From positions 13,097-77,096 of the forward strand of contig JACPZK010000011.1 in the NCBI GenBank assembly GCA_016195565.1: a stretch of DNA of 64,000 bases, written 5' to 3'. The translations under genes and the position numbers were made by a program. The notes beneath the pieces were generated by a model that saw nothing but the letters and a program-made list of their open reading frames with translations, was not told where the DNA came from and ran no database searches. The stretch is from Nitrospirota bacterium. GTDB lineage: Bacteria > Nitrospirota > Thermodesulfovibrionia > Thermodesulfovibrionales > UBA1546. Every line of letters starts with the position of its first letter. Within the stretch, counting starts at the first letter, position 1. Below, one piece after another: positions 1 to 64,000 of this stretch.

Positions 1-124
1 TCGTGTTTAACAGGATGTTAATTGGTCTAATAATACAATAATCCTGTGAAGAATTACAAGTCATCAAGTCTATCGGTGTTATAGCTCTCATATACCTTCA
101 ATAGAAAATCCCTGTCAGAGAGCA

Positions 125-1381
125 TTAATGTGATTCTTTTACGTTGAAGACAGGGAATATCTTGGCAAATACCCAGAAAAGCACAAACGGCATGATAAAA
201 ATACTGACAGCTCCGCCCAGCCCTTCCTTAAACGTTTCCCAGTCATGCGGAATTATTGGCATATGATAGTGCATATATCCTGCGAAAGTTAAAGAGAATG
301 CCTGACCGCCGATAACGACATTATACCTCATCATGAAGACGCCGAAAAGCACGAGGATGACGCCGATGACGGCTCTTCTCAACGTGAGCCATGGCGTCAG
401 GAAGAGGATAAAGGGCACAAGGTTTCCGAGACCGTACTGTAGGATGAATATATCGGTAAAGTCCCTCCCGTAAATAACGCTTCTCAAGACATCCCATGAC
501 TTCACTGCTGTATATCCCCTGAAGATAAGGTCAAGAAGCTCAAGGCTTATGGCAAAGATCAGAAAGAACAGCAGATATTTTGCTGTCATTTTTATTACAT
601 GGATTTCGACGCTCTTTATCTCCTCCCTGGACTGATGATGCATTGCATAAGGCGCCTTGTTGCGGGACGCAAAGCGCTTTCTCAATTCCATAGTAACAAT
701 ATAAGTAAGCATACAGAGGGCAATCCCTGAAACAATTGCAGACATAATGAATATAACAGGCATGAGCGGCGTCATCCAGAGCGCATTTGCTTTAACAGAG
801 CCGAATATAAAACCTGCATAGCCGTGAAGGAAACAGGCAACAGGTATTCCTATCCCGGCAAGTATTTTTATTGCCTTTTCATCTCTTTTAAGTGACTCCT
901 CGCTTATGTCATAGACTCCGAGAGTGAGAGTGCAGAATATCACAAATTTTATCCACTCAAGCAGCGTCTTGTCTTTCTTTTCCTTAAGCGGAAGCGCTAC
1001 TTCAACAAAGTGCTTTCTGTATAAAAACCAAAGTTCAGAGGCAACAATGGCGCCGTATGAAAAAAACACGATGCCGAAAGCGGCGATGGCGGAGGTAAAA
1101 TGCGGGGTCATCATGACATTGATGCCCCTAAACGGGTGCTGGAGATGCAGAACAATGGGCATAGGCGCGGCAAAAAGAAGGGCAAAGGAAAAGACAAGCG
1201 CAAACCGTGCAATATCCTTCAGTTCCTTTATGCCGAAAACATGATAGAGGGATGAAAGGACAAAAGCCCCGGCAACGAGCCCCGTCATAAAAGGATACAT
1301 GACAATCTGAATACTCCAGTAAATATATTCATTCGGAGTGACGAACAACTCCTTTAAAGTCCAGACTTCTCCGTGAACCAT
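125..1381 (-). CDS. NrfD/PsrC-family polytopic membrane (quinone-interacting) subunit
   Basis: 418-aa multi-helix membrane ORF; last visible gene of an operon after a Tat FeS protein and two c-type cytochromes; abuts the upstream stop (1381/1384). Confidence 0.7.
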   Translation of the reverse strand: MVHGEVWTLKELFVTPNEYIYWSIQIVMYPFMTGLVAGAFVLSSLYHVFGIKELKDIARFALVFSFALLFAAPMPIVLHLQHPFRGINVMMTPHFTSAIAAFGIVFFSYGAIVASELWFLYRKHFVEVALPLKEKKDKTLLEWIKFVIFCTLTLGVYDISEESLKRDEKAIKILAGIGIPVACFLHGYAGFIFGSVKANALWMTPLMPVIFIMSAIVSGIALCMLTYIVTMELRKRFASRNKAPYAMHHQSREEIKSVEIHVIKMTAKYLLFFLIFAISLELLDLIFRGYTAVKSWDVLRSVIYGRDFTDIFILQYGLGNLVPFILFLTPWLTLRRAVIGVILVLFGVFMMRYNVVIGGQAFSLTFAGYMHYHMPIIPHDWETFKEGLGGAVSIFIMPFVLFWVFAKIFPVFNVKESH

Positions 1382-1383
1382 GG

Positions 1384-2172
1384 CTATCTTACCTCCTCAT
1401 CCAGACCTATGTAATAGACCTGCGGTTTTGTTCCGTACTCACTCTTCAACACCCCTACCCTCTCGGTCGTGATTATCCTGGTGACAGGGTCGTTCGGATC
1501 CTTTATATTCCCTATCATCCTTGCGCCAAAGGGACATGCCTGCACACAGGCTGTCTTCATCCCCTTTGTTATCCTGTGATAGCAGAAATTGCATTTCTCA
1601 GCAGTATGATGCACAGGATGAAAGAACCTGACGCCATAAGGACATGCCATAATGCAGTACCCGCATCCAATGCACCACTTCCTGTCAACGAGCACAACGC
1701 CGTCCTCTGTCTGATATGTAGCTCCGACAGGGCAGACCTGAACACAGGGAGGGTTCTCGCACTGGTTGCAGAGTTTCGGGACAAAGAAAGCCTTTTTTAT
1801 GTCCTCTTTTTTAATATCCTGATAGTTCCCTAAACCGAGATCAATCTTAGTGGTTATAAAACCATCCCGTGCGCCCTTCGGTGAATCGGCAAATAATCTT
1901 CCCTCCTTGGTCAGAACATATCTTTCAACCCATGTCCTCGTAACATTGGCATCGTAAGGAATCTCATTTTCGTTCTTGCAAGCTTTAACGCAGAGACCGC
2001 AGCCAACGCATTTGTATGTATCAACAAGGAACACCCATCTTACCTTGGACTTTTCTGATGACTTTGCTGCACGGAGCTTCCCCGGATTTATAATCTCGAT
2101 GGCTGCGAGAGGCACTGCCAATCCGGCTATACCTTTGACTGTATTCTTTAAAAATTCCCTTCTGTTTATCAT
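1384..2172 (-). CDS. Tat-exported 4x[4Fe-4S] ferredoxin-type subunit (NrfC/DsrO/HmcB-like)
   Basis: N-terminal RREFLK twin-arginine signal; Cys clusters CVGCGLCVKAC, CNQCENPPCVQVCP, CIGCGYCIMACP, CNFC..CVQACP. Confidence 0.85.
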   Translation of the reverse strand: MINRREFLKNTVKGIAGLAVPLAAIEIINPGKLRAAKSSEKSKVRWVFLVDTYKCVGCGLCVKACKNENEIPYDANVTRTWVERYVLTKEGRLFADSPKGARDGFITTKIDLGLGNYQDIKKEDIKKAFFVPKLCNQCENPPCVQVCPVGATYQTEDGVVLVDRKWCIGCGYCIMACPYGVRFFHPVHHTAEKCNFCYHRITKGMKTACVQACPFGARMIGNIKDPNDPVTRIITTERVGVLKSEYGTKPQVYYIGLDEEVR

Positions 2173-2642
2173 TTCATCCCCTCCAGAGAAGGCTTATGAG
2201 GATTGTGGCACATAACGCATTCGATATCAGGATTATGCTTCTCAGGGTCTATCCCTCTTATCTTCGCCCTTCCGCTTGTCGGATATGCCAGTGGGAAATG
2301 GCATCTGAGGCACTGCTGCATGGATCTGTCTATTGCTAACTTAGGTGGGTCTGATGGATGGTCTATTGCCGGGCCATGACAGTTTTCGCACTGTATAATT
2401 GCATGAGGCGTTTGTTTTATTAAAGAAACCTTATCGCTGTGGCAGTCCTTGCAATACTCTGAAGACCTGTATTTTACTTTAACTTCCTTCCAGAAATTCT
2501 CATTGGCTTTATTGTGCCAGCCATACATATAGCCCCTCTCATGTATGCCAAAGCTATCAGGCACGACAAATACTCTGATAACCAGCGCTAATAAAATTAT
2601 GCCGATTACAACATAAAGCGGCCGCCAAATATGACTCCTCAT
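2169..2642 (-). CDS. membrane-anchored tetrahaem c-type cytochrome
   Basis: N-terminal TM helix; four CxxCH motifs (CKDCH, CENCH, CLRCH, CVMCH). Confidence 0.8.
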   Translation of the reverse strand: MRSHIWRPLYVVIGIILLALVIRVFVVPDSFGIHERGYMYGWHNKANENFWKEVKVKYRSSEYCKDCHSDKVSLIKQTPHAIIQCENCHGPAIDHPSDPPKLAIDRSMQQCLRCHFPLAYPTSGRAKIRGIDPEKHNPDIECVMCHNPHKPSLEGMK

Positions 2643-2686
2643 TTACCGCCAGTCCTCCAAACGTCTTTATTTGTTAATCTCTGTCT

Positions 2687-3691
2687 TTATATGCCAATAA
2701 ATTTTGCCGGAGACTTATATTCATGACACTTTGTGCATTCTTTTTTCGCCTGCGCTTCGGATACTCTCCACAAATGCGGCTTATGGCAGTCTGTGCATTT
2801 CATGCTCAACGTCTTTACGTGTAGTTCATGCCTGCCGACCTGAAGCTGGTCGCTGTGACACTTTGTAAGACAGTCGCCCCAGTCAGGCCTTACTTTTTTA
2901 TGCGGTTTGTGACACTCGTAACAGTGGAACTGCATAGGAGCATCAGCAGACACCTTTATCTTTATAGCTTTTTTGATTGTTGCGGGTGACGGCTGGAAAA
3001 ACTTAACATCCATGGTTCCGTCAGCGATAAGCTCTTTTCTAATGGATTCGTCTCCATGGCAGAAAAGGCATTTCTTCCTTCCGGGCTTTAAATCCTTCGT
3101 GCGGTCTGTGTGACAGTTAAGACATGGAAGTTTTTCCATGCCTGTGCCATGAACCAGTTTATCCTTATGACATGAGATGCAGAATCTCTCCTCAGGCAAA
3201 AACTGATGTATTTTATAACCGTGACACTTAGAACATTCTATCTGCTCGGTAAACATATGTTTTGCATGGAAGCGGGAACGGTTGATTTTCTGCGCTTTAG
3301 GATACTTAGCGCTTGTCTCCCAGTGGCAGTTAACACAGAGTTTCCACGGCACAATAACCTTGCCGTGTCTCGGTTCAACTGTTTTCTGCCCTAAAACAGT
3401 AAATCTGAAAAGCTGAACAACCTGATCTTTCTTAGTGGAATGATGGCACTCATGACAGTTGACTATGTTATGTTTGCTCCTTGCCCACGCCTTGTTAGCG
3501 TCGTCATGAACATGGCAGAACATACATGCATTTGGGTCCTGCTCAAAATAAGCGTTTATTTTATATCCCACAAAACCCATCCCTATTAAAATAAATAAAA
3601 CAGACAGGACAGTAATTATTTTCGCCTTCCGCGAAAACCTCTCCAAATACCATTTAATTAACTTATCAAACAATTTGAATGGATTCAACAC
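2687..3691 (-). CDS. membrane-anchored multihaem c-type cytochrome (about 11 haem sites, NapC/NirT-like N-terminus)
   Basis: N-terminal TM helix; 10 CxxCH motifs plus one CxxxCH (CLTKCH) counted in the translation. Confidence 0.8.
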   Translation of the reverse strand: MLNPFKLFDKLIKWYLERFSRKAKIITVLSVLFILIGMGFVGYKINAYFEQDPNACMFCHVHDDANKAWARSKHNIVNCHECHHSTKKDQVVQLFRFTVLGQKTVEPRHGKVIVPWKLCVNCHWETSAKYPKAQKINRSRFHAKHMFTEQIECSKCHGYKIHQFLPEERFCISCHKDKLVHGTGMEKLPCLNCHTDRTKDLKPGRKKCLFCHGDESIRKELIADGTMDVKFFQPSPATIKKAIKIKVSADAPMQFHCYECHKPHKKVRPDWGDCLTKCHSDQLQVGRHELHVKTLSMKCTDCHKPHLWRVSEAQAKKECTKCHEYKSPAKFIGI

Positions 3692-3824
3692 CCAAAAAAA
3701 AACCTCCGCTCTACATAGGATATTAAATTTTTTACAGCTTAAAGGCTTTTAAACTTAACACAAGAAATGCACAAATGTCAAAAGATGGAAAGGGGGAATA
3801 AATTATGGTAGCATTGGTATAAAT

Positions 3825-5441
3825 ATGAGAGATTATCCGTCAGAATACAAAAATTTTTCCCTCTCAGCGCCTGAAAAGTTTTCTTTTCCGCTTGACGTCT
3901 TTGATAAATGGGAAAACAGGCCGGCGCTTTACTGGACAGACGGCGTTAATGACAGAACACTTTCATTCGCTGAATTAAAACTCCTCTCATCAAAAGGCGC
4001 AGGCGCTCTCAAAAACAGGAGAATTGTAAAGGGCGATAAAGTCCTTGTTATGCTCCCCGGCATTCCGGAGTGGTGGGAGATAATGCTCGCGCTTATGAGG
4101 ATAAACGCCATTCCGATACCTGCCACAACCCTGCTGACATCTAAGGACATAGAATACAGGCTTGCATCAGCAGACATAAAGGCAATCATCGCATCAGATG
4201 AAGATGCAGACAAAGTGGAAATCGCTGTAAATAAATCCTCTGCGCAACCCTCTCTTATCATTATTGGCGAAAGACAGAACTGGCATAACTACATAGAAGA
4301 AAGAAACAGCGCAGACGCCTTTGAAGGCGAGAGGGCGTTTTCATCAGAGCCTGCATTAATCTATTTCACATCAGGCACAACAGGCCCGCCGAAAATGGCG
4401 CTCCATACGCAGGCATCCTACCCTTTCGCACACCTGATAACAGGAAAGTACTGGCTTGACCTTAAGCCCGGCGATATCCACTGGAATCTCTCAGACCCCG
4501 GATGGGCAAAGGCGGCGTGGTCCAGCCTGTTTGGCCCGTGGCATATGGGAGCGGTAATATTTTCATTTTACAGAAAGGGGAAATTTGATCCTTCACTGAC
4601 AATGGAAATCCTGCAGAAATACCCTATAACAACATTCTGCGGGCCTCCGACAGCTTACAGGATAATTGTTAAAGAGATTCAATCCCGAAACTTATTCGGG
4701 ACAAAATTCAAGTTTAAATCTGCCCGGCATTTCGTTGCAGCCGGTGAGCCTCTTAACAAAGAGATAATTGGGATATGGAAAGAGAGAACAGGGCTGTATA
4801 TTTATGACGGTTACGGGCAGACAGAGACAGTGAATATTCTGGCAAATTTCAGATGTCTTCCAGTAAAGCCGGGTTCGATGGGAGTGCCGGTCCCTGGATT
4901 TTCTGTTGATATTATTGATGACAGCGGAAATCCGACTTCTTTAAATACCGAGGGCGATATAGCAATAAAAATAAAGCCTGAAAGGCCTGTAGGATTATTC
5001 AGGGAATATCTCGGAAACCCTGAGGCGACAGCTAAAACAGTAAGGGGCCAATGGTATATAACAGGCGACAGGGCCTATAAAGACAAAGACGGATACTTCT
5101 GGTTTGTCGGCAGGTCGGATGATGTTATACTCGCATCAGGATACAGGATAGGGCCTTTTGAGATAGAGAGCATCCTGATAGAACATCCTGCTGTAAAGGA
5201 ATCTGCGGTTGTTGCAAGCCCTGACAAAATAAGGGGCGAGGTTGTGAAAGCATTTATCGTCTTAACGCAGGGATTCAGCCCCTCGGATGCCCTCATAAAA
5301 GAACTACAGGAATTTGTGAAGAACCGCACAGCGCCGTATAAGTATCCGCGCAAGATTGAATTCGTTGAGGACCTGCCTAAAACCATAAGTGGAAAAATAA
5401 AGAGAAAAGAACTGAAAATGAAAGAATTCGGAAGGATTTAA
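3825..5441 (+). CDS. AMP-forming acyl-CoA synthetase/ligase
   Basis: YFTSGTTGPPK AMP-binding motif, DGYGQTE, C-terminal SGKIKRKEL. Confidence 0.85.
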   Translation: MRDYPSEYKNFSLSAPEKFSFPLDVFDKWENRPALYWTDGVNDRTLSFAELKLLSSKGAGALKNRRIVKGDKVLVMLPGIPEWWEIMLALMRINAIPIPATTLLTSKDIEYRLASADIKAIIASDEDADKVEIAVNKSSAQPSLIIIGERQNWHNYIEERNSADAFEGERAFSSEPALIYFTSGTTGPPKMALHTQASYPFAHLITGKYWLDLKPGDIHWNLSDPGWAKAAWSSLFGPWHMGAVIFSFYRKGKFDPSLTMEILQKYPITTFCGPPTAYRIIVKEIQSRNLFGTKFKFKSARHFVAAGEPLNKEIIGIWKERTGLYIYDGYGQTETVNILANFRCLPVKPGSMGVPVPGFSVDIIDDSGNPTSLNTEGDIAIKIKPERPVGLFREYLGNPEATAKTVRGQWYITGDRAYKDKDGYFWFVGRSDDVILASGYRIGPFEIESILIEHPAVKESAVVASPDKIRGEVVKAFIVLTQGFSPSDALIKELQEFVKNRTAPYKYPRKIEFVEDLPKTISGKIKRKELKMKEFGRI

Positions 5442-5483
5442 ACCCAAATCCCGATATAGGCTTTTCAATACCTTGTTTTGTCT

Positions 5484-5563
5484 GTCATTGCGAGTCCCGA
5501 TAAAATCGGGGCGTGGCAATCTTATCGTCAAAGGCGAGATTGCTTCGCTTCACTCGCAATGAC
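5484..5563. repeat. type-A palindromic REP-like element (GTCATTGCGAG ... GGCAATCT ... AGATTGCTTCG ... CTCGCAATGAC)
   Basis: terminal inverted repeats gtcattgcgag/ctcgcaatgac plus inner pair ggcaatct/agattgc; same family at 7 other loci. Confidence 0.85.
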
Positions 5564-5677
5564 AATTTTCTAAATCGGGATTTGACTTAAATTTTCCTCT
5601 TCCAAAATCATTGTAAATGTGATAGCATTAAAAATACTTTTCCTGCTTAATTCAAAACCCGGAGGGCTTTACATTTA

Positions 5678-6709
5678 ATGAATGGACTTACCTACAAAAA
5701 GGCCGGTGTTGATATTGATGAGGGAGACAGATTTATAAGCCTGATTTCTCCCTTGGCAAAAAAGACATTCAGGCCCGAGGTCATTACAAACATCGGCTCC
5801 TTCAATGCGCTCTTTAAACTTGACACTGATAAATACAAACAGCCCGTGCTTGTCAGCGGCACAGACGGTGTTGGAACAAAGCTGAAGATAGCGTTCATGA
5901 CGGACAAACACGACACAGTCGGTATTGACCTTGTTGCCATGTGCGTCAACGACATCCTTACAAGCGGCTCAGAGCCTTTGTTCTTCCTTGATTATTTTGC
6001 AACAGGCAAACTTAAACCTGAAAAAGCAGCAGAGGTCATCAAGGGGATAGCTGAAGGATGTAAACAGGCAGGCTGCTCTTTAATAGGCGGAGAGACTGCT
6101 GAGATGCCGGGATTCTACCCTGAAGGCGAATATGACCTTGCAGGCTTTGCTGTCGGAGTGGTTGATAAGGATAAAATAATAAACGGCTCTGATATAAAGG
6201 AGGGCGATGTTCTCATAGGGCTTGCGTCAAGCGGGCTTCACAGCAATGGATATTCCCTTGTAAGAAAACTGTTTTTTGACGTAAAGAAAATGGATGCTGA
6301 TACTTACATCTCAGAACTCGGAACCTCTCTTGGGGAAGAACTCCTTAAACCGACAAAAATTTATGTGAAGGCATTTAACACTATCAAAGATAAAATCTTG
6401 GTAAAAGGCATGGCTCACATTACAGGCGGAGGCATTTCAGGGAATCTGCCGAGGATATTCCCTGAGGGAGTAAGCGCCGTCATCAATGAACGCTCATGGA
6501 GTCCCCCCCCTATATTTCACATTATAAAAGAGATGGGCCAAGTGCCCCTTGACGACATGAGGATGACTTTTAATATGGGAATAGGGTATATTATTGCCAT
6601 CCCCGAGGCTGAATCAAAGAAGGCAATATCTATTTTAAATGCGGCTGGGGTTGCTTCTTTTGTGATAGGCAATATTGAGAAAGGAGGTCAAGGCGTAAGC
6701 TATGCATAA
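5678..6709 (+). CDS. purM: phosphoribosylformylglycinamidine cyclo-ligase (AIR synthetase)
   Basis: full-length PurM-like translation incl. SGTDGVGTKL motif. Confidence 0.95.
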   Translation: MNGLTYKKAGVDIDEGDRFISLISPLAKKTFRPEVITNIGSFNALFKLDTDKYKQPVLVSGTDGVGTKLKIAFMTDKHDTVGIDLVAMCVNDILTSGSEPLFFLDYFATGKLKPEKAAEVIKGIAEGCKQAGCSLIGGETAEMPGFYPEGEYDLAGFAVGVVDKDKIINGSDIKEGDVLIGLASSGLHSNGYSLVRKLFFDVKKMDADTYISELGTSLGEELLKPTKIYVKAFNTIKDKILVKGMAHITGGGISGNLPRIFPEGVSAVINERSWSPPPIFHIIKEMGQVPLDDMRMTFNMGIGYIIAIPEAESKKAISILNAAGVASFVIGNIEKGGQGVSYA

Positions 6710-7538
6710 GATAAGAATTTTACTTAAAAAGGCGTTTACTCCTTTAACTATAATGGTAATACCTCACAGCAGCAGAAAACCGTTCAATCTCAAGATACCT
6801 TCTATAGGCATATTCATTTCAATACTCCTCTGGCTCATTGGAACAGGATATGTCTTTTCAATAGCTATTGATACGCTTGAATATTACAGGATGCAGGATA
6901 AGCTCCAATACTATTCCGGCCAGTTTATGGAAATGAAGTCAACAATGTCAGCGCTTCAAAAGGCGGAGGCTGAGTTCAGAAAACTCTTTTCTCTGAAGTC
7001 CAAAGAGAAGGTCCTTGAAAACGTGGATACATCAGACAGCGGCGCAATTGACATGGAGGCTCTGAAACAGCAAATTAAAAAAACCGTTGAAGACGTTGGT
7101 GATATAAGAGATTATCTGAGCCAGCAAAGAGACCTCTTCATGGCAACACCCAAAGGCTGGCCTCTCATAGGGAATGTAACTTCATCCTATGGCAAAAGAA
7201 AACATCCTATAACCGGCGAAGAAGATTTTCACAACGGAATAGATATAAGCGCAGCTCCGGGCAATCCTGTTACAGCCACTGCTGACGGCATAGTGAGTTT
7301 TTCCGGATGGAACGGCGGCAGCGGCAATCTTGTGGTTGTTGAGCACGGTTTTGGATATTCAACGTTTTATGCTCATAACAAGATGACTGCGGTTAAGGTA
7401 GGCCAGCGTGTAAAGAAGGGAGAGGTCGTATCCTATGTCGGCTCGACAGGAAATACAACAGGGCCCCATCTTCATTACGAGGTATGGAAAAACGGCAGCC
7501 CTGTTAATCCTAAATCTTTTATCGAAGGGAGGAGTTAA
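6702..7538 (+). CDS. M23/LytM-family metallopeptidase, membrane anchored
   Basis: HNGIDI and GSTGNTTGPHLHYEV motifs; N-terminal TM; coiled-coil linker. Confidence 0.85.
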   Translation: MHKIRILLKKAFTPLTIMVIPHSSRKPFNLKIPSIGIFISILLWLIGTGYVFSIAIDTLEYYRMQDKLQYYSGQFMEMKSTMSALQKAEAEFRKLFSLKSKEKVLENVDTSDSGAIDMEALKQQIKKTVEDVGDIRDYLSQQRDLFMATPKGWPLIGNVTSSYGKRKHPITGEEDFHNGIDISAAPGNPVTATADGIVSFSGWNGGSGNLVVVEHGFGYSTFYAHNKMTAVKVGQRVKKGEVVSYVGSTGNTTGPHLHYEVWKNGSPVNPKSFIEGRS

Positions 7539-7541
7539 CAA

Positions 7542-7937
7542 ATGGGTTCAATTAATTCAATGTTTTCAAAAAACACAGAAAAGCTCGAATCATTTATCGG
7601 CATCAACAGCCACTTTAAAGGCGATATAAAAACACAGGGGACCCTGCGGGTTGACGGCACAGTTGAAGGCAATATTGAAACTGACTGGCTCATACTTGGA
7701 GAAACATCGCATCTTAAGGGCGATGCTACATCGAGAGGCATTATTGTCGGAGGCAGGGTTGACGGCAATCTAACCGCCAGAGAAATTATAGAGATTAAAA
7801 CTAAGGGACAGGTTACAGGCGAGCTTGCGACAAACAAACTCAACATTGCAGAAGGCGCAATGTTTGACGGCCGTTCTTCAATGCTCAGGGAAGAATCAAA
7901 CGTGATTGAACTGCAGGCCAAGGAAAAGGCGTCTTAG
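7542..7937 (+). CDS. bactofilin (polymer-forming cytoskeletal protein)
   Basis: repetitive beta-helix pattern G.I.T.G.L.V.G.V.GNI...; adjacent to the M23 peptidase as in known bactofilin loci. Confidence 0.8.
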   Translation: MGSINSMFSKNTEKLESFIGINSHFKGDIKTQGTLRVDGTVEGNIETDWLILGETSHLKGDATSRGIIVGGRVDGNLTAREIIEIKTKGQVTGELATNKLNIAEGAMFDGRSSMLREESNVIELQAKEKAS

Positions 7938-8897
7938 GGATTTTATTCTGCTATTCAGGAACCATCTCCTTACAACGAATTTTTCTCCTTTGCCAGCGCC
8001 CTTATAATCATTGGCAGGCTGCATTATTTCGCTGACAGCCCTGACTGCGCTTAGCAGATTTTTGACATGCACCCCTCGTGAGATAGCGCTCTCAATCACC
8101 TCTCTGCTGTTAAGGACTATTAACACATGCCTTTTATATACAATAATATCCAGCGGCTTGAGCTTCTTTGCTATTTCATCAGGAGACAGTCCTTTTACAT
8201 CAACAGGCCTCCCGAAAGAAAAAAGGGAATCTGTATTGCGGGGGGTATAGCCTCCGGTTGCTTCATAAAGAAGCCCTGAACAATCAACGCCTTTCAAGGT
8301 CCACCTCTTCAATACGTCATCGGGCAGGGTCCCTGACGGTTTATAAAACTCAAGCATCTCAGGAATTCCTTTTGAATAGTTGCCTCCCCACACATATATA
8401 GCGCCATCAGCAGAAAGCAATCTCTTTATTATCGTGTTTTTGTCAGGAAGTTTCCTTCGGCGCTCCTGCGGTTTTTCAAGCCTCTTCTCAACAAACCGGC
8501 TGTCTATATAGTAGCCGCTCACTGCATGATGCGGATAATCCTTTGTGCTTACTTTGAGTATCTCACGGCGGCCCTTTATAATTTCCTCTTCTATAATAAA
8601 GACTGTATGCGGCATGGCAATAAATTCAACCTCTTCTATGAGATTTTTTGCGGTGAGCTTTAAGGTCCTTCCGTCACTGCCTCCGAATACGGAACTGAAA
8701 TCAGGCGTGTTCAAAACAGGAGTCGGCAGAACTGCAACAGCGTAGCGCAAATCTTTCTTTTGCAGGGGCTGCTTATCATCGACTTTTCCATCACACGCTG
8801 CAAATAAAAAAAGCATTACAATTAATAGGTCAACAATGCATTGGCATAAAAAGGACGGGGTATAGTATTTGAGCGGTTTTATTTTGCCGATATTCAT
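7896..8897 (-). CDS. NlpC/P60-family (C40) cell-wall hydrolase lipoprotein
   Basis: GVDCSGLLYEA catalytic-Cys motif; start moved to MNIGK.. giving a lipobox-like LFLFAAC; the longest ORF (to 8930) is probably over-extended. Confidence 0.6.
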   Translation of the reverse strand: MNIGKIKPLKYYTPSFLCQCIVDLLIVMLFLFAACDGKVDDKQPLQKKDLRYAVAVLPTPVLNTPDFSSVFGGSDGRTLKLTAKNLIEEVEFIAMPHTVFIIEEEIIKGRREILKVSTKDYPHHAVSGYYIDSRFVEKRLEKPQERRRKLPDKNTIIKRLLSADGAIYVWGGNYSKGIPEMLEFYKPSGTLPDDVLKRWTLKGVDCSGLLYEATGGYTPRNTDSLFSFGRPVDVKGLSPDEIAKKLKPLDIIVYKRHVLIVLNSREVIESAISRGVHVKNLLSAVRAVSEIMQPANDYKGAGKGEKFVVRRWFLNSRIKSLRRLFLGLQFNHV

Positions 8898-8999
8898 ATA
8901 GTAAATTATATCAGATAAATAAAGAGGCAAAATACCTCGGAGTCCCGATTTTATCGGGGCGAGAATGAGCGAAAGTGCTATACCCCGTCCTTTAAAACC

Positions 9000-9314
9000 T
9001 TATTCTGTAACCTCTTTCAGCCACTTCAGATAATCCTCCGACCCTTCAACAATCGGCAGGGCAATAATCTCCGGCACAGAGTAACTGTGCAGTTCCCTTA
9101 CTTTTTGAGAAAGGCTGTTAAAAAGTTTCTTCTGCGTTTTAACAATCATCAGGACTTCTGATTCATCCTCTACCTGGCCCTGCCAGCTATATATGGACCT
9201 TAAATTCCTTACTATATTTACACAAGCTGCAAGCCTTCCTTCAACAAGCGCCCTTGCGATATTTGCTGCCTCATCCTCATTAGAAACAGTTATGAAGACC
9301 ACTATGTTTTCCAT
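9000..9314 (-). CDS. cutA: divalent-cation tolerance protein CutA
   Basis: 104-aa CutA1-like translation (RLAACVNI..., SIYSWQG..., YSVPEI). Confidence 0.85.
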   Translation of the reverse strand: MENIVVFITVSNEDEAANIARALVEGRLAACVNIVRNLRSIYSWQGQVEDESEVLMIVKTQKKLFNSLSQKVRELHSYSVPEIIALPIVEGSEDYLKWLKEVTE

Positions 9315-9450
9315 GAATTCCCTTTCATTATCGGGGACAGTCCCTACGTTACTTAATCCGTGCCCCTTAAACTATAACATCTTAAGGCCCCATGCTTCCA
9401 ATAGTTAACGCCTTTAAACAAAAAAATCAAATTGAGACTGCTGAAAAGGT

Positions 9451-9504
9451 GTCATTGTGAGCGAAGGCCCCTCGCCTGTCATTGCGAGGCGCAGCCGAAG
9501 CAAG
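9451..9504. repeat. type-A repeat, partial (two tandem GTCATTG[T/C]GAG heads)
   Basis: gtcattgtgagcgaagg...gtcattgcgaggcgcagccgaagc. Confidence 0.7.
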
Positions 9505-9545
9505 CTTAAAGCAAGCTCGGGTATAGAATAAAAGCTCTTGCCCTT

Positions 9546-9574
9546 TTGTCAAATTTAACTGCTTGTGATAAAAT
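9546..9574 (+). promoter_or_regulatory. candidate sigma70 promoter of the minor-pilin operon
   Basis: TTGTCA (9546-9551), 17-nt spacer, TAAAAT (9569-9574) preceded by TGa; the ATG at 9584 lies only 9 nt downstream, so the transcript may be near-leaderless. Confidence 0.35.
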
Positions 9575-9583
9575 CTAAACATA

Positions 9584-10183
9584 ATGAAAGTGTCAGGTAT
9601 CGGATTATTAAAAAAACTTTTCACTTTTAACTTTTCACCTCCCCATCCCCCCCTTACTAAGGGGGGGCGAGGGGGGGGCAACAAAGGTTTCACCCTCATA
9701 GAAACAGTAATCGTAATGGTCATTGCAGTTATCCTCGCTGCCGTGGTTGCCGTCGGATGGAGTCCTTTTGACACAATAAAACTCTACAATGCAAAGCGAA
9801 AAGTCGCCGCTGACATAAGATACTCCCAGAAACTTGCAATCTCATCACAGCAGAGGTGCGGAGTTTTCAGGAACAGCGCAACAGCTTACACAGTATTTGA
9901 ACAAGGCAGCACCGCTGACCCTGCGCCAAGTTCAGGGGATGGATGCTCCACAGATGCATCAAATAATTTTGTTGTTGATTTTAGCGCAGGCAGATGCAGT
10001 GATTACAGCGGAGTTACAACCACATTCACCACGTCCGTAGCAAATACAATATACTTCAACTCTCTCGGCACGCCTGTTGACGCCGCAGGAACAGCGATTG
10101 CAGGCAACCAGACTGTAACAGTCACTTTTAATGGCAGCAGGGATATAACCATAGACGCAGGCACAGGAAGGGTGAGTTACTAA
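9584..10183 (+). CDS. prepilin-type minor pilin/pseudopilin (GspH/FimT-like) with 35-aa leader
   Basis: KG|FTLIETVIVMVIAVILA cleavage/methylation motif; the leader contains a heptamer array plus C7/G7/G8 tracts. Confidence 0.75.
   Translation: MKVSGIGLLKKLFTFNFSPPHPPLTKGGRGGGNKGFTLIETVIVMVIAVILAAVVAVGWSPFDTIKLYNAKRKVAADIRYSQKLAISSQQRCGVFRNSATAYTVFEQGSTADPAPSSGDGCSTDASNNFVVDFSAGRCSDYSGVTTTFTTSVANTIYFNSLGTPVDAAGTAIAGNQTVTVTFNGSRDITIDAGTGRVSY
9616..9638. repeat. heptamer array (ACTTTTC ACTTTTA ACTTTTC ..), right-arm type only
   Basis: three or more tandem ACT-anchored 7-mers inside the prepilin leader. Confidence 0.8.
9647..9667. repeat. GC hairpin C7-TTACTAA-G7 (followed by CGA-G8)
   Basis: perfect 7-bp C/G stem; homopolymer tracts at 9647-9653, 9661-9667, 9671-9678. 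Confidence 0.85.
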
Positions 10184-10836
10184 TGAAAAAGTTAAGAGTT
10201 ATGAGTTTAGAGTTAAAAGTTAAAGACATCCTCAGAAAACTTTTCACTTTTAACTTTTCACTTTTAACTTCTAAAAGAGGTTTTACCCTCATTGAGATAT
10301 TGCTGATAATCATAGTTGTTTCAATCGCAATACCCACACTTTTAATTATGGTGGGGCAGGAAGCTAAGTTCGGGGTAGATGCTGAGATAAGAGTCACCGC
10401 AACAAATGTTGCACAGCAATTGCTTGAAGAGATAAAGGCAAAATGCTTTGATGAGACTTCCGTGTCCGGAACAACATGCATACAGACCGCAGCCGCTTCA
10501 ACAACGCTCGGGCCTGAGGCAGGAGAGACAGCGTTATCCTTATACGACGATGTTGACGACTTCAATGATTTGGCGCCGGCAAGTTTAGGAACTACTCCGT
10601 GCACCGACACAGTTACTGTCAATGGTATTGGATTCACAAGGCAGGCTGTGGCCTGCTATGTGAATCCCGGCAATCTCAACAGATGCGTGGATACTGCCCC
10701 TGTGGCGGGAAGCTGCAATAGGACCATTGCAAGCGGAAGCCAAACAGATTACAAAAATATAACCGTAACAGTCACCGCGCCTTCTGACTCCGGGGGCGGC
10801 TCTGTCACGCTGACAACAGTGATGACGAATTACTAA
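10183..10836 (+). CDS. prepilin-type minor pilin (PilV-like) with long leader
   Basis: RG|FTLIEILLIIIVVSIA motif; start overlaps the upstream stop (TAATG). Confidence 0.75.
   Translation: MKKLRVMSLELKVKDILRKLFTFNFSLLTSKRGFTLIEILLIIIVVSIAIPTLLIMVGQEAKFGVDAEIRVTATNVAQQLLEEIKAKCFDETSVSGTTCIQTAAASTTLGPEAGETALSLYDDVDDFNDLAPASLGTTPCTDTVTVNGIGFTRQAVACYVNPGNLNRCVDTAPVAGSCNRTIASGSQTDYKNITVTVTAPSDSGGGSVTLTTVMTNY
10190..10273. repeat. paired heptamer array: 5 x AGTTNNN, 14-nt spacer, 5 x ACTTTTN
   Basis: units phased by hand at 10190-10224 and 10239-10273; the arms are reverse complements. Confidence 0.9.
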
Positions 10837-10837
10837 G

Positions 10838-11413
10838 ATGAGAGTTAAAAGTTTAAAGTTTAAAGTTAAAAGTTCTTTGAAGAAACTCTTCACTCCTCAC
10901 TCTTCACTCTTCACTTGTAAAAATGGCGTTACGCTTATTGAGCTTGTCATAGTAATGGTTCTGGCAGCCATTGTTGCCGTTGTTGTGGCTAATGCCCTGT
11001 CAACGGGGGTTAAGGGAAACCTTGTGACAGACTACCGCAAAGAGGCGCTTGATCAGGCAAGGGTTGCGATGGAGAGGATGAGGAGAGAAATAAGGAATCT
11101 GAATAATAGCGCGAGCGTAACCACAGGAATCGCAACACAATTCTGTTTTACGGACACGGAATCATTGCTGATAGATTACAGTTATTCAAGTCCTAATATC
11201 ACCCGCGACACTGGCAATTGTGCTGCCGGAGGCGGGGCAACGCTTTCAACGAGTATAACTGCGTTTTCATTCGTTTATCTCAGGGCAGATGGAGTTACTG
11301 TTGATTCACCATTCTCCGCTGCAACCACAAAGCTTATAAGAATAATTTTGACCGCTAACATCTCAGGCGAAAGCGTTCAGCTTCAGACAGAGGTCTGGCC
11401 GCGGAATTTGTGA
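10838..11413 (+). CDS. prepilin-type minor pilin (PilW-like) with long leader
   Basis: NG|VTLIELVIVMVLAAIVA motif; EALDQARVAMERMRREIR region typical of PilW-like proteins. Confidence 0.7.
   Translation: MRVKSLKFKVKSSLKKLFTPHSSLFTCKNGVTLIELVIVMVLAAIVAVVVANALSTGVKGNLVTDYRKEALDQARVAMERMRREIRNLNNSASVTTGIATQFCFTDTESLLIDYSYSSPNITRDTGNCAAGGGATLSTSITAFSFVYLRADGVTVDSPFSAATTKLIRIILTANISGESVQLQTEVWPRNL
10843..10919. repeat. paired heptamer array: 5 x AGTTNNN, 7-nt spacer, 5 x ACTYYTC
   Basis: units phased at 10843-10877 and 10885-10919. Confidence 0.9.
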
Positions 11414-11425
11414 TATAATTTTTAT

Positions 11426-12445
11426 ATGAAACATAAACATTCAGGCAATTCCGGCATGTCCATCATTGCAACTGTCATGATTATGATGATACTTGCGCTT
11501 TTCGCCGCTATCGGAGTTTCGCTTGTAACAACCGGAAGCAATGTTGCGGTTCAGGAAGAGCGCGGGCTTGAGGCGTTTTACATTGCAGACGGAGGGCTTC
11601 AATACGCAATAAAGACATATAACTTTCCAAATTTTGTTGTTACTCCCAAGCCTCTCGGAGAAGGCTCATTTACCACAACAGTGCCTACGCTTTTAGCAGC
11701 TATAGATAATGCTGTGTTAACAATCACTGTGTCTTCAACAGACGGGTTTATTCTTAACCCCGGAGACGCAACCAGTTATTGGATAATGCTGTGTGATAAT
11801 AACGGCGCTGACAACCCGACTGCGACGCCGAATCCGAATCTTGACGCGGCAACGGCAAACTGTGAAAAAATAAGCTTTACAGGCAAAACAGCAACAACAT
11901 TTATAGGAGGCACAAGGGGAAGGGACAGCAGCACCGCAGACACCCATCAACTGGGCGCAGTTGTTCTTGGCTATTCGTGGGACCCGGCAAAAACAACGAC
12001 GATATCAACCCGTGATTTCACCACGGGTAATCGATGCACCAGTATTGCCACAACTTTATGTGTCGCCTCAACAGCGAATTTTGCAACCTCAGGCTTTGTC
12101 AGAATAGATGACAACAACCAAAACAACAGAGAGGATGTTTTTTATAACGGCATTGGCATTGGCGCAGCCCAATGCGGCGCGGGGTGCGCGGCGTGTCTGG
12201 GTTATACTAATCCTTTTCCCGCGGCGGGCAACTGCATAAGAAGGGCGTATGATGATAATAACAACACCACTGGAACCATCAATCACGACAGTTCCGACGC
12301 CGGCGGCGCCTACGGGGTGGTGGGCGCTCCAATCTATCAGTCTGAAATCTCTGTTCTTGCCACATCAACGGGCGTAGTTCCTGGTGCCATACTTACAGGC
12401 AACATACAGAGGGTTGTGCAGGGAAAAATAATGCCGCTGCAGTGA
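11426..12445 (+). CDS. PilX-like minor pilin / pilus-associated protein
   Basis: N-terminal hydrophobic helix GMSIIATVMIMMILALFAAIGV without FTLIE; position after the PilW-like gene. Confidence 0.55.
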   Translation: MKHKHSGNSGMSIIATVMIMMILALFAAIGVSLVTTGSNVAVQEERGLEAFYIADGGLQYAIKTYNFPNFVVTPKPLGEGSFTTTVPTLLAAIDNAVLTITVSSTDGFILNPGDATSYWIMLCDNNGADNPTATPNPNLDAATANCEKISFTGKTATTFIGGTRGRDSSTADTHQLGAVVLGYSWDPAKTTTISTRDFTTGNRCTSIATTLCVASTANFATSGFVRIDDNNQNNREDVFYNGIGIGAAQCGAGCAACLGYTNPFPAAGNCIRRAYDDNNNTTGTINHDSSDAGGAYGVVGAPIYQSEISVLATSTGVVPGAILTGNIQRVVQGKIMPLQ

Positions 12446-12462
12446 GGGATGGGAAATGGCCT

Positions 12463-12560
12463 GTCATTGCAAGGGCAGAATTTCTCGCTGTCATTGCGAG
12501 CACCTGAAAGGTGCGTGGCAATCTCATTGCAAAAGACGAGATTGTTTCGCTCGCAATAAC
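12463..12560. repeat. type-A palindromic element (with an extra head copy)
   Basis: gtcattgcaag..gtcattgcgag..tggcaatct..gagattgtttcgctcgcaataac. Confidence 0.8.
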
Positions 12561-12569
12561 CGGTAAAAT

Positions 12570-12857
12570 ATGGACAGACAATACTATCTATACATTATGA
12601 CAAATCAGAAAAATACAGTAATTTATACAGGTGTCACTAACAATTTAAAAAGAAGGGCTTATGAACATAAGGAGAAACTGGTTGAGGGATTTACAAAAAA
12701 ATATAACATTACAAAATTAGTTTATTACGAGATATTTAGTAATATAGAGTATGCTATTTTAAGAGAGAAACAGATTAAAGGCGGACCAAGAGCAAAGAAG
12801 ATTGCATTGATTAATAAAATAAATCATCAATGGAAAGACTTGTATGAAGACTTGTAA
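12570..12857 (+). CDS. small GIY-YIG nuclease-family protein
   Basis: YYLYIMTN...VIYTGVTNNLKRRAYEHK motif, 95 aa. Confidence 0.8.
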   Translation: MDRQYYLYIMTNQKNTVIYTGVTNNLKRRAYEHKEKLVEGFTKKYNITKLVYYEIFSNIEYAILREKQIKGGPRAKKIALINKINHQWKDLYEDL

Positions 12858-12879
12858 GGTTTGTCCCGAAAACAAGCAA

Positions 12880-12963
12880 GGGATTGCCCCGAACGGACAA
12901 GATTGCTTCGGGACTTCATCCCTCGCAATGACAGATAGGCGGAGTGTCTCTCCTCACAATGAC
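12880..12963. repeat. type-A element, right half with duplicated tail
   Basis: gggattgcc..agattgcttcggg..ctcgcaatgac..ctcacaatgac. Confidence 0.75.
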
Positions 12964-13005
12964 AAATGTATTGCTATCCAAAATTCCGTAAGGAACCGAA
13001 AACAT

Positions 13006-14697
13006 TTGCTCATAAGTTTACTGATAGCTGTCTCTCTTGTGTTTTTACTCCCTGACGGCGCCTCTGCCGGGCAAATTCCATTCACAGAACTTCAGATGCC
13101 TTCAGGACAGGACGGCACAACAGGACAAGGCGATTATGTAAGCTCAACCGGAGGCCTTAACACGTATCTCTCTTATTTTATTGAAGTCCCGCCGAGTTCA
13201 ACCACTCTGGTTGTTGACCTGTATGACGCAGATGTAGGGAATTTAGTCCCAAGCGATATAGGCGACAGGGTCCGTACTGCATATAATACATCCGTCACTT
13301 ACACCCTTTTAACACCTGCCGGGGCAACACAGGTTACAAAAACATGCGATTCCCTTCTTAATCTATGCATTCTTGAGAACGGCACATGGACAAACTTGGC
13401 TACAGTTGTTAATCCGGCTGCAGGGCACTGGGAGCTTCGGGTTGACATGGGCGCGGGTGACGACCTGAACGGTTTTGCGATAAGGGCGCATGACGGCGAC
13501 AAAACATCACGCGGAACAGAATACAATATATATGCGGACTCGTTTATTGACATTGGCGTCCATACCGCGGGCGGAAGCGGCGTCTATACAAATATATTTC
13601 CATTTATCACCTCAGGCTGTAACTTTTCAACCAGAGATTGGGATATGGACGGAGCAGGATCAATTTCAGTGACAAGCAGAACCGGCGCATTCACGCAGAC
13701 TAATTCTGCGGTTTCAGGCAGTACTGTATGGTTAACTACAACTGTGCCTGAAACAGGCTCCGGATGGACTACGGATGATTCAGCGGGTGATTACGGCATC
13801 TGGAGTTCCAATATGACAGTAAGTTTAGGCGCTAATTATACAACTATTTACCTTGGAACCTATAATTCAGGGGCAACTCCGCCAACAACACAGCCTCAGG
13901 CAAACACCTTTCGTATGTATTTTCCGACTGACGCCCTTTTAGGAGTAAATACCGCGCTCTCAGCCGGGAAGCTGATAGACGCCACAGCAAACTTTTCGGA
14001 TCCTGCCTCTCCGGTAATTATAGGTGATATTGTAAAAAATATATCACTGGGCACCGAAACAACGGTAACGTCAATAGACAGCGCCACACAGCTTGGACTT
14101 GCGGTTGATATTTTTACGGCCACACCGCAGAATTACTCTGTCAGCGGTTCAGCAACCGCCGCGCCTGTGAAGCCGTATCTTAGCCAGATATTACCAGACA
14201 TCCCGACGGTTATTACAGGCAAGACTACCCAGGTCAATATTCAGGTGACGATAACCAACCCGACTCCTTATAATATTACATTCTCTGCAGCAAACCTTGT
14301 TACCGCGAATGTGCCCGGCCCTACATGTCCGGCGGCTACAAATTCAGCCTGTTATGTGGGAAATTCCGCTTCCGTAACTCAGGGGGCTGTTAATTCCCAG
14401 CCCGCTGACGGGGCAACAGGGAACATAACATGGAACCCCGGAACGCTTTTAGCCGGCGCCTCTGCTTCTCTCACTTACACGGTAAAGGCAGCTCCGAATG
14501 CCGACGGCACTCGCATCCCTGTCACCGGCACCCCGGCGTCCAACGGAACCACAGCAAAATATGTTGATGAGACCGGCAATACCACACAGGCGCGCGCTAC
14601 ATATACCTACGGCCCTTTGTGCGAGCTTGCCGTAACATCAGTGTCGGGAGCCACAGGCGCAAAACGCTTTCTGAGATGGCGCGAGGTTATTCAGTAG
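13006..14697 (+). CDS. large secreted S/T/G/N-rich protein at the PilY1/tip-adhesin position
   Basis: proposed TTG start (AGGA 11 nt upstream) gives the signal peptide LLISLLIAVSLVFLLPDGASA; the longest ORF (from 12844) reads through repeat DNA and overlaps the GIY-YIG gene. Confidence 0.5.
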   Translation: MLISLLIAVSLVFLLPDGASAGQIPFTELQMPSGQDGTTGQGDYVSSTGGLNTYLSYFIEVPPSSTTLVVDLYDADVGNLVPSDIGDRVRTAYNTSVTYTLLTPAGATQVTKTCDSLLNLCILENGTWTNLATVVNPAAGHWELRVDMGAGDDLNGFAIRAHDGDKTSRGTEYNIYADSFIDIGVHTAGGSGVYTNIFPFITSGCNFSTRDWDMDGAGSISVTSRTGAFTQTNSAVSGSTVWLTTTVPETGSGWTTDDSAGDYGIWSSNMTVSLGANYTTIYLGTYNSGATPPTTQPQANTFRMYFPTDALLGVNTALSAGKLIDATANFSDPASPVIIGDIVKNISLGTETTVTSIDSATQLGLAVDIFTATPQNYSVSGSATAAPVKPYLSQILPDIPTVITGKTTQVNIQVTITNPTPYNITFSAANLVTANVPGPTCPAATNSACYVGNSASVTQGAVNSQPADGATGNITWNPGTLLAGASASLTYTVKAAPNADGTRIPVTGTPASNGTTAKYVDETGNTTQARATYTYGPLCELAVTSVSGATGAKRFLRWREVIQ

Positions 14698-14741
14698 AAG
14701 GAATCAGCGTACTTCAAAGTAATTTGTGTTATAATTTTTGT

Positions 14742-15155
14742 GTGAAAACAGATTTCTTAAAACAAATAAAAGATTATTTTAAGGACAGAGAAGAGGTTTC
14801 CGCTGTTTATCTGTTTGGCTCCACGGCAACCGGAAGTGAAACCGCTTCAAGTGATATTGACATTGCTATATTGCTAAAGCGCGGGGTTAATCCATACAAG
14901 CCGGACATCCAGTTAAAAATAATGTCAGACCTTGAATTGCTTTTAAAGAAACGCATTGATGTTGTTCTGCTGAACAGCGCAGACCCTATACTTGAACACC
15001 AGATACGCAAACATAGCAAAGTCCTCATTGATAAAAATCCGAAAATCAGAATGACTTATGAGTTAGAGGCAAGGAAAAAATACTTTGATTTTATATACAG
15101 GCACAACAACTATATGAAAATCCTGAAAAACAGGATTTTGCAGGTTTCACGATGA
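14742..15155 (+). CDS. mntA: MNT-type nucleotidyltransferase antitoxin
   Basis: LFGSTATGSETASSDIDIAIL (GSxxxG..DxD) motif; GTG 14742 or TTG 14724 start; TGtTATAAT extended -10 at 14727-14735; 4-nt overlap with hepT. Confidence 0.75.
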   Translation: MKTDFLKQIKDYFKDREEVSAVYLFGSTATGSETASSDIDIAILLKRGVNPYKPDIQLKIMSDLELLLKKRIDVVLLNSADPILEHQIRKHSKVLIDKNPKIRMTYELEARKKYFDFIYRHNNYMKILKNRILQVSR

Positions 15156-15601
15156 CAGATAAAGAAATTACAGACAGGCTGATTTCTCTGATTTCGGAAT
15201 ATACGGCTGATTTAAAAGAGGCCGCAGGGTCATACAGGAAATTTTCAGATTTCAGGGCTGACAAAAAAACCCAGAGATACGCTGAACGGACACTCCAGAT
15301 AGGCATTGAGGCGTGTCTTGACCTTGCCAATCATATTATTTCAGCAGAGGGTTTCCGGGAGCCTTCAAGCAATGCCGATGCTTTCTATGTGCTTTGTGAA
15401 AATAAGATAATTCCGACAGCCTTCTTCAATAAACTGAAAGACATGGCAAGTTTCAGAAACCTGATGGTCCATAATTACGCAAAGGTGGACATTGCAAAGG
15501 TTTACGGAATTCTGAAAAGGCATCTAAGAGATTTTGATATATATCTCGCCTATATCGTCAAGTTTCTTGAAAGAAACAAAACAGCAAAGAAAAAGAAGTA
15601 A
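15152..15601 (+). CDS. hepT: HepT (DUF86/HEPN) toxin
   Basis: RNLMVHNY matches the Rx4HxY HEPN motif; paired with MNT. Confidence 0.8.
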   Translation: MTDKEITDRLISLISEYTADLKEAAGSYRKFSDFRADKKTQRYAERTLQIGIEACLDLANHIISAEGFREPSSNADAFYVLCENKIIPTAFFNKLKDMASFRNLMVHNYAKVDIAKVYGILKRHLRDFDIYLAYIVKFLERNKTAKKKK

Positions 15602-15681
15602 AAGTAACTGTCACATGCTCCTCCAGAATTACAGCCACAGGCCAAAAACGCTTTCTGAGATGGCGCGAGGTCTTTCAGTAA
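15601..15681 (+). pseudogene. orphan 3' gene fragment (..VTVTCSSRITATGQKRFLRWREVFQ*) paralogous to the adhesin C-terminus
   Basis: no start codon in frame (stop at 15568-15570); compare ..LAVTSVSGATGAKRFLRWREVIQ* at 14629-14697. Confidence 0.45.
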
Positions 15682-15746
15682 GGCATTCTCATTTGACATG
15701 AAACAAACATGCCTCAAAAAGACATAAAGGGCAATGACACTGCAAT

Positions 15747-15811
15747 GTCATTCCCGCAAAGGCGGGAATCCAGAACAAATACACTGGATTCCGTGTCAAG
15801 CACGGAATGAC
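15747..15811. repeat. type-B palindromic element (GTCATTCC-hairpin-AATCCAG ... CTGGATTCC-hairpin-GGAATGAC)
   Basis: two hairpins attcccgc/gcgggaat and attccgtg/cacggaat joined by ccag..ctgg. Confidence 0.85.
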
Positions 15812-15892
15812 AGAATATAAAAATGTCATCTTACTTATGAACTCCTTATTGATACCTTTACTCTGTTAGAAATCTTTTATTTCTAACAGAGT

Positions 15893-17026
15893 TTATCCTG
15901 CATTGACAAATCTGCCGCCTTTTATAAGCGCTGTCCTGATGCCGCCTTTATGAATCAATGTCACGGTGGGCCTGAAGAACACAAAGTCCTGATGAAACGG
16001 CGTGCTGACATTTCCTCCGAATGAACTGTTGTCACCAAGCGCAATATGAATCGTGCCGAGGATTTTTTCCGATTCAAGAATATTGTCAGGCCTTTTCGCC
16101 ATATCATTGGTGCCTATGCCGAGTTCCGCTATATTTGCATTTTCAATGCGCTCTGACAGTTTTGCTCTCAGATAACCGGCGTATTCCTCATCACCTGATA
16201 CCTCTTTAACAAATCCGTTTTTTACTGTTAATGTCACAGGTGATTTTAATTGCCTCGTAGGCGCAAACTCAAGGACCAGCCGACCTTCTGCCGTGCCTTC
16301 CAACGGCGCAAGATATACCTCGCCTGCCGGAAGATTTCCGAATGAACCCGGCGCTGTGAGAAGCCCGGTGTCTGATTCTGCCTTCCTGCCTTTTTTTGAA
16401 AATGAAATAGAGGTGCCGTTAGGCGTCTCTATCTCTACAGCCTCAGCCTTATCTACAATTCTCGCAATGCCCCTGGTCCTTCTGTCAATCAGTCTCCAGT
16501 TTACGTTCATTGCGCCCTCAAGCATCGCCGCATCAAACAACGGCATGCTGGCATAACGTGTTTTGCATATCCTTGTCAGAAGGTCCCTGAACCTCGTATG
16601 GCTTGTAGAATAATTTGAAAGCGCAATGACAGCATTCACAGCATACTTTTTATGGCGGGCTATAATTTCTTCTGCCCTTCTCATATCCGAATCATCAGCT
16701 TTTTTATTTATGAGGCGGGCTGACAGCTTTTGCGCCTTCAGCTCATTGAATGCCTTTTCGCCGAATGCCATTGCCCATAGTTCTTTAGGAGGCTCTGCGC
16801 CGTGGCTGCCTGTGGCAGGATATTCATGATAAAGAATCTTTTTGCAGAAACCTTTCCCTGTCTCAGCGATAAGGATGGCTATGTCGCGCAGTCTTTCCCT
16901 TCTGCATCTGTCTGAATCCTCTATGAACTCTTCATTAAATGGCACATCTGTGAATACAAGAACACTCTCTGATTTTTTGACTCTTAGGTTAACGCTGAAT
17001 ATGTTCCTTAGCGTCTTTGTCGTCAA
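15893..17026 (-). CDS. aminopeptidase, probably M29 (AmpS/AmpT-like) family
   Basis: AELGIGTN and GTIHIALGDN..GGNVSTPFHQD regions resemble M29 motifs as I recall them. Confidence 0.5.
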   Translation of the reverse strand: MTTKTLRNIFSVNLRVKKSESVLVFTDVPFNEEFIEDSDRCRRERLRDIAILIAETGKGFCKKILYHEYPATGSHGAEPPKELWAMAFGEKAFNELKAQKLSARLINKKADDSDMRRAEEIIARHKKYAVNAVIALSNYSTSHTRFRDLLTRICKTRYASMPLFDAAMLEGAMNVNWRLIDRRTRGIARIVDKAEAVEIETPNGTSISFSKKGRKAESDTGLLTAPGSFGNLPAGEVYLAPLEGTAEGRLVLEFAPTRQLKSPVTLTVKNGFVKEVSGDEEYAGYLRAKLSERIENANIAELGIGTNDMAKRPDNILESEKILGTIHIALGDNSSFGGNVSTPFHQDFVFFRPTVTLIHKGGIRTALIKGGRFVNAG

Positions 17027-18450
17027 ATCTCTTCTGCTTTAATCCGCGGGGTTATGAATATGAGAAGTTCTGTTTTATCCTTTGTTTTAGTCTCTTTCTT
17101 GAACAGCCATCCAATCAGAGGAATCCTGGAAAGTAATGGTACTCCAGCCTCTCCCTCTGTTTCTGTCTCTGTATAGATGCCGCCGATAACTATTGTCTCG
17201 CCGTTTTTAACAATGAGATTGGTCTGCGTCTCACGTGTGTTCTTAGGCGGACTTCCCTGAACACTGCGGCTAAAGTCAAATACATCCCTGGATGTCAAAA
17301 TCTTCAGAGATATCTGGTCGTCATTTATCACCCTTGGAGTAACTTTTAACTGCAACAGAGCTTCTTTTTCCGTAACACTCGTAGTAGTAGTCGTTCCAGA
17401 CGTACTCGATGTAGGAATAAGTATGCCTGTGCCGCTCTTGATATAAGCCTCCTGATTGTCAAGAACCATCACCTTCGGGCTTGACAGCGTCCTTGCACTC
17501 CCCTGAGTTTCAAGGGCTGATATCTGGAGGTCAAGTATCGCATTTTTTGTAAGAATACCTATGCCTATTGCTCCGCCGGAACCAAACCCAACCGCAGCCG
17601 GCAGATTTACATTCAAAGCGCTCCCTCCAAAACCAGCGCCTCCTGTTAATGGGATTGTCCCTGTAGTTGTCGTGCCGGGACCTGTAGTGCTTGATGGCAG
17701 CACCCCTACAGTGCCGGTAGTACCTGTTGTGCCGCCACCGGATGTGCCGCCACCAAATATATATGCATCACCGTTCCGGTACATCGTGCCCCACTGTATG
17801 CCCAATTCCCTGCTTGCATTTGTGCTGACCTCAACAATCTTTGCCTCTATCATAATCTGCTTTGTCTTTACATCCACCTGTTTCAAAAGCTGCGTAACCC
17901 TCTCTATTGCAGACGGAATATCCCTTATAACTACCATATTGCTCTTCAGGTCAGAGGCAATGGAACCCCTCTTGCTTAAGACCTTTGTAATAATTCCCTC
18001 AATGTCTTTAGCATTAGCGTATTTAACGGTTGCCGTATAGGTCGCAAGGTCTTCGTCTGCTCCCGAAGAAATCACTCTCACAACATTCCCATCCTTTATG
18101 TATGCAAAGCCCTTGCCCTTTAATATAGAATCAATAGCATCCCATAGAGGGACATTCCTGAGGCTGACTGTCACCTTGCCCGTAACTTTTTCGTCAATAA
18201 TTATGTTTATGCCGTGCTCCTGTCCCAGCGCCCTCAAAACATCGCTCAGTTCAACGTCCCTTAATTCCATTGAGATAGGAGCGCCTTTTTCATTGGCGTA
18301 AGAAGGTGAGAAGTAAGAAGTAAACAGCAAAATAAGAGCAGTAGCGCAGAAGCGCAGAAGCGCAGCAGTAAAAGATTCCTTCACTAAAGACTGCTGCTCT
18401 ATTGCTCTATTGCTCTGTTGCACCCTTGACCCCTCTTTCTGCATTCTCAT
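17023..18450 (-). CDS. pilQ: type IV pilus secretin PilQ
   Basis: secretin C-domain (VPLLSRIPLIGWLFK, ELLIFITPRI); G/T-rich linker; an alternative GTG start at 18384 would give the signal peptide MKESFTAALLRFCATALILLFTSYFSPSYA. Confidence 0.85.
   Translation of the reverse strand: MRMQKEGSRVQQSNRAIEQQSLVKESFTAALLRFCATALILLFTSYFSPSYANEKGAPISMELRDVELSDVLRALGQEHGINIIIDEKVTGKVTVSLRNVPLWDAIDSILKGKGFAYIKDGNVVRVISSGADEDLATYTATVKYANAKDIEGIITKVLSKRGSIASDLKSNMVVIRDIPSAIERVTQLLKQVDVKTKQIMIEAKIVEVSTNASRELGIQWGTMYRNGDAYIFGGGTSGGGTTGTTGTVGVLPSSTTGPGTTTTGTIPLTGGAGFGGSALNVNLPAAVGFGSGGAIGIGILTKNAILDLQISALETQGSARTLSSPKVMVLDNQEAYIKSGTGILIPTSSTSGTTTTTSVTEKEALLQLKVTPRVINDDQISLKILTSRDVFDFSRSVQGSPPKNTRETQTNLIVKNGETIVIGGIYTETETEGEAGVPLLSRIPLIGWLFKKETKTKDKTELLIFITPRIKAEEI
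18306..18422. repeat. triple array: 4x7 (GTGAGAA-type), 4x8 (GCAGNAGC), spacer, 4x8 (CTNNTGCT)
   Basis: units phased by hand; covers the first ~48 codons of pilQ. Confidence 0.85.
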
Positions 18451-19010
18451 TCCTTCGCCTCCTTATCCTCTTTTTTATCTTTACCTTTGTCATCCTTTTT
18501 ATCTTTCACCTCATCATCCATGGCGCTATCTCTACGGGTATCCAGCGCAAACTTCTCTACTCCAAGATAAAACCTTTTGCCATTTTTTTCAAGCGAGACC
18601 CTGTCTTTCGCTATATCCACTATCAGAAAATCATTGACCCTTTCATTCTTCCTGTAAAATCCGCCGTTTATTATTGCCACCGCCTTCTTTCCGTCAGAAA
18701 TTATACCGGTAATCTTCAAGCCTACAAGCATATCTTCTCTAAACGTCTTGCCTTTTAGTTTTGCTATCTTGTCTTCATACCGGATAAATGGGTCCCTGCC
18801 CCACTTTTCTTTTATCGGTTGTTCCAGCGCGTCAAGTTTTATATCCGAGAGGCTCTCAGCATGTGCAAGTGAGAAGTGAAAAGTTAAGAGTAAGATGAGC
18901 CCAGTAGCCCAGTAGCTCAGTAGGGCAGCAGTTAAAGAGAAAGTCTTTGCAGTTGTATCTTCCTGCTGCTCTATTGCTCTACTGCTCTGTTGCTCTATCA
19001 ACCCCTTCAT
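18447..19010 (-). CDS. pilP: PilP-like pilus assembly protein
   Basis: GRDPF motif, beta-rich C-domain, position between pilO and pilQ; K/D-rich tail. Confidence 0.6.
   Translation of the reverse strand: MKGLIEQQSSRAIEQQEDTTAKTFSLTAALLSYWATGLILLLTFHFSLAHAESLSDIKLDALEQPIKEKWGRDPFIRYEDKIAKLKGKTFREDMLVGLKITGIISDGKKAVAIINGGFYRKNERVNDFLIVDIAKDRVSLEKNGKRFYLGVEKFALDTRRDSAMDDEVKDKKDDKGKDKKEDKEAKE
18869..18994. repeat. triple array paralogous to 18306-18422 (4x7, 4x8 GCCCAGTA-type, spacer, 4x8 CTNNTGCT)
   Basis: the last block is 30/32 identical to 18391-18422; the other blocks differ in sequence but keep period and unit number. Confidence 0.85.
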
Positions 19011-19555
19011 TCCTTTTTCCTCAGATACGTCACTGCTTTCAGCAAAGCTACGCCTGAAGGATACAGTGCAGCGTTTGTCTCAAATTTAAGTTCCTGTATA
19101 AGAAATAATTTATGCCTTGTTTCAAGAATCTTAATGAAATCATACAACTCCCTAAACTTTACCCTCAGTTCGATCTTTACCCTTAATTCTATAAATTTAT
19201 TTTTATGCTCAAAACCTTCAGGCGCTATGGATACAAAATCAACATTTGCAATAGTAGCCTCCCTGCTTATAGCCGCTAACATTCCTGAAAGATCTTCCGC
19301 CTCCGGAAGCGTAATCTTTTCTGCGACAGGTTCCTTCGGGAAAGCGGCCTGTGATGCCAATGCTGCATTTGCTGCCTCTATCTCTTTCTTTAAATTCTGA
19401 ATCGCCTGTTTTTTGTTCTTAACACTTACGGATGAAGGCGAATAAAGCAGCATGTATGGAACAATAACGATTATTACTGTAAGCGTTACTATAGCAATCA
19501 GCCTTTCCCTCTGCGAAAGGCTTTCTATCTTACTTTTAATAGCTTTTATGTCCAT
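19007..19555 (-). CDS. pilO: PilO-like pilus assembly protein
   Basis: single N-terminal TM plus coiled coil, operon position. Confidence 0.6.
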   Translation of the reverse strand: MDIKAIKSKIESLSQRERLIAIVTLTVIIVIVPYMLLYSPSSVSVKNKKQAIQNLKKEIEAANAALASQAAFPKEPVAEKITLPEAEDLSGMLAAISREATIANVDFVSIAPEGFEHKNKFIELRVKIELRVKFRELYDFIKILETRHKLFLIQELKFETNAALYPSGVALLKAVTYLRKKE

Positions 19556-19584
19556 ATCTCTAATTCTTAACTCTCAACTCTTTT

Positions 19585-20124
19585 TCATGTCCATCTCATC
19601 TTTGCCTTCAGTTCAAAAGAAATATCCTTGGCGCCTTTCTGCACAAAAACTATCTCAACATCATAGAAATAATGAGACAGCTCAAGCGCGGATATAAAAT
19701 TTGCAACGCCGAGTTGTGCCGCTGAAAATCCTTTTATGTTCATATGCTTTACACCTTTTTCTTCCCGCGATTCAATGGAGGAAAGCCATACATCCTCCGG
19801 CACAACAACTGAGATAGCGCTGAGTGTCTGACTCCATTTTGGAGCCTTCTCCATTGCAATCAATATTTCCTTGTCCACCAACAAAGACGGGGCAACAGTA
19901 ACAGCAGAGAGGGGCTTTATCTGCTGCTGCAGTCCTATTTTCTGTTTATTCAGCTTGTCCATCTCAGCGCCAAGCTTCCTGGCGTTAATAATATTCAAAA
20001 GCCAGAGTCCCATAATTACAACTATATAAACTGAAAGCCCTGCAAGCAGATAATAAAACCAGCCTTTCTTTGCAGGAGCGCCTGCCTTCACCTCAACCTG
20101 CAGAAGATTTAATGTTTCTTTCAT
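19585..20124 (-). CDS. pilN: PilN-like pilus assembly protein
   Basis: N-terminal LNLLQ (INLLP-like) motif, single TM, operon position. Confidence 0.65.
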   Translation of the reverse strand: MKETLNLLQVEVKAGAPAKKGWFYYLLAGLSVYIVVIMGLWLLNIINARKLGAEMDKLNKQKIGLQQQIKPLSAVTVAPSLLVDKEILIAMEKAPKWSQTLSAISVVVPEDVWLSSIESREEKGVKHMNIKGFSAAQLGVANFISALELSHYFYDVEIVFVQKGAKDISFELKAKMRWT

Positions 20125-21074
20125 GAAGCCCTCTTCGCAAGGCCGATTGCCACAGAGAATCGGGGGCCAAGCGGCCTCAGGCTTTCGTCCTTCATAATAA
20201 GGTTATCAAACGGGTTTGGAACACTAACAGGGATATCAAGCATTTGAGAAAAATAATCCCGAACAGCATGATTGATCGCAACACCGCCTGTGAGAATAAC
20301 CTCAGAAAATACCTTCTCTTTAAAAGTTGCCTTGTAATAATCTATTGAAAGGAAAATCTCTCTCAAAAACTGATTCAGCGCCTCTTTCATTCTCTCTGCA
20401 GGGCCGTTCATCATGATATCATCAATCTCTCCTTCAGGGAACCCTTCGCTTATAAGCTGGTTTTTTATTTGTTCGCCTCCCAGTTCAACCGTCCTTGTCA
20501 GCCGTACGGATTCCGACCTCATTATGTCTATCTCCATGCTTCGCGCCCCTATGTCAAGCACTATTATGTTGCCTGAACCGTGCAATGGAAGCGCCCTTAT
20601 AAGGCACAAAGGATTTACATCAACTGCCACAACCTTAAGGCCGGCTTCCTTAAAAGGAGATATATAGCGCCGGACATTTTTCCTCTCGGCAGAGGCAAAG
20701 GTAACAACAATGCCATCCGCAGCCGGGGCTGCTATATAATCATAGACAGCTTCTTCCTGCGGATAAGGCAGCTGCCGTTTTATCTCCCACTTAACAGCTT
20801 CTTTTAATTCGCCCTTGGGCATAGGAGGCAGGTTTATCGTCCTTATAAATGAAAGGTGTCCCGGAATATTAACTACTGTATCTTTGCCAACAATATTTAT
20901 TTCTTTGAAGAAATTTTTCAGTTTGTTTATCAGAAGAGCTTCTTCTTCCCAATCAGAGAAGGGGATATCCATAAATGCGGCGAGAGAAATTTTTTTACCG
21001 TTAAGTCCAATAACTTTAACCGAACCGTCGCCAAGATCCACCCCTAAGGGAGCAGGCTTGAACAATTCAAACAT
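20121..21074 (-). CDS. pilM: type IV pilus assembly ATPase-fold protein PilM
   Basis: actin-like fold translation (GVDLGDGSVKV.., LDIGARS.., LTGGVA). Confidence 0.85.
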   Translation of the reverse strand: MFELFKPAPLGVDLGDGSVKVIGLNGKKISLAAFMDIPFSDWEEEALLINKLKNFFKEINIVGKDTVVNIPGHLSFIRTINLPPMPKGELKEAVKWEIKRQLPYPQEEAVYDYIAAPAADGIVVTFASAERKNVRRYISPFKEAGLKVVAVDVNPLCLIRALPLHGSGNIIVLDIGARSMEIDIMRSESVRLTRTVELGGEQIKNQLISEGFPEGEIDDIMMNGPAERMKEALNQFLREIFLSIDYYKATFKEKVFSEVILTGGVAINHAVRDYFSQMLDIPVSVPNPFDNLIMKDESLRPLGPRFSVAIGLAKRAS

Positions 21075-21304
21075 TAACGCCCCTTAACCTTAAAATAATG
21101 CGCCATGAAAAACATAAAGAGCGAAATGAGGATGAGTGATACGCCAAATCCAATCCTGTAGGAAAACGTAGCAGTGTCAATCTGGGCTATCATCTTCTTA
21201 GAGTACTCATTGAATTTTCTTAAAACCCCGGGAGCAAACAGCAGCAAGAGCCCCATTACTCCGGCAAGAATAGCAATAATCGTAGAAAAATCACCCATTT
21301 TCAT
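21074..21304 (-). CDS. small two-TM membrane protein
   Basis: 76-aa hydrophobic ORF; stop overlaps the pilM start. Confidence 0.45.
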   Translation of the reverse strand: MKMGDFSTIIAILAGVMGLLLLFAPGVLRKFNEYSKKMIAQIDTATFSYRIGFGVSLILISLFMFFMAHYFKVKGR

Positions 21305-21427
21305 ACCTTCACCCTCCCACCTAAAGTTTTACTTTAAAAGTATAGCTATTACCGCATAGAATGTCAAGGTATTCCCCAAGTTTTGCCAGTCAAGACAAAA
21401 CTGCGGCGGATTGTATATAATGTAAAA

Positions 21428-21595
21428 ATGAAATGCAGAGAATGTGAAAGCGATTTAAAACTGCATACATACTGAAGAACAGTGGCTCTTCGCTGCATGG
21501 AATGCGGCAAAGAATACCCGCTAAAAGAGTATCTTGACGAGATAGACGAAGAGACATGGGAAAAGATATCCCTTCGTCCATGCAATAGAGTTTAG
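21428..21595 (+). pseudogene. 55-codon dual-CxxC zinc-ribbon ORF interrupted by in-frame TGA (pseudogene or recoded)
   Basis: MKCRECESDLKLHTY-TGA(21473-21475)-RTVALRCMECGKEYPLKEYLDEIDEETWEKISLRPCNRV*; the two CxxC pairs lie on either side of the TGA. Confidence 0.35.
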
Positions 21596-21630
21596 AGTGA
21601 ACGACTTAGATAAGTTGACAATGACAGCGT

Positions 21631-21694
21631 GTCATTGCGAACGAAGTGAAGCAATCTCAATAGATTGCCGCGTCGCTGCGCTCCTCGCAATGAC
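21631..21694. repeat. type-A palindromic element
   Basis: gtcattgcgaacgaagtgaagcaatctc..agattgcc..ctcctcgcaatgac. Confidence 0.8.
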
Positions 21695-21752
21695 AACTTT
21701 CTTTTGGCGTTGACTATAGTATCTAATCTCGCTATTACAAAACAACACTAAA

Positions 21753-21828
21753 GGGCGGTTAGCTCAGCTGGGAGAGCGCCACGTTCGCAACGTGGAAGTC
21801 GGGGGTTCGAATCCCCTACCGTCCACCA
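21753..21828 (+). tRNA. tRNA-Ala (anticodon CGC), CCA encoded
   Basis: hand-folded cloverleaf 7/4/5/5 bp; anticodon loop TTCGCAA; G3:U70 identity pair; TTCGAAT T-loop; T-run follows. Confidence 0.9.
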
Positions 21829-22030
21829 TTTTTTCTTGCGCCTATTGACCCCGTTAGAAAACAAGTCCTGTCATTATATGGCGGGGTATAAAAATATACT
21901 TGGACGGGGTTCAAGCTCCGCCCCAATTTTCTAACGGGGTTGACCTCTCTCATCTTAAACTCTATAATGTCTTAACCCGAATAATGCATTTTGGGGGTTA
22001 AAATTATCAGACAGAATGGAGGCGCTATTC

Positions 22031-22282
22031 ATGCAAAAAAAATTCTTTCTATTAGCAGTCCTGTCTATTCTTCTTGTCTTTAGTCCTGCCTTCTCCGCAG
22101 ACAAAGACAGCTTCCAGATAAAGAAACAGCCCGAGATACAGCAGGTAAAACCGAAGAAGCCTGTTAAGATAAAACTGAAGCGCTCTGCCGAAGGTAAATA
22201 TTCGTGGGAGCTTTCAGGAGATGATACTGATGAACTTGTGCGGGCGGATAAGAGGCTGAGAAAATTGTTGAAGATAGAATGA
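22031..22282 (+). CDS. small secreted Lys-rich protein
   Basis: signal peptide MQKKFFLLAVLSILLVFSPAFSA; chosen over the antisense ORF 21955-22287. Confidence 0.45.
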   Translation: MQKKFFLLAVLSILLVFSPAFSADKDSFQIKKQPEIQQVKPKKPVKIKLKRSAEGKYSWELSGDDTDELVRADKRLRKLLKIE

Positions 22283-22321
22283 AACACGTAATTATGTTAT
22301 ATTCACATTCGTGGAGGTTTT

Positions 22322-23515
22322 ATGAAAATAGTTCTTGCATATTCCGGAGGGCTTGATACTTCTGTTGCCATAAAATGGCTTAAGGAGACATACAATGCAG
22401 AAGTCATTGCCTTCTGCGCGGACCTCGGACAGGGAGAAGACCTTAATGCCGTAAAAAAGAAAGCATTGAGAACCGGAGCCTCAAAAGTATACGTTGAAGA
22501 CCTGAAAGAAGAATTCGTCAGAAATTATGTCTTCCCAATGTTACGGGCAAATGCAGTTTATGAAGGGGCCTATCTGCTTGGCACATCAATAGCAAGGCCG
22601 TTAATTGCTAAAAAACAAATAGAGATTGCAAAAAAAGAAAAGGCGGATGCGGTATCCCACGGCGCCACAGGAAAGGGCAACGATCAGGTGAGGTTTGAAC
22701 TCACCTACTATGCGCTGAAACCTGATATAAAAGTAATAGCTCCGTGGCGTGAATGGCCTTTTAATTCAAGGCAGTCGTTAATCAAATATGCAGCAAAGCA
22801 AAATATTCCTGTTCCTGTGACAAAGGCTAAACCTTACAGCACTGACAGAAATCTCTTTCATATAAGCTATGAGGGAGGAATTCTTGAAGATCCAGGGGCA
22901 GAGCCTCCAAAGGATATGTTTACCATGCTTGTCCCTCCTGAAAAGGCGCCGGATAAAGTTACGTATATTGAGATAAGTTATGAGAAAGGAAACCCGGTTG
23001 CCATAAACGGCAAAAAAATGTCTCCGGCAAAACTTCTTGAAAAACTTAATTCAATAGCAGGAAAGAATGGAATAGGCAGGGCTGATATAGTTGAAAACAG
23101 ATACGTCGGAATAAAATCACGCGGGGTTTATGAAACACCCGGCGGCACAGTCCTTCATATCGCACACAGGGCCATTGAATCAATAACGCTCGACAGGGAA
23201 GTTATGCATCTCAGGGATTCATTGACGCCCAAGTATGCCGAGCTTGTATATTACGGATACTGGTTTTCTCCGGAGAGAAAGATACTCCAGACGATGATAG
23301 ATGAAGCTCAGGAAGCTGTCACAGGCGCGGTGAGGCTTAAGCTCTATAAGGGAAACTGTCAGGTTGTCGGAAGAAAATCGCCGGAATCCCTTTATCAGCC
23401 CGAACTTGCGACTTTTGAGGCAGAGAAGGTTTATAACCAGAGGGATGCCGAGGGATTTATAAAGTTGAACGCATTAAGACTGAAAATAAATTCAAAGGTG
23501 AGAGGTTTAAAATAA
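22322..23515 (+). CDS. argG: argininosuccinate synthase
   Basis: AYSGGLDTS and full-length ArgG-like translation. Confidence 0.95.
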
Positions 23516-23516
23516 A

Positions 23517-23572
23517 ATTCAAGATTCAAGATTCAAGATTCAAGAATTTTGAGTTTTGAATATTGAATTCTC
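23517..23572. repeat. paired heptamer array: 4 x ATTCAAG then 4 x ANTNTTG (hairpin, no spacer)
   Basis: four perfect ATTCAAG units begin 2 nt after the argG stop. Confidence 0.9.
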
Positions 23573-23595
23573 ATGAAGTGAGTACTTATAAAATT

Positions 23596-24681
23596 ATGTC
23601 CGACCCTAAATTCTGGATTGCGCTGAGTGATGTGCCTGATATCGGGCCTGTGACGGCAAGAAAACTGCTTGCTATCTATAAAAAACCCGAGGCCGTCTTT
23701 AAAGCTCCGTATAAAGAACTGGCCAATATCCGCGGCATAGGCCCTGCAAAAGCAAAAAACATAAAAGGATATTCAGAATGGGGAAAGATAGATGTTCAGC
23801 TTAAAAAACTTGACGCCGGCGGAATAAAAATAGTTACTTTCAGCAATAAGGATTATCCTGAAACGCTGAAGAATATAGTGGACGCTCCGATTGTACTTTA
23901 CATCAAAGGGACCATCCAGAAAGAAGACAGATACGCTGTTGCGATTGTCGGTTCAAGAAAATACAGTTCGTATGGAAAGCTTGCCGCTGAAAAATTATCC
24001 TCTGAGCTTTCCTCTATGGGATTTACCATTGTGAGCGGTATGGCAAGAGGAATTGATACTCTGGCGCACACTGCCGCTATTAATTCAGGCGGCAGAAGCA
24101 TTGCTGTTCTGGGCTCAGGGATTGACGTGCCATATCCTCCTGAGAACAGAGGGTTAATGGAAAAATTAGCAGCTTCAGGATATGTTATAAGCGAATTTCC
24201 GCCCGGCACATCGCCTGAAAGAGAAAATTTCCCGAAAAGGAACAGGATAATAAGCGGATTGTCCCTGGGTGTGCTTGTTGTGGAAGCAACTGCTGACAGC
24301 GGCTCACTGATAACGGCAAGCTGCGCACTGGAACAGGGGAAGGAGATTTTTGCAGTGCCGGGCAATATAAACTCTGTAAACTCAAACGGCACAAATGAGC
24401 TGATTAAGAAAGGGGCAAAACTCGCGCAGAGCGCAGAGGATGTAATAGAAGAACTTGCGCCTGTCCTGAAGGGTTACATACGGACAAGAGAAAAGGCAAA
24501 CATAGAGCTTCCGGTTGAAGAAAAAAGACTTTGTGATATAATGACAGCAGAACCTAAGCATGTTGATATGCTTTCAAGGGAAAGCAAGATGCCTGCGCAA
24601 AAAGTGCTTGGAATCCTTCTCAGCCTTGAATTAAAAGGGATTGTGAAGCAAGCGGAAGGAAAGAAATTTTTTCTTGCATGA
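23596..24681 (+). CDS. dprA: DNA-processing protein DprA
   Basis: GMARGIDTLAH, Rossmann-like core, C-terminal wHTH; ATG 23596 preferred over the array-encoded TTG 23563. Confidence 0.85.
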   Translation: MSDPKFWIALSDVPDIGPVTARKLLAIYKKPEAVFKAPYKELANIRGIGPAKAKNIKGYSEWGKIDVQLKKLDAGGIKIVTFSNKDYPETLKNIVDAPIVLYIKGTIQKEDRYAVAIVGSRKYSSYGKLAAEKLSSELSSMGFTIVSGMARGIDTLAHTAAINSGGRSIAVLGSGIDVPYPPENRGLMEKLAASGYVISEFPPGTSPERENFPKRNRIISGLSLGVLVVEATADSGSLITASCALEQGKEIFAVPGNINSVNSNGTNELIKKGAKLAQSAEDVIEELAPVLKGYIRTREKANIELPVEEKRLCDIMTAEPKHVDMLSRESKMPAQKVLGILLSLELKGIVKQAEGKKFFLA

Positions 24682-24747
24682 ATATTGTGGAAAATAAGCC
24701 AAATATAATATTTTTGCTTATTTTCTCATGTGCGAAATCTCTCATTT

Positions 24748-24802
24748 GTCATTCCCGCTTGCCGGGAATCCTTCTGAAAGATTCCGGACAAGCCAGAATG
24801 AC
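24748..24802. repeat. type-B palindromic element
   Basis: gtcattcccgcttgccgggaatcc...attccggacaagccagaatgac. Confidence 0.8.
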
Positions 24803-24837
24803 AGAATTAAGCAGTAAATTAGGAGGTAATTGAATAA

Positions 24838-27345
24838 ATGAATTCCGTAGTTATTGTTGAGTCGCCTGCGAAGGCAAAGACAATAAATAAATTTCTTGGA
24901 AAGGATTTCACGGTGAAGTCTTCCATTGGTCATATCCGCGATTTGGTGGAGGGAGAACTTGGAGTGGATGTGAACAACAATTTTCGGCCCAAGTATGAGG
25001 TTCCCGCCGAGAAAAAAAAAGTGGTAGCCGAATTGAAAAAAATCGCCAAAGGCGCGGATGTGGTGTGGCTCGCAACAGATGAAGACCGCGAAGGCGAGGC
25101 CATCGCGTGGCATTTGTCGGAAGTGCTGGATTTGAGCGAGAATAAAACGAGACGCATTACTTACTCTGAAATTACGAAAGACGCAATTCAAAAAGCGATT
25201 GAAAATCCGAGAACAATTGATAAAAATTTAGTTGACGCTCAACAAGCGCGCAGAGTTTTGGACAGATTGGTTGGCTATGAGATTTCGCCGATCCTTTGGA
25301 AGAAAGTGAAGCCTGCGCTATCGGCAGGAAGGGTGCAGAGCGTTGCCGTGAGATTGATTGTGGAGCGGGAAAGAGAGATACAAAATTTCAAATCCGTTTC
25401 ATCTTACAAAGTGTCGGCTGTTTTTCTGAATGAGAAAAACGAGATGGTGAAAGCGGAACTGCCGAAAAAGTTCCAAACCAAAGAAGAGGCGAAATCATTC
25501 CTCGAAAAATGCAAAGGTGCGGAGTTCTCCATCGCCGGCATAGAGACAAAACCCGCAAAGAAATCTCCATCTGCTCCTTTTACCACTTCAACGCTTCAGC
25601 AGGAGGCGGGAAGAAAATTCGGATACTCGGTTGCGCAAACCATGCGGATCGCGCAGGGGCTTTACGAGAGCGGAAAGATAACCTACATGCGCACGGATTC
25701 GGTAAATCTCTCCGACACTGCGCTGGGCCAGGCGAAAACAGAGGTTGAACGATTGTACGGCAAAGACTTTGTGAATATCCGCCGTTACAAAACCAGGAGC
25801 AAAGGCGCTCAGGAGGCGCACGAGGCCATCCGCCCGGCATATCTAAGCGTTTACGAAATTGAAGGCGATGCGCAGGAGCGGCGCATCTATGATCTGATCT
25901 GGAAAAGAACCGTCGCCTCGCAGATGAGCGATGCGCTGCTGGAGAAAACCACAGCAACCATCCGCGTGTCAACAACTGAAGAAAAGTTCGTTGCCCAGGG
26001 AGAGGTTCTGAAGTTCGAGGGATTTCTCAAGGTGTATCTCGAAGGAAAAGACGAGGAAGACGAGGAAAATGCGGAAGGCATCCTGCCTCCTTTGAAGATT
26101 GGCGAGAAGCTCTCAAACAGAGAAATAACTGCCACGGAACGGTTCACTTATCATCCGCCCCGCTACACCGAAGCCACGCTGGTGCGCAAACTGGAGGAAC
26201 TCGGCATCGGCAGGCCTTCCACCTATGCTCCAACCATCTTCACCATTCAAAAGAGAAATTATGCGGTGAAAGAAGACCGCGACGGCGTGAAAAGGCATTT
26301 CAGTTGTCTCACGTTGAAGAACGGGAATATCATTGCAGAAGAAAAATCCGAAAACACAGGCGCTGAGAAATCAAAGCTCTTTCCCACGGACATCGGTATG
26401 GTGGTAAATGATTTTTTGATGGATAATTTCAAAGCCATTATGGACTTTAATTTCACGGCAAAGGTGGAGGAGGAGTTTGACGAAATTGCCGGGGGAAAAT
26501 TAGTGTGGACCAAGATGCTTGCGGAGTTTTACAAGCCCTTTCATAAAACCGTCGAGCATACAGCGGAAACATCCGCGCGCCAGAGCGGCGAGCGCGTACT
26601 CGGCAAAGACCCTGTGACGGGAAAACAGGTGCTTGTGCGGCTCGGAAAGTTTGGGCCTATAGTTCAAATCGGGCATCAGGATGACGAGGAGAAACCGCGC
26701 TATGCTTCGCTTCGCAATGGTCAGCGCATGGATACCATCACCTTTGAACAGGCCATGGAGCTATTTAATCTGCCGCGCAGCCTCGGCACGCATGAAGGCG
26801 ATGAGGTGATCGTGAATATCGGCCGTTTCGGCCCATACATAAAATATCAGGGCGGATATGTGTCCCTCCCGAAAGGCGAAGACCCGCACACGATTTCTAT
26901 GAAAAGGGTAAAGGAAATCCTGAACGAACCCCGTCTGCCCAAGATATTGGGCAAGTTTCGGGATGAAGACATCATCGCGGCCAAAGGGAGATTCGGCCCG
27001 TATGTGAAATACAAAAACATCTTTGCATCCCTCGGCAAAGGGGAAGACCCGCTTTGTGTAACGCTGGAGCGCGCCATTGAACTGGTGACAGCGAAGGAGA
27101 AGAAAGAGCTGGATAAAATCATTAAATCGTGGGATGAGGATGCGCGGGTGCGCGTGGTGAACGGCAGATACGGCCCGTGTATTCAGTCCGGGAAAAAATT
27201 CTTCCGCATCCCTACGAGCAAAAAGCCGCAGGATATTACGCTGGATGAATGTCTTGACCTGGCGGGATTAAACGAGGGAAAGAAAAAACCCAAAGTTGCA
27301 AGCGCAAAGGGAAAAACGAAAGCCAAAACCCGCAAGGCGGGATAA
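24838..27345 (+). CDS. topA: DNA topoisomerase I, zinc-ribbon-less type with GRFGPY repeats and Lys-rich tail
   Basis: Toprim VIVESPAKAKTI; catalytic ITYMRTDS; three GR(F/Y)GP(Y/C) C-terminal repeats; no Cys4 motifs. Confidence 0.95.
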   Translation: MNSVVIVESPAKAKTINKFLGKDFTVKSSIGHIRDLVEGELGVDVNNNFRPKYEVPAEKKKVVAELKKIAKGADVVWLATDEDREGEAIAWHLSEVLDLSENKTRRITYSEITKDAIQKAIENPRTIDKNLVDAQQARRVLDRLVGYEISPILWKKVKPALSAGRVQSVAVRLIVEREREIQNFKSVSSYKVSAVFLNEKNEMVKAELPKKFQTKEEAKSFLEKCKGAEFSIAGIETKPAKKSPSAPFTTSTLQQEAGRKFGYSVAQTMRIAQGLYESGKITYMRTDSVNLSDTALGQAKTEVERLYGKDFVNIRRYKTRSKGAQEAHEAIRPAYLSVYEIEGDAQERRIYDLIWKRTVASQMSDALLEKTTATIRVSTTEEKFVAQGEVLKFEGFLKVYLEGKDEEDEENAEGILPPLKIGEKLSNREITATERFTYHPPRYTEATLVRKLEELGIGRPSTYAPTIFTIQKRNYAVKEDRDGVKRHFSCLTLKNGNIIAEEKSENTGAEKSKLFPTDIGMVVNDFLMDNFKAIMDFNFTAKVEEEFDEIAGGKLVWTKMLAEFYKPFHKTVEHTAETSARQSGERVLGKDPVTGKQVLVRLGKFGPIVQIGHQDDEEKPRYASLRNGQRMDTITFEQAMELFNLPRSLGTHEGDEVIVNIGRFGPYIKYQGGYVSLPKGEDPHTISMKRVKEILNEPRLPKILGKFRDEDIIAAKGRFGPYVKYKNIFASLGKGEDPLCVTLERAIELVTAKEKKELDKIIKSWDEDARVRVVNGRYGPCIQSGKKFFRIPTSKKPQDITLDECLDLAGLNEGKKKPKVASAKGKTKAKTRKAG

Positions 27346-27499
27346 GAAAAACAGCCTGCTGAGCGCTTTTCCCCCTTGTGAAAAATATTCCAAAAAGACA
27401 GGCAAGGTAATCCAGTGCCATAAAAAAGATTGCGGACATAAAGTCAGAATCGACTCGCAACGAGAAGAGGTCCATCAATTAGAAGAGACAGAGGCATAA
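27346..27499 (+). pseudogene. possible decayed TopA-type zinc-ribbon stub
   Basis: ..PPCEKYSKKTGKVIQCHKKDCGHKV.. in a frame different from topA; ends in a TAA that overlaps the expected mobB-like start. Confidence 0.25.
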
Positions 27500-28107
27500 C
27501 TGATAAAAGACCGCTGATTATAGGCATCGGCAGCAGCCACAGCGGAGCCGGCAAGACAACGGTGGCAGAAGCGCTGCTTAAACACCTGACAAAAGAGCGT
27601 TCAGCGTTCAGCGTTCAGCGTTCAGAGGGAAAAAATAAAAATTCATCACTCGTCACTGATAAATGGGGCGCAATCAAATATACAAAAACTGCCATTTACG
27701 CCTCAATAATTGAGGACCCTGAGACATTAACGCAGGAAAGCAAAGATACTGCAAGGCTCATCAACGCAGGCGCCGAAAAAGTGCTGTGGGTTCAATCGCC
27801 TCCCGAAGAACTCAAAGAGGTTCTTCCCATGGCTGTTGACAGGCTTTCTAATCTCAGAGGGATAATAGTGGAAGGCAACAGCGCAATTGAGTTTTTGAAA
27901 CCTGATATTGTAATATTTGTATCTGGAAGACATGGCGGCTCTTTAAAGAAAAGCGCTGAAAGAGTTCTTGAAACTGCAGACATAATTTTATTTGAGGATG
28001 AACCTTCCATGAAATTGCCTGAAAAGGCAAAGAGATTTAAGGTTGTTTTTACACCGATGTCAGGATTTGGTGAATGCCTGGATTACATACAGAAATTGCT
28101 GAAATGA
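27496..28107 (+). CDS. MobB-like P-loop protein; expected start codon is ATA
   Basis: P-loop GSSHSGAGKTT lies upstream of the first canonical start (GTG 27562); frame is open from 27442; KDTARLINAGAEKV resembles the MobB core; 66-nt array insertion. Confidence 0.55.
   Translation: MTDKRPLIIGIGSSHSGAGKTTVAEALLKHLTKERSAFSVQRSEGKNKNSSLVTDKWGAIKYTKTAIYASIIEDPETLTQESKDTARLINAGAEKVLWVQSPPEELKEVLPMAVDRLSNLRGIIVEGNSAIEFLKPDIVIFVSGRHGGSLKKSAERVLETADIILFEDEPSMKLPEKAKRFKVVFTPMSGFGECLDYIQKLLK
27596..27661. repeat. paired heptamer array in frame: 4 x AGCGTTC, spacer, 3 x A(C/T)TNNTN
   Basis: 66 nt = 22 codons (RSAFSVQRSEGKNKNSSLVTDK) between the P-loop helix and the next strand. Confidence 0.85.
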
Positions 28108-28114
28108 GGAGCGA

Positions 28115-28291
28115 GTGAAAAACAGGATAGCAATAGAAGAAGAGATTAAGAGAAAGGCTGTCAAAGGCAGGCTTTCATGCAGCTCTGCAAGGAAAATCGC
28201 AGAGGAGGCCGGAGTGTCCTATAAAATTGTCGGTAATGCCGCTGACAGGCTCAAGATAAAAATCACAAACTGCCAGCTTGGTTGTTTTTGA
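28115..28291 (+). CDS. small conserved-looking protein ending NCQLGCF
   Basis: 58 codons, GTG start after GGAG, stop overlaps the next ATG (TGATG). Confidence 0.4.
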   Translation: MKNRIAIEEEIKRKAVKGRLSCSSARKIAEEAGVSYKIVGNAADRLKIKITNCQLGCF

Positions 28292-29106
28292 TGATTACAC
28301 TTTTCTTTGAACTTGCACTGACATTTTATTTTACAGCAACGATAATCAGCATTGTTGAACTCTTCAGGAGTTCAAAGACAACAACAAAAATAATGCTGCT
28401 CTTTGTTGCAGCCGGTTTTGTTCTGCACACTATAAGCATCGTCCTGCGTTATGCTGATGCAGGCCGTATGCCGGCAGTGAATCCGCACGAAGCAACATCT
28501 TTTTTTTCGTGGTGTACCGTACTTATATTCCTCATCCTTGAATTCAGATACAAGATCGGGCTCCTCGGTTCATTTATTATGCCTCTCGTCTTTGTCCTGA
28601 TGCTTTCATCTGCAATGCTGCCAAGAGAGATCAAGCCTTTAAGCCCTGAACTCCAGAGCTACTGGCTCAGCATTCATACGATACTCGCATTCATAGGCAA
28701 TGCAGCATTCGCAATGGCAGCAGGCATAGGAGTCATGTATCTGATTCAGGAGCGATATGTAAAATCAAAACATCCAAGCGGGCTGTTTCAGAGGCTGCCG
28801 AGCCTTCAAATCCTTGATGAGATAAACTACAGGCTGATAACAATCGGCTTCCCTCTGCTTACACTTGCAATTATAACCGGAGCGCTCTGGGCGCAGAGCG
28901 CATGGGGAAGCTACCTGAAAGGAGACTTCCGCGTGGTATGGGCCATTATCACCTGGCTTATATACGCCGTAGTTCTGCACACACGGCTTTTAGCAGGATG
29001 GAGAGGGAAAAGGGCTGCAATACTGTCTATCATCGGGTTCATTACAATCCTTATCGCATTCTTCGGGATTAAATTAATCAAAAAAGGTCTTCATGTCTTC
29101 CTATGA
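28291..29106 (+). CDS. CcsA/HemX-like cytochrome c assembly family membrane protein
   Basis: 8 TM helices; degenerate W-rich motif WAQSAWGSYLKGDFRVVW; directly upstream of hemA as in hemAX loci. Confidence 0.7.
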   Translation: MITLFFELALTFYFTATIISIVELFRSSKTTTKIMLLFVAAGFVLHTISIVLRYADAGRMPAVNPHEATSFFSWCTVLIFLILEFRYKIGLLGSFIMPLVFVLMLSSAMLPREIKPLSPELQSYWLSIHTILAFIGNAAFAMAAGIGVMYLIQERYVKSKHPSGLFQRLPSLQILDEINYRLITIGFPLLTLAIITGALWAQSAWGSYLKGDFRVVWAIITWLIYAVVLHTRLLAGWRGKRAAILSIIGFITILIAFFGIKLIKKGLHVFL

Positions 29107-30368
29107 ATATTCTTATTGTAGGGCTTAATCATAAGACTGCTGATGTAGACATCAGGGAAAGGCTTGCCTTTAACGGACAAAAACTTGAGGAAGGCCTGCA
29201 GAGGATTAAAACCCTTCCTGATGTAAAAGAGGCTGTCATCCTGTCAACATGCAACAGGGTTGAAATCTATGCTGCTGTAACCAACGCTGCAGCTGCGCAT
29301 GAGGCAATAAAAAATTTCATCTCTGAGTTTCATGGGATTGACAGGAGCGCACTTGAAACATCACTTTACGCATACGAAGACATAAACGCTGTCAGGCATG
29401 TCTTCAGGGTTGCATCAAGCCTTGATTCAATGATTGTCGGCGAACCTCAGATACTCGGTCAGATTAAAGATGCGTTTGATTTTTCACTCCAGAAAAAAAC
29501 AACAGGGATACTGCTCAATAAACTCATGAAAAAGACAATCTCTGTAGCCAAGCGGATACGCACAGAGACAAAGATTGCTGAAAATGCAGTGTCAATAAGC
29601 TTTGCTGCCGTTGAACTCGCAAAAAAGATTTTTACAGACCTCTCAACAAAATCTTTTATGCTCCTCGGAGCCGGTGACATGGCAGAACTTGCGGCAAGAC
29701 ACCTCATGAGCAGCGGAGTTAAGGATGTCCTCGTTGCAAACAGGACTTATGAGAGTGGAGAGAAACTTGCCAAAGAATTCAATGGCCGGGCTGTAAGATT
29801 TGACGATTTTATACATGAGATGGTCCATACGGATATTGTCATATGTTCAACAGGCGCATCAAAATACGTGCTCATGAAAGAACAGATGCAGAAGGTCATG
29901 AAAGAAAGAAGGCATAAGCCCGTTTTTATAATTGACATCTCTGTGCCAAGAAACATAGACCCTTCCATAAATGACATAGACAATGTCTATCTTTATGATG
30001 TTGATGACCTGCATGGGATTGTTGATACAAACAAGCTTGAGCGGCAGAAAGAGGCTGAGAAGGCCGAAGGCATAATAGCTGAGGAGATAGAAACCTTTCA
30101 AAAATGGCTGGCATCGCTTGACTCTGTTCCGACAGTCGTTGCCCTGCGCAACAGGGCGGACGCCGTCAAAAAAGAAGAGATTGAAAAACTTCTGAACAAA
30201 CTGCCTGCACTTGGAGAAAAAGAAAAAGAGGCTGTTGAATACATGGCAAATGCAATCATTAACAAGCTCATTCATCCACCCACTGCCGCTCTAAAAGAAG
30301 ACTCCGAGGACAAAGACATCCTCATCGCAGCAATCAGAAAACTTTACGGGTTGGATAAGGAGGAGTAA
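29103..30368 (+). CDS. hemA: glutamyl-tRNA reductase
   Basis: STCNRVEIY catalytic-Cys motif, NADPH domain GAGDMA. Confidence 0.95.
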   Translation: MNILIVGLNHKTADVDIRERLAFNGQKLEEGLQRIKTLPDVKEAVILSTCNRVEIYAAVTNAAAAHEAIKNFISEFHGIDRSALETSLYAYEDINAVRHVFRVASSLDSMIVGEPQILGQIKDAFDFSLQKKTTGILLNKLMKKTISVAKRIRTETKIAENAVSISFAAVELAKKIFTDLSTKSFMLLGAGDMAELAARHLMSSGVKDVLVANRTYESGEKLAKEFNGRAVRFDDFIHEMVHTDIVICSTGASKYVLMKEQMQKVMKERRHKPVFIIDISVPRNIDPSINDIDNVYLYDVDDLHGIVDTNKLERQKEAEKAEGIIAEEIETFQKWLASLDSVPTVVALRNRADAVKKEEIEKLLNKLPALGEKEKEAVEYMANAIINKLIHPPTAALKEDSEDKDILIAAIRKLYGLDKEE

Positions 30369-30408
30369 GACTCTATGTCATTTATCAAACCGGCAGTCTG
30401 TGTACCTT

Positions 30409-30504
30409 TCTAATCGCCAACCTAATCACCAACCATTATACAAGTACATAATAGACTGCCCGTCCTTACAATTGACAACCTAATTGACAACCTAATTGAC
30501 AACC
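30409..30504. repeat. 12-mer direct repeats CTAAT(C/T)(G/A)(C/A)CAAC: 2 copies, 36-nt gap, 3 copies
   Basis: ctaatcgccaac ctaatcaccaac ... (a)caattgacaac ctaattgacaac ctaattgacaac, between convergent hemA and fic. Confidence 0.8.
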
Positions 30505-30506
30505 AG

Positions 30507-31544
30507 TTAGACAAGCTCATAATACGCCCCCCTGCCTTTTCCCCTGAGACTAACAACCTTCAATCCGACCAGTTTGTTCATCTCCTTTAAAGCAGCCTGT
30601 CTTGAAATCTCAAATTCTTTCGCAACGTCACCAATAGTAATTTTTTTATCCCGGATTATTCTCTCCACAATCTTCATCTGCCTTTCAGTCAGAGCAATCT
30701 GCCCTTTCTTAGCCTTTCTCAGTCTTTCACTGCTGAGGCGGACAACGCTCTCCTTGACAGCAGCGATGCTCACCTTAACGCCTTCAACAAAATACTCAAG
30801 CCATGCGGTTAAATCAAGGGTTTTTTGATTCACGCTTTGAAGGGCACGGTAATACGATGGCCTGTCAGAATCATAATAATCATCCAGACAGAAGAATTGT
30901 TTTGCGTCAAAACCCCTCAAATAAAGTATCAGTGTGGCAAGGACACGGGCAGTTCTCCCATTGCCATCTATAAATGGATGAATTCTCACAAATTCATAAT
31001 GAGATATTCCGGCTTCAATAACAGGGTCAAGAACCTGTGCCTCAGAAAAATTCAGCCACATAATCAAAGCCTTCATTAATTTTGGGACATCTTCATTTGA
31101 AGGCGGCCTGAAAAAGACCTCCCCTGTCAATCTGTTTCCGACTATGACATAGCGGCTCCGATACACGCCGCAATCAGAAGGATTTTCAAGTGTATCTCTC
31201 GTTACCATTTTATGAATCTTGAGAATGTCTTTTTCAGTTATTTTTTTGCCGTCTGTCAACTTATCAATGGCCTGAAGAACTTTGAGATAATTCAAAACCT
31301 CCTGCTTGTCTTTTCGCGTTGCCATGATTTCACGGCCCTGTGCGAGATCGCTGACCTGTTCAAGAGACAGCCTGTTTCCTTCAATAGCAGTAGATGAATG
31401 GGCAGACCTGATAATAGCATCCCGCCGGAGCGAGACCTCCCATTTCGGAATAAAAGGAGAATTCAGCACGAGTTCCCTTGCAGCGGCTATCTGAGTAAGA
31501 GCACCGACAATTTTATTGGTATATTTAAAGTTTGGTTTAAACAT
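30507..31544 (-). CDS. Fic-family protein (class II, N-terminal inhibitory motif) with C-terminal wHTH
   Basis: HPFIDGNGRTARVL Fic motif; STAIEGN inhibitory (S/T)xxxE(G/N); start set to MFKPNFKY. Confidence 0.85.
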   Translation of the reverse strand: MFKPNFKYTNKIVGALTQIAAARELVLNSPFIPKWEVSLRRDAIIRSAHSSTAIEGNRLSLEQVSDLAQGREIMATRKDKQEVLNYLKVLQAIDKLTDGKKITEKDILKIHKMVTRDTLENPSDCGVYRSRYVIVGNRLTGEVFFRPPSNEDVPKLMKALIMWLNFSEAQVLDPVIEAGISHYEFVRIHPFIDGNGRTARVLATLILYLRGFDAKQFFCLDDYYDSDRPSYYRALQSVNQKTLDLTAWLEYFVEGVKVSIAAVKESVVRLSSERLRKAKKGQIALTERQMKIVERIIRDKKITIGDVAKEFEISRQAALKEMNKLVGLKVVSLRGKGRGAYYELV

Positions 31545-31806
31545 CTCCCGCCTCATCCTGCCAGTTGGGTTTGAACTCCACATTTTGTGATTCAACTGAT
31601 TTTAAAGGCATCTTATTGTCTGCAAGGGGATTATGAACAATATTAACCTCAACACCAATTTTATTAGGACGATTAACAACATTCATATATGAGTAAAGAA
31701 CGGCACTGATTCCTGCATAATCCTTATTCATAAAAATATCGGTCGGCACAGGACTGCCTTTTGCAGTTGTAACAGCATCCCTATATTGATGAAAAGAATT
31801 ATCCAT
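31537..31806 (-). CDS. 89-aa hypothetical protein, translationally coupled to fic
   Basis: AAGGA 4 nt before the ATG at 31806; stop overlaps the fic start (ATGTTTAA). Confidence 0.4.
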   Translation of the reverse strand: MDNSFHQYRDAVTTAKGSPVPTDIFMNKDYAGISAVLYSYMNVVNRPNKIGVEVNIVHNPLADNKMPLKSVESQNVEFKPNWQDEAGDV

Positions 31807-31835
31807 AATCCTTATTTCATCTCCCCACAGTCTCC

Positions 31836-32873
31836 CTACACCACCATCCACTGCTGGGGCAAAAATAATCTTTCGTAGGTCATCATCGCAAACCTGTCGG
31901 TCATCCCTGCAACAAAGTCACAAACCATCCTGTGCTTGTTCAGCTTCTTTTCAGCTGGAATATCCTTAAAGACCTCTTCAATATGTTCAAGGTAATATTC
32001 ATACAAATCGCCAAGTATCTTTTTTGCTTTCCTGAACTCTACTTTCGTAGTATCGCTCTCATACACACGCTCATAAAGAAAATCCCTGAGCATATATGTT
32101 GCTGATGATACCTCAGAGCTCATAGAGAGCTTTTCAAAGTCTGTTTCGAGGGATTGATATATGAAGTCCTTTACCATTCTGTCTATTCTTCCGGAATGTG
32201 TATCTCCGAGAATAGTTGCAATCTTTTTGGGAATGTCGGTTCTTTTTATAACCCCTGCCCTTATCGCATCGTCAAGGTCGTGGTTGACATAGGCAATGAT
32301 ATCCGAGACGCGCACTACCTGCCCTTCAAGCGTCTCTGCCCTGTCTGCCTTTGTTTCAGGAATAATCATTCCCTTGCCCTTTGAATGTTTTACAATGCCG
32401 TTCCTTACCTCATAAGTGAGATTCAGTCCTTTCCCGTTCTGCTCAAGAAAATCCACTACCCTCAGGCTCTGTTTATAATGGTCAAAACCTTCGGGATGTA
32501 TTTCCCTCAGTATTGCCTCGCCTGCATGTCCGAAAGGTGTATGACCGAGGTCGTGGCCGAGCGCAATCGCCTCCGTTAAATCTTCGTTTAATCTCAATGC
32601 GCGTGAAATAGTCCTTGCAATCTGCGACACCTCAAGCACATGGGTGAGCCGTGTCCTGTAGTGGTCGCCTTTAGGCGCAAGAAAGACCTGTGTCTTGTGT
32701 TTTAATCTTCTGAATGCCTTTGAATGGATAATCCTGTCACGGTCTCTCTGAAAGCAGGTCCGTATCTCGCCTTCTTTTTCAGGCTTCATTCTGCCTTTGC
32801 TGTTTGCGCTAAGACATGCCTTTGGATGAAGGGTCTTTCGCTCAATCTCCTCTGTCTGCTCACGAATGGTCAT
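31836..32873 (-). CDS. dgt: dGTP triphosphohydrolase-like HD-domain protein
   Basis: [27 protein letters not shown] motif. Confidence 0.85.
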
Positions 32874-32876
32874 AAC

Positions 32877-34112
32877 TCACACAATATACAAAAACCTCTG
32901 CTTAAACTCCATCACTCTCATATTTGCCGCGGCTGCTATTTTCTTTATATTCTCAGGCTTGAAATCTTCCTTCTCCAGCCTCATCATATATTCCCTTCCG
33001 ACAAGATACGGTTCAGAGGTTATGTCAACGTATCTCATCTTCGGCTTTCCTGTCTCAGGCTCAAACATCTCACAGAAAGGCACTGATTTAAGTTTGCCCT
33101 CGTAAAACACTATCATGGAGCCTGTGCCTCCCATTAAAAGAAATTTCACGGCGCCGTATCCGAGGTTTCTTGTATATTCAGCATCAAACGGAATCGGGTT
33201 TGCAGCCCTGAGTTCATACCCTATGTTTTTATCAACAATTGTGACTTTTATACCCCGGCTTTCAAGACTTTTATTCACAAGCATCTTCATCACCCTTCCA
33301 AGCTGAATCTCTGATAGCCTCACCCTGCCTGTCTCATCCTTCTCAACGCATTCATGCCTCAGAAGCTCTTCAGGAGCAAACTTGTTTGCAATCCCCTCTG
33401 CGAGCACTGCAACACCGTAATCTTTGCCTATCGAAAGCCTCTTGATGATAGAGCCTTCAAGTATGTCAGCGACTTTTTTAAATGAAAGCTTTTCTTCCTT
33501 AAATTCCTCGGGGATTAACGTGACTGTTGCTCCTGCCGCCTTCCCTATGCCGAGCGCAAGATGTCCGGTGTACCTGCCCATCGTTGTCACAAAATACCAT
33601 CTTCCTGTTGCCCTTGCATCTTCAAGGATGTTTTCTACGATTTCAACTCCCCAGTGCCTCGCAGTCTCATAGCCGAATGTCTGGATTCCGCCGGGCATAG
33701 GCAGGTCATTGTCTATTGTCTTTGGAACATGGACAACCGCAATGCTCCCCTTTGCCTCTTTTTCTATCCATCTTGCCATGTAGAGAGTTCCTTCGCCGCC
33801 GATTGTAATAAGATACCTTGTCTTTAGTGATTTCAGCGTTGACATGAGAACCCTGAAACGCTCTTTAGCTTTTTCAGGAAAATCTCTTGATGTTCTAAGG
33901 ATTGAACCGCCTGTGATGTGAATCTTGCTTACATTATCAAAAGTAAGCTCTAAAGCCTTCTTCTTATCTCCTGCAAAAAGGCTCTTGAATCCTCCGACTA
34001 TGCCGATGACCTTCTTGCCTTTCTTTATAGCCTCAATCGTAGCAGCGCTGATAACGCCGTTAATGCCCGGCGCCGGACCTCCGCCTACGATTATTGCAAT
34101 TGTCTCTTTCAT
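32877..34112 (-). CDS. 6-phosphofructokinase (ATP- or PPi-dependent)
   Basis: GGGPAPGINGVI, TIGGEGT, PKTIDND motifs. Confidence 0.85.
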   Translation of the reverse strand: MKETIAIIVGGGPAPGINGVISAATIEAIKKGKKVIGIVGGFKSLFAGDKKKALELTFDNVSKIHITGGSILRTSRDFPEKAKERFRVLMSTLKSLKTRYLITIGGEGTLYMARWIEKEAKGSIAVVHVPKTIDNDLPMPGGIQTFGYETARHWGVEIVENILEDARATGRWYFVTTMGRYTGHLALGIGKAAGATVTLIPEEFKEEKLSFKKVADILEGSIIKRLSIGKDYGVAVLAEGIANKFAPEELLRHECVEKDETGRVRLSEIQLGRVMKMLVNKSLESRGIKVTIVDKNIGYELRAANPIPFDAEYTRNLGYGAVKFLLMGGTGSMIVFYEGKLKSVPFCEMFEPETGKPKMRYVDITSEPYLVGREYMMRLEKEDFKPENIKKIAAAANMRVMEFKQRFLYIV

Positions 34113-34371
34113 GTGATATGCCTTGCAGAATTAATCGTGTCCATATTACTACGCTGTTGCTGAACCCTTTGAGCGATATTAGAGAATTTTTGATAACAAA
34201 TCTCGGCGAAGTGGAAGATAAGCAATTTCAACTGTTTGAGCCTGTCAGCCCCTCGGCTGATTCGCTGGGGCGAAAAAGGCGAGTTTTGAAATTGCCTGCA
34301 ACGAGCCATAGATTTGTCAAAAAGTCTCTGCAGATAGCGAAAGGGGTTCAGCAATAGGCACACTTTCATTT

Positions 34372-35733
34372 CTATAGTTCTTTCCATAAAAACTCAGGAA
34401 TCTCTTTCCTTACATTCATAGGTTTTACCGTCCTGTTGACTATCTCCTTTGTATTCCCGACTTTCAGCTTATCAAACAAAAGCCCGAACCTGTCCTCAAG
34501 CTCCTTTATTATCGGGCCTTTTACTTCTGACGGCAAGTTCCACCACTTTTTCTTTAAAGGGCCGAATCCTTTCTTCCTTGTACTGTATATAAACTGCTCT
34601 TCTGTCTGGCCTTCTTTCCATTCCTTTGCGTATTCTGTTTTTATGAACTGATATATTTCATCCCTGAATTCTGAAGGCATTGACTTGCTGTCATACATGA
34701 TATTTTGAAACCCTGTTGCAAGATGCACCTCTGATGTGCCTGTCTCCGGAAACATGTGGAACGCCTCTTCAGGCAGTGTTGATGCTCCGTGCTGAACACA
34801 TCCTGAAAGTCTGTATTCTTTCCTTGCCATGTCAGACAACGTTCTCAGAGTTTCAAAATCAATCTTTACCTTTGCGAGTGTGCCGTCAGGAAGCACAACT
34901 CCACCATGGGCTGTGCCTGTCTGAACACTGAGCTTGCTCAATCCCTTGCCCGCCTTAAATGTTTCCTTAAATCCTTCAAGATATGCCCTGAGTTCATCAG
35001 GGTTGCTGTTCTTCCCTCCTATCTCTCCTATCTCTCCTCCGATTGAAATATCAAAACCCTTCGGTTGAATTCCCCTGATATACGCCCCAAGCTCTGCTGT
35101 CTTTTCAAAATTCGGCCTCTGCTGTTCTTTGGTCGTCGGCCTTTCAAGGTCAACAAGCGTTGAAGAGTCAATATCAATGTTATAAAACTCCGCTTCTATC
35201 GCCTCTTTTATCAAGCCTTTCACATAGTCTGTTTCAGGTTTCGGGTCAGCAAGGTAGTTTTTTCTTACAAGCTGGAAATGGTCGCCCTGTATAAACACAG
35301 GCCCGCTGAATCCTTCGTTTACGGCAGCGGCAAGCACAACAGTGGAATATTCAAGCGGCCTTTGTTTTGTATAGCCTATCTCTGAACGAGCAATCTCAAG
35401 TATGACTGCGCCGACATTCATTGCATTTGCCTTTCTGAATATTGCCTTCGCAGTGTCATAGGTAAGCCCCCTGATATTGATTGCAGGCACGGTAAAACCC
35501 GGATAGCTTCTTCCCATTTCTTCATAGAGTCCCTGTATTGATGCGGGAAAAGAGCCTGCTGCCTTTGCAGCCTCTTTTATTAGAAGAAAAAGCGCAATCT
35601 GCCTGTCTTTATCTTCGGTGAATACCGCTTCATATATAAGCTCATCCATTACTTTTTTCAGCCCTGCTTTATCTTTCAATTCCAGAATGCCATTATTGAC
35701 AGAGAGAATGCCCTTCAGTTCTTTTAGATTCAT
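34372..35733 (-). CDS. fba: class II fructose-bisphosphate aldolase (long form)
   Basis: 453-aa TIM-barrel-like translation with IQGDHF and QTGTAHGG regions; next to pfk. Confidence 0.65.
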   Translation of the reverse strand: MNLKELKGILSVNNGILELKDKAGLKKVMDELIYEAVFTEDKDRQIALFLLIKEAAKAAGSFPASIQGLYEEMGRSYPGFTVPAINIRGLTYDTAKAIFRKANAMNVGAVILEIARSEIGYTKQRPLEYSTVVLAAAVNEGFSGPVFIQGDHFQLVRKNYLADPKPETDYVKGLIKEAIEAEFYNIDIDSSTLVDLERPTTKEQQRPNFEKTAELGAYIRGIQPKGFDISIGGEIGEIGGKNSNPDELRAYLEGFKETFKAGKGLSKLSVQTGTAHGGVVLPDGTLAKVKIDFETLRTLSDMARKEYRLSGCVQHGASTLPEEAFHMFPETGTSEVHLATGFQNIMYDSKSMPSEFRDEIYQFIKTEYAKEWKEGQTEEQFIYSTRKKGFGPLKKKWWNLPSEVKGPIIKELEDRFGLLFDKLKVGNTKEIVNRTVKPMNVRKEIPEFLWKEL

Positions 35734-35789
35734 TTTATCCTCCTGTGGATTTATGAAATAAATTATTAACTACGTTAAAAGTCAGCAGA

Positions 35790-37328
35790 TCATTCCGGAG
35801 CCAGTTTCGGTACGCCTTCAATATTTGAAAGTATAATCGCCGTTTCTTCATCAAGTTCCCCTGTCTTCCCGAGCCCTTCCCTTTCCTGAAATTTCATCAA
35901 GGCCTGTTTCGTCCTCGGCCCTAATTCCCCTGTCGCAGGATAATCGTACAGGCCGCGCGCCTTTAACTCCTGCTGGAGCAATAAAATCCTGTTATTGCCT
36001 CTATATCGATTTTTGTAAAATACCACTCCACCTGTAATCATATTCTTGAATGTTTTTAGCGGCAGGATATTCTTTCCTTCCCTTGGGTCTATCAGCATTG
36101 CATCATTTCCCACAACCCATCTGAGAACCACGCACTTGTTTGTCTTCCCATGCTTCATATAGAGGATAGACGGCATATTGAATTTCACCGCCTTATCAAT
36201 GTCGCTGCCGAATTTATAAACAGAAAAACCTCTCTTCGCCGGCTCCTTATCAGCCTCAACGCTGCCTTTTAAATCCTTTTCTCCCCAGATGTTCAGGAGA
36301 TTTAATGTGCAGGCTGCCTCAAAAAGTTCTTCATTGGATACCATATATATACCATCGCTTATGAAAAAACCACCCTCTATTTTCACCCCTTTTAACATAC
36401 TGCTAATCTTCTCAAAATAACTGTCCTCTCTGGATACACTGCCGTATGCAAGTATTACAATAAGAAGGAATATGGATACTCCTATTATTACAGGCTTTAA
36501 AAAATCTGTTGTTCCTTTGCTGTCAGGGGAGCTCAAATCCCTTACAGCCTTTCTCACCATGCTGTTATCAATATTGATATTTCCTTCTGAATAGGAAAAC
36601 AGCAGCGTCCTGTCACAAGCAAGGTTAATAAGCCGCGAGATACCGCGGCTGTATTTATAAATACGTCTTATGCCTTTAGGAGGGAATGTTATCATTCCGC
36701 CGCCTGCAAGCCTCAGCCTGTGATTTATGTATATAGTTGTATCATCGCGGCTTAACGGCTCAAGATGGTATCTGACGGCAATCCTCTGGTCCAGTTGTTT
36801 CAGCGGCTCGCTCGCAACAATCCTCTTTAACTCCGGCTGGCCGACAAGAATCACCTGAAGCAGTTTTTTTGTATTGGTCTCAAAGTTTGATAGAAGCCTG
36901 ATAAACTCAAGGCTTTCAAGGCTCAATTCCTGCGCCTCGTCTATTATGAGGACTGCCTTCTCATTTTTTGAAAATACGTCCAGCAGGAAATTGTTCAGCG
37001 CCTCAAGATGGTCCTTTTCTGTACTGCCTGCGGCAGTGACGCCAAAGTCATTATTTATAAGTTTGAGAAGCTCAAGAGGGTCAACCTTGGGATTGATTAT
37101 CAGAGAGGTATGAGTATCATGGCCCAGGGTATTAAGGAGATACCTTATCAATGTCGTCTTTCCGGAGCCCACTTCTCCCGTGAGCATAATAAAACCTTTA
37201 TTCTCTGAGATGCCGAAATTCAGATGAGCAATTGCTTCCTCATGCTTCTTGCTCATGTAGAGAAACTTAGGATTAGGCGTCAGGCCGAACGGCTCTTCCC
37301 TGAAACCGAAGAATTTATTGTATATCAA
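35790..37328 (-). CDS. ExeA/GspA-like AAA ATPase with C-terminal peptidoglycan-binding domain
   Basis: Walker A GEVGSGKTT, Walker B LIIDEAQ, TM segment, C-terminal PG_binding_1-like LQQELKARGLYDYPATGELGPRTKQALMKFQ. Confidence 0.8.
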   Translation of the reverse strand: MIYNKFFGFREEPFGLTPNPKFLYMSKKHEEAIAHLNFGISENKGFIMLTGEVGSGKTTLIRYLLNTLGHDTHTSLIINPKVDPLELLKLINNDFGVTAAGSTEKDHLEALNNFLLDVFSKNEKAVLIIDEAQELSLESLEFIRLLSNFETNTKKLLQVILVGQPELKRIVASEPLKQLDQRIAVRYHLEPLSRDDTTIYINHRLRLAGGGMITFPPKGIRRIYKYSRGISRLINLACDRTLLFSYSEGNINIDNSMVRKAVRDLSSPDSKGTTDFLKPVIIGVSIFLLIVILAYGSVSREDSYFEKISSMLKGVKIEGGFFISDGIYMVSNEELFEAACTLNLLNIWGEKDLKGSVEADKEPAKRGFSVYKFGSDIDKAVKFNMPSILYMKHGKTNKCVVLRWVVGNDAMLIDPREGKNILPLKTFKNMITGGVVFYKNRYRGNNRILLLQQELKARGLYDYPATGELGPRTKQALMKFQEREGLGKTGELDEETAIILSNIEGVPKLAPE

Positions 37329-37482
37329 CCCTGCTCTCCTTCCTTTTCTTTTCCTTATCTTCCTCTGTCTTTTCTTTAATAGTTACATCCCTTGCAAAGT
37401 CAGGACACCGTAGATCTTTGCCTGAGATGGAAAATTTTTTCTTGCATGTTTCCCTCCATGCACAGACTGCACATACATCCAT
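37315..37482 (-). CDS. 55-aa Cys-rich, Lys/Glu-tailed small protein
   Basis: MDVCAVCAWRETCKKKFSISGKDLRCPDFARDV..; 14-nt overlap with the exeA-like start; below the ORF-track cutoff. Confidence 0.35.
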   Translation of the reverse strand: MDVCAVCAWRETCKKKFSISGKDLRCPDFARDVTIKEKTEEDKEKKRKESRVDIQ

Positions 37483-37500
37483 TACCGCTCCTCATTTTCT

Positions 37501-37592
37501 GTCATTCCGCACTTGATGCGGAATCCAGATTCTCTGTTTTCATGGATTCCTGCTGGAGTTTATCCCGTACCTTGATACGGGGCAGGAATGAC
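37501..37592. repeat. type-B palindromic element (right hairpin carries a nested hairpin)
   Basis: gtcattccgcacttgatgcggaatccag...attcctgc[..cccgtaccttgatacggg..]gcaggaatgac. Confidence 0.8.
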
Positions 37593-37621
37593 ATAAAGCA
37601 AATCTTTATTATTTACAGCCT

Positions 37622-38458
37622 TCAAGCCCTCTCTTTTATGCTTGTCCTGAAATGCCAGCTTAACACCTTTTCTATGTTGCCTGCAACGCTGTCTTTAGAG
37701 TTTATTATAAAGGTTTTATTCCATATCTGGAAGAGTTCTTTTTCAATCCTCGTAACAGGAGGGGGAGAGGGGAACCTTTTTCTCAATTCCTCCTCAAACA
37801 TCGGCACAATCTTATCTTTCATTCTCAGTTCCGTATCCATGAAAAATACCGCTATTTCAGGGGAAAGGTCCAAGGTCCTGTCAAGAAAGGCGGCAATCTC
37901 ACTGTTATAAATCTGTTTGGGAGGAGAAGACTTCACCTCCATATACAGGATTGAGCCGTCAATCTTCGCAATGACGTCATAATCACCGCCTACTCCCGGC
38001 CTTTTGAATTTTACTCCCCATACTGCCTCAGCGGCAAATTCCCTTCTGAAGATTTCGCAAAGGAACCATTCAAGCGTCTCGCCAAAACTCTTTATGCGCC
38101 TTTTTATCAGCCTGAAGCCATCGCCTGCCGGTTCAACCACCTTCACAGAAAGAAGAAAACCAACATAGGCCTCCGTTACGCCGGACGCCGCATATCTTGT
38201 GACCTGCTCTTTCGTAAAATATTCCTGATGCTTTATCACATCTCTGATAAAAAGGCGGAAAGAGTATTTTTTCAGCATTTCATAGAAATCATCAAGGAAT
38301 CTCTTTGCGGGAAGCACAAGGTCTGCTGACGGCTCTTTTTTGTATATTCGGAATCCGCGGCGCTTAAGAAGCGCCTCAAGTGACGGCGTAAGTTTGGAAA
38401 GTGTCTTCCTTAATCTCTTTACCTCGCTGCGCAGGGCATGGATTTCTTCATCATCCAT
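37622..38458 (-). CDS. hypothetical protein with wHTH-like middle and PD-(D/E)xK-like C-terminal region
   Basis: GGDYDVIAKIDGSILYMEVKSS fits D-x12-E-x-K; N-terminal coiled coil. Confidence 0.45.
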   Translation of the reverse strand: MDDEEIHALRSEVKRLRKTLSKLTPSLEALLKRRGFRIYKKEPSADLVLPAKRFLDDFYEMLKKYSFRLFIRDVIKHQEYFTKEQVTRYAASGVTEAYVGFLLSVKVVEPAGDGFRLIKRRIKSFGETLEWFLCEIFRREFAAEAVWGVKFKRPGVGGDYDVIAKIDGSILYMEVKSSPPKQIYNSEIAAFLDRTLDLSPEIAVFFMDTELRMKDKIVPMFEEELRKRFPSPPPVTRIEKELFQIWNKTFIINSKDSVAGNIEKVLSWHFRTSIKERA

Positions 38459-38468
38459 TCTATCTGCT

Positions 38469-38870
38469 CTATTTATCAGCTATAAGCTTGAGTGTTACTC
38501 TTCTGTGGCGGGGGCCGTCAAACTCGCAGAAGTAAACTGCCTGCCATGTGCCGAGAACGAGCCTGCCCTCGTCAATAATAACAAGCTGTGATGTCCCGAT
38601 AATGCTCGATTTTATATGCGCATCGGCGTTTCCTTCCCTGTGGGAGTAATTCATCTCCTGCGGGACAAGTCTGGTCAATGCATTCTGTATGTCGCGGTGC
38701 ACTGAGGGGTCTGCGCCTTCATTTATTGTTACCGCCGCTGTTGTATGAGGCACATAGACATAGCATATTCCGCTGACAATTCCTGCCTCTTTAATGACCT
38801 CATTAACCTTTTCAGTTATGTCAATAAATTCGCTTCTCTGGCTGCTTCTTACATTTATATATCTAAGCAC
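38469..38870 (-). CDS. yjbQ: YjbQ/UPF0047 family protein
   Basis: HTTAAVTINEGADPSV.D, HREGNADAHIK motifs. Confidence 0.85.
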   Translation of the reverse strand: MLRYINVRSSQRSEFIDITEKVNEVIKEAGIVSGICYVYVPHTTAAVTINEGADPSVHRDIQNALTRLVPQEMNYSHREGNADAHIKSSIIGTSQLVIIDEGRLVLGTWQAVYFCEFDGPRHRRVTLKLIADK

Positions 38871-38931
38871 CTATCCTCCACTCAACAATTACTAAGGAGT
38901 TCATAAAAACCCCAATTAAACGCCCGTTTCT

Positions 38932-38990
38932 GTCATGCCGGCTTGTCCGGCATCTTTCTTAAAGAAGGATTCCCGACAAGCGGGAATGAC
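38932..38990. repeat. type-B palindromic element (variant head GTCATGCC)
   Basis: gtcatgccggcttgtccggcat...attcccgacaagcgggaatgac. Confidence 0.75.
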
Positions 38991-39073
38991 ATGCAAGCGG
39001 CTTTACTTATGGTCGTATTAGCAAAGTGCAGATGTCTGTTATAATTATACCTGAAACAACAGCACAAAAAACT

Positions 39074-39937
39074 ATGGTAAATTACCACAAAACATGGCGT
39101 CTTATCAATTCGGGTCCGGGCAGCGCATCCTGCAACATGGCGCTGGATGAGGCAATTGCTATTTCTGTCAGAAAAGGCAGTTCGCCGCCTGCACTGAGGC
39201 TGTATTCCTGGGACAGGCCCTCCGTAACTCTTGGCTGCTTCCAGAAAATCAGTGACATAGACACCGAATACTGCCGTGATGCATCAATCCCGGTTGTAAG
39301 AAGGCCCACCGGCGGAAGGGCAATACTTCACAATAAAGAACTTACTTACAGCTTCTCTGTAAAAACTGATAATGATTTATTTTCGAAAGGCATCTTTGAC
39401 AGCTATAAAAAAATAAGTGCGGCTTTTTATCTTGCCCTCTCAAAGATAGGTCTTTTGCCAGAATTAAAATTAATCAGGAAAACTCGTCACTTGTCACTCA
39501 TCACTCGTCACTCAAAAAGCCCGCTATGCTTTCAATCGGCATCTTATGGCGAGATAACCATTAACAGCAAAAAAGTGATAGGCTCCGCGCAGAAACGCTG
39601 GACTGACGGACTTTTGCAGCAGGGCTCAATACCGTATTGCATTGACGAGCCCGAAGTATTAAAAATCTTCAGGCTTCGCTCTATTCGGGATATAAAAGAC
39701 ACAATGGCAGGACTTATTGAGGCGGTCCCGGATTTAAGCGATGAAAAGTTCAGGAATATAGTAAAGATTTCTTTTGAAGAGGCATTCAATATAGAATTTA
39801 TCTCATCTATTCCTTCTCAGGAAGAGGATATCCTGGCTCAGAAGCTTGATTCTGAGAAGTATCGGACAGAGGAATGGAATTTCCGGAAACAGGTTCAGTC
39901 CCTTCCGCCTGAGGCGGAGGCGTTTCAGAGAGCTTAA
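39074..39937 (+). CDS. lipoate/biotin protein ligase family (LplA/LipB-like) protein
   Basis: WRLINSG..NMALDEAI, RRPTGGRAILH, KKVIGSAQKR; start set to MVNYHKTWRLI. Confidence 0.75.
   Translation: MVNYHKTWRLINSGPGSASCNMALDEAIAISVRKGSSPPALRLYSWDRPSVTLGCFQKISDIDTEYCRDASIPVVRRPTGGRAILHNKELTYSFSVKTDNDLFSKGIFDSYKKISAAFYLALSKIGLLPELKLIRKTRHLSLITRHSKSPLCFQSASYGEITINSKKVIGSAQKRWTDGLLQQGSIPYCIDEPEVLKIFRLRSIRDIKDTMAGLIEAVPDLSDEKFRNIVKISFEEAFNIEFISSIPSQEEDILAQKLDSEKYRTEEWNFRKQVQSLPPEAEAFQRA
39482..39516. repeat. heptamer array in frame: 5 x ACTNNTC (ACTCGTC ACTTGTC ACTCATC ACTCGTC ACTCAAA)
   Basis: encodes TRHLSLITRHSK inside the ligase. Confidence 0.85.
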
Positions 39938-40844
39938 CCTCAGCCTCTGTATGACAATAATATATAAATATTACGGCAACTATAACCAGCCCTAAATAGC
40001 TCTGAACCGCATAAGAAACAATCTGATATGGGATAGCTATTATAGCGCCGATTAGAGGTATCAGGCTAAACGGCGTTCCAAGAAGGAGAAGAAAAAAAGT
40101 TGCAAGGAAGTATCCTCCAAAAACAAGACAATAAAGCCATAATGCGGCAGGGTTGCGATATAGATATTTTATGGTGTCTTTTGTAGCCTGCCACGGCCCT
40201 GTTCCCTTAAGGACAATAGCGGCAATCCCATACAATGTAAGGGCAATTGAGGAAATAATAAGAGCAAGTCCTATGCAGAACAACAAAAGTGAAAGGAATA
40301 TCCCCAAGACAACAGCCAGTGTCGTTTCATACCCTTTGGCGATAGATATGATAACTCCTATTCCTCCTGCAAAAACACCAAGAACAAAGGCAACCCCTAA
40401 AAATATAATTCCTATTATCGCAGTGAATCCGGCCAGCGGCCAAAAAAGCCGTTTACCCTCGGAAAAAAAGGTATTCATATTAAATCTGGCGGCGCTGTTC
40501 CTTACAGCCCTGCCTATCATGCCCGCGGAACCTCCAAAAACATAAAGTCCTACCGAAGCCGCAACAAATAAATAGACAACAAAACTCACCACCAGCACAA
40601 TAATGAATCCGAGATATTTTGTTATGATTTCCGAGACATCCTTCATCGTCCCGAGGAGATTTTTTAGCTCTGTCATCTCTGTAAAGTCAAGTCCGAATAT
40701 CACAAAGGCGACTGCAAGCGGGATACCGACAAATACAAAAAACCCTATGCAGTTTACAAGCATCATGCCAAATTGAATAAGCACAAGCTGCCAGTTCTTG
40801 TTTATAAGTTTAAATCCGTTTTTTATCGCATCGCTGTAGGTCAT
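39807..40844 (-). CDS. polytopic membrane protein of unknown function
   Basis: about 8 hydrophobic helices; low-complexity tail overlaps the ligase 3' end by 131 nt. Confidence 0.5.
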   Translation of the reverse strand: MTYSDAIKNGFKLINKNWQLVLIQFGMMLVNCIGFFVFVGIPLAVAFVIFGLDFTEMTELKNLLGTMKDVSEIITKYLGFIIVLVVSFVVYLFVAASVGLYVFGGSAGMIGRAVRNSAARFNMNTFFSEGKRLFWPLAGFTAIIGIIFLGVAFVLGVFAGGIGVIISIAKGYETTLAVVLGIFLSLLLFCIGLALIISSIALTLYGIAAIVLKGTGPWQATKDTIKYLYRNPAALWLYCLVFGGYFLATFFLLLLGTPFSLIPLIGAIIAIPYQIVSYAVQSYLGLVIVAVIFIYYCHTEAEVKLSETPPPQAEGTEPVSGNSIPLSDTSQNQASEPGYPLPEKE

Positions 40845-40907
40845 GATTTTTATATTTTACACTAATTGACGAAATAGTTTACAAACAATTATACTTTTAA
40901 CAATATA

Positions 40908-40996
40908 AGATTGCCACGCTGGAGCCTGCCCTGAACGATAAAACGAGATTGCTTCGCGACGCTCGCAATGACAAAAGTGAAGGGGCTCGCAATGAC
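40908..40996. repeat. type-A element (right half with duplicated tail)
   Basis: agattgccacgc..gagattgcttcgcgacgctcgcaatgac..ggctcgcaatgac. Confidence 0.75.
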
Positions 40997-41041
40997 AGAG
41001 AATAAACGGCTCTTAATGAATGCCGTTAGGGGTTTTTTAAG

Positions 41042-41806
41042 ATGAATGCATCAACAAAAAAGACAATACTCAAGATTAGCGGAAATTCTGTCACAAAGGC
41101 AGATGACGCGGTAGCCGTTGAAAAGAGGCTGAGAATACTTATAAACAGGGAAGAGGTTATAAGCCTTTACTGCACTCCTTTTATGATAAGAGAGCTCGTG
41201 GTCGGCATACTCATGACAGAGGGTATTATTAAAGGTGAATGGTGCGCTGACAGGATGAGCATAGAATACGGTGATGATATTGTTGTCAACATAAATTCAG
41301 CAGACGCAGTCATCCCTAAAGAGAACAGGGTTATAACATCAGGCTGTATAGGCGGTATCACATTCGTAAAAAAAATGGAGAATGAAAAGATAACAGATGA
41401 ATTTTCAATCGAGGCAAAGAGTCTTCTCAGCATCTTCAAGGAATTTCAGCTCCGCTCTGATCTTTACAGGCTTACAGGCTGTGTTCACAGCGCTGCGCTT
41501 TCAGACGGCAGGCATATTATTGCATTCGCAGAGGATATAGGAAGGCATAATGCGGTTGACAAGGTCATAGGATACTCCGTGCTTGAAAACATAGGGCTCG
41601 CAGGAAAACTGATGCTCGCAAGCGGAAGGCTTTCATCTGAGATTGCGTCAAAATGCTCAAGATGGGGCATCCCGATAGTTGCAAGCAGGACCGCGCCAAC
41701 GCATCTTGCGATTGAGATCGCAGAATTAAGGGGGATTACGCTTGTCGGATTTGTCCGGGGGGACAGGCTCAATGTTTATACACATCCGCAACGAGTTAAA
41801 AGTTAA
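41042..41806 (+). CDS. fdhD: formate dehydrogenase accessory sulfurtransferase FdhD
   Basis: GCVHSAAL, GRHNAVDK, LASGRLSSE motifs. Confidence 0.85.
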   Translation: MNASTKKTILKISGNSVTKADDAVAVEKRLRILINREEVISLYCTPFMIRELVVGILMTEGIIKGEWCADRMSIEYGDDIVVNINSADAVIPKENRVITSGCIGGITFVKKMENEKITDEFSIEAKSLLSIFKEFQLRSDLYRLTGCVHSAALSDGRHIIAFAEDIGRHNAVDKVIGYSVLENIGLAGKLMLASGRLSSEIASKCSRWGIPIVASRTAPTHLAIEIAELRGITLVGFVRGDRLNVYTHPQRVKS

Positions 41807-41872
41807 TAGTTCAAAATTAAAAGTTAAAAGTTTTAAAACTTCACACTCTCAACTTTTAACTCTTAACTTTAT
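41794..41872. repeat. paired heptamer array: 6 x AGTTNNN, 2-nt spacer, 5 x ACTNNNN
   Basis: the first units encode the last fdhD codons and its TAA (41804-41806); the array ends 6 nt before the kinase ATG. Confidence 0.9.
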
Positions 41873-41877
41873 ATAAC

Positions 41878-42921
41878 ATGTTTTCATTTGAGGCGCTAAT
41901 AAACAGTATTGAAGACGCCATTGTTCTGTTTGACAGAAAGGCTGTGATAAAATTCGTGAACAGAACCGGTGAGGAGCTTTTAGGGAAAAGCCTGAAAGAA
42001 GTAACCGGGAAAAAGCTAAAAGAATTAGAATTATTTTCGGAAGAAAAAACCATAGCAGGATTGATAAGGAAGTCCATATCTGAAGAACGTTCTTTCAGCG
42101 GCAGGGGGGTAAATATAAACATCGGCAAAATGATAAACGCTGACTTTAACATCTCACCATTTTTTGTTCAGGGAGAAACTCAGGGCGCGGTCCTTTCGCT
42201 TAAGGAAAACACCGCCATCGTCGAGAGAGAAGATTATCAGTTTGATTCCCTGATATACCTTCTCGGCACTTTAGCCCATGAGATTAAAAACCCTCTCGGA
42301 GGCATAAAAGGAGCGGCGCAGCTCCTGCGTGAAAGGACACAAACAGAAGGTATTGCTGAATACACTAATCTTATAATCAAAGAGACGGACAGGTTGAATT
42401 CAGTACTGCAGAATTATCTGACAATTTGCAAAAAACCGTCATTCCACTCGCTTAATATCCATGAGGTCTTAGAAAAGGCATTATCTATCATGGACCTTCC
42501 AATGAAAGACAAGGGCATCGTCTTGCAGAAAATGTATGACCTGAGTCTTCCAAAGGTTATGGGAGATGAAGGGAAACTGCTTCAGGCATTTCTGAATATA
42601 ACCAAAAATGCCATAGAGGCGATGAAAAAAGGAGGAAGCCTGACAGTCCTGACAGGCGTATCAAGAGAATATGTGCGGCAGAAGGGCAAACCAAAACGCT
42701 GGGCTGTCACTTCCGTAAAGGACACCGGCGGGGGAATTCCTTCCGAAGATATACCAAAAATATTTCTTCCGTTCTATACTAAGAAGAAGCACGGAACAGG
42801 CATAGGGCTTGCCCTGTCAAAAAAAATTATCCTTGACCACAAGGGATTCATTAAGGTTGAAAGCCATCTTGACAAAGGAACCACATTTAATGTTTATATA
42901 CCTTTTGTCGCAGACTCGTAG
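41878..42921 (+). CDS. PAS-domain sensor histidine kinase (NtrB-like, cytoplasmic)
   Basis: H-box HEIKNPLGGI; HATPase N/G boxes. Confidence 0.8.
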   Translation: MFSFEALINSIEDAIVLFDRKAVIKFVNRTGEELLGKSLKEVTGKKLKELELFSEEKTIAGLIRKSISEERSFSGRGVNINIGKMINADFNISPFFVQGETQGAVLSLKENTAIVEREDYQFDSLIYLLGTLAHEIKNPLGGIKGAAQLLRERTQTEGIAEYTNLIIKETDRLNSVLQNYLTICKKPSFHSLNIHEVLEKALSIMDLPMKDKGIVLQKMYDLSLPKVMGDEGKLLQAFLNITKNAIEAMKKGGSLTVLTGVSREYVRQKGKPKRWAVTSVKDTGGGIPSEDIPKIFLPFYTKKKHGTGIGLALSKKIILDHKGFIKVESHLDKGTTFNVYIPFVADS

Positions 42922-42942
42922 AGAGGGGAATAAGAAACGCTA

Positions 42943-44328
42943 ATGAGCAAAGAAGTTCTGATAATTGACGATGATGAAAGCATAGCGTGGGTCATAGAGA
43001 AGGCTCTTGAACCGCAGGGCTACAAGATCGTCTCGCATACAAAACTCTCTTCAGGCATGAAAGCCGTAAAAGACGGGCCGCAGGTCGTATTGCTTGACCT
43101 TATCCTTCCTGACGGAAACGGCCTTGACGGACTCCGCGAAATTAAATCATCAAATCCCGAGGCAACAGTGATAATGATAACAGCTCACGGGAAAATGGAA
43201 AGCACAATAGATGCGATGAAAGAAGGCGCTTATGACTATATTGAAAAGCCCTTTGATATTGAGGAACTCAAGATAGTCGTTGAAAAGGCATTTAAGGACA
43301 TGGCTCTGAGGGAAGAACTCAAAAAGTTCAAGGAGACAGAGGCAGAAGCGCCTGAGATAGTGGGAAGAAGCGAAAAGATACTTAAGGTATTCAAAGAAAT
43401 AGGAAGGGTTGCAGCAAAGGACATCACAGTTCTCGTCACAGGCGAAAGCGGAACAGGCAAAGAGCTTGTTGCAAAGGCAATACACCACAACAGCAAAAGA
43501 AGTTCCGGCCCTTTCATTGCCATAAACTGCGCCTCAATGCCAAAAGACCTCATTGAGGCAGAGCTTTTCGGATGGGAGAAAGGCGCATTCACAGGGGCCA
43601 AAGACAAACGCATCGGAAAAATAGAATCAGCAAGCGGCGGCACATTGTTCCTCGATGAGATATCGGAACTTGACATGAACCTTCAGGCAAAACTTCTGCG
43701 GTTTTTGCAGGACAATGAATTCAGTCCTCTTGGGAGCAACAAGGTGACAAAGGCAGACGCAAGGATAATAGGCGCAACAAACAAAAACCTGAAAGATGCC
43801 GTAAGCAAGGGGTTATTCAGGGAAGACCTTTATTATAGATTTAATGTTGTGCAGATTAAACTGCCTTCATTAAGAGACCGCAGGGAAGATGTCCTTCTCC
43901 TCGCAAAGCATTTCCTCAAAGAGGCGCAGAAAAAATTCAATACAGGCCAAAAAGACCTCTCAAAAGAGGCAAAAGATTTCATAGCCAAGTATGACTGGCC
44001 CGGCAATGTCAGAGAGCTGGAAAACACAATAAAAAGCGCCTGTATCCTGTCAAACGGGACGACAATAGAAAAGCGCGACCTCCATGTGGAGGAAGGGAAT
44101 TCTTATTCAATAAAGGAATTCCTTGAGGATAAATTAAAGAGATACCTGAAAGACATAACACAGCTTGAGACAGCGAACTTGCACACAACTGTAATGTCCG
44201 AGGTTGAAAAGGCTGTGATAAGTATTGTCCTGAAAGAGACAAAGGGCAATCAGCTCAAAGCAGCAAAAACTCTCGGCATTAACAGAAACACGCTGAGGAC
44301 AAAGATAAAAGAGTATAAGATAAAATAG
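42943..44328 (+). CDS. sigma54-dependent response regulator (NtrC family)
   Basis: receiver domain; GESGTGKE Walker A; GAFTGA; C-terminal Fis-type HTH. Confidence 0.9.
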   Translation: MSKEVLIIDDDESIAWVIEKALEPQGYKIVSHTKLSSGMKAVKDGPQVVLLDLILPDGNGLDGLREIKSSNPEATVIMITAHGKMESTIDAMKEGAYDYIEKPFDIEELKIVVEKAFKDMALREELKKFKETEAEAPEIVGRSEKILKVFKEIGRVAAKDITVLVTGESGTGKELVAKAIHHNSKRSSGPFIAINCASMPKDLIEAELFGWEKGAFTGAKDKRIGKIESASGGTLFLDEISELDMNLQAKLLRFLQDNEFSPLGSNKVTKADARIIGATNKNLKDAVSKGLFREDLYYRFNVVQIKLPSLRDRREDVLLLAKHFLKEAQKKFNTGQKDLSKEAKDFIAKYDWPGNVRELENTIKSACILSNGTTIEKRDLHVEEGNSYSIKEFLEDKLKRYLKDITQLETANLHTTVMSEVEKAVISIVLKETKGNQLKAAKTLGINRNTLRTKIKEYKIK

Positions 44329-44390
44329 CAAACATTCCCCCTTGCCCAAACCTGCCTCAGCACTTATAATGAAAACAATGATGCGCACAG

Positions 44391-44523
44391 GTCATTGCGA
44401 GGAATAAAATGACGAAGCAATCTCAGAGCAGAAAGATTGCCACGCGGAGTTTATCCTGAGCGTAAAGGCAAGATTGCTTCGCCTTCGGCTCGCAATGACA
44501 GAAAGCGAAGGGCTCGTAATGAC
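44391..44523. repeat. type-A palindromic element, compound
   Basis: gtcattgcgagg..gaagcaatctc..agattgccacgc..agattgcttcgcc..ctcgcaatgac..ctcgtaatgac. Confidence 0.8.
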
Positions 44524-44538
44524 AAGGGACACTGATTT

Positions 44539-45228
44539 ATGAACAACGAAAAGATTCTCATAGTTGAAGACGAAAAGAAAATATCTGACATCGTAAAGTC
44601 CTATCTTGAAAGAGAGGGCTTCGATGTCACTACTGCCGAAACAGGCAGGGAAGCGCTTAAGTTAATTAAAGACAGATTTGACCTCATAATCCTGGACCTT
44701 AAACTCCCTGACATTGAAGGAGAAGAAATCTGCCGTTCAATAAGAGGAATATCCGATGTCCCGATAATCATGCTCACTGCAAAAAGCTCAGAAGACGAAA
44801 GAGTGAAAGGGCTTGGAATCGGCGCCGACGACTACGTTATCAAACCTTTCAGTCCGAGAGAACTCGTTGCAAGGGTAAAGGCACATCTGAGGAGAACAAA
44901 GAAAGGAGAGAAAAAGGTTCTCTCTTTTAACAAAGGCATCCTTATAGTAGACACCACTTCAATGGAGGTTAAAAAACGAGAAGCGCCTGTTTCCCTTACC
45001 ACAACTGAATTCAGGATACTGCTCTGCCTTGCAGAAAGGCCCGGCGCTGTCCTGAACAGGCTCCAGCTTACGAATACGGTTCAGGGATATGATTTTGAAG
45101 GCTATGACAGGGTCATTGACGCACATATAAAGAATATCAGGCACAAGATAGAGGATAACATCCAGAAGCCTGTTTTCATAAAAACTGTTTATGGGGCTGG
45201 ATATAAATTTATAGGGGTGCGGGATTGA
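44539..45228 (+). CDS. OmpR-family response regulator (CusR/CopR-like by context)
   Basis: receiver plus winged-helix (TVYGAGYKF). Confidence 0.85.
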   Translation: MNNEKILIVEDEKKISDIVKSYLEREGFDVTTAETGREALKLIKDRFDLIILDLKLPDIEGEEICRSIRGISDVPIIMLTAKSSEDERVKGLGIGADDYVIKPFSPRELVARVKAHLRRTKKGEKKVLSFNKGILIVDTTSMEVKKREAPVSLTTTEFRILLCLAERPGAVLNRLQLTNTVQGYDFEGYDRVIDAHIKNIRHKIEDNIQKPVFIKTVYGAGYKFIGVRD

Positions 45229-45241
45229 AGACATTTTCGGT

Positions 45242-45311
45242 GTCATTGCGAGGGACAGAGTCCCGTGGCAATCTCAAAGGGATGGGATTGCTTCACTCCG
45301 TTCGCAATGAC
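45242..45311. repeat. type-A palindromic element (intercistronic)
   Basis: gtcattgcgaggg..gtggcaatctc..gggattgcttcac..ttcgcaatgac. Confidence 0.85.
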
Positions 45312-45328
45312 AGAAAGGGCATGCTAAC

Positions 45329-46687
45329 TTGAAAACAAAAATATTTCTCGCCTTCATAGCAATAATCCTGGCAGCGCTTTTTTCAAACTTCATCTTTGAA
45401 TGGCTGATAATCAGGGATTTTGACAATTATGTCAGCGGAGTGAGGGAAGACCAGTTTTACTGGACCCTTGCATCTGTTGAGGGAAGCTATTCTGACGGGA
45501 AATGGAACAAGGGCTCTCTCTCTGAATCCATACACTGGGCCATGATGCTCGGACTTAACGTGAAGGTTCTTGATAATGCAGGGAAAGAAATCATCTCATC
45601 TCACGAGGTGATGGAATCCCTTTCTGAATCCATGAAGCGAAGAATGGATGAGCACTTCCATGTTCACGCGCACGAAGCAGAGGGAAAATTCACTGACTAC
45701 CCGCTTTATGCAAAGGGCAAAAAAATCGGGACGCTTCTTTCACAGCCATTTCAAAAACAGGAGATACAGGAAAAGGAATCCATATTCAAAAAAAGGACAA
45801 AAAATTTCCTTTATGTATCGTTTCTGATTGCAGGCGGAGGCTCGCTGCTTATAGCCTTCCTTCTGAGCCGCTATCTTTCAAAGCCGATAATGAACTTAAA
45901 AATGGCAGCAGAGAAGATTGCAGACGGAGATTTCATGGTAAGGACAAGCGCCTCATCCCATGATGAGATAGGAAAATTGTCAGCAGCTTTCAACAAAATG
46001 GCAGAGTCTCTTCAGAGGGAAGAGGAACTCAGGAAACATCTTTTTTCCAATATTGCGCATGAACTAAGAACACCCCTGACAATCCTTAAGACCCATGCAG
46101 AGGCTATAGCTGATGGAGTGATAGAAAGAGAAAAAGGACTGGAGAACATCAAAAACGAGATTGACAGGCTGATAAAGCTCGTCAAAGGCATAGAAGATAT
46201 TACGATGGCAGAGGCGAGTTTTTTTACTAAAGGAGAGACCGCAGAGATAAACCTCATGGAATTTCTCTCTGGAATCTGCGATGAGATGCTTCCTGCATTT
46301 AAACAAAAAGGACTTGGGATAAAGATTCTAAGGGCAGACGGCCTTCTTATTTCCACAGATATTGAAAAACTTGAAAGGATAACAAGAAACATAATCTCCA
46401 ATTCCCTGAAGTTCATGGAAAAAGGCGGTGTCCGTATTGACTACGGAACCGAAGGAGAAATGTTCTTTATTGAGATAAGAGATTCAGGCAGGGGAATACC
46501 TGAAAACGAGATTCCTTTGATATTCAACCGTTTTTACAGAGGGGCCAAATCAGATACCGAGAGTCTGGGGCTTGGCCTTGCAATAGTCAAGGAGCTCGTT
46601 GAAGTGATGGCTGGCAGGATTGAGGTAAAAAGCACGATAGATAAAGGAACGACATTCAGGGTGTTCCTGCCGATAAAAGGCGCCTGA
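45329..46687 (+). CDS. HAMP-domain sensor histidine kinase (CusS/CopS-like by context)
   Basis: two TM segments, HAMP, H-box HELRTPLT, HATPase; TTG start. Confidence 0.8.
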   Translation: MKTKIFLAFIAIILAALFSNFIFEWLIIRDFDNYVSGVREDQFYWTLASVEGSYSDGKWNKGSLSESIHWAMMLGLNVKVLDNAGKEIISSHEVMESLSESMKRRMDEHFHVHAHEAEGKFTDYPLYAKGKKIGTLLSQPFQKQEIQEKESIFKKRTKNFLYVSFLIAGGGSLLIAFLLSRYLSKPIMNLKMAAEKIADGDFMVRTSASSHDEIGKLSAAFNKMAESLQREEELRKHLFSNIAHELRTPLTILKTHAEAIADGVIEREKGLENIKNEIDRLIKLVKGIEDITMAEASFFTKGETAEINLMEFLSGICDEMLPAFKQKGLGIKILRADGLLISTDIEKLERITRNIISNSLKFMEKGGVRIDYGTEGEMFFIEIRDSGRGIPENEIPLIFNRFYRGAKSDTESLGLGLAIVKELVEVMAGRIEVKSTIDKGTTFRVFLPIKGA

Positions 46688-46760
46688 GAACAGCGCCCAA
46701 TGAACTACCCAGCGGCAAGACCGCAGGGTATCTAAATCAAAACAACTTTAGTCATATGTC

Positions 46761-46827
46761 GTCATTCCTGCGAAAGCAGGAATCCAGAAAAAGAAAAAAC
46801 TGGATTCCGCATCAAGTGCGGAATGAC
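46761..46827. repeat. type-B palindromic element
   Basis: gtcattcctgcgaaagcaggaatccag..ctggattccgcatcaagtgcggaatgac. Confidence 0.85.
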
Positions 46828-46935
46828 AGAAATAAGGAGCCCCAGCCTCCTTGTAAGTTTTCGTTTCAAAAAATCTCTCCATAATTTTTCTTTTCTCTTC
46901 ATAATTCCTTCATTATTGAATGCTATGTTTTAACC

Positions 46936-47262
46936 ATGACAAAATGGTTATTCATAGTTGCCCTGAGTGGAATTCTAACAGCCAATATCCATGCAGAAAC
47001 GAAAAAAGAGGAGCCGGAGAAAGGCGTTACACCCTATGGCGTTTCATGCCCCATCTGCGGTGAATACGGGTATTGTAAAAAAGAGGTAAAGCATGAAGAG
47101 GCAGTCAAAGCGCTTGAAAAATATTACAAAGAAAAAGGGATGACTATTGCCATAACGAAAAAAGAAGGACGGTTCATAGAGGCAGAGATTTACAAAGACA
47201 AGGATTTAGTTGACAGGGTTGTCCTTGACTGTAAAACAGGAAAGATAAGATCAATATATTAG
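46936..47262 (+). CDS. small secreted PepSY-like protein with CxxC
   Basis: signal peptide; CPICGEYGYC; C-terminal ..VVLDCKTGKIRSIY resembles a PepSY fold end. Confidence 0.45.
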   Translation: MTKWLFIVALSGILTANIHAETKKEEPEKGVTPYGVSCPICGEYGYCKKEVKHEEAVKALEKYYKEKGMTIAITKKEGRFIEAEIYKDKDLVDRVVLDCKTGKIRSIY

Positions 47263-47275
47263 AGGAGGTGAGTTT

Positions 47276-47680
47276 ATGAAGTGGAATGTATTAACAGCGT
47301 GGGTGATTATTATCGCAATGACTTTGCTGCTCGGTTCTGATATAGCGGCAGCCCAGACCATCAAGAAAGACGAATCTCTGAGAATGGGGGAAAAAAGACC
47401 CACCCTTGATCCAAACATCTTTTCCGATAACGCTAAAATAAAAAAGGCGTATCAGATTGCGAAAGAGATCCCATGGGTTCTTGACAGCATTTACTGCTAT
47501 TGCTATTACGAGGAGTCTCCGGCATTCAAACATAAGAGCCTTTTAAGCTGTTATGTTGACAACCATGCAGCGATGTGAGACATTTGCATGGGGGAGGCCC
47601 TGCGGGCTTCCGAACTTTACAAAAAAGGCTATTCTGTTAAAAAGATAAAGGAAATAGTTGAAAAGGAATACAAGAGATAA
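47276..47680 (+). CDS. PCYCGC/CYCxC-motif family protein with in-frame UGA (candidate selenocysteine, U-x-x-C)
   Basis: strong RBS GAGGAGG; signal/TM; ..IYCYCYYEESPAFKHKSLLSCYVDNHAAM-UGA(47576-47578)-DICMGEALRASELYKKGYSVKKIKEIVEKEYKR*; the frame stays open 34 codons past the TGA with family-like sequence. Confidence 0.65.
47593..47611 (+). promoter_or_regulatory. candidate SECIS-like hairpin
   Basis: GGAGGCC-CTGCG-GGCTTCC, 7-bp stem (one G:U), starting 14 nt after the UGA. Confidence 0.35.
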
Positions 47681-47693
47681 AGGAGAAAAGTCT

Positions 47694-47761
47694 GTCATTC
47701 CGTGCTTGACACGGAATCCAGACATGGAAAGATACTGGATTCCCGCTTTCGCGGGAATGAC
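47694..47761. repeat. type-B palindromic element
   Basis: gtcattccgtgcttgacacggaatccag..ctggattcccgctttcgcgggaatgac. Confidence 0.85.
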
Positions 47762-47780
47762 AAATTATAGGAGGAAAAAT

Positions 47781-48056
47781 ATGAAAAGATTGGCTGTATT
47801 TACATTGGCGCTACTTTTGGTTGCAGGAGTTACTTATGCAGCGGAACAGGCAAATACCACTGAGCAGGTAAAAAAGGCAGAAGCAGTTGGGAATAAAATC
47901 TGTCCTGTAAGCGGCGAAAAAATTGATGAAAAGACGAAAGCAACATACGAATACAATGGCAAAATCTACAATTTCTGCTGTCCGATGTGCGTTGAAGAGT
48001 TCAAAAAAGACCCTGAGAAATATAATGGTAAAAATAAACAATTGGAGGTAAAATGA
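47781..48056 (+). CDS. secreted YHS/TRASH-type metal-binding protein
   Basis: RBS AGGAGGA; signal peptide MKRLAVFTLALLLVAGVTYA; ICPVSGEKI..YNFCCPMCVEEFKKDPEKY; the longer ORF from 47658 reads through repeat B. Confidence 0.75.
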   Translation: MKRLAVFTLALLLVAGVTYAAEQANTTEQVKKAEAVGNKICPVSGEKIDEKTKATYEYNGKIYNFCCPMCVEEFKKDPEKYNGKNKQLEVK

Positions 48057-48445
48057 TGAAAAAGTTTGCTGTATTCAGTTTAATCATGCTTTTAATAGCG
48101 GGCATTGCTTATGCAAAAGATTATGAAGTAAAGAAAAAGGCAGGGGAATACGATGTGGAGATAAAAATCGACAAAAACCCGCCTGTAGTGGGCGACAATA
48201 ATATCACAGTAGAAATTAAAGATGCATCGGGTAAATATGTGACCGATGCAAAGGTGAAGGTTGAATATTCCATGCCTGCCATGCCTGGTATGCCTGCCTC
48301 GAACTACAAGACAGACACAGAACTCAAAGGCTATGAATACAAGGCAAAGATGAATCTCTCCATGTCAGGTGCGTGGAATGTCGCAGTAAAAATAACAAGG
48401 AGCGGTAAAACCACAACGGTAAAATTCAATGCGGATGCGCACTAA
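48053..48445 (+). CDS. secreted YtkA/FixH-like Met-rich metal-binding protein
   Basis: signal peptide; MPAMPGMPAS; Ig-like beta pattern. Confidence 0.55.
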   Translation: MMKKFAVFSLIMLLIAGIAYAKDYEVKKKAGEYDVEIKIDKNPPVVGDNNITVEIKDASGKYVTDAKVKVEYSMPAMPGMPASNYKTDTELKGYEYKAKMNLSMSGAWNVAVKITRSGKTTTVKFNADAH

Positions 48446-49835
48446 GATAGAAGATAAGAGGATAAGAAGTTTGGAAGATAAGAATATTACCTCCAATGCA
48501 CAACTTCTCAACTTCTCAACTTCTCAATTTCTAATTCTTTTACTGTTTACTGTCTACTGTTTACTGTCTACTGAAAATGCTTTTGCCGAAGAACTGAAAC
48601 TTCAGCCCCTGATAGACGAGGCGCTGAAGAGCAATCATGACCTCATTGTATCAGGATTAAAGGTATCCACTTCAAAATACAAGATACCTCAGGTACAGAG
48701 CCTTCCTGACCCCATGTTCATGTTCGGCTATCAGAATGAAGGATACGACAGATACACTTATGGCGAGATGCAGGGCGCACAGTGGATGTTCTCTGCATCT
48801 CAGATGTTCCCATTCCCCGGGAAGCTATCGTTAAAGGGAGAGATGGCTCTTAGAGATTCTGAAAGCCTAAAGGCATTATACGAATCCGCAAAGCTCACAA
48901 CAATAGCGAGAATAAAAGAACTTTACTATGACCTGTTCCTCACCTATAGAGACATTGACATCATTAAAGACAAGAATTCGCTTTTCTCAAGGATAGAGGA
49001 TGCAGCCATTGCAAGATACTCATCAGGCATGGCGCCGCAGCAGGAAGTATTAATGGCTCAAACAGAAAAATACATGCTGCTTGAAAAAGAGGAGATGCTG
49101 AAACAAAAGCTGCGATCCATAGAGGCGATGCTAAACACAACCGTTGGCCGGGATGTTAATTCGCCTCTCGGAAGGCCTGTTGAACCTGTTTATGTTTCGT
49201 ATAACCCAAGCATGGATGAACTTCTTAAAATGTCATACTCAAATTCTCCTCTGATAAAATCCAGAGAAAAGATGATTGCCTCGGCAAAGGCAAAGGTTAA
49301 TATGGCTGAGAAGGAATATTATCCTGATTTCACCATTGCCGGCTCAGTCTTTGAGCGGAGGGGAGAGTTCAAAGATATGTGGAGCCTCACAACCACAATC
49401 AACATACCTATTTTTTATAAAACAAAACAGAAAATGGCTGTGCTTGAGGCAGAATCAGCCCTTTCAGAGGCAAAACACGAACTTGAGGCGGTTAAGTTAA
49501 TGCTGTCATCCAATATAAGAGAAAACTACTCTATGATTAAGGCTGCGGAAAAATTAACGGAGCTGTACAGGAATGGACTTATACCCAAGGCATATCAGGA
49601 TTTTGAACTCGCAATTGCCGGATATGTAACAGGAAAAGTCGAGGCAATAACTGTCATAACAAGGCTGAAATCACTTATTGACTATGAGCTTTTATACTGG
49701 GGGCAGTTTACGGAAAGAGAGAAGGCAACAGCGAGGCTTGAGGCGATAACAGCAGTCAGCAATCAGCACTCAGTACGCCCTGCTCTTCAGAATAAAATTG
49801 AGGCGAGCGTCATTCAGGGAGAAAAAGAAAAATGA
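48429..49835 (+). CDS. TolC-family outer membrane efflux protein (CusC position)
   Basis: two OEP repeats; the N-terminal 55 aa are encoded by arrays. Confidence 0.8.
   Translation: MRMRTKIEDKRIRSLEDKNITSNAQLLNFSTSQFLILLLFTVYCLLSTENAFAEELKLQPLIDEALKSNHDLIVSGLKVSTSKYKIPQVQSLPDPMFMFGYQNEGYDRYTYGEMQGAQWMFSASQMFPFPGKLSLKGEMALRDSESLKALYESAKLTTIARIKELYYDLFLTYRDIDIIKDKNSLFSRIEDAAIARYSSGMAPQQEVLMAQTEKYMLLEKEEMLKQKLRSIEAMLNTTVGRDVNSPLGRPVEPVYVSYNPSMDELLKMSYSNSPLIKSREKMIASAKAKVNMAEKEYYPDFTIAGSVFERRGEFKDMWSLTTTINIPIFYKTKQKMAVLEAESALSEAKHELEAVKLMLSSNIRENYSMIKAAEKLTELYRNGLIPKAYQDFELAIAGYVTGKVEAITVITRLKSLIDYELLYWGQFTEREKATARLEAITAVSNQHSVRPALQNKIEASVIQGEKEK
48444..48576. repeat. triple array: 5 x 8 (AGATAAGA-like), 16-nt spacer, 3-5 x 8 (ACTTCTCA), 5 x 7 (ACTGNNT)
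   Basis: units phased at 48444-48483, 48503-48541, 48542-48576. Confidence 0.9.
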
Positions 49836-51067
49836 AAAAAATAAATCTCATAATTATAATCGGACTGATTTTGACAGCAGGATTAATATTCTATCTCTTA
49901 AAGCCGGAGTTCCTGAAAAGCCCTGTAAAAAACAAACCGCCGGCATCTGTGCAATCAGCGGCTCCTGCACATCAGGGACATACCGCAGAGAGTAAAGAGC
50001 CGCAGGCTCGGGTTGAAACGCAGCAGAAAGAGCAGACAGAGGAAGCCCCAACTGTCGAGATTCCTCTTGAAAAACAGCAGTTGATAGGCGTAAAAACAGT
50101 TGCGGCGTCTGTGAAGCCGCTGCAGAAAATTATCAGAACAGTTGGCCGTATTGAATACGATGAAAGAAGGCTTGCGACTGTCAATACAAAGTTCGAAGGC
50201 TGGATTGAAAAACTTTATGTGAACTACACAGGAAAGTATGTCAAAAAAGGCGAGCCGCTTGCAGAGATTTATAGCCCTGAGCTTGTCGCAACTCAGCAGG
50301 AATTCTTAAACGCGCTTAAGTGGGCAAAACCGGGCGCAGACAAAGACAGCGCCTTAGGCAAAATGCTTTCAAAGGATGCTGAGGCAATAATTGAAGCGGC
50401 AAAACAGAGGCTGAGGTTATGGGACATAAACGATGCGCAGATTAAAAAAATTGAAGAGGCAGGAAAACCTATAAGAACATTAACCATATACAGCCCTGCA
50501 AGCGGCTATGTCGTGCAGAAAACAGCATTGCAGGGAATGCGCGTTATGTCAGGTGAAAAGCTATTTGATATTGCAGACCTTTCCACGGTCTGGATAGTAT
50601 CGGATATATACGAATATGAAGTGCATTTAATGAAAACAGGGCAGACCGCAAAGATAAGCCTGAGCTATTTCCCCGGCAGGGAATTTTCATCAACAATTGA
50701 CTACATCTACCCTTCACTTGCAGGAGAAACAAGAACAGCAAAGATAAGGTTCACAATAGCAAACCCGGGCGGACAGCTCAAACCACAGATGTTTACCAAC
50801 GTAGAGGTAAAAATCAACTTAGGCAGTAAACTTGTTATACCTGAAAGCGCTGTGATTGATACCGGAATAAGGCAGATAGTTTACGTTGATAAGGGAGAAG
50901 GGTATTTTGAGCCGAGAGAGGTTATGTTAGGGCTTAAGGCAGAGGGCATGGCAGAAGTTCTCAAAGGAATAAAGGCAGGGGAAAAAGTGGCGTCGTCAGG
51001 CAACTTCCTTATTGACTCAGAGGCTCAGTTAAAAGGGATAAAGCCGCTTGAAGGGCATAAACATTGA
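49832..51067 (+). CDS. cusB: RND efflux periplasmic adaptor (CusB-like)
   Basis: HlyD/MFP-type translation; between the OMF and cusA. Confidence 0.75.
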   Translation: MKKINLIIIIGLILTAGLIFYLLKPEFLKSPVKNKPPASVQSAAPAHQGHTAESKEPQARVETQQKEQTEEAPTVEIPLEKQQLIGVKTVAASVKPLQKIIRTVGRIEYDERRLATVNTKFEGWIEKLYVNYTGKYVKKGEPLAEIYSPELVATQQEFLNALKWAKPGADKDSALGKMLSKDAEAIIEAAKQRLRLWDINDAQIKKIEEAGKPIRTLTIYSPASGYVVQKTALQGMRVMSGEKLFDIADLSTVWIVSDIYEYEVHLMKTGQTAKISLSYFPGREFSSTIDYIYPSLAGETRTAKIRFTIANPGGQLKPQMFTNVEVKINLGSKLVIPESAVIDTGIRQIVYVDKGEGYFEPREVMLGLKAEGMAEVLKGIKAGEKVASSGNFLIDSEAQLKGIKPLEGHKH

Positions 51068-51072
51068 AAGAA

Positions 51073-51166
51073 AGTGAAGAGTGACAGTGTACAGTGCCAG
51101 TGAACAGACTCAGAAAACTGAACATTGACACGGAAAAAACTGACACTAATCACTGACACTGATACT
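51073..51166. repeat. paired array: AGTG-anchored 6-7-mers x6, spacer, ACTG/ATTG-anchored units
   Basis: agtgaag agtgac agtgtac agtgcc agtgaac .. actgaac attgaca .. actgacac .. actgacac; fills the cusB-cusA intergenic region. Confidence 0.85.
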
Positions 51167-51174
51167 AAACAACA

Positions 51175-54100
51175 ATGATTGCTAAAATAATAGAACTAAG
51201 CGCAAGGAACAAATTCATAATCTTTCTGCTGGTATTTTTCCTCTTAGCATGGGGATACTGGGCGCTTAAGAATACTCCGCTTGATGCAATACCTGATTTA
51301 AGCGACACTCAGGTAATCATCTATACGGAGTGGCCCGGAAAAAGCCCTGACCTTGTTGAAGACCAGATAACTTATCCGATAACATCAACGCTCCTTGCAG
51401 CGCCAAAGGTTCAGGTTGTAAGAGGGTTCTCTTATCTCGGAAGCTCGTTTATCTATGTAATCTTTGAAGAAGGGACAGATATCTACTGGGCACGCAGCAG
51501 GGTGCTTGAATACCTTCAGTCAGTAAAAAATAAAATCCCTGCTGAAGTCAATCCTGTTTTGGGGCCTGACGCAACAAGCGTGGGATGGGGATTCTCTTAT
51601 GCTGTAGTTGATGAGACAGGCAGGCACGACCTCTCAGAACTTCGCTCTGTGCAGGATTACAACATAAAACTTGCACTTGAGGGTGTGCCGGGTGTCTCTC
51701 AGGTTGCAAGCATTGGCGGGTTCGTAAAGCAGTATCAGATAACAATAGACCCTAACAAGCTTCTTGCATATAACCTTCCGATAACCACAGTTATGGATGC
51801 AATAAGGAAAAGCAATAAAGATGTGGAAGGCAGAGTGCTTGAATTCTCGGGCATTGAATATATGGTAAGAGGAAGAGGTTATATCAAAACACTTGACGAC
51901 CTCAAAAACATTCCTGTTGGTACAGGCGGCGCGGGAACGCCTGTATTCCTGAGAGACATAGCGAACATACAGCTCGGGCCTGAGATACGAAGAGGGCTTG
52001 CTGAGCTTGACGGAAAAGGCGAGGTGGCAGGAGGCATTGTAGTTATAAGATTCGGCGAAAATGTCCTCAATGTCATAGACAGGGTTAAAGAAAGGATTAA
52101 GAATGATATTGAGCCGAGCCTTCCGAAGGGAATGAAGATTATCACAACCTATGACAGGACTGACCTTATACACCGCTCCATTGACACACTCAAAGAAGAA
52201 ATCATAAAGCTCTCCATAGCAGTCAGCGTCGTATGCATAGTATTTTTATTCCATCTTCCGAGCGCGCTCGTTGTCATTCTCACTCTGCCTATTGCAATCA
52301 TCATCTCATTTATATGCATGTATTATCTCGGCGTCACTTCAAATATCATGAGCCTGAGCGGCATTGCAATTGCAATCGGCGCAATGGTGGATGCATCAAT
52401 AATAATGGTTGAGAATGCGCATAAAAAACTTGAAGAGTGGGAACTGCACGGCAGCCATGGCAGCAGGGTGGAAGTGATTATCGATGCAGCGAAGGAGGTC
52501 GGCCCTTCTCTCTTCTTTGCGCTGCTTGTAATCACCGTAGGATTTCTGCCTGTATTTACGCTTCAGGCACAGGCAGGAAGATTATTTAAACCACTGGCAT
52601 ACACAAAGACCTTTGCAATGCTTTTCTCATCTTTCCTTGCGATTACGTTGACGCCTGTGTTGATGACGCTCTTCATACGCGGGAAGATAAAGCCGGAAGA
52701 TAAAAATCCTATAAGCATTATCCTCCACAAAATCTATGAGCCTGTCGCGGCCCTCGCGCTCAGATTCAAAAAAAGCGTTATTGTCATTGCAATAATCATC
52801 ATGGCGATTACTGTCTATCCATTTATAAAACTCGGCTCGGAATTCATGCCTCCGCTTTATGAGGGGACATTGTTTTATATGCCTGTCACAGTGCCGGCGG
52901 CTTCAATAACTGAAGTGTCAAAACTCCTTCAACTGCAGGATAAGATTCTGAAGAAGATTCCCGAAGTTGAGCAGGTATTCGGAAAAGCAGGCCGCGCAGA
53001 GACGGCAACAGACCCTGCACCATTAGAGATGTTCGAGACAGTTATAAATCTTAAACCCGAAAAAGAATGGCGAAAGGGGATGACAGTTGAAGGGTTAAAG
53101 AATGAGATGAACGACGCATTGAGCATTCCGGGAGTTGCAAATTCCTTCACAATGCCGATAAAAGCCCGCATTGACATGCTCTCTACAGGCATAAGAACTC
53201 CTGTAGGAATCAAGGTTTTAGGCCCAAAGCTTGAGGAAATAGAGAAACTCGGACTGGAGTTGGAGAACCTCATTAAAGATATTCCGGGCACAAGAAGCGT
53301 CTATGCGGAAAGAGTGACAACAGGATATTTTCTGGACTTTAATATCAAGCGTGAGGAAGCCGCAAGGTATGGAATAAATGTTGATGACATTCAGGAAGTA
53401 GTGCAGACTGCTGTAGGAGGCATGAACCTGACAATTACTGTTGAAGGCAGGGAACGCTATCCTGTGAATGTCCGCTATTCAAGGGAATTGAGAAATGACA
53501 TTGATAAACTCAAAAGGGTTCTCGTGCCTGTTATGAATCAGCCTTCAGCATTCCCCTCCTCAGGCGGATTCGGCGGCCAACAGTCAGGTATGGGAGCAGT
53601 GCAGCCCGTATCCATGAAAACACTTCAGGTTCCTCTCGGCGAGCTTGTTGACATAAAAATTGTAAAAGGCCCCACACAGATAAAGAGTGAAGAAGGGCTT
53701 TTGACCGCCTATGTATATATAGATTTCACAGGAAGGGATATCGGAGGTTATGTCAATGAGGCAAAAAAGAAAGTCGCCTCTATGAAAATCCCGGAAGGCT
53801 ACCGCCTTGAATGGAGCGGTGAATACGAGCACCTCGTAAAAACACATGAAAGGCTCAAACTTGTCATCCCGCTTACAGCGCTGATAATCTTTGTGCTTAT
53901 ATACCTGAACACAAAGTCAGTGACTAAGACATTTATAGTGCTTCTTGCGGTTCCATTCTCCCTTGTAGGCTCATTCTGGCTTCTTTATCTTTTAAATTAC
54001 AACATGAGCATTGCCGTATGGGTCGGCATCATCGCTCTTGCCGGGCTTGATGCAGAGACAGGCGTTGTCATGCTCCTGTATCTTGAGCTTGCATACGAAA

Positions 54101-54378
54101 AATGGAAAAAGGAAGGCAAGCTTAATTCCATTATTGATTTAAAAGAAGCAGTAATGTACGGCGCAGTAAAAAGAATACGTCCGAAGATAATGACTGTAAG
54201 CGTAATCCTTGCAGGCCTTATCCCTATCATGTTCAGCCACGGAACAGGCGCGGACGTTATGAAACGCATTGCAGCCCCGATGGTAGGCGGAGTTATCACT
54301 TCAACAATTCTGGAACTGGTTATCTATCCCGCGATCTATATGATATGGAAAGGAAGGGAGTTTAGAGAGAAAAAATAA
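51175..54378 (+). CDS. cusA: heavy-metal (Cu/Ag) efflux RND pump CusA
   Basis: collinear with E. coli CusA as I recall it, incl. the three Met-site contexts (LFYMPVT, APLEMFET, RIDMLSTGI). Confidence 0.9.
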   Translation: MIAKIIELSARNKFIIFLLVFFLLAWGYWALKNTPLDAIPDLSDTQVIIYTEWPGKSPDLVEDQITYPITSTLLAAPKVQVVRGFSYLGSSFIYVIFEEGTDIYWARSRVLEYLQSVKNKIPAEVNPVLGPDATSVGWGFSYAVVDETGRHDLSELRSVQDYNIKLALEGVPGVSQVASIGGFVKQYQITIDPNKLLAYNLPITTVMDAIRKSNKDVEGRVLEFSGIEYMVRGRGYIKTLDDLKNIPVGTGGAGTPVFLRDIANIQLGPEIRRGLAELDGKGEVAGGIVVIRFGENVLNVIDRVKERIKNDIEPSLPKGMKIITTYDRTDLIHRSIDTLKEEIIKLSIAVSVVCIVFLFHLPSALVVILTLPIAIIISFICMYYLGVTSNIMSLSGIAIAIGAMVDASIIMVENAHKKLEEWELHGSHGSRVEVIIDAAKEVGPSLFFALLVITVGFLPVFTLQAQAGRLFKPLAYTKTFAMLFSSFLAITLTPVLMTLFIRGKIKPEDKNPISIILHKIYEPVAALALRFKKSVIVIAIIIMAITVYPFIKLGSEFMPPLYEGTLFYMPVTVPAASITEVSKLLQLQDKILKKIPEVEQVFGKAGRAETATDPAPLEMFETVINLKPEKEWRKGMTVEGLKNEMNDALSIPGVANSFTMPIKARIDMLSTGIRTPVGIKVLGPKLEEIEKLGLELENLIKDIPGTRSVYAERVTTGYFLDFNIKREEAARYGINVDDIQEVVQTAVGGMNLTITVEGRERYPVNVRYSRELRNDIDKLKRVLVPVMNQPSAFPSSGGFGGQQSGMGAVQPVSMKTLQVPLGELVDIKIVKGPTQIKSEEGLLTAYVYIDFTGRDIGGYVNEAKKKVASMKIPEGYRLEWSGEYEHLVKTHERLKLVIPLTALIIFVLIYLNTKSVTKTFIVLLAVPFSLVGSFWLLYLLNYNMSIAVWVGIIALAGLDAETGVVMLLYLELAYEKWKKEGKLNSIIDLKEAVMYGAVKRIRPKIMTVSVILAGLIPIMFSHGTGADVMKRIAAPMVGGVITSTILELVIYPAIYMIWKGREFREKK

Positions 54379-54406
54379 ATCTAAAGGTAGAAATAAGGGG
54401 GCAACC

Positions 54407-54709
54407 ATGAAATTAATTATAGCGATTATAAAGACAACATCCGCAGAAAAGGTTATAAAAGACCTTGAACATATCGGCATTAAAAACATATCTCTTTCAG
54501 AGGTCAAAGGCATAGGTGAACAGGTTGAAGCATTCAAACAGTATGCCGTTCACAAGAGGCTTGAGATTATTGTTCCGCAGGAAAAGGCCGCCGAAGTCTC
54601 GGATATAATTCTAAAAAATGCCCATACAGGGCTTGCAGGCGACGGCATAATAGCTGTCTGCCCTGTTGACCATCTCATAAAAATAAGGACTATGGAGAAG
54701 ATAAAATAA
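54407..54709 (+). CDS. P-II (GlnB-like) family small protein
   Basis: 100-aa MKLIIAIIK...VKGIGEQ.. ferredoxin-like fold pattern. Confidence 0.7.
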   Translation: MKLIIAIIKTTSAEKVIKDLEHIGIKNISLSEVKGIGEQVEAFKQYAVHKRLEIIVPQEKAAEVSDIILKNAHTGLAGDGIIAVCPVDHLIKIRTMEKIK

Positions 54710-54762
54710 CAACAATAAGCCATCAAAGTGCATATCTTCTTTAAATCCACCCGTCTTTCCTG

Positions 54763-54792
54763 TTGACCTCACTGTTTTCTACACTCTATAAT
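54763..54792 (+). promoter_or_regulatory. candidate sigma70 promoter of the R-M gene
   Basis: TTGACC (54763-54768), 18-nt spacer, TATAAT (54787-54792). Confidence 0.4.
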
Positions 54793-54818
54793 GTCTGAAA
54801 TATCCGGTTCTGTTAAAT

Positions 54819-57800
54819 ATGGCAGACATTAATTCTTTTAGAGAAAAACTCCAGTCCTTGATCGCAAAGTTCGAGAAGGACAAAGCCCACTATGTCTCGA
54901 AAGGCTACCCCGAAGCTCAAGTAAGGCTGGATTTCCTTAATCCATTTTTCAAAGCCCTCGGCTGGGACATAGAAAACAAGGCGCAGAAGCCTCCGCATGA
55001 AAGGGATGTTATAGTTGAGCTTTCTCCTGAAACAACAGGAAGGCCGGATTATAATTTCAGGATTAACGGGGCAACAAAATTTTTTGTCGAGGCAAAGGCC
55101 CCGTCTGTGGCCCTTGATGACATAAACCACATACTTCAGGCAAAGAGCTATGCGTGGTCCACAAAAGAGGTCTATTTCGTAGTCCTCACTGATTTTGAAG
55201 AGTTCAGGCTTTATGACGCATCTTTAAAGCCAAATCCGAAATTCCCTGATGAAGGATTAATCCTCGGCCTCAAACATACTGATTACCTCAATAACATAGA
55301 AAAACTTTGGGAGCTTTCAAAAGAGCGCATTGAACAGGGTTCTTTGGAAGCCCTATTGCCAAAAGACACAAAGAGCAAGAGGCTCAGGATTCCGCCTGAC
55401 AAATCATTCCTTGAAGATTTAACAGAATGGAGGACAGAACTCGCAAAGGACCTTCATAAGAGGAATCCAGAATTCGATGTGAAGTTATTGAATGATGTGG
55501 TCCAGAAACTCCTCGACAGGATTATCTTCATAAGGATTGCAGAGGACAGAAGGATACGGCCTGATAAGGAATTAATGGAGATTGTGGCCCTCTGGAAAGA
55601 AGAAGGCAAGAGAAAATCCATAATGAGCCATCTCCTTGACCTCTTCCATGAAGTGAACGATGATTTAAACGGCGATATTTTTAAACCTCACGCATGTGAG
55701 AGAGCAGATGTTGATTCAAACCTCATTGCAGAGATTATAGAGAACCTCTATTTCCCGAAGAGCAGATACAGGTTTGACGCCATCGGCGTTGAACTCTTGG
55801 GAAGCATATATGAGCGTTATCTTGGAAGCACGATAAGGGTAACTCCGCAGAGGGTAAAGGTTGAGGAAAAGCCTGAGGTAAGAAAGGCAGGCGGCGTTTA
55901 TTATACTCCGAAATACATTGTTGATTACATTGTCAAAAATACAGTCGGAAAACTCATCGAGGGCAAGACACCGAAACAGATAGAAAAGATTAAGATACTT
56001 GACCCTGCTTGCGGCTCAGGTTCTTTTTTGCTTGGCGCATATCAATACCTGCTGGATTATCATCTTGAATATTATCGTAAGCATACCAAAGAGGCACAGA
56101 CACAATTCTTTGACTTTTACCATAAAGTAGGGCCGGAGGACCTGGCGCTTCCCTTACGCACAAAGGCGATGATTTTAAGAAACAACATCTTCGGAGTTGA
56201 TATTGACCCGCAGGCTGTAGAGATAACAATGATGAGCCTATACCTGAAAGCCCTCGAAGGCGAGCGTGGAATGCTTCCAAAAAAGCAGCACCTTCTTCCT
56301 CCTTTGAGCAACAATATCAAATGCGGGAACAGTCTTATCGGTTATGACATATTGGATCAGGGAAATCTTTTTGACGATGAAACAAAGAGCAGGATTAATC
56401 CCTTTGACTGGAATTCAAAGTCAGTTGGGTTTGGGGAGATAATGGAGAGCGGAGGGTTCGATGTGATTATCGGCAATCCGCCGTATGTAAGAATTCAGGC
56501 AATGAAAGAATGGGCACCGGATGAAGTCGCACATTATAAACAGCATTATGTTTCAGCAAGCAAAGGGAACTATGATATTTATGTGATTTTTGTCGAGAAG
56601 GGATTAAGTCTTCTCAATCCGAAAGGCCGCTTCGGCTTTATCTTGCCGCACAAGTTTTTCCAAACTCAATATGGAGAGCCTCTGAGAGGCATCATTTCTA
56701 AAGGAAAGCATTTATCAGAGGTCGTTCATTTCGGCGATCAACAAGTATTTGAGGGTGCAACGACCTATACCTGTCTGCTTCTTCTCGATAAATCACCCAC
56801 CAAAAAGTTGAATTTTGTGAAGGTTCAAGACCTGTCACTCTGGCGTGTTACTGGTCAAGCCATTAGAGGAACCATTCCTTCCGCTGATATCGGTGCATCG
56901 GAGTGGAATCTTGCGATAGGGGATGCAGCTACGATATTCAACCGTTTAAAGAAAATGCCCGTAAAACTAAAAGACATTGCAGATATATTTGTCGGGCTTC
57001 AGACGGATGCAGATGATGTGTACATCTTAGAAGAAAGACAAAGAAAAGACGGACAGGTGTTGTGTTATTCCAAGGCAACCGGACAAACCCATTGGCTTGA
57101 AGACAATCACTTGAAAATGTTTGTCAAAGGATCGTTGAATGTAAGAAGGTATGAGCTTGTTAATGTTAATAAGCGCCTAATATTTCCATACAAAATAGTT
57201 GATGGGAAATCCCAGCTTATCGATGCTGTTCAATATGGAAAGGACTTTCCATTGACGTGGCAATACTTAGTCGATAATAAACCGCTGCTCATACGGCGGA
57301 ATAAAGGGAAAATTCAGCGCACTGAATGGTATGGATACGTTTATAAGAAAAATCACACGCGATTGGCAACACCTAAGCTCCTTGTGCCTTCAATTGGAAC
57401 AGGTAGTTGTTTTGCAGCCGACATAAGTGGAGAATACTATTTTGTCGGGAGCGGAGGCGGTGGCGGTGGCGGCTATGGCATTTCCTTGGCAGCTACACAG
57501 AACATATCTTATTCTTATCTATTAGGTCTCCTAAACTCTGCCCTCTTAAGCAACTATTTAAAATCGATTAGTACGACTTTTAGAGGTGGCTACATTGCTC
57601 TAAATCGTCAGTACATAGAGCACCTTCCCATCCGCACCATTGACTTCAATAACCTCACTGAAAAAGCCATTCACGACAAACTCGTCTCCCTCGTTGACCG
57701 TATGCTCGACCTGCACAAAAAGAAAAACGCCCTTCCGCCGTCCTCAGAGCGCGAAAAGATAGAGCGTGAGATTGCAATTACCGATGAGAAAATTGATGAT

Positions 57801-57878
57801 ATTGTGTATGGTCTTTATGGGGTGACGGAGGAGGGAAAAAGGATAATTCAAGATTCAAGATTGAAAATTCAAAATTAA
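54819..57878 (+). CDS. single-chain Type IIG restriction-modification enzyme (PD-ExK nuclease + N6-adenine MTase + TRD)
   Basis: N-terminal RPDY..x13..VEAK; motif I LDPACGSGSFL; motif IV IGNPPYV; long C-terminal specificity-like region. Confidence 0.8.
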   Translation: MADINSFREKLQSLIAKFEKDKAHYVSKGYPEAQVRLDFLNPFFKALGWDIENKAQKPPHERDVIVELSPETTGRPDYNFRINGATKFFVEAKAPSVALDDINHILQAKSYAWSTKEVYFVVLTDFEEFRLYDASLKPNPKFPDEGLILGLKHTDYLNNIEKLWELSKERIEQGSLEALLPKDTKSKRLRIPPDKSFLEDLTEWRTELAKDLHKRNPEFDVKLLNDVVQKLLDRIIFIRIAEDRRIRPDKELMEIVALWKEEGKRKSIMSHLLDLFHEVNDDLNGDIFKPHACERADVDSNLIAEIIENLYFPKSRYRFDAIGVELLGSIYERYLGSTIRVTPQRVKVEEKPEVRKAGGVYYTPKYIVDYIVKNTVGKLIEGKTPKQIEKIKILDPACGSGSFLLGAYQYLLDYHLEYYRKHTKEAQTQFFDFYHKVGPEDLALPLRTKAMILRNNIFGVDIDPQAVEITMMSLYLKALEGERGMLPKKQHLLPPLSNNIKCGNSLIGYDILDQGNLFDDETKSRINPFDWNSKSVGFGEIMESGGFDVIIGNPPYVRIQAMKEWAPDEVAHYKQHYVSASKGNYDIYVIFVEKGLSLLNPKGRFGFILPHKFFQTQYGEPLRGIISKGKHLSEVVHFGDQQVFEGATTYTCLLLLDKSPTKKLNFVKVQDLSLWRVTGQAIRGTIPSADIGASEWNLAIGDAATIFNRLKKMPVKLKDIADIFVGLQTDADDVYILEERQRKDGQVLCYSKATGQTHWLEDNHLKMFVKGSLNVRRYELVNVNKRLIFPYKIVDGKSQLIDAVQYGKDFPLTWQYLVDNKPLLIRRNKGKIQRTEWYGYVYKKNHTRLATPKLLVPSIGTGSCFAADISGEYYFVGSGGGGGGGYGISLAATQNISYSYLLGLLNSALLSNYLKSISTTFRGGYIALNRQYIEHLPIRTIDFNNLTEKAIHDKLVSLVDRMLDLHKKKNALPPSSEREKIEREIAITDEKIDDIVYGLYGVTEEGKRIIQDSRLKIQN

Positions 57879-57926
57879 AGATTAAGAATTCAAGGTTCAA
57901 AATAAATTTAAAATTCAAGATTCAAG
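57846..57926. repeat. direct heptamer array, about 12 x ATTCAAG-like units
   Basis: attcaag attcaag attgaaa attcaaa attaaag attaaga attcaag gttcaaa ... attcaag attcaag; the first units encode the R-M C-terminus and TAA. Confidence 0.9.
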
Positions 57927-57939
57927 AAAGGAGAAAAAC

Positions 57940-58386
57940 ATGGCGAGGTCTTTTGAGGAGATTGATGTATGGAAGAAGGCAAGAGAGTTGGTTAATTTCA
58001 TCTATCGCCTCACTAAGAATAAAGAATTCTCAAAAGATTTCAGCCTTACAGACCAAATCAGAAGAGCGGCTGTTTCCGTCATGTCGAACATCGCGGAAGG
58101 TTTTGAGAGGGGCTCAAATACTGAATTTATCCAATTCCTTTATATCGCCAAAGGTTCTGCAGGAGAAGTCAGGACACAGCTGTATGCTTCTCTTGATCAA
58201 GGCTACATAACAAAAGAGGAATTTCAAGAAGGGAGAGACCTCTGCATTGATATTTCCGGCCAGCTTTCGGGGTTAATTCAATATCTGAAAGGCTCAAGGC
58301 TTAAAGGCGAGAAATTCAGGACAGAGCATAAGAGTTTTCGTGACGAAGCAGCGGAAGTTGTGCGTGAATTCTACGAAAGGAAATAA
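57940..58386 (+). CDS. four-helix-bundle protein (23S rRNA-intervening-sequence / Avd-like family)
   Basis: DVWKKARELV..IYRLT, QIRRAAVSVMSNIAEG, AKGSAGEVRTQLY signature; RBS AAGGAG. Confidence 0.85.
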   Translation: MARSFEEIDVWKKARELVNFIYRLTKNKEFSKDFSLTDQIRRAAVSVMSNIAEGFERGSNTEFIQFLYIAKGSAGEVRTQLYASLDQGYITKEEFQEGRDLCIDISGQLSGLIQYLKGSRLKGEKFRTEHKSFRDEAAEVVREFYERK

Positions 58387-58442
58387 ATTCAACATTCAAA
58401 ATTTAAAAATCAAAAATTGAATATTGAATTTTGAATATTGAA
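58387..58442. repeat. paired heptamer array: 4 x ATTCAAN then 4 x NATTGAA (hairpin)
   Basis: starts 1 nt after the stop; attcaacattcaaaat is the reverse complement of attttgaatattgaat (15/16). Confidence 0.9.
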
Positions 58443-58489
58443 TCTGCTTTGCAGCCCTTATGCTATAATCAATCAAAAGGAGGCATCCA

Positions 58490-58732
58490 ATGGAAATATC
58501 GGTCAAGATACCAGAAAAAATAACCGAGCATATGAAGGAGCCTTATGACAGGTTTGTCAGTGAAACCCTTGTGGTTGAGCTATACAGGGAGGGTTCATTT
58601 ACCCTCAGGCAGGCGGCTGAGGCGTTGGGTATCGGGCTAAAGGAGATGCTCTCTATCCTGACAAAGAGGAAGACATACATAAACTACGGCACGGAAGAGC
58701 TTGACGAAGATATATCCTATGCGCGTAGTTAG
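58490..58732 (+). CDS. UPF0175-family antitoxin
   Basis: 80 aa; ..LYREGSFTLRQAAEALGI.. pattern; overlaps the downstream PIN gene. Confidence 0.65.
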   Translation: MEISVKIPEKITEHMKEPYDRFVSETLVVELYREGSFTLRQAAEALGIGLKEMLSILTKRKTYINYGTEELDEDISYARS

Positions 58733-59204
58733 CGACTCCGATGTTTTGATCCACCTTTTAAAACTCGAAAAACTCTCTCTCCTTCGATCTCTTTACAGAG
58801 AAGTTGCTATCCCCGAATATATAAAATCTGAAATCCTTATCAAAGAGGATTTCGAACTGCAAAAAGCTTTGAATTCTTTTCTCAAAGTATTTGTAATCTC
58901 AAAGGACAAGGCGCGTGATATTGCAAAAAGGCACCATATCCATGCCGGAGAAGCCCATGTAAAAGCTCTCGGAGAGGAGTTGAAGGCAACTTTATTTCTA
59001 TCCAATGAGAAAAAGGTAAGAAAAGCTGCAAAAGAAGAAGGATTTGCTGTTGCCGGTACAATAGGTATTATTTTAAAGGCAGTGAAGGACAGAATAATAG
59101 ATAAGACGGAGGCAAAATCTCTGTTTGAAAAAATGAAGGCTAAGAACTTCAGGATTCATCCTGATATTTTGCAGAAAGCGATTAATACGGTTGAAGAAAT
59201 ATAA
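58719..59204 (+). CDS. PIN-like (DUF3368-type) toxin
   Basis: MRVVSDSDVLIHL N-terminal acidic motif; GEAHV; usual partner of UPF0175. Confidence 0.65.
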   Translation: MRVVSDSDVLIHLLKLEKLSLLRSLYREVAIPEYIKSEILIKEDFELQKALNSFLKVFVISKDKARDIAKRHHIHAGEAHVKALGEELKATLFLSNEKKVRKAAKEEGFAVAGTIGIILKAVKDRIIDKTEAKSLFEKMKAKNFRIHPDILQKAINTVEEI

Positions 59205-59374
59205 AAGTGCTTGAACGCTACAAAAAAACTCAATCCCTCCATCAGTAGAAAGAGAAATTACAGTTGCAGATGAGGAAGGAAGATAATCAAGGAGATTATA
59301 ACTAAACCTTGCAAAAACAAGGGGAAAATTAGTAGAATTACTCGTATTCAGAGCGATTTTCCGACAGGAGACTT

Positions 59375-60445
59375 ATGGGAGAGATTGAAAAGCTAAGAAA
59401 TGAGATTGACGCTGTTGACGAAGAGACACTTAAACTTCTCAATAAACGGTCGCGGATTGTCCTTGACATTGCAAATATAAAACGCAACACCAAGTCAAAG
59501 TTTTACTCGCCTGAACGCGAGCGGCAGATACTTGAAAGACTGACATCCCTGAATAAAGGGCCTTTCCCCAATGATGCGCTGAAGTCAATTTACAGGGAGA
59601 TACTCTCAGCCTCTTTATCGCTTGAAGAACTTCTAAAGATAGCTTATTTTGGCCCGGTTGCCACATTCACACACCTTGCAGCGTTAAGGCATTTCGGCTC
59701 TTCAGCCGACTTTGTGCCTGTTGAGAGCATAAAAAACGTATTTGAAGCGGTTGATTCAGGGAAAGCAGAATTCGGAGTTGTGCCCATAGAAAACTCCACG
59801 GAAGGAGTGGTGAGTTACACCCTTGATATGTTCATAGATTATGACCTCATGATAACAGCCGAGGTTATGCTTGAGATATCGCATAATCTGCTTTCTTTGA
59901 CAGGCAGCAAAAAAGACATTAAAAAAATATATTCGCACCCGCAGCCGACAGCGCAGTGCAGGTGCTGGCTTGAAAGAAATCTTCCGAATGTAGAGATAGT
60001 TGAAGCTACAAGCACAGCCAAAGCCGCAGAGCTTGCATCGAAAGACCAGTCATCGGCCGCAATTGCAAGCGAACTTGCCGCAAAGATATACAGCCTTAAT
60101 TTTGTGGAGCGAAATATAGAAGACAATAAGCACAACTACACACGGTTCCTTATAATCTCGAAAAACATCGCCCCGAAAACAGGAAAAGACAAGACATCAA
60201 TTATGTTCTCCATTAAGGATAAGCCGGGCGCCCTTTATGATATCCTTCAACCAATTAAGAAGGCGAAGATAAATCTTACGAAACTTGAATCCAGGCCTTC
60301 CAGAAGAAAGGCATGGGAATACATATTTTTTGTGGATATGGAAGGACATATAGAAGACAAAAAAGTCAAAAAAGCCATAGAGAATATAAAAGATGGATGT
60401 CTCTATCTTAAATTCCTCGGCTCTTATCCGCATGGTGGCCAGTAG
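59375..60445 (+). CDS. pheA: bifunctional chorismate mutase / prephenate dehydratase
   Basis: CM helix region, PDT core, C-terminal ACT with ESRP motif. Confidence 0.9.
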   Translation: MGEIEKLRNEIDAVDEETLKLLNKRSRIVLDIANIKRNTKSKFYSPERERQILERLTSLNKGPFPNDALKSIYREILSASLSLEELLKIAYFGPVATFTHLAALRHFGSSADFVPVESIKNVFEAVDSGKAEFGVVPIENSTEGVVSYTLDMFIDYDLMITAEVMLEISHNLLSLTGSKKDIKKIYSHPQPTAQCRCWLERNLPNVEIVEATSTAKAAELASKDQSSAAIASELAAKIYSLNFVERNIEDNKHNYTRFLIISKNIAPKTGKDKTSIMFSIKDKPGALYDILQPIKKAKINLTKLESRPSRRKAWEYIFFVDMEGHIEDKKVKKAIENIKDGCLYLKFLGSYPHGGQ

Positions 60446-61524
60446 TGATAAAGGCTCCGGAACATATCAGTGCGCTCAGGCCCTACATCCCCGGCAAACC
60501 CATAGAAGAACTTGAAAGGGAACTTGGGATAAAAAACTCCATAAAGCTTGCCTCAAATGAAAACCCTATAGGCCCTTCTCCCGCGGCTGTCAGGGCCATA
60601 ACAGCAGGGTTTAAAAAAACACTGAACAGATACCCTGATGGAAACGGGTATTATCTCAAAAATACACTGGCAGAAAAACTCTCTGTTAAACCTGAAGAGA
60701 TTATAATCGGAAACGGCTCAAATGAACTTCTTGACATAGCGGTAAGGACCTTCTTAGCTCCGGGTGATGAGGCTGTTATGGCACACCCTTCTTTTGTTGT
60801 TTACTCTATGGCCGTTCAGGCAGCAGGCGGAAAGGCAATTCACGTGCCGCTCAGGGATTACAAGCATGACCTGGACGCAATGTTGAGCGCTGTAACGCCA
60901 AAGACAAAGATGTTGTTTATAGCAAATCCGAATAATCCGACAGGCACAATGAATACAAAGGAAGAATTTGACAGGTTGATGAGCAAAATCAGGGACGGCA
61001 TACTTGTAGTTGTTGATGAGGCATACTATGAATATGTTACAGATACCGGATACGCCGACAGCTTTAAATACTTCAGGGACAGCAGGGATATATTAATTCT
61101 TAGGACCTTCTCCAAGATTTACGGACTTGCGGGACTCAGGATCGGCTATGGCATTGCACCTCAGGAAATAATTACTGAAATGAACAAGGTGCGCGCGCCG
61201 TTCAACACAAACTCTATTGCGCAGAAAGCCGCAATAGAGGCCTTAAAGGACAAAGGCCATATCAAAAAATCAAAAGGAATAAACGACAAAGGCAAAAAAT
61301 ATCTCTACAAAGAACTTTCTTCACTCGGAATAAGGCCTGTGCCCACAGAGGCAAATTTCATCTACATGCCTGTTGCCGATTCAATGAATATTTATAAAAA
61401 ACTTCTTCATGCCGGAGTTATTGTCAGGCCCATGGGGCCTGATGCAATACGGGTGACCATTGGTCTGCCTGAGGAAAATAAAAGATTTATAAACGCATTA
61501 AAGAAGTTAAAAGTTGAGAGTTAA
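60445..61524 (+). CDS. hisC: histidinol-phosphate/aromatic aminotransferase
   Basis: class II aminotransferase; RTFSKIYGLAGLRIGY PLP-Lys motif. Confidence 0.85.
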   Translation: MIKAPEHISALRPYIPGKPIEELERELGIKNSIKLASNENPIGPSPAAVRAITAGFKKTLNRYPDGNGYYLKNTLAEKLSVKPEEIIIGNGSNELLDIAVRTFLAPGDEAVMAHPSFVVYSMAVQAAGGKAIHVPLRDYKHDLDAMLSAVTPKTKMLFIANPNNPTGTMNTKEEFDRLMSKIRDGILVVVDEAYYEYVTDTGYADSFKYFRDSRDILILRTFSKIYGLAGLRIGYGIAPQEIITEMNKVRAPFNTNSIAQKAAIEALKDKGHIKKSKGINDKGKKYLYKELSSLGIRPVPTEANFIYMPVADSMNIYKKLLHAGVIVRPMGPDAIRVTIGLPEENKRFINALKKLKVES

Positions 61525-61576
61525 GAGTGAGCAGCTTTGTAATTTTTAACTTTAAACTTTTAACTCTTCACTTAAT
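61505..61576. repeat. paired heptamer array: 5 x AGTNNNN, spacer, 4 x ACTNNNN
   Basis: the first units encode the hisC C-terminus (KLKVES) and TAA 61522-61524. Confidence 0.9.
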
Positions 61577-61589
61577 GCTGGAGGAATAA

Positions 61590-62615
61590 ATGGACATAAT
61601 AGTTTTAAACCGGAAGGCTACTGAAAAAAACATCGACCACCTGCTCAAAAAACTTGAAGGCAAAGGGCTGAAGGCAACTATCTCACGAGGCACCGAAAAA
61701 ACAGTTATAGGCGTCATAGGCGATACATCACGGATAACAGAGGAAGAAGAGAATGCTGTTCGGGTTATGAAAGGTGTTGAGGATGTGGTGAGAATCCTCA
61801 AGCCGTATAAACTTGCAAGCAGGGATTTCAAGGCCCAGAACACGATAATAAAAGTCAAAGGGAAAGTTATCGGAGGCAAAAAAATACCTGTTATTGCAGG
61901 GCCGTGTGCTGTTGAAAACAGAACTATAATGATAAACATAGCCGAGAAGGTTAAAGCAGCAGGGGCGTCGTTTATAAGAGGAGGCGCTTATAAACCAAGG
62001 ACCTCGCCTTATTCATTTCAGGGCCTTGGAGAGGAAGGGCTTCAGTACCTTGCCGAGGCGAGCAGGAAAACAGGGCTCCCCGTTGTCACAGAGATAATGG
62101 ATCCGAGAGATCTGGATACAATACTTCAATATACAGACATAATTCAGATAGGGGCAAGGAATATGCAGAATTTCAGGCTGCTCCTTGAGGTCGGGATGTG
62201 CAATAAACCGGTTCTTCTCAAGAGAGGGCTTTCAGCCACAATCCAGGAATGGCTTATGGCAGCAGAGTATGTAATGTCAAAAGGCAATCAGGAGGTTATC
62301 CTCTGCGAAAGAGGCATAAGGACCTTTGAGACAGCAACAAGGAACACCCTTGACCTCAGCGCTGTGCCTGTGCTGAAACAAAAAACGCATCTGCCTGTTG
62401 TAGTGGACCCGAGCCACGGCGTCGGCAAATGGGATCTGGTTGCTCCTATGGCAAAGGCTGCTGTTGCAGTCGGCGCAGACGGCCTTCTCATAGAAGTGCA
62501 TACGAACCCTGAAAATGCAATGTCAGACGGAGAGCAGTCCTTAAAACCCGATGCATTCAAAAAATTGATGTCTGAATTAAAACTGATAGCAAGGGCTGTT
62601 GGACGAGAGATATAG
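61590..62615 (+). CDS. 3-deoxy-7-phosphoheptulonate (DAHP) synthase, type I-beta with N-terminal regulatory domain
   Basis: [23 protein letters not shown] motifs. Confidence 0.9.
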
Positions 62616-62619
62616 AACA

Positions 62620-62654
62620 AATTGAAAGTTGAAAGTTTAAAATTAAAAGTTAAT
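62620..62654. repeat. single-arm heptamer array, 5 x A(G/A)TTNAA
   Basis: aattgaa agttgaa agtttaa aattaaa agttaat; the last unit contains the tyrA ATG. Confidence 0.8.
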
Positions 62655-63510
62655 GAAGGATATAAAGTTCAATAAAGTCACTATTATCGGCGTGGGCTTA
62701 ATCGGCGCATCATTTGCCCTTGCCATGAAGAAAAGAGGGCTATGCAGTCACATCACAGGCTGCGGCAGAAGAGAAAACAACCTCAAGATAGCAATGGAGA
62801 TGAAAATAATTGATTCTTTTGAGGTTGACGCATCAAAGGCATGCGCTGACTCTGACCTCGTTTTATTCGCTATTCCTGTGGGCTGTTTTACAGAGACGGC
62901 AAAAAGAATAAACGGCTCATTTAAAAAAGGCGCAATTGTAACAGATGTCGGAAGCGTCAAAGGAAAACTTGTCAGGTATATGGAAGCCCTGATGCCTGAA
63001 GGTGTAAGTTTCGTAGGCGGGCATCCGATAGCAGGAAGCGACAGGACCGGGATAGCCACAGCAACAGCGGATTTATTTTCAGGCGCAAGGTGCATATTAA
63101 CACCAACGGAAAAAACGGATAAGGCTGCTCTGAAAAAAATCACCGCATTATGGGAGTCGCTCGGCGCAGCAGTTTCTGCTATGGATGCAGAGGAGCATGA
63201 CAGGATATACGCTGCCGTAAGCCACCTCCCACATATTATTGCCTATGCAATCGTCAATACAGTAGCTGACATAAACAGCTCGTATCTCGGATATGCAGGC
63301 AACGGATTTAAAGACACAACCCGGATTGCGGCGAGCTCCCCTGAACTATGGCGCGATATATCCCTGATGAACAGAGAGAATATTCTTGAGTTCATAGAGC
63401 TTTTTAAAAAAAATCTCGACGGCCTCAGCGGTTACTTAAAGAAATCAGATTCTGAGGCTATTGAAAAGGAATTTAAAAAAGCCAGGGCGCTGAGGGAAGA
63501 TGTCAGATAG
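62653..63510 (+). CDS. tyrA: prephenate dehydrogenase
   Basis: [13 protein letters not shown] fold; HPIAGS; operon context. Confidence 0.85.
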
Positions 63511-64000
63511 GATTGAATTAAGAAGGGCAAAAAGATTAAAAGGCGAAATTATTCCTCCTCCTGATAAATCCATATCTCACAGGGCAGTCATCCTCTCCTC
63601 TTTGGCAAAAGGCAGAAGCATTGTCAGAAATTTCCTCAGGGCTGAAGATACAATGAGCACGGTTAATGCATTCAGAAAACTCGGAGTGAAGATAGATGAA
63701 GGCAGGGGTCAAGGGGTCAAGGGGTCAAGGGGTCAAGAGAAAGAAAATGACATGGTAATTCACGGCAACGGCATACATGGGTTAAAAGAACCTGAAGATG
63801 TAATCGACTGCGGCAATTCAGGCACGACAGCAAGGCTGATGTCAGGCATACTTGCAGGGAATCAGTTTTTTTCCGTGCTTACTGGAGATGATTCTTTAAG
63901 GCAAAGACCCATGGCAAGGGTTATAAATCCCCTTAAAGAGATGGGCGCAGAGATTTCCGGAAGAGACGGTGATAAATATCTTCCGATGGCAATAAAGGGA
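63500..64000 (+). CDS. aroA: 3-phosphoshikimate 1-carboxyvinyltransferase (EPSP synthase), 5' partial, runs off the window
   Basis: PPDKSISHRA, GNSGTTARL, LRQRPM motifs; not in the ORF track because it is open-ended. Confidence 0.9.
   Translation, partial: MSDRIELRRAKRLKGEIIPPPDKSISHRAVILSSLAKGRSIVRNFLRAEDTMSTVNAFRKLGVKIDEGRGQGVKGSRGQEKENDMVIHGNGIHGLKEPEDVIDCGNSGTTARLMSGILAGNQFFSVLTGDDSLRQRPMARVINPLKEMGAEISGRDGDKYLPMAIKG
63705..63736. repeat. octamer array in frame: 4 x GGGGTCAA
   Basis: perfect tandem copies encoding GQGVKGSRGQ within aroA. Confidence 0.9.

What the first reader, a model, noticed from the sequence alone, without database searches (positions are those of the whole stretch)
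9584..10925. Three consecutive prepilins have 17-35 aa leader peptides built from translated heptamer arrays
The cleavage motifs KG|FTLIE, RG|FTLIE and NG|VTLIE are preceded by far more codons than the 5-10 usual for type IVa or T2SS pseudopilins. I checked codon by codon. In none of the three genes is there an in-frame ATG, GTG or TTG downstream of the ACT-unit block, so at least the right array arm must be translated. The leaders share (K/R)KLFT(F/P)(N/H)(F/S)S, the translation of the spacer end plus the first ACT units. This shows the three inserts are homologous DNA elements, not convergent peptides. Leader peptides are cleaved off by prepilin peptidase, so an element here is invisible in the mature pilin. 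It places a 35-bp hairpin over the translation-initiation region of each cistron.
Basis: seen in the sequence. Interest (0 to 1): 0.6.

Follow-up and report, generated by a model that had tools for sequence, protein, structure and literature searches.

The report
Repeat cassettes translated into prepilin leaders
Three neighbouring minor-pilin genes of an uncultured Nitrospirota bacterium carry, in frame inside their cleavable N-terminal leaders, copies of a genome-wide family of hairpin-forming 7-base repeat arrays, and the same kind of cassette also encodes ordinary secretion signals in this lineage, so disposable targeting peptides act as a safe harbour, and possibly a control point, for repeat DNA.

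Summary
ORFs 9584-10183, 10183-10836 and 10838-11413 are prepilins, with the N_methyl/TIGR02532 motif starting at residue 33, 30 and 28. Their leaders are 35, 33 and 30 aa, or 33, 27 and 17 aa at the shortest. No canonical start codon lies after the ACT-unit arrays.

Comparative data support translation:
- The junction ATG and its Shine-Dalgarno-like site are conserved.
- In 42 distinct array-bearing leaders from relatives the reading frame has no stops. The other two frames have 103 and 119.
- Array-free orthologues have 4-14 aa leaders.

The arrays belong to a lineage-specific, transcription-oriented family, with 26 arrays in the 64 kb window.

The cassettes are modular:
- The same cassette sits on different pilin genes in different lineages.
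- One cassette is shared by a PilP-like protein and LptE, at about 90% DNA identity.
- Cassettes are more conserved (92-99%) than the flanking coding DNA (74-90%).

Sec signal peptides of the secretin, the PilP-like protein and a TolC-like protein in the window are also array-encoded.

The claimed hairpin is convincing only for gene 2. Rare alleles broken by frameshifts at repeat tracts hint at on/off switching.

Verdict: a new variant of in-frame palindromic repeat elements. Its function is unproven.

The parts
9546..9574 (+). Promoter-like site: TTGTCA, 17-nt spacer, TAAAAT, with an upstream TG. The ATG at 9584 lies about 10 nt after the -10 box, so the mRNA would be nearly leaderless.
   Evidence: The same block plus CTAAACATAATG is conserved in L001, L084, L093 and L095.
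9584..10183 (+). Gene 1, a GspH/FimU-like minor prepilin. The leader is 9584-9688 (35 aa, MKVSGIGLLKKLFTFNFSPPHPPLTKGGRGGGNKG|FTLIE).
9613..9638 (+). Right-arm-type heptamer array (ACTTTTM)x3.3, translated as KLFTFNFS. It is identical to 10236-10261.
9633..9681 (+). A second element: a G/C palindrome with C7, G7 and G8 tracts, translated as PPHPPLTKGGRGGG. It is the only copy in the window.
   Evidence: (I12). The same element is in other pilin leaders (L008, L010, L093) and in frame inside leucyl-tRNA synthetase of L099.
10163..10176 (+). Shine-Dalgarno-like ACAGGAAGGGTGAG inside the 3' end of gene 1, 6 nt before the ATG at 10183. The gene 1 stop overlaps that ATG (TAATG).
   Evidence: It is conserved in L002, L005, L015, L018, L081, L083 and L091-L096.
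10183..10836 (+). Gene 2, a PilV/MshD-like minor prepilin. The leader is 10183-10281 (33 aa, MKKLRVMSLELKVKDILRKLFTFNFSLLTSKRG|FTLIE).
10187..10224 (+). Gene 2 cassette, 5' purine-rich arm (AAAAGTT)x5.4. The unit GTTTAGA replaces GTTAAGA exactly where TAA would be in frame.
10225..10237 (+). Gene 2 cassette loop.
   Evidence: It shows a single synonymous change in L091 and L093.
10238..10274 (+). Gene 2 cassette, 3' pyrimidine-rich arm (AACTTTT)x5.3. The unit in the stop-prone phase is ACTTTTC, not ACTTTTA.
10838..11413 (+). Gene 3, a minor prepilin. The leader is 10838-10927 (30 aa, MRVKSLKFKVKSSLKKLFTPHSSLFTCKNG|VTLIE). An alternative TTG start at 10877 lies in the loop and gives 17 aa.
10843..10874 (+). 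Gene 3 cassette, 5' arm (AGTTAAA)x4.6. AGTTTAA variants occur where TAA would be in frame.
10885..10915 (+). Gene 3 cassette, 3' arm (ACTCTTC)x4.4. It is only about 5/7 complementary to the 5' arm.
11426..12445 (+). Fourth gene of the operon. From its hydrophobic N-terminus alone it looks PilX-like, but no Pfam or NCBIfam family matched. It has no array and has its own extended -10 box (TGTGATATAAT at 11408-11419).
   Evidence: (D18).
18295..18450 (-). Same phenomenon: the 5' end of the secretin gene. Octamer and heptamer arrays encode the signal peptide ...VKESFTAALLRFCATALILLFTSYFSPSYA|NEK. A GTG sits in the hairpin loop.
18858..19010 (-). Same phenomenon: the 5' end of the PilP-like gene. 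The whole 51-aa signal peptide is array-encoded (...LLSYWATGLILLLTFHFSLAHA|ES). The cassette is shared with LptE genes elsewhere.
48429..48587 (+). Same phenomenon: the 5' end of a TolC-like outer-membrane efflux protein. Three arrays encode a 53-aa signal peptide (...FLILLLFTVYCLLSTENAFA|EE).

Best explanation
The three genes are minor type IV prepilins of an uncultured Thermodesulfovibrionales (Nitrospirota) bacterium. Translation starts at the junction ATGs (9584, 10183, 10838).

Each ATG is followed, in frame, by a cassette from a lineage-specific, genome-wide family of repeats. A cassette has a purine-rich array of 7-nt units, a short loop, and the roughly complementary pyrimidine-rich array. 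Gene 1 also carries a separate G/C palindrome.

The cassettes are translated into 30-35 aa, strongly basic leaders (net charge about +6 to +8). Each leader ends in (K/R/N)G just before (F/V)TLIE, where prepilin peptidase is expected to remove it.

The cassettes are modular DNA units that spread or are exchanged between genes. They persist at cistron boundaries and inside cleavable N-terminal peptides, meaning prepilin leaders and Sec or lipoprotein signal peptides. There, the complementary arms naturally give a hydrophilic K/R/Q/E-rich segment followed by an L/F/T/S-rich segment.

Selection keeps the cassettes stop-free and in frame.

Shown here: the anatomy, frame maintenance, absence in array-free orthologues, cassette sharing, and nucleotide conservation above the flanks.

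Inferred: cleavage by prepilin peptidase, any RNA-level effect of the hairpin on initiation or coupling, and the mechanism of spread.
For: Prepilin identity and leader lengths.

No canonical start lies after the arrays.

The junction ATG, with the SD-like GGAAGGGTGAG 6 nt upstream and stop/start overlap, is conserved across array-bearing and array-free relatives.

Frame test on 42 distinct leaders (1457 codons): 0 stops in frame against 103 and 119 in the other frames. Only 1 of 84 off-frames is stop-free.

The units that would give an in-frame TAA are exactly the mutated ones (read from sequence).

Array-free orthologues have 4-14 aa leaders: L004, L006, L007, L009, L012, L016, L025 and L086. 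The alignment of 24 orthologues is conserved from G-1 onward and hypervariable before it.

Genome-wide family:
- There are 26 period-7/8 arrays in 64 kb. Relatives with short leaders have none in about 10 kb.
- The purine-rich arm is 5' on the coding strand in 10 of 10 cases, including genes on the minus strand.

Modularity:
- The same cassette is on gene 3 in L002, L081 and L093 but on gene 2 in P0041 and P0045-49.
- The window's PilP-like cassette is about 90% identical over 150 nt to the LptE signal-peptide cassette of L099.

Conservation: the gene 2 leader is 92-99% identical where the flanks are 74-90%. Other cassettes show 0.97-0.98 against 0.68-0.89.
Against: There is no direct evidence of translation start or leader cleavage. 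No proteome, Ribo-seq or prepilin peptidase gene was seen in the ORFs scanned.

In GGATACA-type cassettes of relatives, an in-frame ATG or GTG lies 6-7 codons before the cleavage site. A short leader is therefore possible there.

Alleles exist in which the junction ATG is out of frame or cut off by a stop while the pilin body is intact in two of them: L081/L082, L083 and L089/L090. So expression from the junction ATG is not universal.

Single arrays also sit in frame inside cytoplasmic enzymes in the window, so 'tolerated because cleaved' is not the only way they survive.

Conservation above the flanks is not expected for a merely tolerated passenger.
Confidence: 0.75

Rival explanations
1. 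The cassettes are selected cis-regulatory RNA elements. A hairpin that starts at or just after the start codon makes initiation of each minor-pilin cistron depend on ribosomes arriving from the upstream cistron (strict translational coupling). Alternatively it exposes the mRNA to a double-strand-specific RNase. Translation of the cassette is a by-product that the cleavable leader absorbs.
For: The gene 2 hairpin is -22.4 kcal/mol with z = -2.4. Most orthologous leaders fold better than shuffles, with z from -2 to -9.

In GGATACA-type cassettes the helix begins exactly at the junction AUG.

The orientation follows transcription in 10 of 10 cases.

The leader DNA is more conserved than the flanking codons. 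Changes concentrate in the loop and outside the stem.

Stop/start overlaps occur at the junctions.
Against: The hairpin is not better than shuffled sequence for window gene 3 (z = +1.3), L002 gene 2 (z = +2.2) and L001 gene 1 (z = +0.4).

L095 carries two right-arm changes without compensation.

The operon works without any cassette in related species.

There is no Rfam family.
Confidence: 0.3
2. The leaders are contingency loci. The 7-nt arrays and G/C homopolymers in the leader codons slip during replication and switch individual minor pilins, and hence piliation, on and off. This would work like the CTCTT repeats in Neisseria opa leaders or the poly-G tract in the pilC signal-peptide region.
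For: The repeat units are not multiples of 3 and lie in the 5' coding region.

L084 and L085 (same species, two samples) differ by exactly one ATTCAAG unit. That moves the ATG in and out of frame.

L089/L090 carry G8 where G7 would be in frame. L081/L082 lack one T in the loop. In both cases the mature ORF is fully intact.

The window's gene 1 leader holds C7, G7 and G8 tracts.
Against: There are only 3-5 units per array.

The window-type gene 2 cassette is nearly invariant (92-99%) across four diverged lineages, the opposite of a hypermutable tract.

L084/L085 also carry a frameshifting 8-nt duplication in the gene body, and the L083 operon looks decayed. Some broken alleles are therefore plain pseudogenes.

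Consensus assemblies cannot show within-population mixtures. Homopolymer assembly errors are not excluded.
Confidence: 0.2
3. Annotation artefact. The arrays are untranslated intercistronic or 5'-UTR DNA, and the pilins start at an unrecognised codon close to the cleavage site, giving ordinary short leaders.
For: In relatives with GGATACA-type arrays, an in-frame ATG or GTG sits 6-7 codons before G-1.

In the secretin, a GTG in the hairpin loop would give a canonical signal peptide.

Broken-frame alleles with intact bodies exist.
Against: In the window there is no ATG, GTG or TTG after the arrays. There is no ATT, ATC or CTG within about 10 codons of G-1 in genes 2 and 3.

The frame is open in 42 of 42 intact leaders, while only 1 of 84 off-frames is open.

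Stop-prone units are specifically altered.

The conserved SD plus ATG lies upstream of the arrays.
Confidence: 0.06
4. The long leaders are conserved functional peptides, for example targeting, chaperoning or timing of minor-pilin processing. They would be selected at the amino-acid level rather than being DNA elements.
For: The gene 2 leader is conserved across lineages.

Leaders are uniformly very basic, which fits cytoplasmic retention (read from the sequences).
Against: Orthologous genes carry completely different leaders built from different units.

The same sequences occur untranslated at junctions of cytoplasmic genes, with stops in all frames.

The same cassette serves unrelated proteins.

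Conservation is at the nucleotide level, including synonymous sites.
Confidence: 0.05

Closest known systems
Rickettsia palindromic elements (RPE), selfish palindromic repeats inserted in frame in protein-coding genes (own knowledge: Ogata et al. 2000, Science)
   Same: Both are dispersed palindromic repeats that survive inside ORFs because they are kept in frame and sit in tolerant parts of the protein. The G/C palindrome of gene 1 behaves exactly this way: it also sits in frame inside leucyl-tRNA synthetase of L099.
   Different: There is no sequence relationship and the phylum differs. The arms here are built from tandem 7-8-nt units. The cassettes concentrate at cistron starts and in cleavable N-terminal peptides. 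They are oriented with transcription and are more conserved than their host genes.
Heptamer tandem repeats near start codons: TAACTGA repeats of marine Beggiatoaceae, cyanobacteria and Bacteroidetes (PMC4679880), and cyanobacterial STRR heptamers (own knowledge)
   Same: Both have 7-nt units, a few copies per set, high copy number per genome, placement at or next to start codons in forward orientation, and indels in 7-nt steps. A related unit (GTTAACTGACACTG) occurs in one cassette family here.
   Different: Those repeats are direct repeats, almost all intergenic and untranslated, with only one inverted set reported in BOGUAY. No Nitrospirota are reported. Here the arrays come as inverted pairs forming hairpins and are read through as leader or signal peptides.
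Simple-sequence contingency loci in leader-coding regions: Neisseria opa CTCTT repeats and the pilC poly-G tract in the signal-peptide region (own knowledge)
   Same: Both have repeats with units not divisible by 3, or homopolymers, inside the N-terminal signal-coding part of surface or pilus proteins. Alleles differ by one unit or one base and toggle the frame.
   Different: Copy numbers are low. The main cassette is invariant across lineages. The arrays are paired and palindromic. The organisms are environmental groundwater bacteria, and switching has not been demonstrated.
Type IVb pilins (TcpA, BfpA and CofA class) with 15-30 aa leaders (own knowledge)
   Same: Both have a long leader before the G-1 cleavage site.
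   Different: Here +1 is F (V in gene 3). The machinery is PilMNOPQ-type. Orthologues have 4-14 aa leaders. The extra length is repeat DNA, not a conserved class feature.
REP/BIME extragenic palindromes (PMC3733652) and bacterial MITEs (PMC10969869)
   Same: Both are short, abundant, palindromic, non-autonomous repeats at gene boundaries. The cassettes appear to move between loci.
   Different: The copies in question are intragenic and translated. The arms are tandem arrays. No GTAG or CGTC head, terminal inverted repeats with target duplications, or associated transposase were seen.
Borg tandem repeats that create disordered regions in proteins (PMC9879509)
   Same: Both are lineage-specific tandem repeats that arise in ORFs, are kept in frame and add low-complexity peptide segments.
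   Different: This comparison rests on the paper's title and abstract only. Here the units are 7-8 nt, so the frame rotates through the array, and the arrays are paired as hairpins at N-termini.

Membership tests
Type IV prepilin / pseudopilin (class III signal peptide) | G at -1, F/M/V at +1, E at +5, followed by about 20 hydrophobic residues (Pfam N_methyl, TIGR02532). | tested here: met
   The motif lies at aa 33-55, 30-49 and 28-50. Gene 2 is below the Pfam cut-off (18.1 against 21.2 bits) but hits TIGR02523 PilV and has 69 orthologues.
Type IV prepilin / pseudopilin (class III signal peptide) | Short (about 5-10 aa) basic leader, as in type IVa pilins and T2SS pseudopilins. | tested here: not met
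   The leaders are 35, 33 and 30 aa, or at least 33, 27 and 17 aa. They are basic (+6 to +8). Array-free orthologues do meet this feature, at 4-14 aa.
Type IV prepilin / pseudopilin (class III signal peptide) | Cleavage and N-methylation by a prepilin peptidase (PilD/GspO). | not testable with these tools
   No peptidase A24 gene was found among the ORFs scanned. The rest of the genome is not available.
Type IV prepilin / pseudopilin (class III signal peptide) | Operon and machinery context. | tested here: met
   Three prepilins are followed by an ORF with a hydrophobic N-terminus (no family match; PilX-like only by eye) and a 617-aa protein. PilM, PilN, PilO, a PilP-like protein and a secretin lie at 17023-21074.
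Type IVb pilins | The long leader is a class feature, with +1 not F, and dedicated tcp/bfp-type operons. | tested here: not met
   F is at +1 in genes 1 and 2. Orthologues have short leaders. The machinery is PilMNOPQ.
In-frame palindromic repeat elements (RPE-like behaviour) | Dispersed multi-copy palindromic repeat. | tested here: met
   There are 26 arrays in 64 kb, and the same unit families occur at several loci.
In-frame palindromic repeat elements (RPE-like behaviour) | Copies inside ORFs are kept in frame and stop-free. | tested here: met
   0 against 103 and 119 stops; G/C palindrome in frame in LeuRS.
In-frame palindromic repeat elements (RPE-like behaviour) | Sequence homology to the Rickettsia RPE families. 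| not tested
   No comparison was run. None is expected, given the different phylum and tandem-unit structure.
REP/BIME | Extragenic location. | tested here: not met
   The three cassettes lie inside ORFs, downstream of the start codons.
REP/BIME | GTAG or CGTC tetranucleotide head, and association with a RAYT transposase. | tested here: inconclusive
   Reading the sequence shows no such head on the three leader cassettes. RAYT presence cannot be checked without the genome.
Heptamer direct repeats at start codons (TAACTGA / STRR type) | Tandem 7-nt units, a few copies, many sets per genome. | tested here: met
Heptamer direct repeats at start codons (TAACTGA / STRR type) | Intergenic, ending just upstream of the start codon, untranslated, direct rather than inverted. 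| tested here: not met
   The leader copies start 4-5 nt after the ATG and are read through. Most sets are inverted pairs. Other copies in the window do end 2-17 nt before a start.
SSR contingency (phase-variable) locus | A repeat with unit not divisible by 3, or a homopolymer, in the 5' coding region. | tested here: met
SSR contingency (phase-variable) locus | Tract-length polymorphism that toggles the frame among otherwise equivalent alleles. | tested here: inconclusive
   It is seen in relatives: L084 against L085 (one unit), L089/L090 (G8) and L081/L082. The window-type cassette shows no length variation in five loci. No read-level data are available.

The most novel reading that the evidence does not exclude
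In one clade of Thermodesulfovibrionales, hairpin cassettes made of inverted 7-8-nt arrays act as portable N-terminal modules. They move between unrelated genes: between pilin paralogues, and between a PilP-like protein and LptE.

They are read as prepilin leaders or as complete Sec or lipoprotein signal peptides. This works because complementary arms automatically encode a basic, hydrophilic stretch followed by a hydrophobic one.

They are held under nucleotide-level selection stronger than that on the host genes. That would imply a selected role, either RNA-hairpin control of cistron initiation or repeat-slippage switching of pilus-tip and envelope proteins.
Probability: 0.35. Interest if true: 0.85.

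Novelty: new variant of a known kind. Interest (0 to 1): 0.7.

Why it matters
Signal and leader peptides are usually treated as gene-specific sequences shaped only by the export machinery. Here a repeat family supplies them. The same DNA cassette forms the prepilin leader or signal peptide of different proteins. It is kept in frame and is better conserved than the genes around it.

If that holds, three things follow:
- It gives a concrete route by which repeat DNA creates or replaces export signals.
- It offers a natural test of how long and how odd a prepilin leader a prepilin peptidase will accept.
- It points to a possible layer of control over pilus-tip proteins in abundant groundwater bacteria, through coupling or on/off switching.

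It also matters practically. Gene callers truncate or extend such genes unpredictably. Several database entries for these pilins start at an internal Met.

Tried and rejected
The single-gap scan gave only 6 loci, too few for an unbiased census of intact against broken junctions.
- Searching with the leader peptide alone failed. The 33-aa query was too short. A 61-aa concatenation of two leaders found no word matches. A full HMMER scan of 1.84 billion representatives with the 33-aa leader returned nothing at E <= 0.001. Whether the window's gene 2 cassette also sits on non-pilin genes therefore remains open.
- Rfam gave only sub-threshold microRNA noise.
- Six literature searches found no description of these arrays in Nitrospirota, or of repeat-encoded prepilin leaders.
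- No prepilin peptidase was found among the 30 ORFs scanned.
- An intrinsic terminator role was rejected: the stems are AU-rich, no U-tract follows, and the scan found none at the cassettes.
- Type IVb pilin identity was rejected (see the membership test).
- Local in-situ expansion of an ancestral MKKLR-coding heptamer was considered, because L086 has ATGAAAAAACTAAGA. It is not favoured as the sole origin, since the same unit family and whole cassettes occur at unrelated loci.


Full report
**1. The observation**

The region holds three consecutive ORFs, at 9584-10183, 10183-10836 and 10838-11413 on the + strand. Pfam N_methyl and NCBIfam TIGR02532 place the prepilin cleavage/methylation motif at residues 33-55, 30-49 and 28-50. 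Weaker matches are to GspH/ComGD for gene 1 and PilV for gene 2.

The cleavage contexts are NKG|FTLIE, KRG|FTLIE and KNG|VTLIE. A scan of in-frame ATG, GTG and TTG codons gives these leader lengths:

| Gene | Longest leader | Shortest leader |
|---|---|---|
| 1 | 35 aa (ATG 9584) | 33 aa (GTG 9590) |
| 2 | 33 aa (ATG 10183) | 27 aa (ATG 10201) |
| 3 | 30 aa (ATG 10838) | 17 aa (TTG 10877) |

No start codon lies after the ACT-unit block.

Tandem Repeats Finder reports these arrays:
- (ACTTTTC)3.3 at 9616-9638.
- (AAAAGTT)5.4 at 10187-10224, inverted to (AACTTTT)5.3 at 10238-10274.
- (AGTTAAA)4.6 at 10843-10874, followed by (ACTCTTC)4.4 at 10885-10915.

The double unit ACTTTTMACTTTTM occurs 15 times in the window against 0.23 expected. 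A 26-nt stretch is identical between genes 1 and 2.

The hairpin claim holds only in part:
- Gene 2 folds at -22.4 kcal/mol (z = -2.4).
- Gene 3 folds no better than shuffled sequence (-9.9 kcal/mol, z = +1.3), because its arms match at only about 5 of 7 positions per unit.
- Gene 1 has no left arm. Its stable fold (-42 kcal/mol) comes from a different G/C palindrome at 9633-9681, which is translated as PPHPPLTKGGRGGG.

**2. Context**

The gene 2 protein is 100% identical to HY035_04560 of a 'Nitrospirae bacterium' MAG. The close relatives are Thermodesulfovibrionales and Nitrospirota MAGs from groundwater and lake metagenomes.

The operon continues with an ORF that has a hydrophobic N-terminus. 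It looks PilX-like by eye, but no family matched. A 617-aa protein follows. PilM, PilN, PilO, a PilP-like protein and a secretin lie at 17023-21074 on the other strand.

A promoter-like TTGTCA, 17-nt spacer and TAAAAT, with an upstream TG, ends 10 nt before ATG 9584. The gene 1 stop overlaps ATG 10183 (TAATG). An SD-like ACAGGAAGGGTGAG lies 6 nt upstream of that ATG. The gene 2 stop is 1 nt before ATG 10838.

**3. Are the arrays translated?**

Four independent lines say yes.

(a) There is no canonical start after the arrays. In genes 2 and 3 there is no near-cognate codon close to the cleavage site.

(b) The junction SD plus ATG is conserved in relatives. The arrays begin 3-9 nt after that ATG in every array-bearing locus.

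(c) I collected 42 distinct array-bearing leaders, 1457 codons in all, from the window and 16 related loci. The pilin frame has no stop between the junction start and G-1. The other two frames have 103 and 119 stops, and only 1 of 84 off-frames is stop-free. A perfect (AGTTAAA)n or (ACTTTTA)n array would put TAA in all three frames within three units. In genes 2 and 3, the units that fall in the dangerous phase are exactly the altered ones: GTTTAGA, AGTTTAA and ACTTTTC (read from sequence). Copies of the same family between cytoplasmic genes are closed in every frame. One even supplies the stop codon of the upstream gene at 41806.

(d) Orthologues without arrays have ordinary leaders of 4-14 aa. 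L086 reads TAATGAAAAAACTAAGATCAGAAAACGGC, which is MKKLRSENG|FTLIE. The window has MKKLR, then 24 extra residues, then SKRG|FTLIE. The alignment of 24 orthologues is highly conserved from G-1 onward. Upstream it is hypervariable in both sequence and length, from 5 to 57 aa.

**4. What the arrays are**

The window holds 26 period-7/8 arrays, forming about 17 elements:
- Six elements lie in the 5' coding ends of exported proteins.
- About seven fill gene junctions.
- Four single arrays, not inverted pairs, lie in frame inside ORFs that mostly encode cytoplasmic enzymes. These are an LplA-like ligase at 39482, a P-loop protein at 27596, a likely EPSP synthase at 63704, and the 3' end of the efflux gene at 49750. 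The P-loop and EPSP synthase identities are read from motifs, with no family search behind them.

Unit sequences differ between elements: AGTTAAA/ACTTTTM, ATTCAAG/TTGAATM, AGAGCAAT/CTGCGCTT, AGTGAAC/ACTGACA and others.

In 10 of 10 paired elements the purine-rich arm is 5' on the coding strand. This includes the two elements on minus-strand genes. Orientation therefore follows transcription.

Array density is 2-19 per 10 kb in relatives whose pilins have long leaders. It is zero in relatives with short leaders.

No Rfam family matches.

**5. Cassette behaviour**

The leaders behave as modules. The 99-nt gene 2 leader compares as follows between the window and four diverged loci (L091, L093, L094, L095):

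| Segment | Nucleotide identity |
|---|---|
| 99-nt gene 2 leader | 92-99% |
| 300 nt upstream | 74-84% |
| First 120 nt of the mature coding region | 75-90% |
| Rest of the gene | 59-71% |

In those same loci, genes 1 and 3 carry quite different cassettes. Other cassettes repeat the pattern, at 0.97-0.98 identity against 0.68-0.89 for the flanks. An AT-rich KIQNSK type is more variable.

The same cassette sits on different genes in different lineages. MKNAKIKEVPVISVCVRKKLTLLTDTVTAVFKSRR.G is on gene 3 in L002, L081 and L093, but on gene 2 in P0041 and P0045-49.

The G/C palindrome of gene 1 is single-copy in the window. It recurs in pilin leaders of L008, L010 and L093, always in the frame PP.NPPL.KGG. 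It also sits in frame inside leucyl-tRNA synthetase of L099, as EIKL[SPPLNPPLGKGGQRGG]INYWMPVDQYIGG.

**6. Beyond prepilins**

The Sec signal peptides of three exported proteins in the window are array-encoded. The cleavage sites below are my reading of the AxA rule:
- Secretin: ...VKESFTAALLRFCATALILLFTSYFSPSYA|NEK, with a GTG in the hairpin loop.
- PilP-like protein: the only starts are M1 and L4, and the peptide reads ...LLSYWATGLILLLTFHFSLAHA|ES.
- TolC-like protein: the only starts are M1, M3 and L15, and the peptide reads ...FLILLLFTVYCLLSTENAFA|EE.

Orthologues of the PilP-like protein keep the mature start (ESLSDIKLDAL). Distant ones have ordinary signal peptides of about 20 aa. Thermodesulfovibrionales ones have 30-60 aa signal peptides built from many different array types.

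Seven hits in that search are LptE lipoproteins. They share only the cassette (EQQSSRAIEQQEDTTAKTFSLTAALLGYWATGLILLFT) followed by a lipobox. At the DNA level, the window's PilP-like cassette and the LptE cassette of L099 are about 90% identical over 150 nt, loop included.

The complementary arms give a K/R/Q/E-rich segment followed by an L/F/T/S-rich segment. That is the n-region and h-region order of a signal peptide. In prepilins it yields a very basic leader, with net charge +6 to +8.

**7. Broken alleles**

- L081/L082 lack one T in the loop. The junction ATG then runs into TAA after 12 codons.
- L089/L090 have G8 where G7 would be in frame.
- In both of these cases the mature ORF is complete.
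- L084 and L085 are the same species from two samples and differ by exactly one ATTCAAG unit. That shifts the ATG in or out of frame. Both also carry an 8-nt tandem duplication in the gene body.
- L083 has a stop in the left arm, in an operon that looks decayed.

These alleles are compatible with repeat-slippage switching. They are equally compatible with recent pseudogenes. The invariance of the window-type cassette argues against hypermutability there.

**8. Mechanism**

Best supported (confidence 0.75): the cassettes are in-frame, translated copies of a lineage-specific repeat family. Selection keeps them open, and they sit in leaders that prepilin peptidase is expected to remove.

Not shown: the cleavage itself, how the cassettes spread, and whether the hairpin or the repeats have a selected role.

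Conservation above the flanks and transcription-linked orientation argue for more than passive tolerance. An RNA hairpin controlling initiation or coupling (0.3) and slippage-based switching (0.2) are the two candidate roles, and both could sit on top of translation. The alternative of a downstream, unrecognised start is unlikely for the window (0.06).

**9. Comparison with known systems**

- The behaviour is closest to Rickettsia palindromic elements, which are in-frame selfish palindromes (own knowledge).
- The unit structure and start-codon placement resemble the TAACTGA heptamer repeats of Beggiatoaceae, cyanobacteria and Bacteroidetes (PMC4679880) and cyanobacterial STRR. Those are direct, intergenic and untranslated.
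- The placement of slippery repeats in leader codons recalls Neisseria opa and pilC (own knowledge).
- The genes are not type IVb pilins, and the cassettes are not REP/BIME (see the membership table).
- Six literature searches found no description of such arrays in Nitrospirota, or of repeat-encoded prepilin leaders or signal peptides.

**10. Verdict**

I rate it a new variant of a known kind, interest 0.7.

**11. Dead ends**

- Leader-only protein searches gave nothing.
- The metagenome pattern scan gave few loci.
- No prepilin peptidase was found in the ORFs scanned.

Noticed in passing
window 18295-18450 (-), 18858-19010 (-), 48429-48587 (+): The Sec signal peptides of the secretin, a PilP-like protein and a TolC-like efflux protein are encoded by the same kind of inverted hepta/octamer arrays. 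In the secretin, a GTG in the hairpin loop would give a canonical 30-aa signal peptide.
   Followed up: yes
L099 2001-2200 versus window 18858-19010: An LptE lipoprotein gene in another Nitrospirota MAG carries the same cassette as the window's PilP-like gene. The two are about 90% identical over 150 nt, loop included. The LptE copy is followed by a lipobox instead of an AxA site.
   Followed up: yes
L099 about 955-1000: The G/C palindrome of the gene 1 leader (PP.NPPL.KGG.RGG) is inserted in frame inside a leucyl-tRNA synthetase gene, just before the NYWMPVDQYIGG motif.
   Followed up: partly
window 39482-39513, 27596-27625, 63704-63737: Single direct arrays are read in frame inside apparently cytoplasmic proteins. 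(ACTCGTC)4.6 falls in an LplA-like ligase. (AGCGTTC)4.3 falls in a P-loop protein. (AGGGGTCA)4.2 falls in a likely EPSP synthase. The last two identities are read from motifs only. Each array adds about 10 low-complexity residues.
   Followed up: partly
L084 2501 region and L085 1428 region: Two samples of one species differ by one ATTCAAG unit in the leader. Both carry an 8-nt tandem duplication (CTTTTAAT) in the pilin body that breaks the frame. The duplicated sequence resembles an array unit, which hints at how arrays might be born.
   Followed up: partly
L091 versus L093 (gene 2): The sequences are identical from upstream through the first 40 mature codons, then only 69% identical. This indicates recombination that swaps the C-terminal pilin domain. 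It could also be strain mixing in assembly.
   Followed up: no
window 9546-9583 and 11408-11425: Two extended -10 promoter-like sites (TGTGATAAAAT and TGTGATATAAT) lie 7-10 nt before ATG 9584 and ATG 11426, with no Shine-Dalgarno site. This suggests leaderless or near-leaderless mRNAs. The first block is conserved in L001, L084, L093 and L095.
   Followed up: partly
window 57846-58443: A gene for a 23S rRNA intervening-sequence protein (PF05635, the four-helix family that from my own knowledge includes DGR Avd) lies at 57940-58386. It is flanked by an (ATTCAAG)12 array upstream and an (AAATTCA)/(ATTGAAT) hairpin downstream.
   Followed up: no
window 12570-12857: A small GIY-YIG nuclease gene sits between the fourth operon gene and the 617-aa gene, overlapping the start of the latter. 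The long ORF of the 617-aa protein runs through another repeat type (the ...SSLAMT... element) before its likely signal peptide.
   Followed up: no
window 9440-9510, 12393-12581, 40961-41019: A further repeat family has the core CATTGCGAG/CTCGCAATGAC. It translates as ...LAMT... or ...VIARS... in spurious ORFs. Related elements (...SFPRKRESR...WIPxQARNDR...) are read through in the gene 3 leaders of L018 and L091.
   Followed up: no
window 14619-15601: A nucleotidyltransferase (Polbeta/MNT) and HepT-like RNase pair, a probable toxin-antitoxin module, lies directly after the 617-aa gene.
   Followed up: no
proteins P0009, P0017, P0018, P0027, P0030, P0032, P0050, P0061, P0062: Many database entries for this pilin start at an internal Met (MIIIVVSIAIP...), after the cleavage motif. 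In the two checked (P0018, P0050), gene callers found no usable start, because the junction ATG was frameshifted or cut off by a stop within the arrays.
   Followed up: partly

Follow-up and report, generated by a model that had tools for sequence, protein, structure and literature searches.

Paired heptamer and octamer repeat arrays at gene borders and within coding sequences of a Nitrospirota genome

Repeat arrays of the window

The window, that is, the whole stretch of 64 kb that was analysed, comes from groundwater Nitrospirae, and the best explanation places the genome as Nitrospirota, Thermodesulfovibrionia-like. Tandem arrays of 7-nt or 8-nt units were present at all 16 loci listed in the initial annotation, at the coordinates claimed there (TRF, unit view), and are collected in Table 1 with the genes that they border or enter. 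TRF identified 30 merged arrays of period 7 or 8 in the 64 kb, against a mean of 3.1 and a maximum of 6 in 30 dinucleotide-preserving shuffles. The strict lag scan returned five arrays of period 7, five of period 8 and 0-1 for periods 4-6 and 9-12, with 0 in the shuffles.

The arrays are tied to gene borders, as had been proposed. A gene stop was located within the locus or at most 12 nt away in 10 of the 16 loci (1.5 expected under random placement, with a maximum of 7 in 5000 trials) and at most 25 nt away in two more. A paired-pattern scan matched at least 120 loci; the 120 listed lie at a median of 14 nt past the upstream stop and 115 nt ahead of the next start.

Table 1. Repeat arrays identified in the window, with their genic context, reading and folding
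Position	Strand	Array	Context	Reading and folding
9616..9638	+	lone pyrimidine-rich heptamer array ACTTTTC ACTTTTA ACTTTTC AC (TRF)	within 34-residue leader of prepilin-like gene 9584-10183; N_methyl Pfam match	leader MKVSGIGLLKKLFTFNFSPP...NKG/FTLIE; in-frame start codons only at codons 1 and 3
10190..10224	+	left arm AGTTAAG AGTTATG AGTTTAG AGTTAAA AGTTAAA	translated; leader of prepilin-like gene 10183-10836	sole stop-free sense frame is the one in use; variant unit AGTTTAG at the AGT-TAA reading position; hairpin with 10238..10274, -22.4 kcal/mol, z = -2.5
10238..10274	+	right arm ACTTTTC/ACTTTTA, 5 units, own 14-nt super-period	immediately ahead of KRG/FTLIE	encodes LFTFNFSLLTS
10843..10919	+	AGTTAAA-type x5, 7-nt spacer, ACTCTTC-type x5	leader of prepilin-like gene 10838-11413	phase-0 units are variants AGTTTAA and AGTTCTT, stop thereby avoided; sense fold poor (z = +0.75), antisense -20.5 kcal/mol
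18296..18422	-	8-mer module, loop A: (AGCAATAG)n, TCTTTAGTGAAGGAATCTTTT, (CTGCGCTT)n, then (ACTTCTT)n heptamers	PilQ 5' end; Secretin Pfam matches for PilQ	encodes QQSNRAIEQQSLVKESFTAALLRFCATALILLFTSYFSPSYA
18866..18998	-	8-mer module, loop B: (ATAGAGCA)n, GAAGATACAACTGCAAAGACTTTCTCTTTA, (CTACTGGG)n, then (ACTYTTN)n heptamers	PilP-like 5' end	hairpin -39.8 kcal/mol, z = -2.0
23517..23572	+	(ATTCAAG)x4 and inverted partner AATTTTG AGTTTTG AATATTG AATTCTC (TRF, unit view)	begins 2 nt past argG stop, upstream of dprA	hairpin z = -4.4
27596..27661	+	(AGCGTTC)x4.3 and short ACT-type remnant	in frame in MobB-like P-loop protein, between AEALLKHLT and WGAIKYTK	stop-free in every sense frame
39482..39516	+	(ACTCGTC)x5 (TRF)	in frame in variable region of lipoate-protein ligase gene 39026-39937	
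41794..41872	+	AGTTAAA-type x6 paired with ACTNTTA-type x5	final codons and stop of fdhD; fills spacer to histidine kinase gene	sense z = -3.6
48444..48576	+	three arrays (AAGATAAG)x5, (CAACTTCT)x4, (TTTACTG)x5	from ytkA stop; presequence of TolC-like OEP gene	hairpin weak (z = -0.7); pyrimidine-rich arrays stop-free in every sense frame
51073..51166	+	AGTGAMR-type paired with ACTGAYA-type array	fills hlyD/cusB-acrB/cusA spacer	hairpin z = -3.6
57846..57926	+	long degenerate (ATTCAAG)x12	final codons and stop of Eco57I-like gene	no hairpin (z = +0.74)
58387..58442	+	(ATTCAAA-type)x4 paired with (TATTGAA-type)x4	1 nt past stop of 23S-rRNA-IVS protein gene	hairpin z = -4.4
61505..61576	+	AGTTRAG-type x4 paired with ACTTTWA-type x5	final codons and stop of aminotransferase gene, upstream of DAHP synthase gene	hairpin z = -3.2
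62620..62654	+	lone AGTTGAA-type x5	fills spacer from DAHP synthase stop (62615) to next start (62653)	
63705..63736	+	(GGGGTCAA)x4	in frame in turn of EPSP synthase (AroA)	encodes GRGQGVKGSRGQ

Turnover among relatives

Array families at equivalent spacers differ between the window and its syntenic relatives. Between argG and dprA, the window has (ATTCAAG)n, whereas the relative L126 has (GGTGAATA)n..(GATTCACC)n and L128 and L124 have AGTTGAG-type arrays; the pilP-pilQ and pilO-pilP junctions present five different array sets. PilQ orthologs that are 60-92% identical begin with unrelated repeat-coded presequences and differ in their arrays, keeping the same mature start (NEKGAPISMELR); distant orthologs have a plain signal peptide of 20 residues. 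In the MobB-like protein and in the AroA turn the insertion sites were hit repeatedly with differing content, the former site holding a C-run/G-run hairpin insert in L126 and a (CAGCTAT)n insert in L128. Unit numbers also vary between lineages. The presence of different unit families at one orthologous spacer or protein site in close relatives shows that these are DNA-level, fast-turnover elements. Two pairs of nearly identical strains, sharing 99.97% identity across 11 and 21 kb, did not differ by any array indel, so slippage is not rapid at this level of divergence.

Units, pairing and folding

The arms have a length mode of 30-35 nt with 4-5 units each, and the earlier description of the blocks as "strikingly often exactly 5" units was overstated. 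The AGT/ACT anchor was likewise overstated: among the 21 heptamer arrays 13 have it, where about 20% would be expected, but among the 9 octamer arrays just 2 do. Most arrays come as convergent inverted pairs. Arms match by family, their units not being mirrored one for one, and the pairs are ordered as purine arm then pyrimidine arm (17 vs 3 and 22 vs 7), the purine-rich arm of convergent pairs being 5' on both strands.

Of the 12 loci folded, seven were clearly more stable than their shuffled counterparts, with z between -2.0 and -4.4, and five were no better. Arms paired with their own partners at -18.2 kcal/mol versus -10.5 kcal/mol with the arms of other loci (permutation p = 0.0014). The view that the arrays are often inverted pairs capable of forming hairpins is supported. 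The total folding energy of the window was -243.7 kcal/mol for sense and -255.7 kcal/mol for antisense; among 64 loci sense was more stable in 33 and antisense in 28 (p = 0.64), and G:U pairs were not restricted to one consistent strand, so that the G:U asymmetry suggested as a mark of the functional RNA strand failed. As sense and antisense fold equally well, nothing points to mRNA-specific selection. No array conforms to the intrinsic-terminator rule or belongs to any Rfam family, and their exclusion from CRISPR and canonical REP was correct.

RNA-hairpin roles have been shown for REP and proposed for STRR. The arrays could likewise be selected RNA elements, a reading that is rather unlikely. 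Their intercistronic or 3'-end hairpins would then stabilise the mRNA upstream, serve as pause or termination sites for RNA polymerase travelling either way, or control whether the following cistron is translated. This reading would fit arrays that begin a few nt past stops and occupy operon spacers, the family-matched arms and the seven loci that beat shuffles, and transcript stability or translational coupling has been proposed in the literature (PMC2670836; PMC4679880). With the purine-then-pyrimidine polarity, RNA from either strand would have a U/C-rich 3' arm and therefore a weak RNA-DNA hybrid beside the hairpin. However, the equivalence of sense and antisense, the five loci that do not beat shuffles and the lack of an intrinsic-terminator or Rfam match for any array argue against it, as do the wholesale swapping of spacer content between relatives and the location of many arrays within coding sequence.

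A dispersed octamer module

The 8-mer module with a conserved loop (A or B) recurs in six contexts: as N-terminal presequence of PilP, PilQ, LptE, an S11 carboxypeptidase (Peptidase_S11) and an FG-GAP protein, and in the tuf-rpmG spacer. Compared with L126, the window has loops A and B the other way round in pilP and pilQ, and additional units were identified in L191. Whole modules, arms and conserved loop included, recur at unrelated loci, with the loop variants shuffled between copies.

The conserved-loop module in at least six unrelated contexts, the paired modules found whole and in frame within conserved enzymes and the differences in presence among relatives would also be compatible with MITE/REPIN-like miniature mobile elements, for which REPIN reportedly provides a precedent. 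A dedicated transposase or nuclease, its gene lying at another place in the genome, would mobilise them in trans. In-frame insertions would be tolerated as in the Rickettsia palindromic elements (RPE; PMC10969869). This origin is nevertheless improbable: no transposase, RAYT or reverse transcriptase was identified among the approximately 60 window ORFs scanned, neither target-site duplications nor conserved termini were seen, the loops of most families (AGTT/ACT, for example) are unrelated between loci, and the arms are tandem arrays with variable unit number, which is compatible with slippage.

Translated arrays

Arrays of 7- or 8-nt units were identified within the presequences of six exported or pilus proteins of the window and in frame in three enzymes, LplA, AroA and the MobB-like protein, which agrees with both kinds of translated array described initially. 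The translated arrays avoid stop codons. Purine-rich arms contain stop codons and give K/E/Q/S-rich peptide; pyrimidine-rich arms are stop-free and give L/F/S/T-rich peptide. Translation of a module placed at a 5' end therefore yields first an n-region and then an h-region, and such modules are probably co-opted as signal peptides or prepilin leaders. The encoded peptides show no conservation in distant homologs; such conservation would have counted against the initial proposal. The AroA turn comprises 2-3 residues in about 55 homologs, with other inserts at the same site in P0121 and P0123, and its repeat unit is also arrayed in the PilQ orthologs P0012 and P0031. In other Nitrospirota MAGs, whole paired modules were identified in frame in a P-type ATPase, GH57, HypF and a methyltransferase.

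The arrays in presequences of the six exported or pilus proteins recall Neisseria opa, where CTCTT repeats in the leader provide on/off switching (PMC3960869). By this precedent they would be contingency loci, in which slipped-strand mispairing of non-multiple-of-3 repeats in 5' coding regions switches pilins, the PilQ secretin and the outer-membrane channel on and off. This is very improbable, as arrays of the same kind flank or interrupt the housekeeping genes argG, aroA, lplA, hisC, fdhD and tuf-rpmG, only 4-5 units are present, every window copy is in frame, and array lengths are constant across near-identical strains and independent assemblies of the host.

Among these assemblies, an NCBI MAG contig (L001, 99.96% identical and gap-free) and two Logan contigs (L002 and L003, 100%) between them reproduce the 10190, 10843 and 18306 arrays together with part of the one at 23517. 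With this agreement on several arrays, and with the excess of TRF arrays over shuffles, the arrays are genuine and not random. That they arose as an artefact of assembly or sequencing is hardly credible: the arrays are break points of short-read contigs, and the ends of L001, L002 and L003 also fall at them, but they agree base for base in these three independent contigs, ORFs run uninterrupted across them, and related arrays are present in many independent assemblies and isolate genomes.

Precedents and interpretation

The GGGAATC heptamers of Xanthomonas (Rehm et al. 2015, PMC4692102) have a mode of 4 units, form 70-75 convergent inverted pairs and are 89-93% intergenic, on average 28 nt past the upstream ORF and 160 nt from the next; the window arrays share this anatomy in unit number, convergent inverted pairs and position past the upstream gene. 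TAACTGA heptamer repeats have been described in Beggiatoaceae, Bacteroidetes and Cyanobacteria (MacGregor 2015, PMC4679880), and hairpin-forming STRR were termed "not unusual" by Devine et al. 2009 (PMC2670836). Cyanobacterial STRR, rightly named as precedent in the initial annotation, are hairpin-forming heptamer repeats as those of the window are. The paired-pattern matches extend across Cyanobacteria, Bacteroidota, Nitrospirota and others, AGTT/ACT pairs being common to the three named groups among the matches listed. The suggestion that the paired, fixed-length, border-hugging architecture is undescribed outside cyanobacteria is not supported, given the Xanthomonas and Beggiatoaceae/Bacteroidetes cases and this multi-phylum scan.

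The arrays are probably STRR-type long simple-sequence repeats, DNA-level and of fast turnover, tolerated at gene borders and sometimes co-opted. By a mechanism that we infer, replication slippage, the rationale given for heptamers in the published precedents (PMC4692102, PMC2670836, PMC4679880), would lengthen and shorten the arrays, and intrastrand or ectopic template switching, or gene conversion, would generate the inverted arms and the dispersed copies. Purifying selection would spare them only where they do little harm: just past stops, between cistrons, in N-terminal presequences that are cleaved off, and in linkers or loops at the protein surface. An RNA-level role, such as that of an intercistronic hairpin, would be secondary and is unproven.

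Pure slippage does not explain why unit families recur at different loci and in different phyla, with AGT/ACT cores in about 60% of heptamer arrays, why arms keep to a narrow 30-35 nt irrespective of unit size, or why the pairs have their polarity. A dedicated enzyme or a selected function could lie behind these regularities, and selection for the hairpin as DNA or on either strand is equally compatible with the matched arms. As a kind of repeat the system is already known from cyanobacteria and Xanthomonas; what is new is the recurring 8-mer module with its conserved loop, the in-frame arrays of AroA, LplA and the MobB-like protein, and the whole paired modules in frame in enzymes of related MAGs. 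In contrast to those cases, the repeats here are also translated, both as signal peptides for export and as inserts that keep the reading frame of enzymes.

Occurrence and genomic setting of the arrays

At each of the 16 loci of the initial annotation, Tandem Repeats Finder (TRF) detected an array of period 7 or 8, and the unit-by-unit layout agrees with the tandem units reported there. After merging, 30 such arrays were counted in the 64 kb, against a mean of 3.1 and a maximum of 6 in 30 dinucleotide-preserving shuffles. A strict lag scan identified five arrays at period 7, five at period 8 and zero to one at periods 4-6 and 9-12, with none in the shuffles. The proposed lag scan and shuffle check therefore place the array count of the window far above the shuffled expectation.

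An assembly artefact was rejected, since three independent contigs of the same organism reproduce the window arrays at 99.96-100% identity and without gaps. These are L001 (an NCBI MAG contig, GCA_016178645.1) and the Logan contigs L002 and L003, from separate sequencing runs, which span loci 10190, 10843 and 18306, and 23517 in part. The arrays break up short-read assemblies in this lineage, and gene-start calls in MAG annotation are probably distorted by them. As a separate observation, L001, L002 and L003 start or stop exactly at arrays (window 9695, 23537 and 18485).

The window is an ordinary chromosome segment comprising topA, dprA, argG, pilMNOPQ, hemA, pfk, a cus/acr efflux operon, hisC, aroF and aroA, and no mobile-element gene was identified among the ~60 ORFs scanned. 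A paired pattern (AGTT..x3 / gap / ACT.TT.x2.4) was used to scan genomes, and among the matches listed (scan loci) the nearest DNA match to the window is a Thermodesulfovibrionales MAG. A dispersed double-hairpin repeat of ~65 nt (TGTCATTCCG..CGGAATC...GGATTCCCGC..GCGGGAATGACA) occurs four times in the window; it has a REP- or MITE-like appearance and is unrelated to the heptamer arrays.

Coordinates of array modules and neighbouring features in the window
Feature	Position	Strand	Observation
Segment with array-led genes	~9400-15700		Three array-led prepilin-like genes, unknown proteins (339 and 617 aa) and an MNT/HepT toxin-antitoxin pair; missing in most syntenic relatives, where cutA comes after nicX; Polbeta/HepT pair only at the equivalent site of relative L126
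C-run/G-run hairpin	9639-9680		Second hairpin family (CCTCCCCATCCCCCCCTTACTAAGGGGGGGCGAGGGGGGGG); translated in the pilin-1 leader as SPPHPPLTKGGRGGG
Double-hairpin repeat, copy	15746-15811		More copies in related MAGs (L090, L191, L201)
PilQ module	18296..18422	-	
Period-24 repeat	18461-18519		Codes for the Lys/Asp-rich C-terminal tail of the PilP-like protein
PilP-like module	18866..18998	-	
tRNA-Ala(CGC)	21753-21828		Between the pil operon and argG; sole Rfam match in the window
Double-hairpin repeat, copy	24747-24806		
Perfect 12-mer x2.9	30470-30504		AATTGACAACCT; between convergent hemA and fic
Double-hairpin repeat, copy	38927-38991		
Period-24 repeat	40961-41019		Upstream of fdhD; contains GCTCGCAATGAC
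Double-hairpin repeat, copy	46761-46827		
23S-rRNA-intervening-sequence (four-helix-bundle, Avd-like) gene with flanking arrays	57846-58442		Bracketed by ATTCAAG-type arrays; directly downstream of the Eco57I-like restriction-modification gene
AroA array	63705..63736	+	

Position and anatomy

The arrays lie at gene borders, as first proposed: a stop codon is found inside or at most 12 nt from 10 of the 16 loci (1.5 by random placement) and at most 25 nt from two more. Among the scan loci listed (at least 120), the median position is 14 nt past the upstream stop and 115 nt before the next start. The claim that arrays abut or supply stop codons was borne out in fdhD, the Eco57I-like gene and an aminotransferase gene, where the last codons and the stop belong to the array. 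The entire operon spacer is filled by arrays in hlyD-acrB and from aroF to the next gene. The suggested check for a co-occurring protein family was run with the 23S-rRNA-intervening-sequence protein; no tblastn match was identified among the listed array loci (at least 120), and it was consequently abandoned as an array-associated protein.

The arms comprise four to five units, so that the emphasis on exactly five was overstated, and their length has a mode of 30-35 nt for 7-nt and 8-nt units alike, whether in the window or at Nitrospirota loci elsewhere. Arrays are capped here at ~35 nt, whereas those of cyanobacteria have a long length tail. The AGT/ACT core was identified in 13 of 21 heptamer arrays (~20% expected) and in 2 of 9 octamer arrays, so that the conservation of the anchor was overstated in the initial annotation. 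The units of the two arms are not mirrored one for one, and a perfect 14-nt super-period is peculiar to the right arm at 10238, facts that suggest independent slippage of the arms once formed.

In pairs the purine-rich arm is 5' on both strands, in 17 inverted pairs against 3 and in 22 other adjacent pairs against 7, counting only pairs outside the selection imposed by the search pattern. Being invariant under reverse complement, this order is uninformative on the direction of transcription, and the idea that arm order orients a pair with respect to genes was rejected because AGT-then-ACT reads the same on the other strand. The gene pairs flanking the listed scan loci are ++ in 23 cases, -- in 41, +- in 23 and -+ in 16. 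An account of polarity from local seeds (purine-rich gene ends, pyrimidine-rich signal-peptide starts) was also discarded: lone arrays follow no purine rule relative to gene ends (0.557 against 0.543, p = 0.89), which makes polarity a property of the pair.

Folding and RNA-level function

That the arrays are selected RNA hairpins is unlikely, although the arms do pair. The description of inverted, hairpin-forming arms held for 7 of the 12 loci that were folded, whose hairpins clearly outdo those of the shuffles (z -2.0 to -4.4), and failed for the other 5, which are no better. Duplexes between the two arms of one locus have a mean of -18.2 kcal/mol, against -10.5 for arms taken from different loci (permutation p = 0.0014), with family blocks in arm matching formed by AGTT/ACT, ATTCAAG/TTGAAT and the 8-mers.

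G:U asymmetry, proposed as a marker of the functional strand, was rejected after folding of both strands. The 11 window hairpins total -243.7 kcal/mol in sense and -255.7 in antisense, five loci favouring the former and six the latter; in 64 listed scan loci with co-directional flanks the mean difference is -0.22 kcal/mol (33 sense, 28 antisense, p = 0.64). Scan loci were left out of the counts of G:U versus A:C oppositions because the pattern forces TT in the right arm and so favours G:T oppositions on the matched strand. No Rfam family overlaps an array in the window, none of the 36 terminator-like sites (a G+C-rich stem and then a T-run) between 44 and 64 kb coincides with one, and neither does any match of the promoter consensus scan.

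Translated arrays

Six arrays were identified in N-terminal presequences, in line with the claim that some encode the start of the next gene: three consecutive prepilin-like genes, PilQ, the PilP-like protein and a TolC-like channel. The prepilin-like genes present an N_methyl motif and a leader end KRG|FTLIE or similar. In-frame start codons occur in them only at or upstream of the left arm, and translation therefore takes in the right arm at least. In the genes at 10183 and 10838 the units in AGT-TAA phase are variants (AGTTTAG; AGTTTAA and AGTTCTT, respectively) that leave the reading frame open, and no sense frame other than the one in use is free of stops. The pyrimidine-rich arms and three internal arrays have zero stops in all sense frames.

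In-frame arrays in conserved enzymes, also reported initially, were found in AroA, LplA and a MobB-like P-loop protein. The (GGGGTCAA)x4 array of AroA inserts GRGQGVKGSRGQ in a turn that has 2-3 residues in ~55 homologs, and two close homologs contain other inserts at the identical turn position. The MobB-like array (27596) separates AEALLKHLT from WGAIKYTK; the same site is occupied by a C-run/G-run hairpin insert in relative L126 and by a (CAGCTAT)n insert in relative L128. The array of LplA, (ACTCGTC)x5, is within a variable region of the protein. Other Nitrospirota MAGs contain whole AGTT/ACT paired modules in frame in a P-type ATPase, a GH57 enzyme, the linker of HypF and, just before the NPPF motif, a methyltransferase. 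The C-run/G-run hairpin family is present in the MobB-like gene of L126, in an FG-GAP gene (L149) and in the AroA homolog P0123, and inserts resembling '..PP.TKGG.GG' occur in frame in other proteins of relatives.

Turnover at orthologous sites

Four syntenic relatives were obtained through PilQ orthologs, and the comparison of orthologous loci revealed different array content in argG-dprA, pilO-pilP, pilP-pilQ and the MobB-like gene, with different families occupying the same spacers. The argG-dprA spacer comprises (ATTCAAG)4 and its inverse in the window, 8-mer arrays (GGTGAATA)n..(GATTCACC)n in L126, and AGTTGAG-type arrays in L128 and in a third relative, L124. Five distinct array sets were identified at the junctions of pilO-pilP and pilP-pilQ. 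The mature start (N/D)EKG(A/P)PISMELR is retained in PilQ orthologs of 60-92% identity, behind unrelated repeat-coded presequences, and more distant orthologs have a plain 20-residue signal peptide; the encoded peptides are therefore not conserved in taxa whose DNA lacks the periodicity, a conservation that would have counted against the arrays. Several PilQ orthologs are annotated from an internal Met.

The window arrays are identical in L001 and L003, and no array indel was identified in the strain pairs L126/L127 or L128/L129 (99.97% identity, 11 and 21 kb). As judged from these sequences, array turnover is fast relative to ~10% point divergence, yet not hypermutation.

A dispersed 8-mer module

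The PilP and PilQ presequences have a common composite module, formed by (AGAGCAnn)n, a loop, (CTGCGCTn)n and then heptamers. The loop is conserved and non-repetitive and has two forms, loop A (TCTTTAGTGCAGAAATCTTTA) and loop B (GAAGATACAACTGCAAAGACTTTTTCTTTA); the loops of the AGTT/ACT loci in the window are unrelated. Together with sites from a metagenome scan and an exhaustive protein search, the module was identified in six contexts: it is the N-terminus of an FG-GAP protein, an LptE lipoprotein and a Peptidase_S11 carboxypeptidase, in the PilP/PilQ reading frame, and is untranslated directly 3' of the tuf stop, upstream of rpmG. True modules were 14 of 110 matches of the metagenome pattern, the remainder being estimated at about chance level. 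A word-indexed search with the 51-residue cassette peptide returned a single fragment; the exhaustive search returned four matches, of which one protein (P0243) was informative. Loops A and B of pilP and pilQ are exchanged between the window and L126, and L191, from a related MAG, has loop A in both genes plus additional units. The loop swap, the L191 loops and the recurrence at unrelated sites indicate that, in this family at least, entire modules are spread and recombined. The signal peptide of the LptE lipoprotein (end ..SGC|GY; loci L080 and L201) is coded by an AGTTGAA/ACTGTTC module in one MAG and by the 8-mer loop-B module in the other.

It is doubtful that the arrays are miniature elements mobilised in trans. 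The 8-mer module at unrelated loci and the in-frame insertions in conserved genes are MITE- or RPE-like. No target-site duplications or conserved ends were seen at the module borders, where no empty orthologous site was close enough for junctions. REP arms are unique imperfect palindromes recognised by the RAYT transposase, and REPINs are not normally translated. The arrays share with REP/REPIN the two inverted arms, the short spacer, the extragenic position often just past stops and the dispersed families, but their arms are tandem 7/8-mers from many families, some of them translated; none is a single 20-40-nt imperfect palindrome with a conserved head, and no RAYT (Y1 transposase) gene was identified among the ~60 window ORFs. 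Rickettsia palindromic elements are in-frame palindromic repeats in unrelated conserved genes that add surface peptide segments (PMC10969869); the in-frame inserts in the window genes and MAG enzymes described here are comparable. These elements are ~150 bp, lack tandem 7/8-mers and have a conserved peptide, whereas window-type inserts differ between relatives at one site.

Equally improbable is an active, sequence-preferring process, not slippage alone, that would install and exchange hairpin modules with ~32-nt arms at borders, the cell exploiting them. Such a process would account for AGT/ACT heptamer or octamer modules with the purine-rich arm always 5' in several phyla, for their use as portable export presequences and intercistronic structures, and for one cassette serving PilP, PilQ, LptE, the S11 carboxypeptidase and the FG-GAP protein.

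Phase variation is very improbable: the CTCTT repeats of Neisseria opa, which code for the hydrophobic leader of an outer-membrane protein (PMC3960869), likewise have a unit that is not a multiple of three, but they are long, unpaired and phase-variable at ~10^-3 per generation, whereas the window arrays comprise 4-5 paired units, show no unit-number polymorphism in near-identical strain pairs or independent assemblies, and are not limited to surface genes, occurring also at argG, aroA, lplA, hisC, fdhD and tuf-rpmG.

Comparison with known heptamer repeats

The arrays are a Nitrospirota instance of the heptamer-repeat (STRR/LSSR) phenomenon and not a novel type of system. As the initial annotation held, CRISPR does not explain them: the units are 7-8 nt and head to tail, not 24-48-nt repeats with unique spacers of similar length. 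STRR, named there as the nearest precedent, agree in the general features, namely dispersed tandem 7-mers, often AGT/ACT-cored and at many intergenic loci, a post-stop position, inverted hairpin sets and variation between relatives. In the strict sense (canonical published units, cyanobacterial host) the arrays fall outside STRR: none of CCCCAGT, TTGGTCA, CAACAGT, TAACTGA and GGGAATC is tandem in the window, the host belongs to Nitrospirota, 8-nt families are present too and arrays are often translated. In filamentous cyanobacteria hairpin-forming STRR are 'not unusual', their function is unknown, and inverted sets lie between cistrons such as hupS-hupL (PMC2670836). The paired pattern matched at least 120 loci, those listed being 58 cyanobacterial, 28 from Bacteroidota, 15 from Nitrospirota/Thermodesulfovibrionia and others from Nitrospinota, Acidobacteriota, Patescibacteria, Chloroflexota, Clostridia and further groups. 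The pairs (AGTTATC)n..(ACTGTTC)n and (AGTTAGG)n..(ACTCTTA)n were identified in at least 58 cyanobacterial loci.

A paired, border-hugging architecture had been thought undescribed outside cyanobacteria; this does not hold, since the GGGAATC heptamers of Xanthomonas present it. These have a four-unit mode and 70-75 convergent inverted pairs, are 89-93% intergenic with 7-11% overlapping ORFs, lie on average 28 nt past the upstream ORF with 160 nt left to the following one, and vary between close species, and the authors cite heptamer excess as reflecting polymerase footprint and slippage (Rehm et al. 2015, PMC4692102). The four-unit mode, the inverted pairs, the position nearer the upstream ORF and the variability are shared with the Nitrospirota arrays. 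The latter differ in being A/T-rich, of many families and with conserved-loop modules coding for presequences, whereas Xanthomonas has one G-rich unit family, interpreted as G-quadruplex-forming (PMC4692102).

TAACTGA repeats, found in Beggiatoaceae, Cyanobacteria and Bacteroidetes, form sets of 2-6 copies adjoining gene borders, with 7-nt-step indels between strains; 'Maribeggiatoa' has 169 direct sets and one indirect, just upstream of start codons (MacGregor 2015, PMC4679880). Heptamer sets at gene borders and a patchy cross-phylum spread are common to both, and TAACTGA is AGTTATC reverse complemented and cyclically permuted, one or two changes from the window units AGTTATG and AGTTAAG. The window has inverted pairs just past stop codons, in contrast to the unpaired direct repeats of 'Maribeggiatoa'. 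In the literature covered by the search, no relevant report of heptamer repeats in Nitrospirae was found.

Origin and significance

The arrays are probably fast-turnover repeats at the DNA level. Slippage together with template switching or ectopic conversion would make them, filtering would leave those at harmless positions, and some survivors may have been co-opted as presequences. What appears to be new is the multi-family 7/8-mer repertoire in Nitrospirota, the portable presequence cassette, the repeated in-frame hits at identical protein sites and the regular arm length, polarity and AGT/ACT core seen across phyla.

Heptamer repeats have been known since 1990, and to our knowledge neither their maker nor their role is known to anyone. 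This lineage offers clean handles, with syntenic relatives that have differing families per spacer and module copies that can be tracked. Any mechanism must account for 30-35-nt arms across unit sizes, for purine-then-pyrimidine polarity and for AGT/ACT cores across phyla. In practical terms, the arrays break short-read assemblies and probably inflate or mis-set the gene starts of MAGs. Non-coding repeats have here been turned into protein parts, namely signal peptides, prepilin leaders and loop inserts in essential enzymes, a concrete example of de novo coding sequence born from repeats.

What the first reader, a model, noticed from the sequence alone, without database searches (positions are those of the whole stretch)
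14651..15681. MNT/HepT toxin-antitoxin cassette inserted at a gene 3' end, bounded by a 47-bp duplication that rebuilds the host C-terminus
14651-14697 (the last 15 codons plus TAG of the adhesin gene) and 15635-15681 are 42/47 identical. At protein level the similarity extends to about 23 aa: LAVTSVSGATGAKRFLRWREVIQ* versus VTVTCSSRITATGQKRFLRWREVFQ*. The second copy has no start codon and begins right after the hepT stop. The cassette also carries its own extended -10 (TGtTATAAT, 14727-14735). This resembles elements that integrate into a gene end and carry a replacement 3' end, as tRNA-targeting islands and displaced orphan C-termini of polymorphic toxin loci do. I see no integrase here. 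A type-B repeat follows at 15747.
Basis: seen in the sequence. Interest (0 to 1): 0.55.

Follow-up and report, generated by a model that had tools for sequence, protein, structure and literature searches.

The report
Toxin-antitoxin cassette docked at gene end
A small toxin-antitoxin gene pair sits exactly at the stop codon of a pilus surface-protein gene, flanked by two copies of that gene's last 48 bases, and related Nitrospirae carry whole rows of such recombinase-less cassettes at the same spot, which points to an integron-like but undescribed way of collecting genes.

Summary
The repeat is real. Window 14649-14697 and 15633-15681 are 44/49 identical, with a 27-nt exact core, and they bracket an intact MntA/HepT type VII toxin-antitoxin operon.

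Relatives show insertion. L001 and L004 have the adhesin stop with no cassette. L067 is syntenic on both sides, and there a tip-protein stop joins directly to the sequence that follows the right copy here. L109 carries the same 984-nt cassette (94% identical) with both bounding copies, between different neighbours.

The case is one of many. About 17 Nitrospirae and metagenome loci carry 2-5 direct copies of the "...WREVFQ-stop" gene end spaced 0.4-1.2 kb apart. These gave 60 distinct sites and 27 distinct cassettes, nearly all toxin-antitoxin pairs, in either orientation.

The sites share a 21-nt core that ends sharply at the stop codon. They have no attC-like fold and no dyad symmetry, and no integrase lies nearby.

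Best reading: a recombinase-less cassette inserted by recombination in the conserved gene-end site. I favour a site-specific enzyme acting in trans, but short-homology host recombination is not excluded. It is a new variant of gene-end-targeting, integron-like cassette systems.

The parts
13006..14697 (+). Pilus-operon surface ('adhesin') gene, 563 aa as annotated publicly (P0001). It ends GATGAKRFLRWREVIQ-stop and is the target gene.
   Evidence: 100% match to P0001. Orthologs P0002-P0005 are 54-77% identical and all end ...RWREV(F/I)Q. It lies after three minor-pilin genes and a PilX-like gene.
14649..14697 (+). Left copy of the gene-end site: the last 15 codons, TAG, and 2 nt to the left. 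The core GGCGCGAGGTTATTCAGTAG is at 14678-14697.
   Evidence: It differs from the L004 native end at 2 positions only (GCGC/GCGT and TAG/TAA).
14698..14741 (+). Cassette 5' leader with a conserved extended -10 (TGTGTTATAAT, 14725-14735).
   Evidence: Homologous to the leaders of the same cassette in L109, L005, L100 and L104. TGTGTTATAATTTTTG is invariant.
14742..15155 (+). mntA, the nucleotidyltransferase antitoxin. GTG start (ATG at the same position in L109).
   Evidence: Pfam Polbeta 5e-24; NCBIfam MntA_antitoxin 91 bits (cut-off 60). GS...DIDI motif present.
15152..15601 (+). hepT, the RNase toxin. It overlaps mntA by ATGA.
   Evidence: Pfam HepT-like 3.5e-32; NCBIfam HepT_toxin 120.5 bits (cut-off 60). 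The Rx4HxY motif is present as RNLMVHNY.
15602..15632 (+). Cassette 3' tail, not adhesin-derived.
   Evidence: Aligns with the post-hepT sequence of L109 and L005.
15633..15681 (+). Right (orphan) copy of the gene-end site. It reads ...ATGQKRFLRWREVFQ-TAA with no start codon. Core at 15662-15681.
   Evidence: The same adhesin-type fragment, with the same left junction, follows the same cassette in L109. From 15658 onward it is homologous to the gene end plus downstream of the empty-site relative L067.
15682..15741 (+). Native downstream DNA of the locus (M29-peptidase-side context).
   Evidence: 86-91% identical to the DNA right after the terminal site in L016, L060/L067, L072 and L127.

Best explanation
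Window 14698-15681 is a 984-nt mobile gene cassette. It consists of its own promoter, mntA-hepT, a short tail and a copy of the target gene's last ~48 nt, and it has no recombinase gene. It is inserted exactly at the stop codon of the pilus-operon adhesin gene.

Shown: (1) the insertion; (2) that the unit travels or is exchanged as a block bounded by the two site copies; (3) that the same gene end (TGGCGCGAGGTnTTTCAGTA-stop, coding WREVFQ-stop) is a hotspot in related Nitrospirae, where up to 4 such cassettes, mostly toxin-antitoxin pairs, sit in a row, each followed by a site copy.

Inferred mechanism: a cassette, circularised by recombination between its two flanking copies, re-inserts by a single reciprocal crossover between its site and the identical core at a resident gene end. 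This leaves the gene with a complete C-terminus and displaces one non-coding site copy downstream. I think the crossover is most likely made by a sequence-specific recombinase encoded elsewhere in the genome and acting on the ~21-35-nt site. Once inserted, the toxin-antitoxin pair would oppose loss of the cassette. I put about 0.75 on the cassette-insertion reading itself. The stated confidence of 0.45 is for the full statement including the trans-acting site-specific enzyme.
For: Repeat and intact toxin-antitoxin pair.

Empty sites: L001 and L004; L067/L060, with synteny on both sides.

Same cassette elsewhere: L109 is 94.2% identical over window 14678-15680, with identical 984-nt spacing. 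Homology starts at the left core and stops at the right copy's stop codon, while both flanks differ (a DUF1640 cassette upstream and EamA-type DNA downstream).

Arrays: L005 has 5 copies, L046 5, and L016, L119, L120, L127 and L130 have 3 each. In all there are 60 unique sites and 27 distinct cassettes of 0.38-1.24 kb.

Cassette content: 7 Polbeta/NTP_transf_2, 3 HepT-like plus 3 HepT-like_2, 3 PIN, 2 Uma2, and PemK, ParE/Phd, VapB and UPF0175/DUF3368.

Shuffling: the same cassette end is followed by different neighbours in different arrays.

Site shape: more than 15 unrelated cassette families all begin within 1-2 nt of the stop codon, and left arms are heterogeneous beyond the core. This fits recognition of a short defined site better than long-homology recombination.
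Against: No recombinase was found. No tyrosine-recombinase motifs occur in any ORF of the window or of the 129 loci then fetched. No integrase appears among the window's listed Pfam families, though only 25 of 100 were shown. No viral contig carries the site.

The core has no dyad symmetry and no attC-like fold, which is unusual for tyrosine or serine recombinase sites.

In the window, L130, L008 and L037 the two flanking copies match over 30-48 nt, well beyond the core. This is what homology-dependent (RecA) integration or a target duplication would give.

Sites were found by searching with the core pattern, so the apparent conservation of the core in orphan copies is partly ascertainment. 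Degenerate or missing copies exist (after hepT in L005; L124).

No excision product has been observed.
Confidence: 0.45

Rival explanations
1. Same cassette insertion, but with no dedicated enzyme. A circular or transformed cassette carrying a short gene-end fragment integrates by host homologous recombination (Campbell-type single crossover), and arrays grow by unequal crossover between copies.
For: Flanking copies match the resident allele over 30-48 nt in the window, L130, L008 and L037. The window's right copy reads FLR like its own adhesin, whereas the L109 copy reads FIR like the Hainich adhesins. No recombinase was found. The site has no symmetry or fold. The locus is a type IV pilus operon and the window encodes DprA, so natural transformation is plausible.
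Against: Across arrays most copies share only the ~21-nt core, with unrelated left arms. That is below the usual length for efficient RecA exchange. It also does not explain why many unrelated cassette families all start at the stop codon.
Confidence: 0.3
2. Not a mobile insertion. The orphan copy is the leftover 3' end of a former or paralogous tip-protein gene that was deleted or replaced, and the toxin-antitoxin pair merely lay between two such genes.
For: Several different proteins of these operons end in WREVFQ-stop (adhesin, 830-940-aa proteins, PilX-like fusions). Tandem genes with that ending exist (L047/L113, and the PilX-like gene inside the L005 array).
Against: Remnants are always 20-48 nt, never longer pseudogene pieces. 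Up to 5 occur in a row. The same remnant with the same left junction follows the same cassette in L109 in a different context.
Confidence: 0.1
3. A target-site duplication made at insertion by an integrase that cuts the two strands 20-50 nt apart, as Cas1 or casposases duplicate a repeat.
For: Near-identical flanking copies in single-cassette loci (window, L008, L037, L130). The right border of the site is sharp.
Against: The duplicated length is not constant. In multi-cassette arrays adjacent copies have unrelated left arms. In L109 the cassette has different left arms on its two sides. No such enzyme was seen next to arrays, apart from an unrelated CRISPR locus in L102.
Confidence: 0.05
4. 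Assembly artefact or chance repeat in a metagenome-assembled genome.
For: The window comes from a MAG, and repeats can mis-join contigs.
Against: No shuffle of the window gave two matches to the 27-nt core (0 of 100). The same architecture with the same 984-nt spacing appears in an independent assembly from another site (L109). Analogous arrays appear in many independent assemblies.
Confidence: 0.02

Closest known systems
Integron gene-cassette arrays and CALINs (attC clusters lacking an integrase); cf. PMC4889954, PMC13108822
   Same: Rows of small (0.4-1.2 kb) recombinase-less cassettes, each ending in a recombination-site copy. There is strong enrichment for toxin-antitoxin pairs that carry their own promoters. 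Cassettes are shuffled between arrays, and no integrase need be adjacent.
   Different: The site is a ~21-35-nt copy of a protein-coding gene end with no attC hairpin and no GTTRRRY core. Cassettes occur in both orientations. The docking point is the stop codon of a structural gene rather than an attI next to intI.
Integrative elements that target the 3' end of a gene and keep it intact, with tandem accretion of integrase-less derivatives: ICESt1/CIME at fda (cf. PMC7563491), SGI1 at trmE, tycheposons at tRNA ends (bioRxiv 10.1101/2020.12.28.424599). The details of these systems are from my own knowledge.
   Same: Direct repeats that are copies of the target gene's 3' end, empty sites in relatives, and tandem arrays with repeated partial gene ends, including members without their own integrase.
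   Different: Those elements are kilobases to tens of kilobases long and depend on an identifiable tyrosine integrase in at least one array member. Here every unit is a 1-2-gene cassette, and no integrase was found in any of the array loci.
Acinetobacter dif (pdif) modules and other Xer-exploiting elements (PMC6449649, PMC13141974)
   Same: Small modules, often toxin-antitoxin pairs, with no recombinase of their own. They are bounded by short sites and shuffled between replicons, and they are presumed to use a housekeeping recombinase in trans.
   Different: pdif sites are 28-nt 11-6-11 dif-like sequences in alternating orientation on plasmids. The sites here are all direct, lack dyad symmetry, do not look dif-like, and lie on the chromosome at a gene end.
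MntA/HepT type VII toxin-antitoxin systems
   Same: The cargo is a standard member: domains, motifs, gene order and overlapping genes.
   Different: Nothing about the cargo is unusual. The novelty lies in how it is docked.

Membership tests
MntA/HepT type VII toxin-antitoxin | MNT-fold antitoxin with a GSx(n)DxD motif, scoring above the family cut-off | tested here: met
   NCBIfam MntA_antitoxin 91 bits (cut-off 60); Pfam Polbeta 5e-24; LFGSTATG...DIDIAIL.
MntA/HepT type VII toxin-antitoxin | HepT (DUF86) toxin with an Rx4HxY motif, scoring above the cut-off | tested here: met
   NCBIfam HepT_toxin 120.5 bits (cut-off 60); Pfam 3.5e-32; RNLMVHNY.
MntA/HepT type VII toxin-antitoxin | Antitoxin-first bicistronic operon | tested here: met
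   The mntA stop and hepT start overlap (ATGA at 15152-15155).
MntA/HepT type VII toxin-antitoxin | Toxicity, and neutralisation of the toxin by AMPylation | not testable with these tools
   Needs an experiment.
Integron cassette / CALIN | attC site: an imperfect palindrome of 55-140 nt at the cassette 3' end | tested here: not met
   Folding the last 90 nt plus 10 nt at 42 site copies from 16 arrays gave z-scores scattered around 0 and no shared hairpin.
Integron cassette / CALIN | GTTRRRY / RYYYAAC core sites at the boundaries | tested here: not met
   Boundaries read ...TTTCAGTAG|RRGG... in 60 sites.
Integron cassette / CALIN | Integron integrase (intI) adjacent to the array; not required for a CALIN | tested here: inconclusive
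   No tyrosine-recombinase motifs in the window or the 129 loci then fetched. The rest of the genomes was not searched.
Integron cassette / CALIN | Cassettes in one orientation and mostly promoterless | tested here: not met
   Genes lie on either strand relative to the site (L016, L008, L037, L046). The MNT-HepT cassette has a conserved extended -10.
Gene-3'-end-targeting integrative elements with accretion (ICESt1/CIME-like, tycheposon-like) | Flanking direct repeats that copy the target gene's 3' end | tested here: met
Gene-3'-end-targeting integrative elements with accretion (ICESt1/CIME-like, tycheposon-like) | Unoccupied site in relatives | tested here: met
   L001, L004, L083, L060/L067.
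Gene-3'-end-targeting integrative elements with accretion (ICESt1/CIME-like, tycheposon-like) | A cognate integrase in the element or in a co-resident helper element at the same site | tested here: not met
   None of the ~17 arrays or their flanks (4-10 kb) contains one. A helper elsewhere in the genome cannot be excluded.
Gene-3'-end-targeting integrative elements with accretion (ICESt1/CIME-like, tycheposon-like) | Excision to a circle, and reintegration | not testable with these tools
   Needs raw reads or an experiment.
Xer-dependent dif modules / IMEX | A 28-nt site of two partly palindromic 11-nt arms around a 6-nt centre, resembling the host dif | tested here: not met
   Inspection of the 60-site consensus shows no dyad and no ...ATAA-N6-TTAT... 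pattern. The host dif is unknown.
Xer-dependent dif modules / IMEX | Sites in alternating orientation around modules | tested here: not met
   All copies in every array are direct.
Polymorphic-toxin orphan C-terminus arrays | Orphan modules encode a toxin domain after a conserved junction motif, followed by an immunity gene | tested here: not met
   The orphan is only the last 16 codons plus the stop. There is no toxin domain, and the neighbouring genes are complete toxin-antitoxin operons.
Diversity-generating retroelement (VR/TR pair) | A reverse transcriptase, and mismatches confined to template adenines | tested here: not met
   No reverse transcriptase between or beside the copies. The mismatched bases in the downstream copy are C, A, C, T, A.

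The most novel reading that the evidence does not exclude
Thermodesulfovibrio-like Nitrospirae have a previously undescribed gene-capture system. A ~21-35-nt recombination site doubles as the C-terminal codons and stop (WREVFQ-stop) of interchangeable pilus tip-protein genes. An unidentified trans-acting enzyme stacks promoter-bearing toxin-antitoxin or defence cassettes, and possibly the tip-protein genes themselves, at that stop codon. This would be functionally parallel to integrons but with an unrelated site and enzyme.
Probability: 0.3. Interest if true: 0.8.

Novelty: new variant of a known kind. Interest (0 to 1): 0.66.

Why it matters
Three reasons it would matter if the mechanism is confirmed.

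First, it would add a new way in which bacteria stockpile small accessory genes without each element carrying its own recombinase. It would sit alongside integrons and dif modules, and it would do so in an uncultured, environmentally widespread phylum.

Second, it shows that the last codons of a protein gene can serve as a reusable docking site while the gene stays intact.

Third, it places a bank of toxin-antitoxin or abortive-infection-type genes right beside type IV pilus tip proteins, which are common phage receptors. That association is suggestive only.

Practically, the 21-nt core is a ready search key for finding more arrays and for read-level tests of excision.

Tried and rejected
- Integron attC: folding of cassette 3' ends showed no conserved hairpin and no GTTRRRY cores. 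Rejected.
- Xer/dif-like site: no dyad and no alternating orientation. Rejected as membership.
- DGR VR/TR pair: the mismatch pattern is wrong and there is no reverse transcriptase. Rejected.
- Polymorphic-toxin orphan ends: no toxin domain. Rejected.
- Flanking repeats around the homologous MNT-HepT cassettes in L008 and L011 (between the third pilin gene and the PilX-like gene) and in L004: none found. That second 'home' is not a repeat-bounded insertion.
- Regex search for tyrosine recombinases in the window and all loci then fetched: nothing.
- Pfam overview of 52 window ORFs: only 25 of 100 families were displayed, so it is uninformative about an integrase.
- Viral-contig scan for the site: 0 hits.
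- Rfam on 12300-16100: only a sub-threshold sRNA hit on the small inserted repeat (MITE-like element).
- Target-site-duplication test: comparing the left arms of adjacent copies showed no general excess similarity (0.47 against 0.41 over 12 nt), though some loci have long matches.
- Stop-codon type (TAG or TAA) as a marker of internal versus terminal copies: not consistent.
- Literature searches found integron, dif-module and tycheposon analogues but no description of this arrangement. The library is incomplete, so this is not proof of novelty.
Full report
**1. The observation**

The adhesin-like ORF ends ...GATGAKRFLRWREVIQ-TAG at 14697. A second copy...ATGQKRFLRWREVFQ-TAA, ends at 15681.

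- The repeat finder reports 14649-14696 / 15633-15680 as a 48-nt direct repeat at 92%.
- The 27-nt exact core occurs only at these two places in 64 kb, and none of 100 shuffles gave two matches.
- Between the copies lie an MNT-fold antitoxin (GTG 14742-15155) and a HepT toxin (15152-15601). Their Pfam E-values are 5e-24 and 3.5e-32. Their NCBIfam 'equivalog' scores are 91 and 120.5 bits against cut-offs of 60.
- The catalytic motifs (GS...DID; RNLMVHNY) and the ATGA gene overlap are intact.

One sub-claim fails. The bases between the hepT stop and the repeat (15602-15632) align with the post-hepT sequence of homologous cassettes in L005 and L109. The apparent extension of protein similarity to ~23 residues is therefore cassette tail, not adhesin.

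**2. The gene and its neighbourhood**

The ORF is identical to a hypothetical protein of a Nitrospirae MAG (P0001). Its orthologs are 54-77% identical and all end ...KRF(L/I)RWREV(F/I)Q. It is the fifth gene of a minor-pilin operon, after three prepilin-type genes and a PilX-like gene. DNA homology to the orthologous loci L001 and L004 stops exactly at 14696.

**3. Empty sites**

- In L001 the adhesin stop is followed directly by native DNA leading to an EamA gene.
- L004 is the closest ortholog. It ends GAKRFLRWREVIQ-TAA, differs from the window's left copy at two bases, and then runs into the same native DNA.
- L067/L060 is the most telling case. It is syntenic with the window upstream (CutA, pilins, PilX-like) and downstream (89% over window 15892-17608). 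It carries a different 657-aa tip protein that also ends RWREVFQ-stop. Its stop codon is joined directly to the sequence that follows the right copy in the window (L067 5623-5706 aligns to window 15658-15741).
- The window therefore differs by a 984-nt insertion at the stop codon, plus a small inserted repeat (a MITE-like element) at 15742-15845.

**4. The same cassette elsewhere**

Close HepT homologs (76-92% aa) led to L005, L008 and L011. The pattern scans led to L109, L100 and L104.

L109, from another groundwater site, has the cassette at 94.2% identity over window 14678-15680, with the same 984-nt spacing of copies.

- Homology begins at the left core and ends at the stop of the right copy.
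- Upstream in L109 is the end of a different cassette (DUF1640 type). Downstream is EamA-type DNA.
- The junction between the cassette tail and the adhesin-type fragment is the same in both.

The unit 'leader - mntA - hepT - tail - 48-nt adhesin end' is thus a block that is exchanged between contexts, with breakpoints at the site copies.

**5. A general phenomenon**

L005 shows five copies of the end of a 938-aa surface protein (...IKWREVFR-stop). They bound VapBC-like cassettes, the MNT-HepT cassette (80% identical to the window's), a PilX-like gene and a small DUF1640 gene. The last copy is followed by the native downstream DNA.

Scanning one genome per species, and JGI metagenomes, with the core YGGCGCGAGGTN(W/D)TTHRGTAR gave, after relaxed matching:

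- about 17 distinct Nitrospirae-type loci with 2-5 direct copies;
- 60 unique sites;
- 27 distinct inter-copy cassettes of 0.38-1.24 kb.

Pfam on 33 cassette proteins gave:

| Family | Proteins |
|---|---|
| Polbeta/NTP_transf_2 | 7 |
| HepT-like | 3 |
| HepT-like_2 | 3 |
| NTase_sub_bind | 1 |
| PIN | 3 |
| Uma2 | 2 |
| CCDC90-like | 2 |

PemK, ParE, Phd, VapB, UPF0175, DUF3368, DUF2283 and DUF2281 each matched one protein. Nearly all cassettes are type II/VII toxin-antitoxin pairs. Genes lie on either strand relative to the site. The same cassette end is followed by different neighbours in different arrays, so cassettes are shuffled.

**6. Anatomy of the site**

Aligning the 60 sites shows three zones:

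- a heterogeneous left arm, weakly conserved over ~12 nt;
- a strongly conserved 21-nt core, TGGCGCGAGGTnTTTCAGTAG;
- a sharp loss of similarity 1-2 nt after the stop codon, where more than 15 unrelated cassette families begin.

There is no dyad symmetry. Cassette 3' ends do not fold better than shuffles. On average the left arms of adjacent copies are barely more alike than those of different arrays (0.47 against 0.41 over 12 nt). In the window (48 nt), L130, L008 and L037, however, the two flanking copies match far beyond the core.

**7. Mechanism**

Shown: insertion at the stop codon, block exchange bounded by the copies, and tandem accumulation.

Inferred: a single reciprocal crossover between a site on a circularised cassette and the resident gene end. 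This keeps the gene complete and displaces one copy downstream.

The left copy in the window is native-like: it equals L004 apart from one core base and the stop codon's last base. The right copy carries Q and F, as in other lineages. The host C-terminus is therefore retained, and the orphan is most likely cassette-borne.

I favour a trans-encoded site-specific enzyme for two reasons. Most copies share only ~21 nt, and all cassette families start at the same nucleotide. No enzyme was found, however:

- no recombinase motifs in the window or the 129 loci then fetched;
- no viral contig with the site;
- a window Pfam overview that was uninformative on this point.

Host homologous recombination on short homology is the main rival. 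The long matches in some loci support it, as does the fact that the fragment co-varies with the local adhesin allele. A relic-of-paralog model and a staggered-cut duplication model fit less well (see the rivals). Because I found sites by their core, conservation of orphan cores cannot be taken as evidence of selection. Degenerate or lost copies exist.

**8. Comparison with known systems**

The cargo is an ordinary MntA/HepT pair. The docking resembles three known kinds:

- integron/CALIN arrays, in small recombinase-less cassettes, toxin-antitoxin enrichment and shuffling;
- gene-3'-end-targeting islands with accretion (ICESt1/CIME at fda, tycheposons at tRNA ends), in repeats that copy a gene end, empty sites and tandem arrays;
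- Acinetobacter dif modules, in short-site-bounded modules without their own recombinase.

It fails defining features of each:

- no attC fold or GTTRRRY core;
- no integrase in any array member;
- no dif-like 11-6-11 site or alternating orientation.

DGR and polymorphic-toxin orphan models were also tested and not met. Literature searches found the analogues but no description of this arrangement.

**9. Verdict**

It extends to a family of cassette arrays at a conserved pilus-gene end in Nitrospirae. I rate it a new variant of a known kind (site-bounded, recombinase-less cassettes), with the enzyme and the origin of the cassettes unknown.

Noticed in passing
window 12446-12998 (gene 12570-12857): A GIY-YIG nuclease gene with flanking inverted repeats (12461-12480 / 12915-12934) is inserted between the PilX-like gene and the adhesin gene. 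It is absent from L001, L004 and L053. It replaces the adhesin's ATG start (orthologs read ATGAAAAAACAT; the window reads AGGAACCGAAAACAT), so the adhesin may be N-terminally altered or poorly exported.
   Followed up: partly
It is absent at this spot in L016, L067 and L072. It gives a sub-threshold Rfam FtrB hit.
   Followed up: partly
L031, L034, L039, L040, L043-L045, L047, L051, L055, L057 and others (soil metagenomes): Many genes outside Nitrospirae end ...TFGTGTIN......(T/L)WREVFQ-stop with the same codons. WREVFQ therefore looks like a widespread, uncharacterised C-terminal motif of a protein family, possibly pilus-associated. No cassette arrays were seen there.
   Followed up: no
L008 4588-5453, L011 4588-5462, L132, L133, L134: The same MNT-HepT family has a second conserved home directly after the third minor-pilin gene and before the PilX-like gene. 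There it has no flanking repeats and no WREVFQ copy.
   Followed up: partly
L102 4694-5438 and 8187-12195 (same locus as L037 and L017/L019, Nitrospirae CG1_02_44_142): A two-copy site pair bounding a PemK cassette lies away from any pilus gene, about 3 kb from a Cas9-like (1042 aa) plus Cas1 locus. Site copies therefore also occur outside the pilus operon.
   Followed up: no
L046 (reverse strand) 8-1880: An IS3-family transposase and a DUF433/DUF5615-like pair (named by eye) precede the array. Only the last ~50 nt of the large surface-protein gene remain, so the target gene itself can be lost while the array persists.
   Followed up: no
L063 505-580 and L076 1786-1861: Two site copies lie only 36 nt apart with no gene between them. 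This is either an empty cassette or a footprint of cassette loss.
   Followed up: no
L004 9828-10858; L046 (reverse strand) 4861-5675: A different HepT(/MNT) pair lies on the opposite strand between a small lipoprotein gene and EamA, downstream of the terminal site. It appears to be a resident feature of the EamA-type context. The L004 assembly has frameshifts in several genes.
   Followed up: no
L005 5491-6927: A full PilX-like gene (468 aa, ends RVWMEVF-stop) sits inside the array between a degenerate site and a good site. This suggests that pilus genes themselves may be exchanged at these sites.
   Followed up: no
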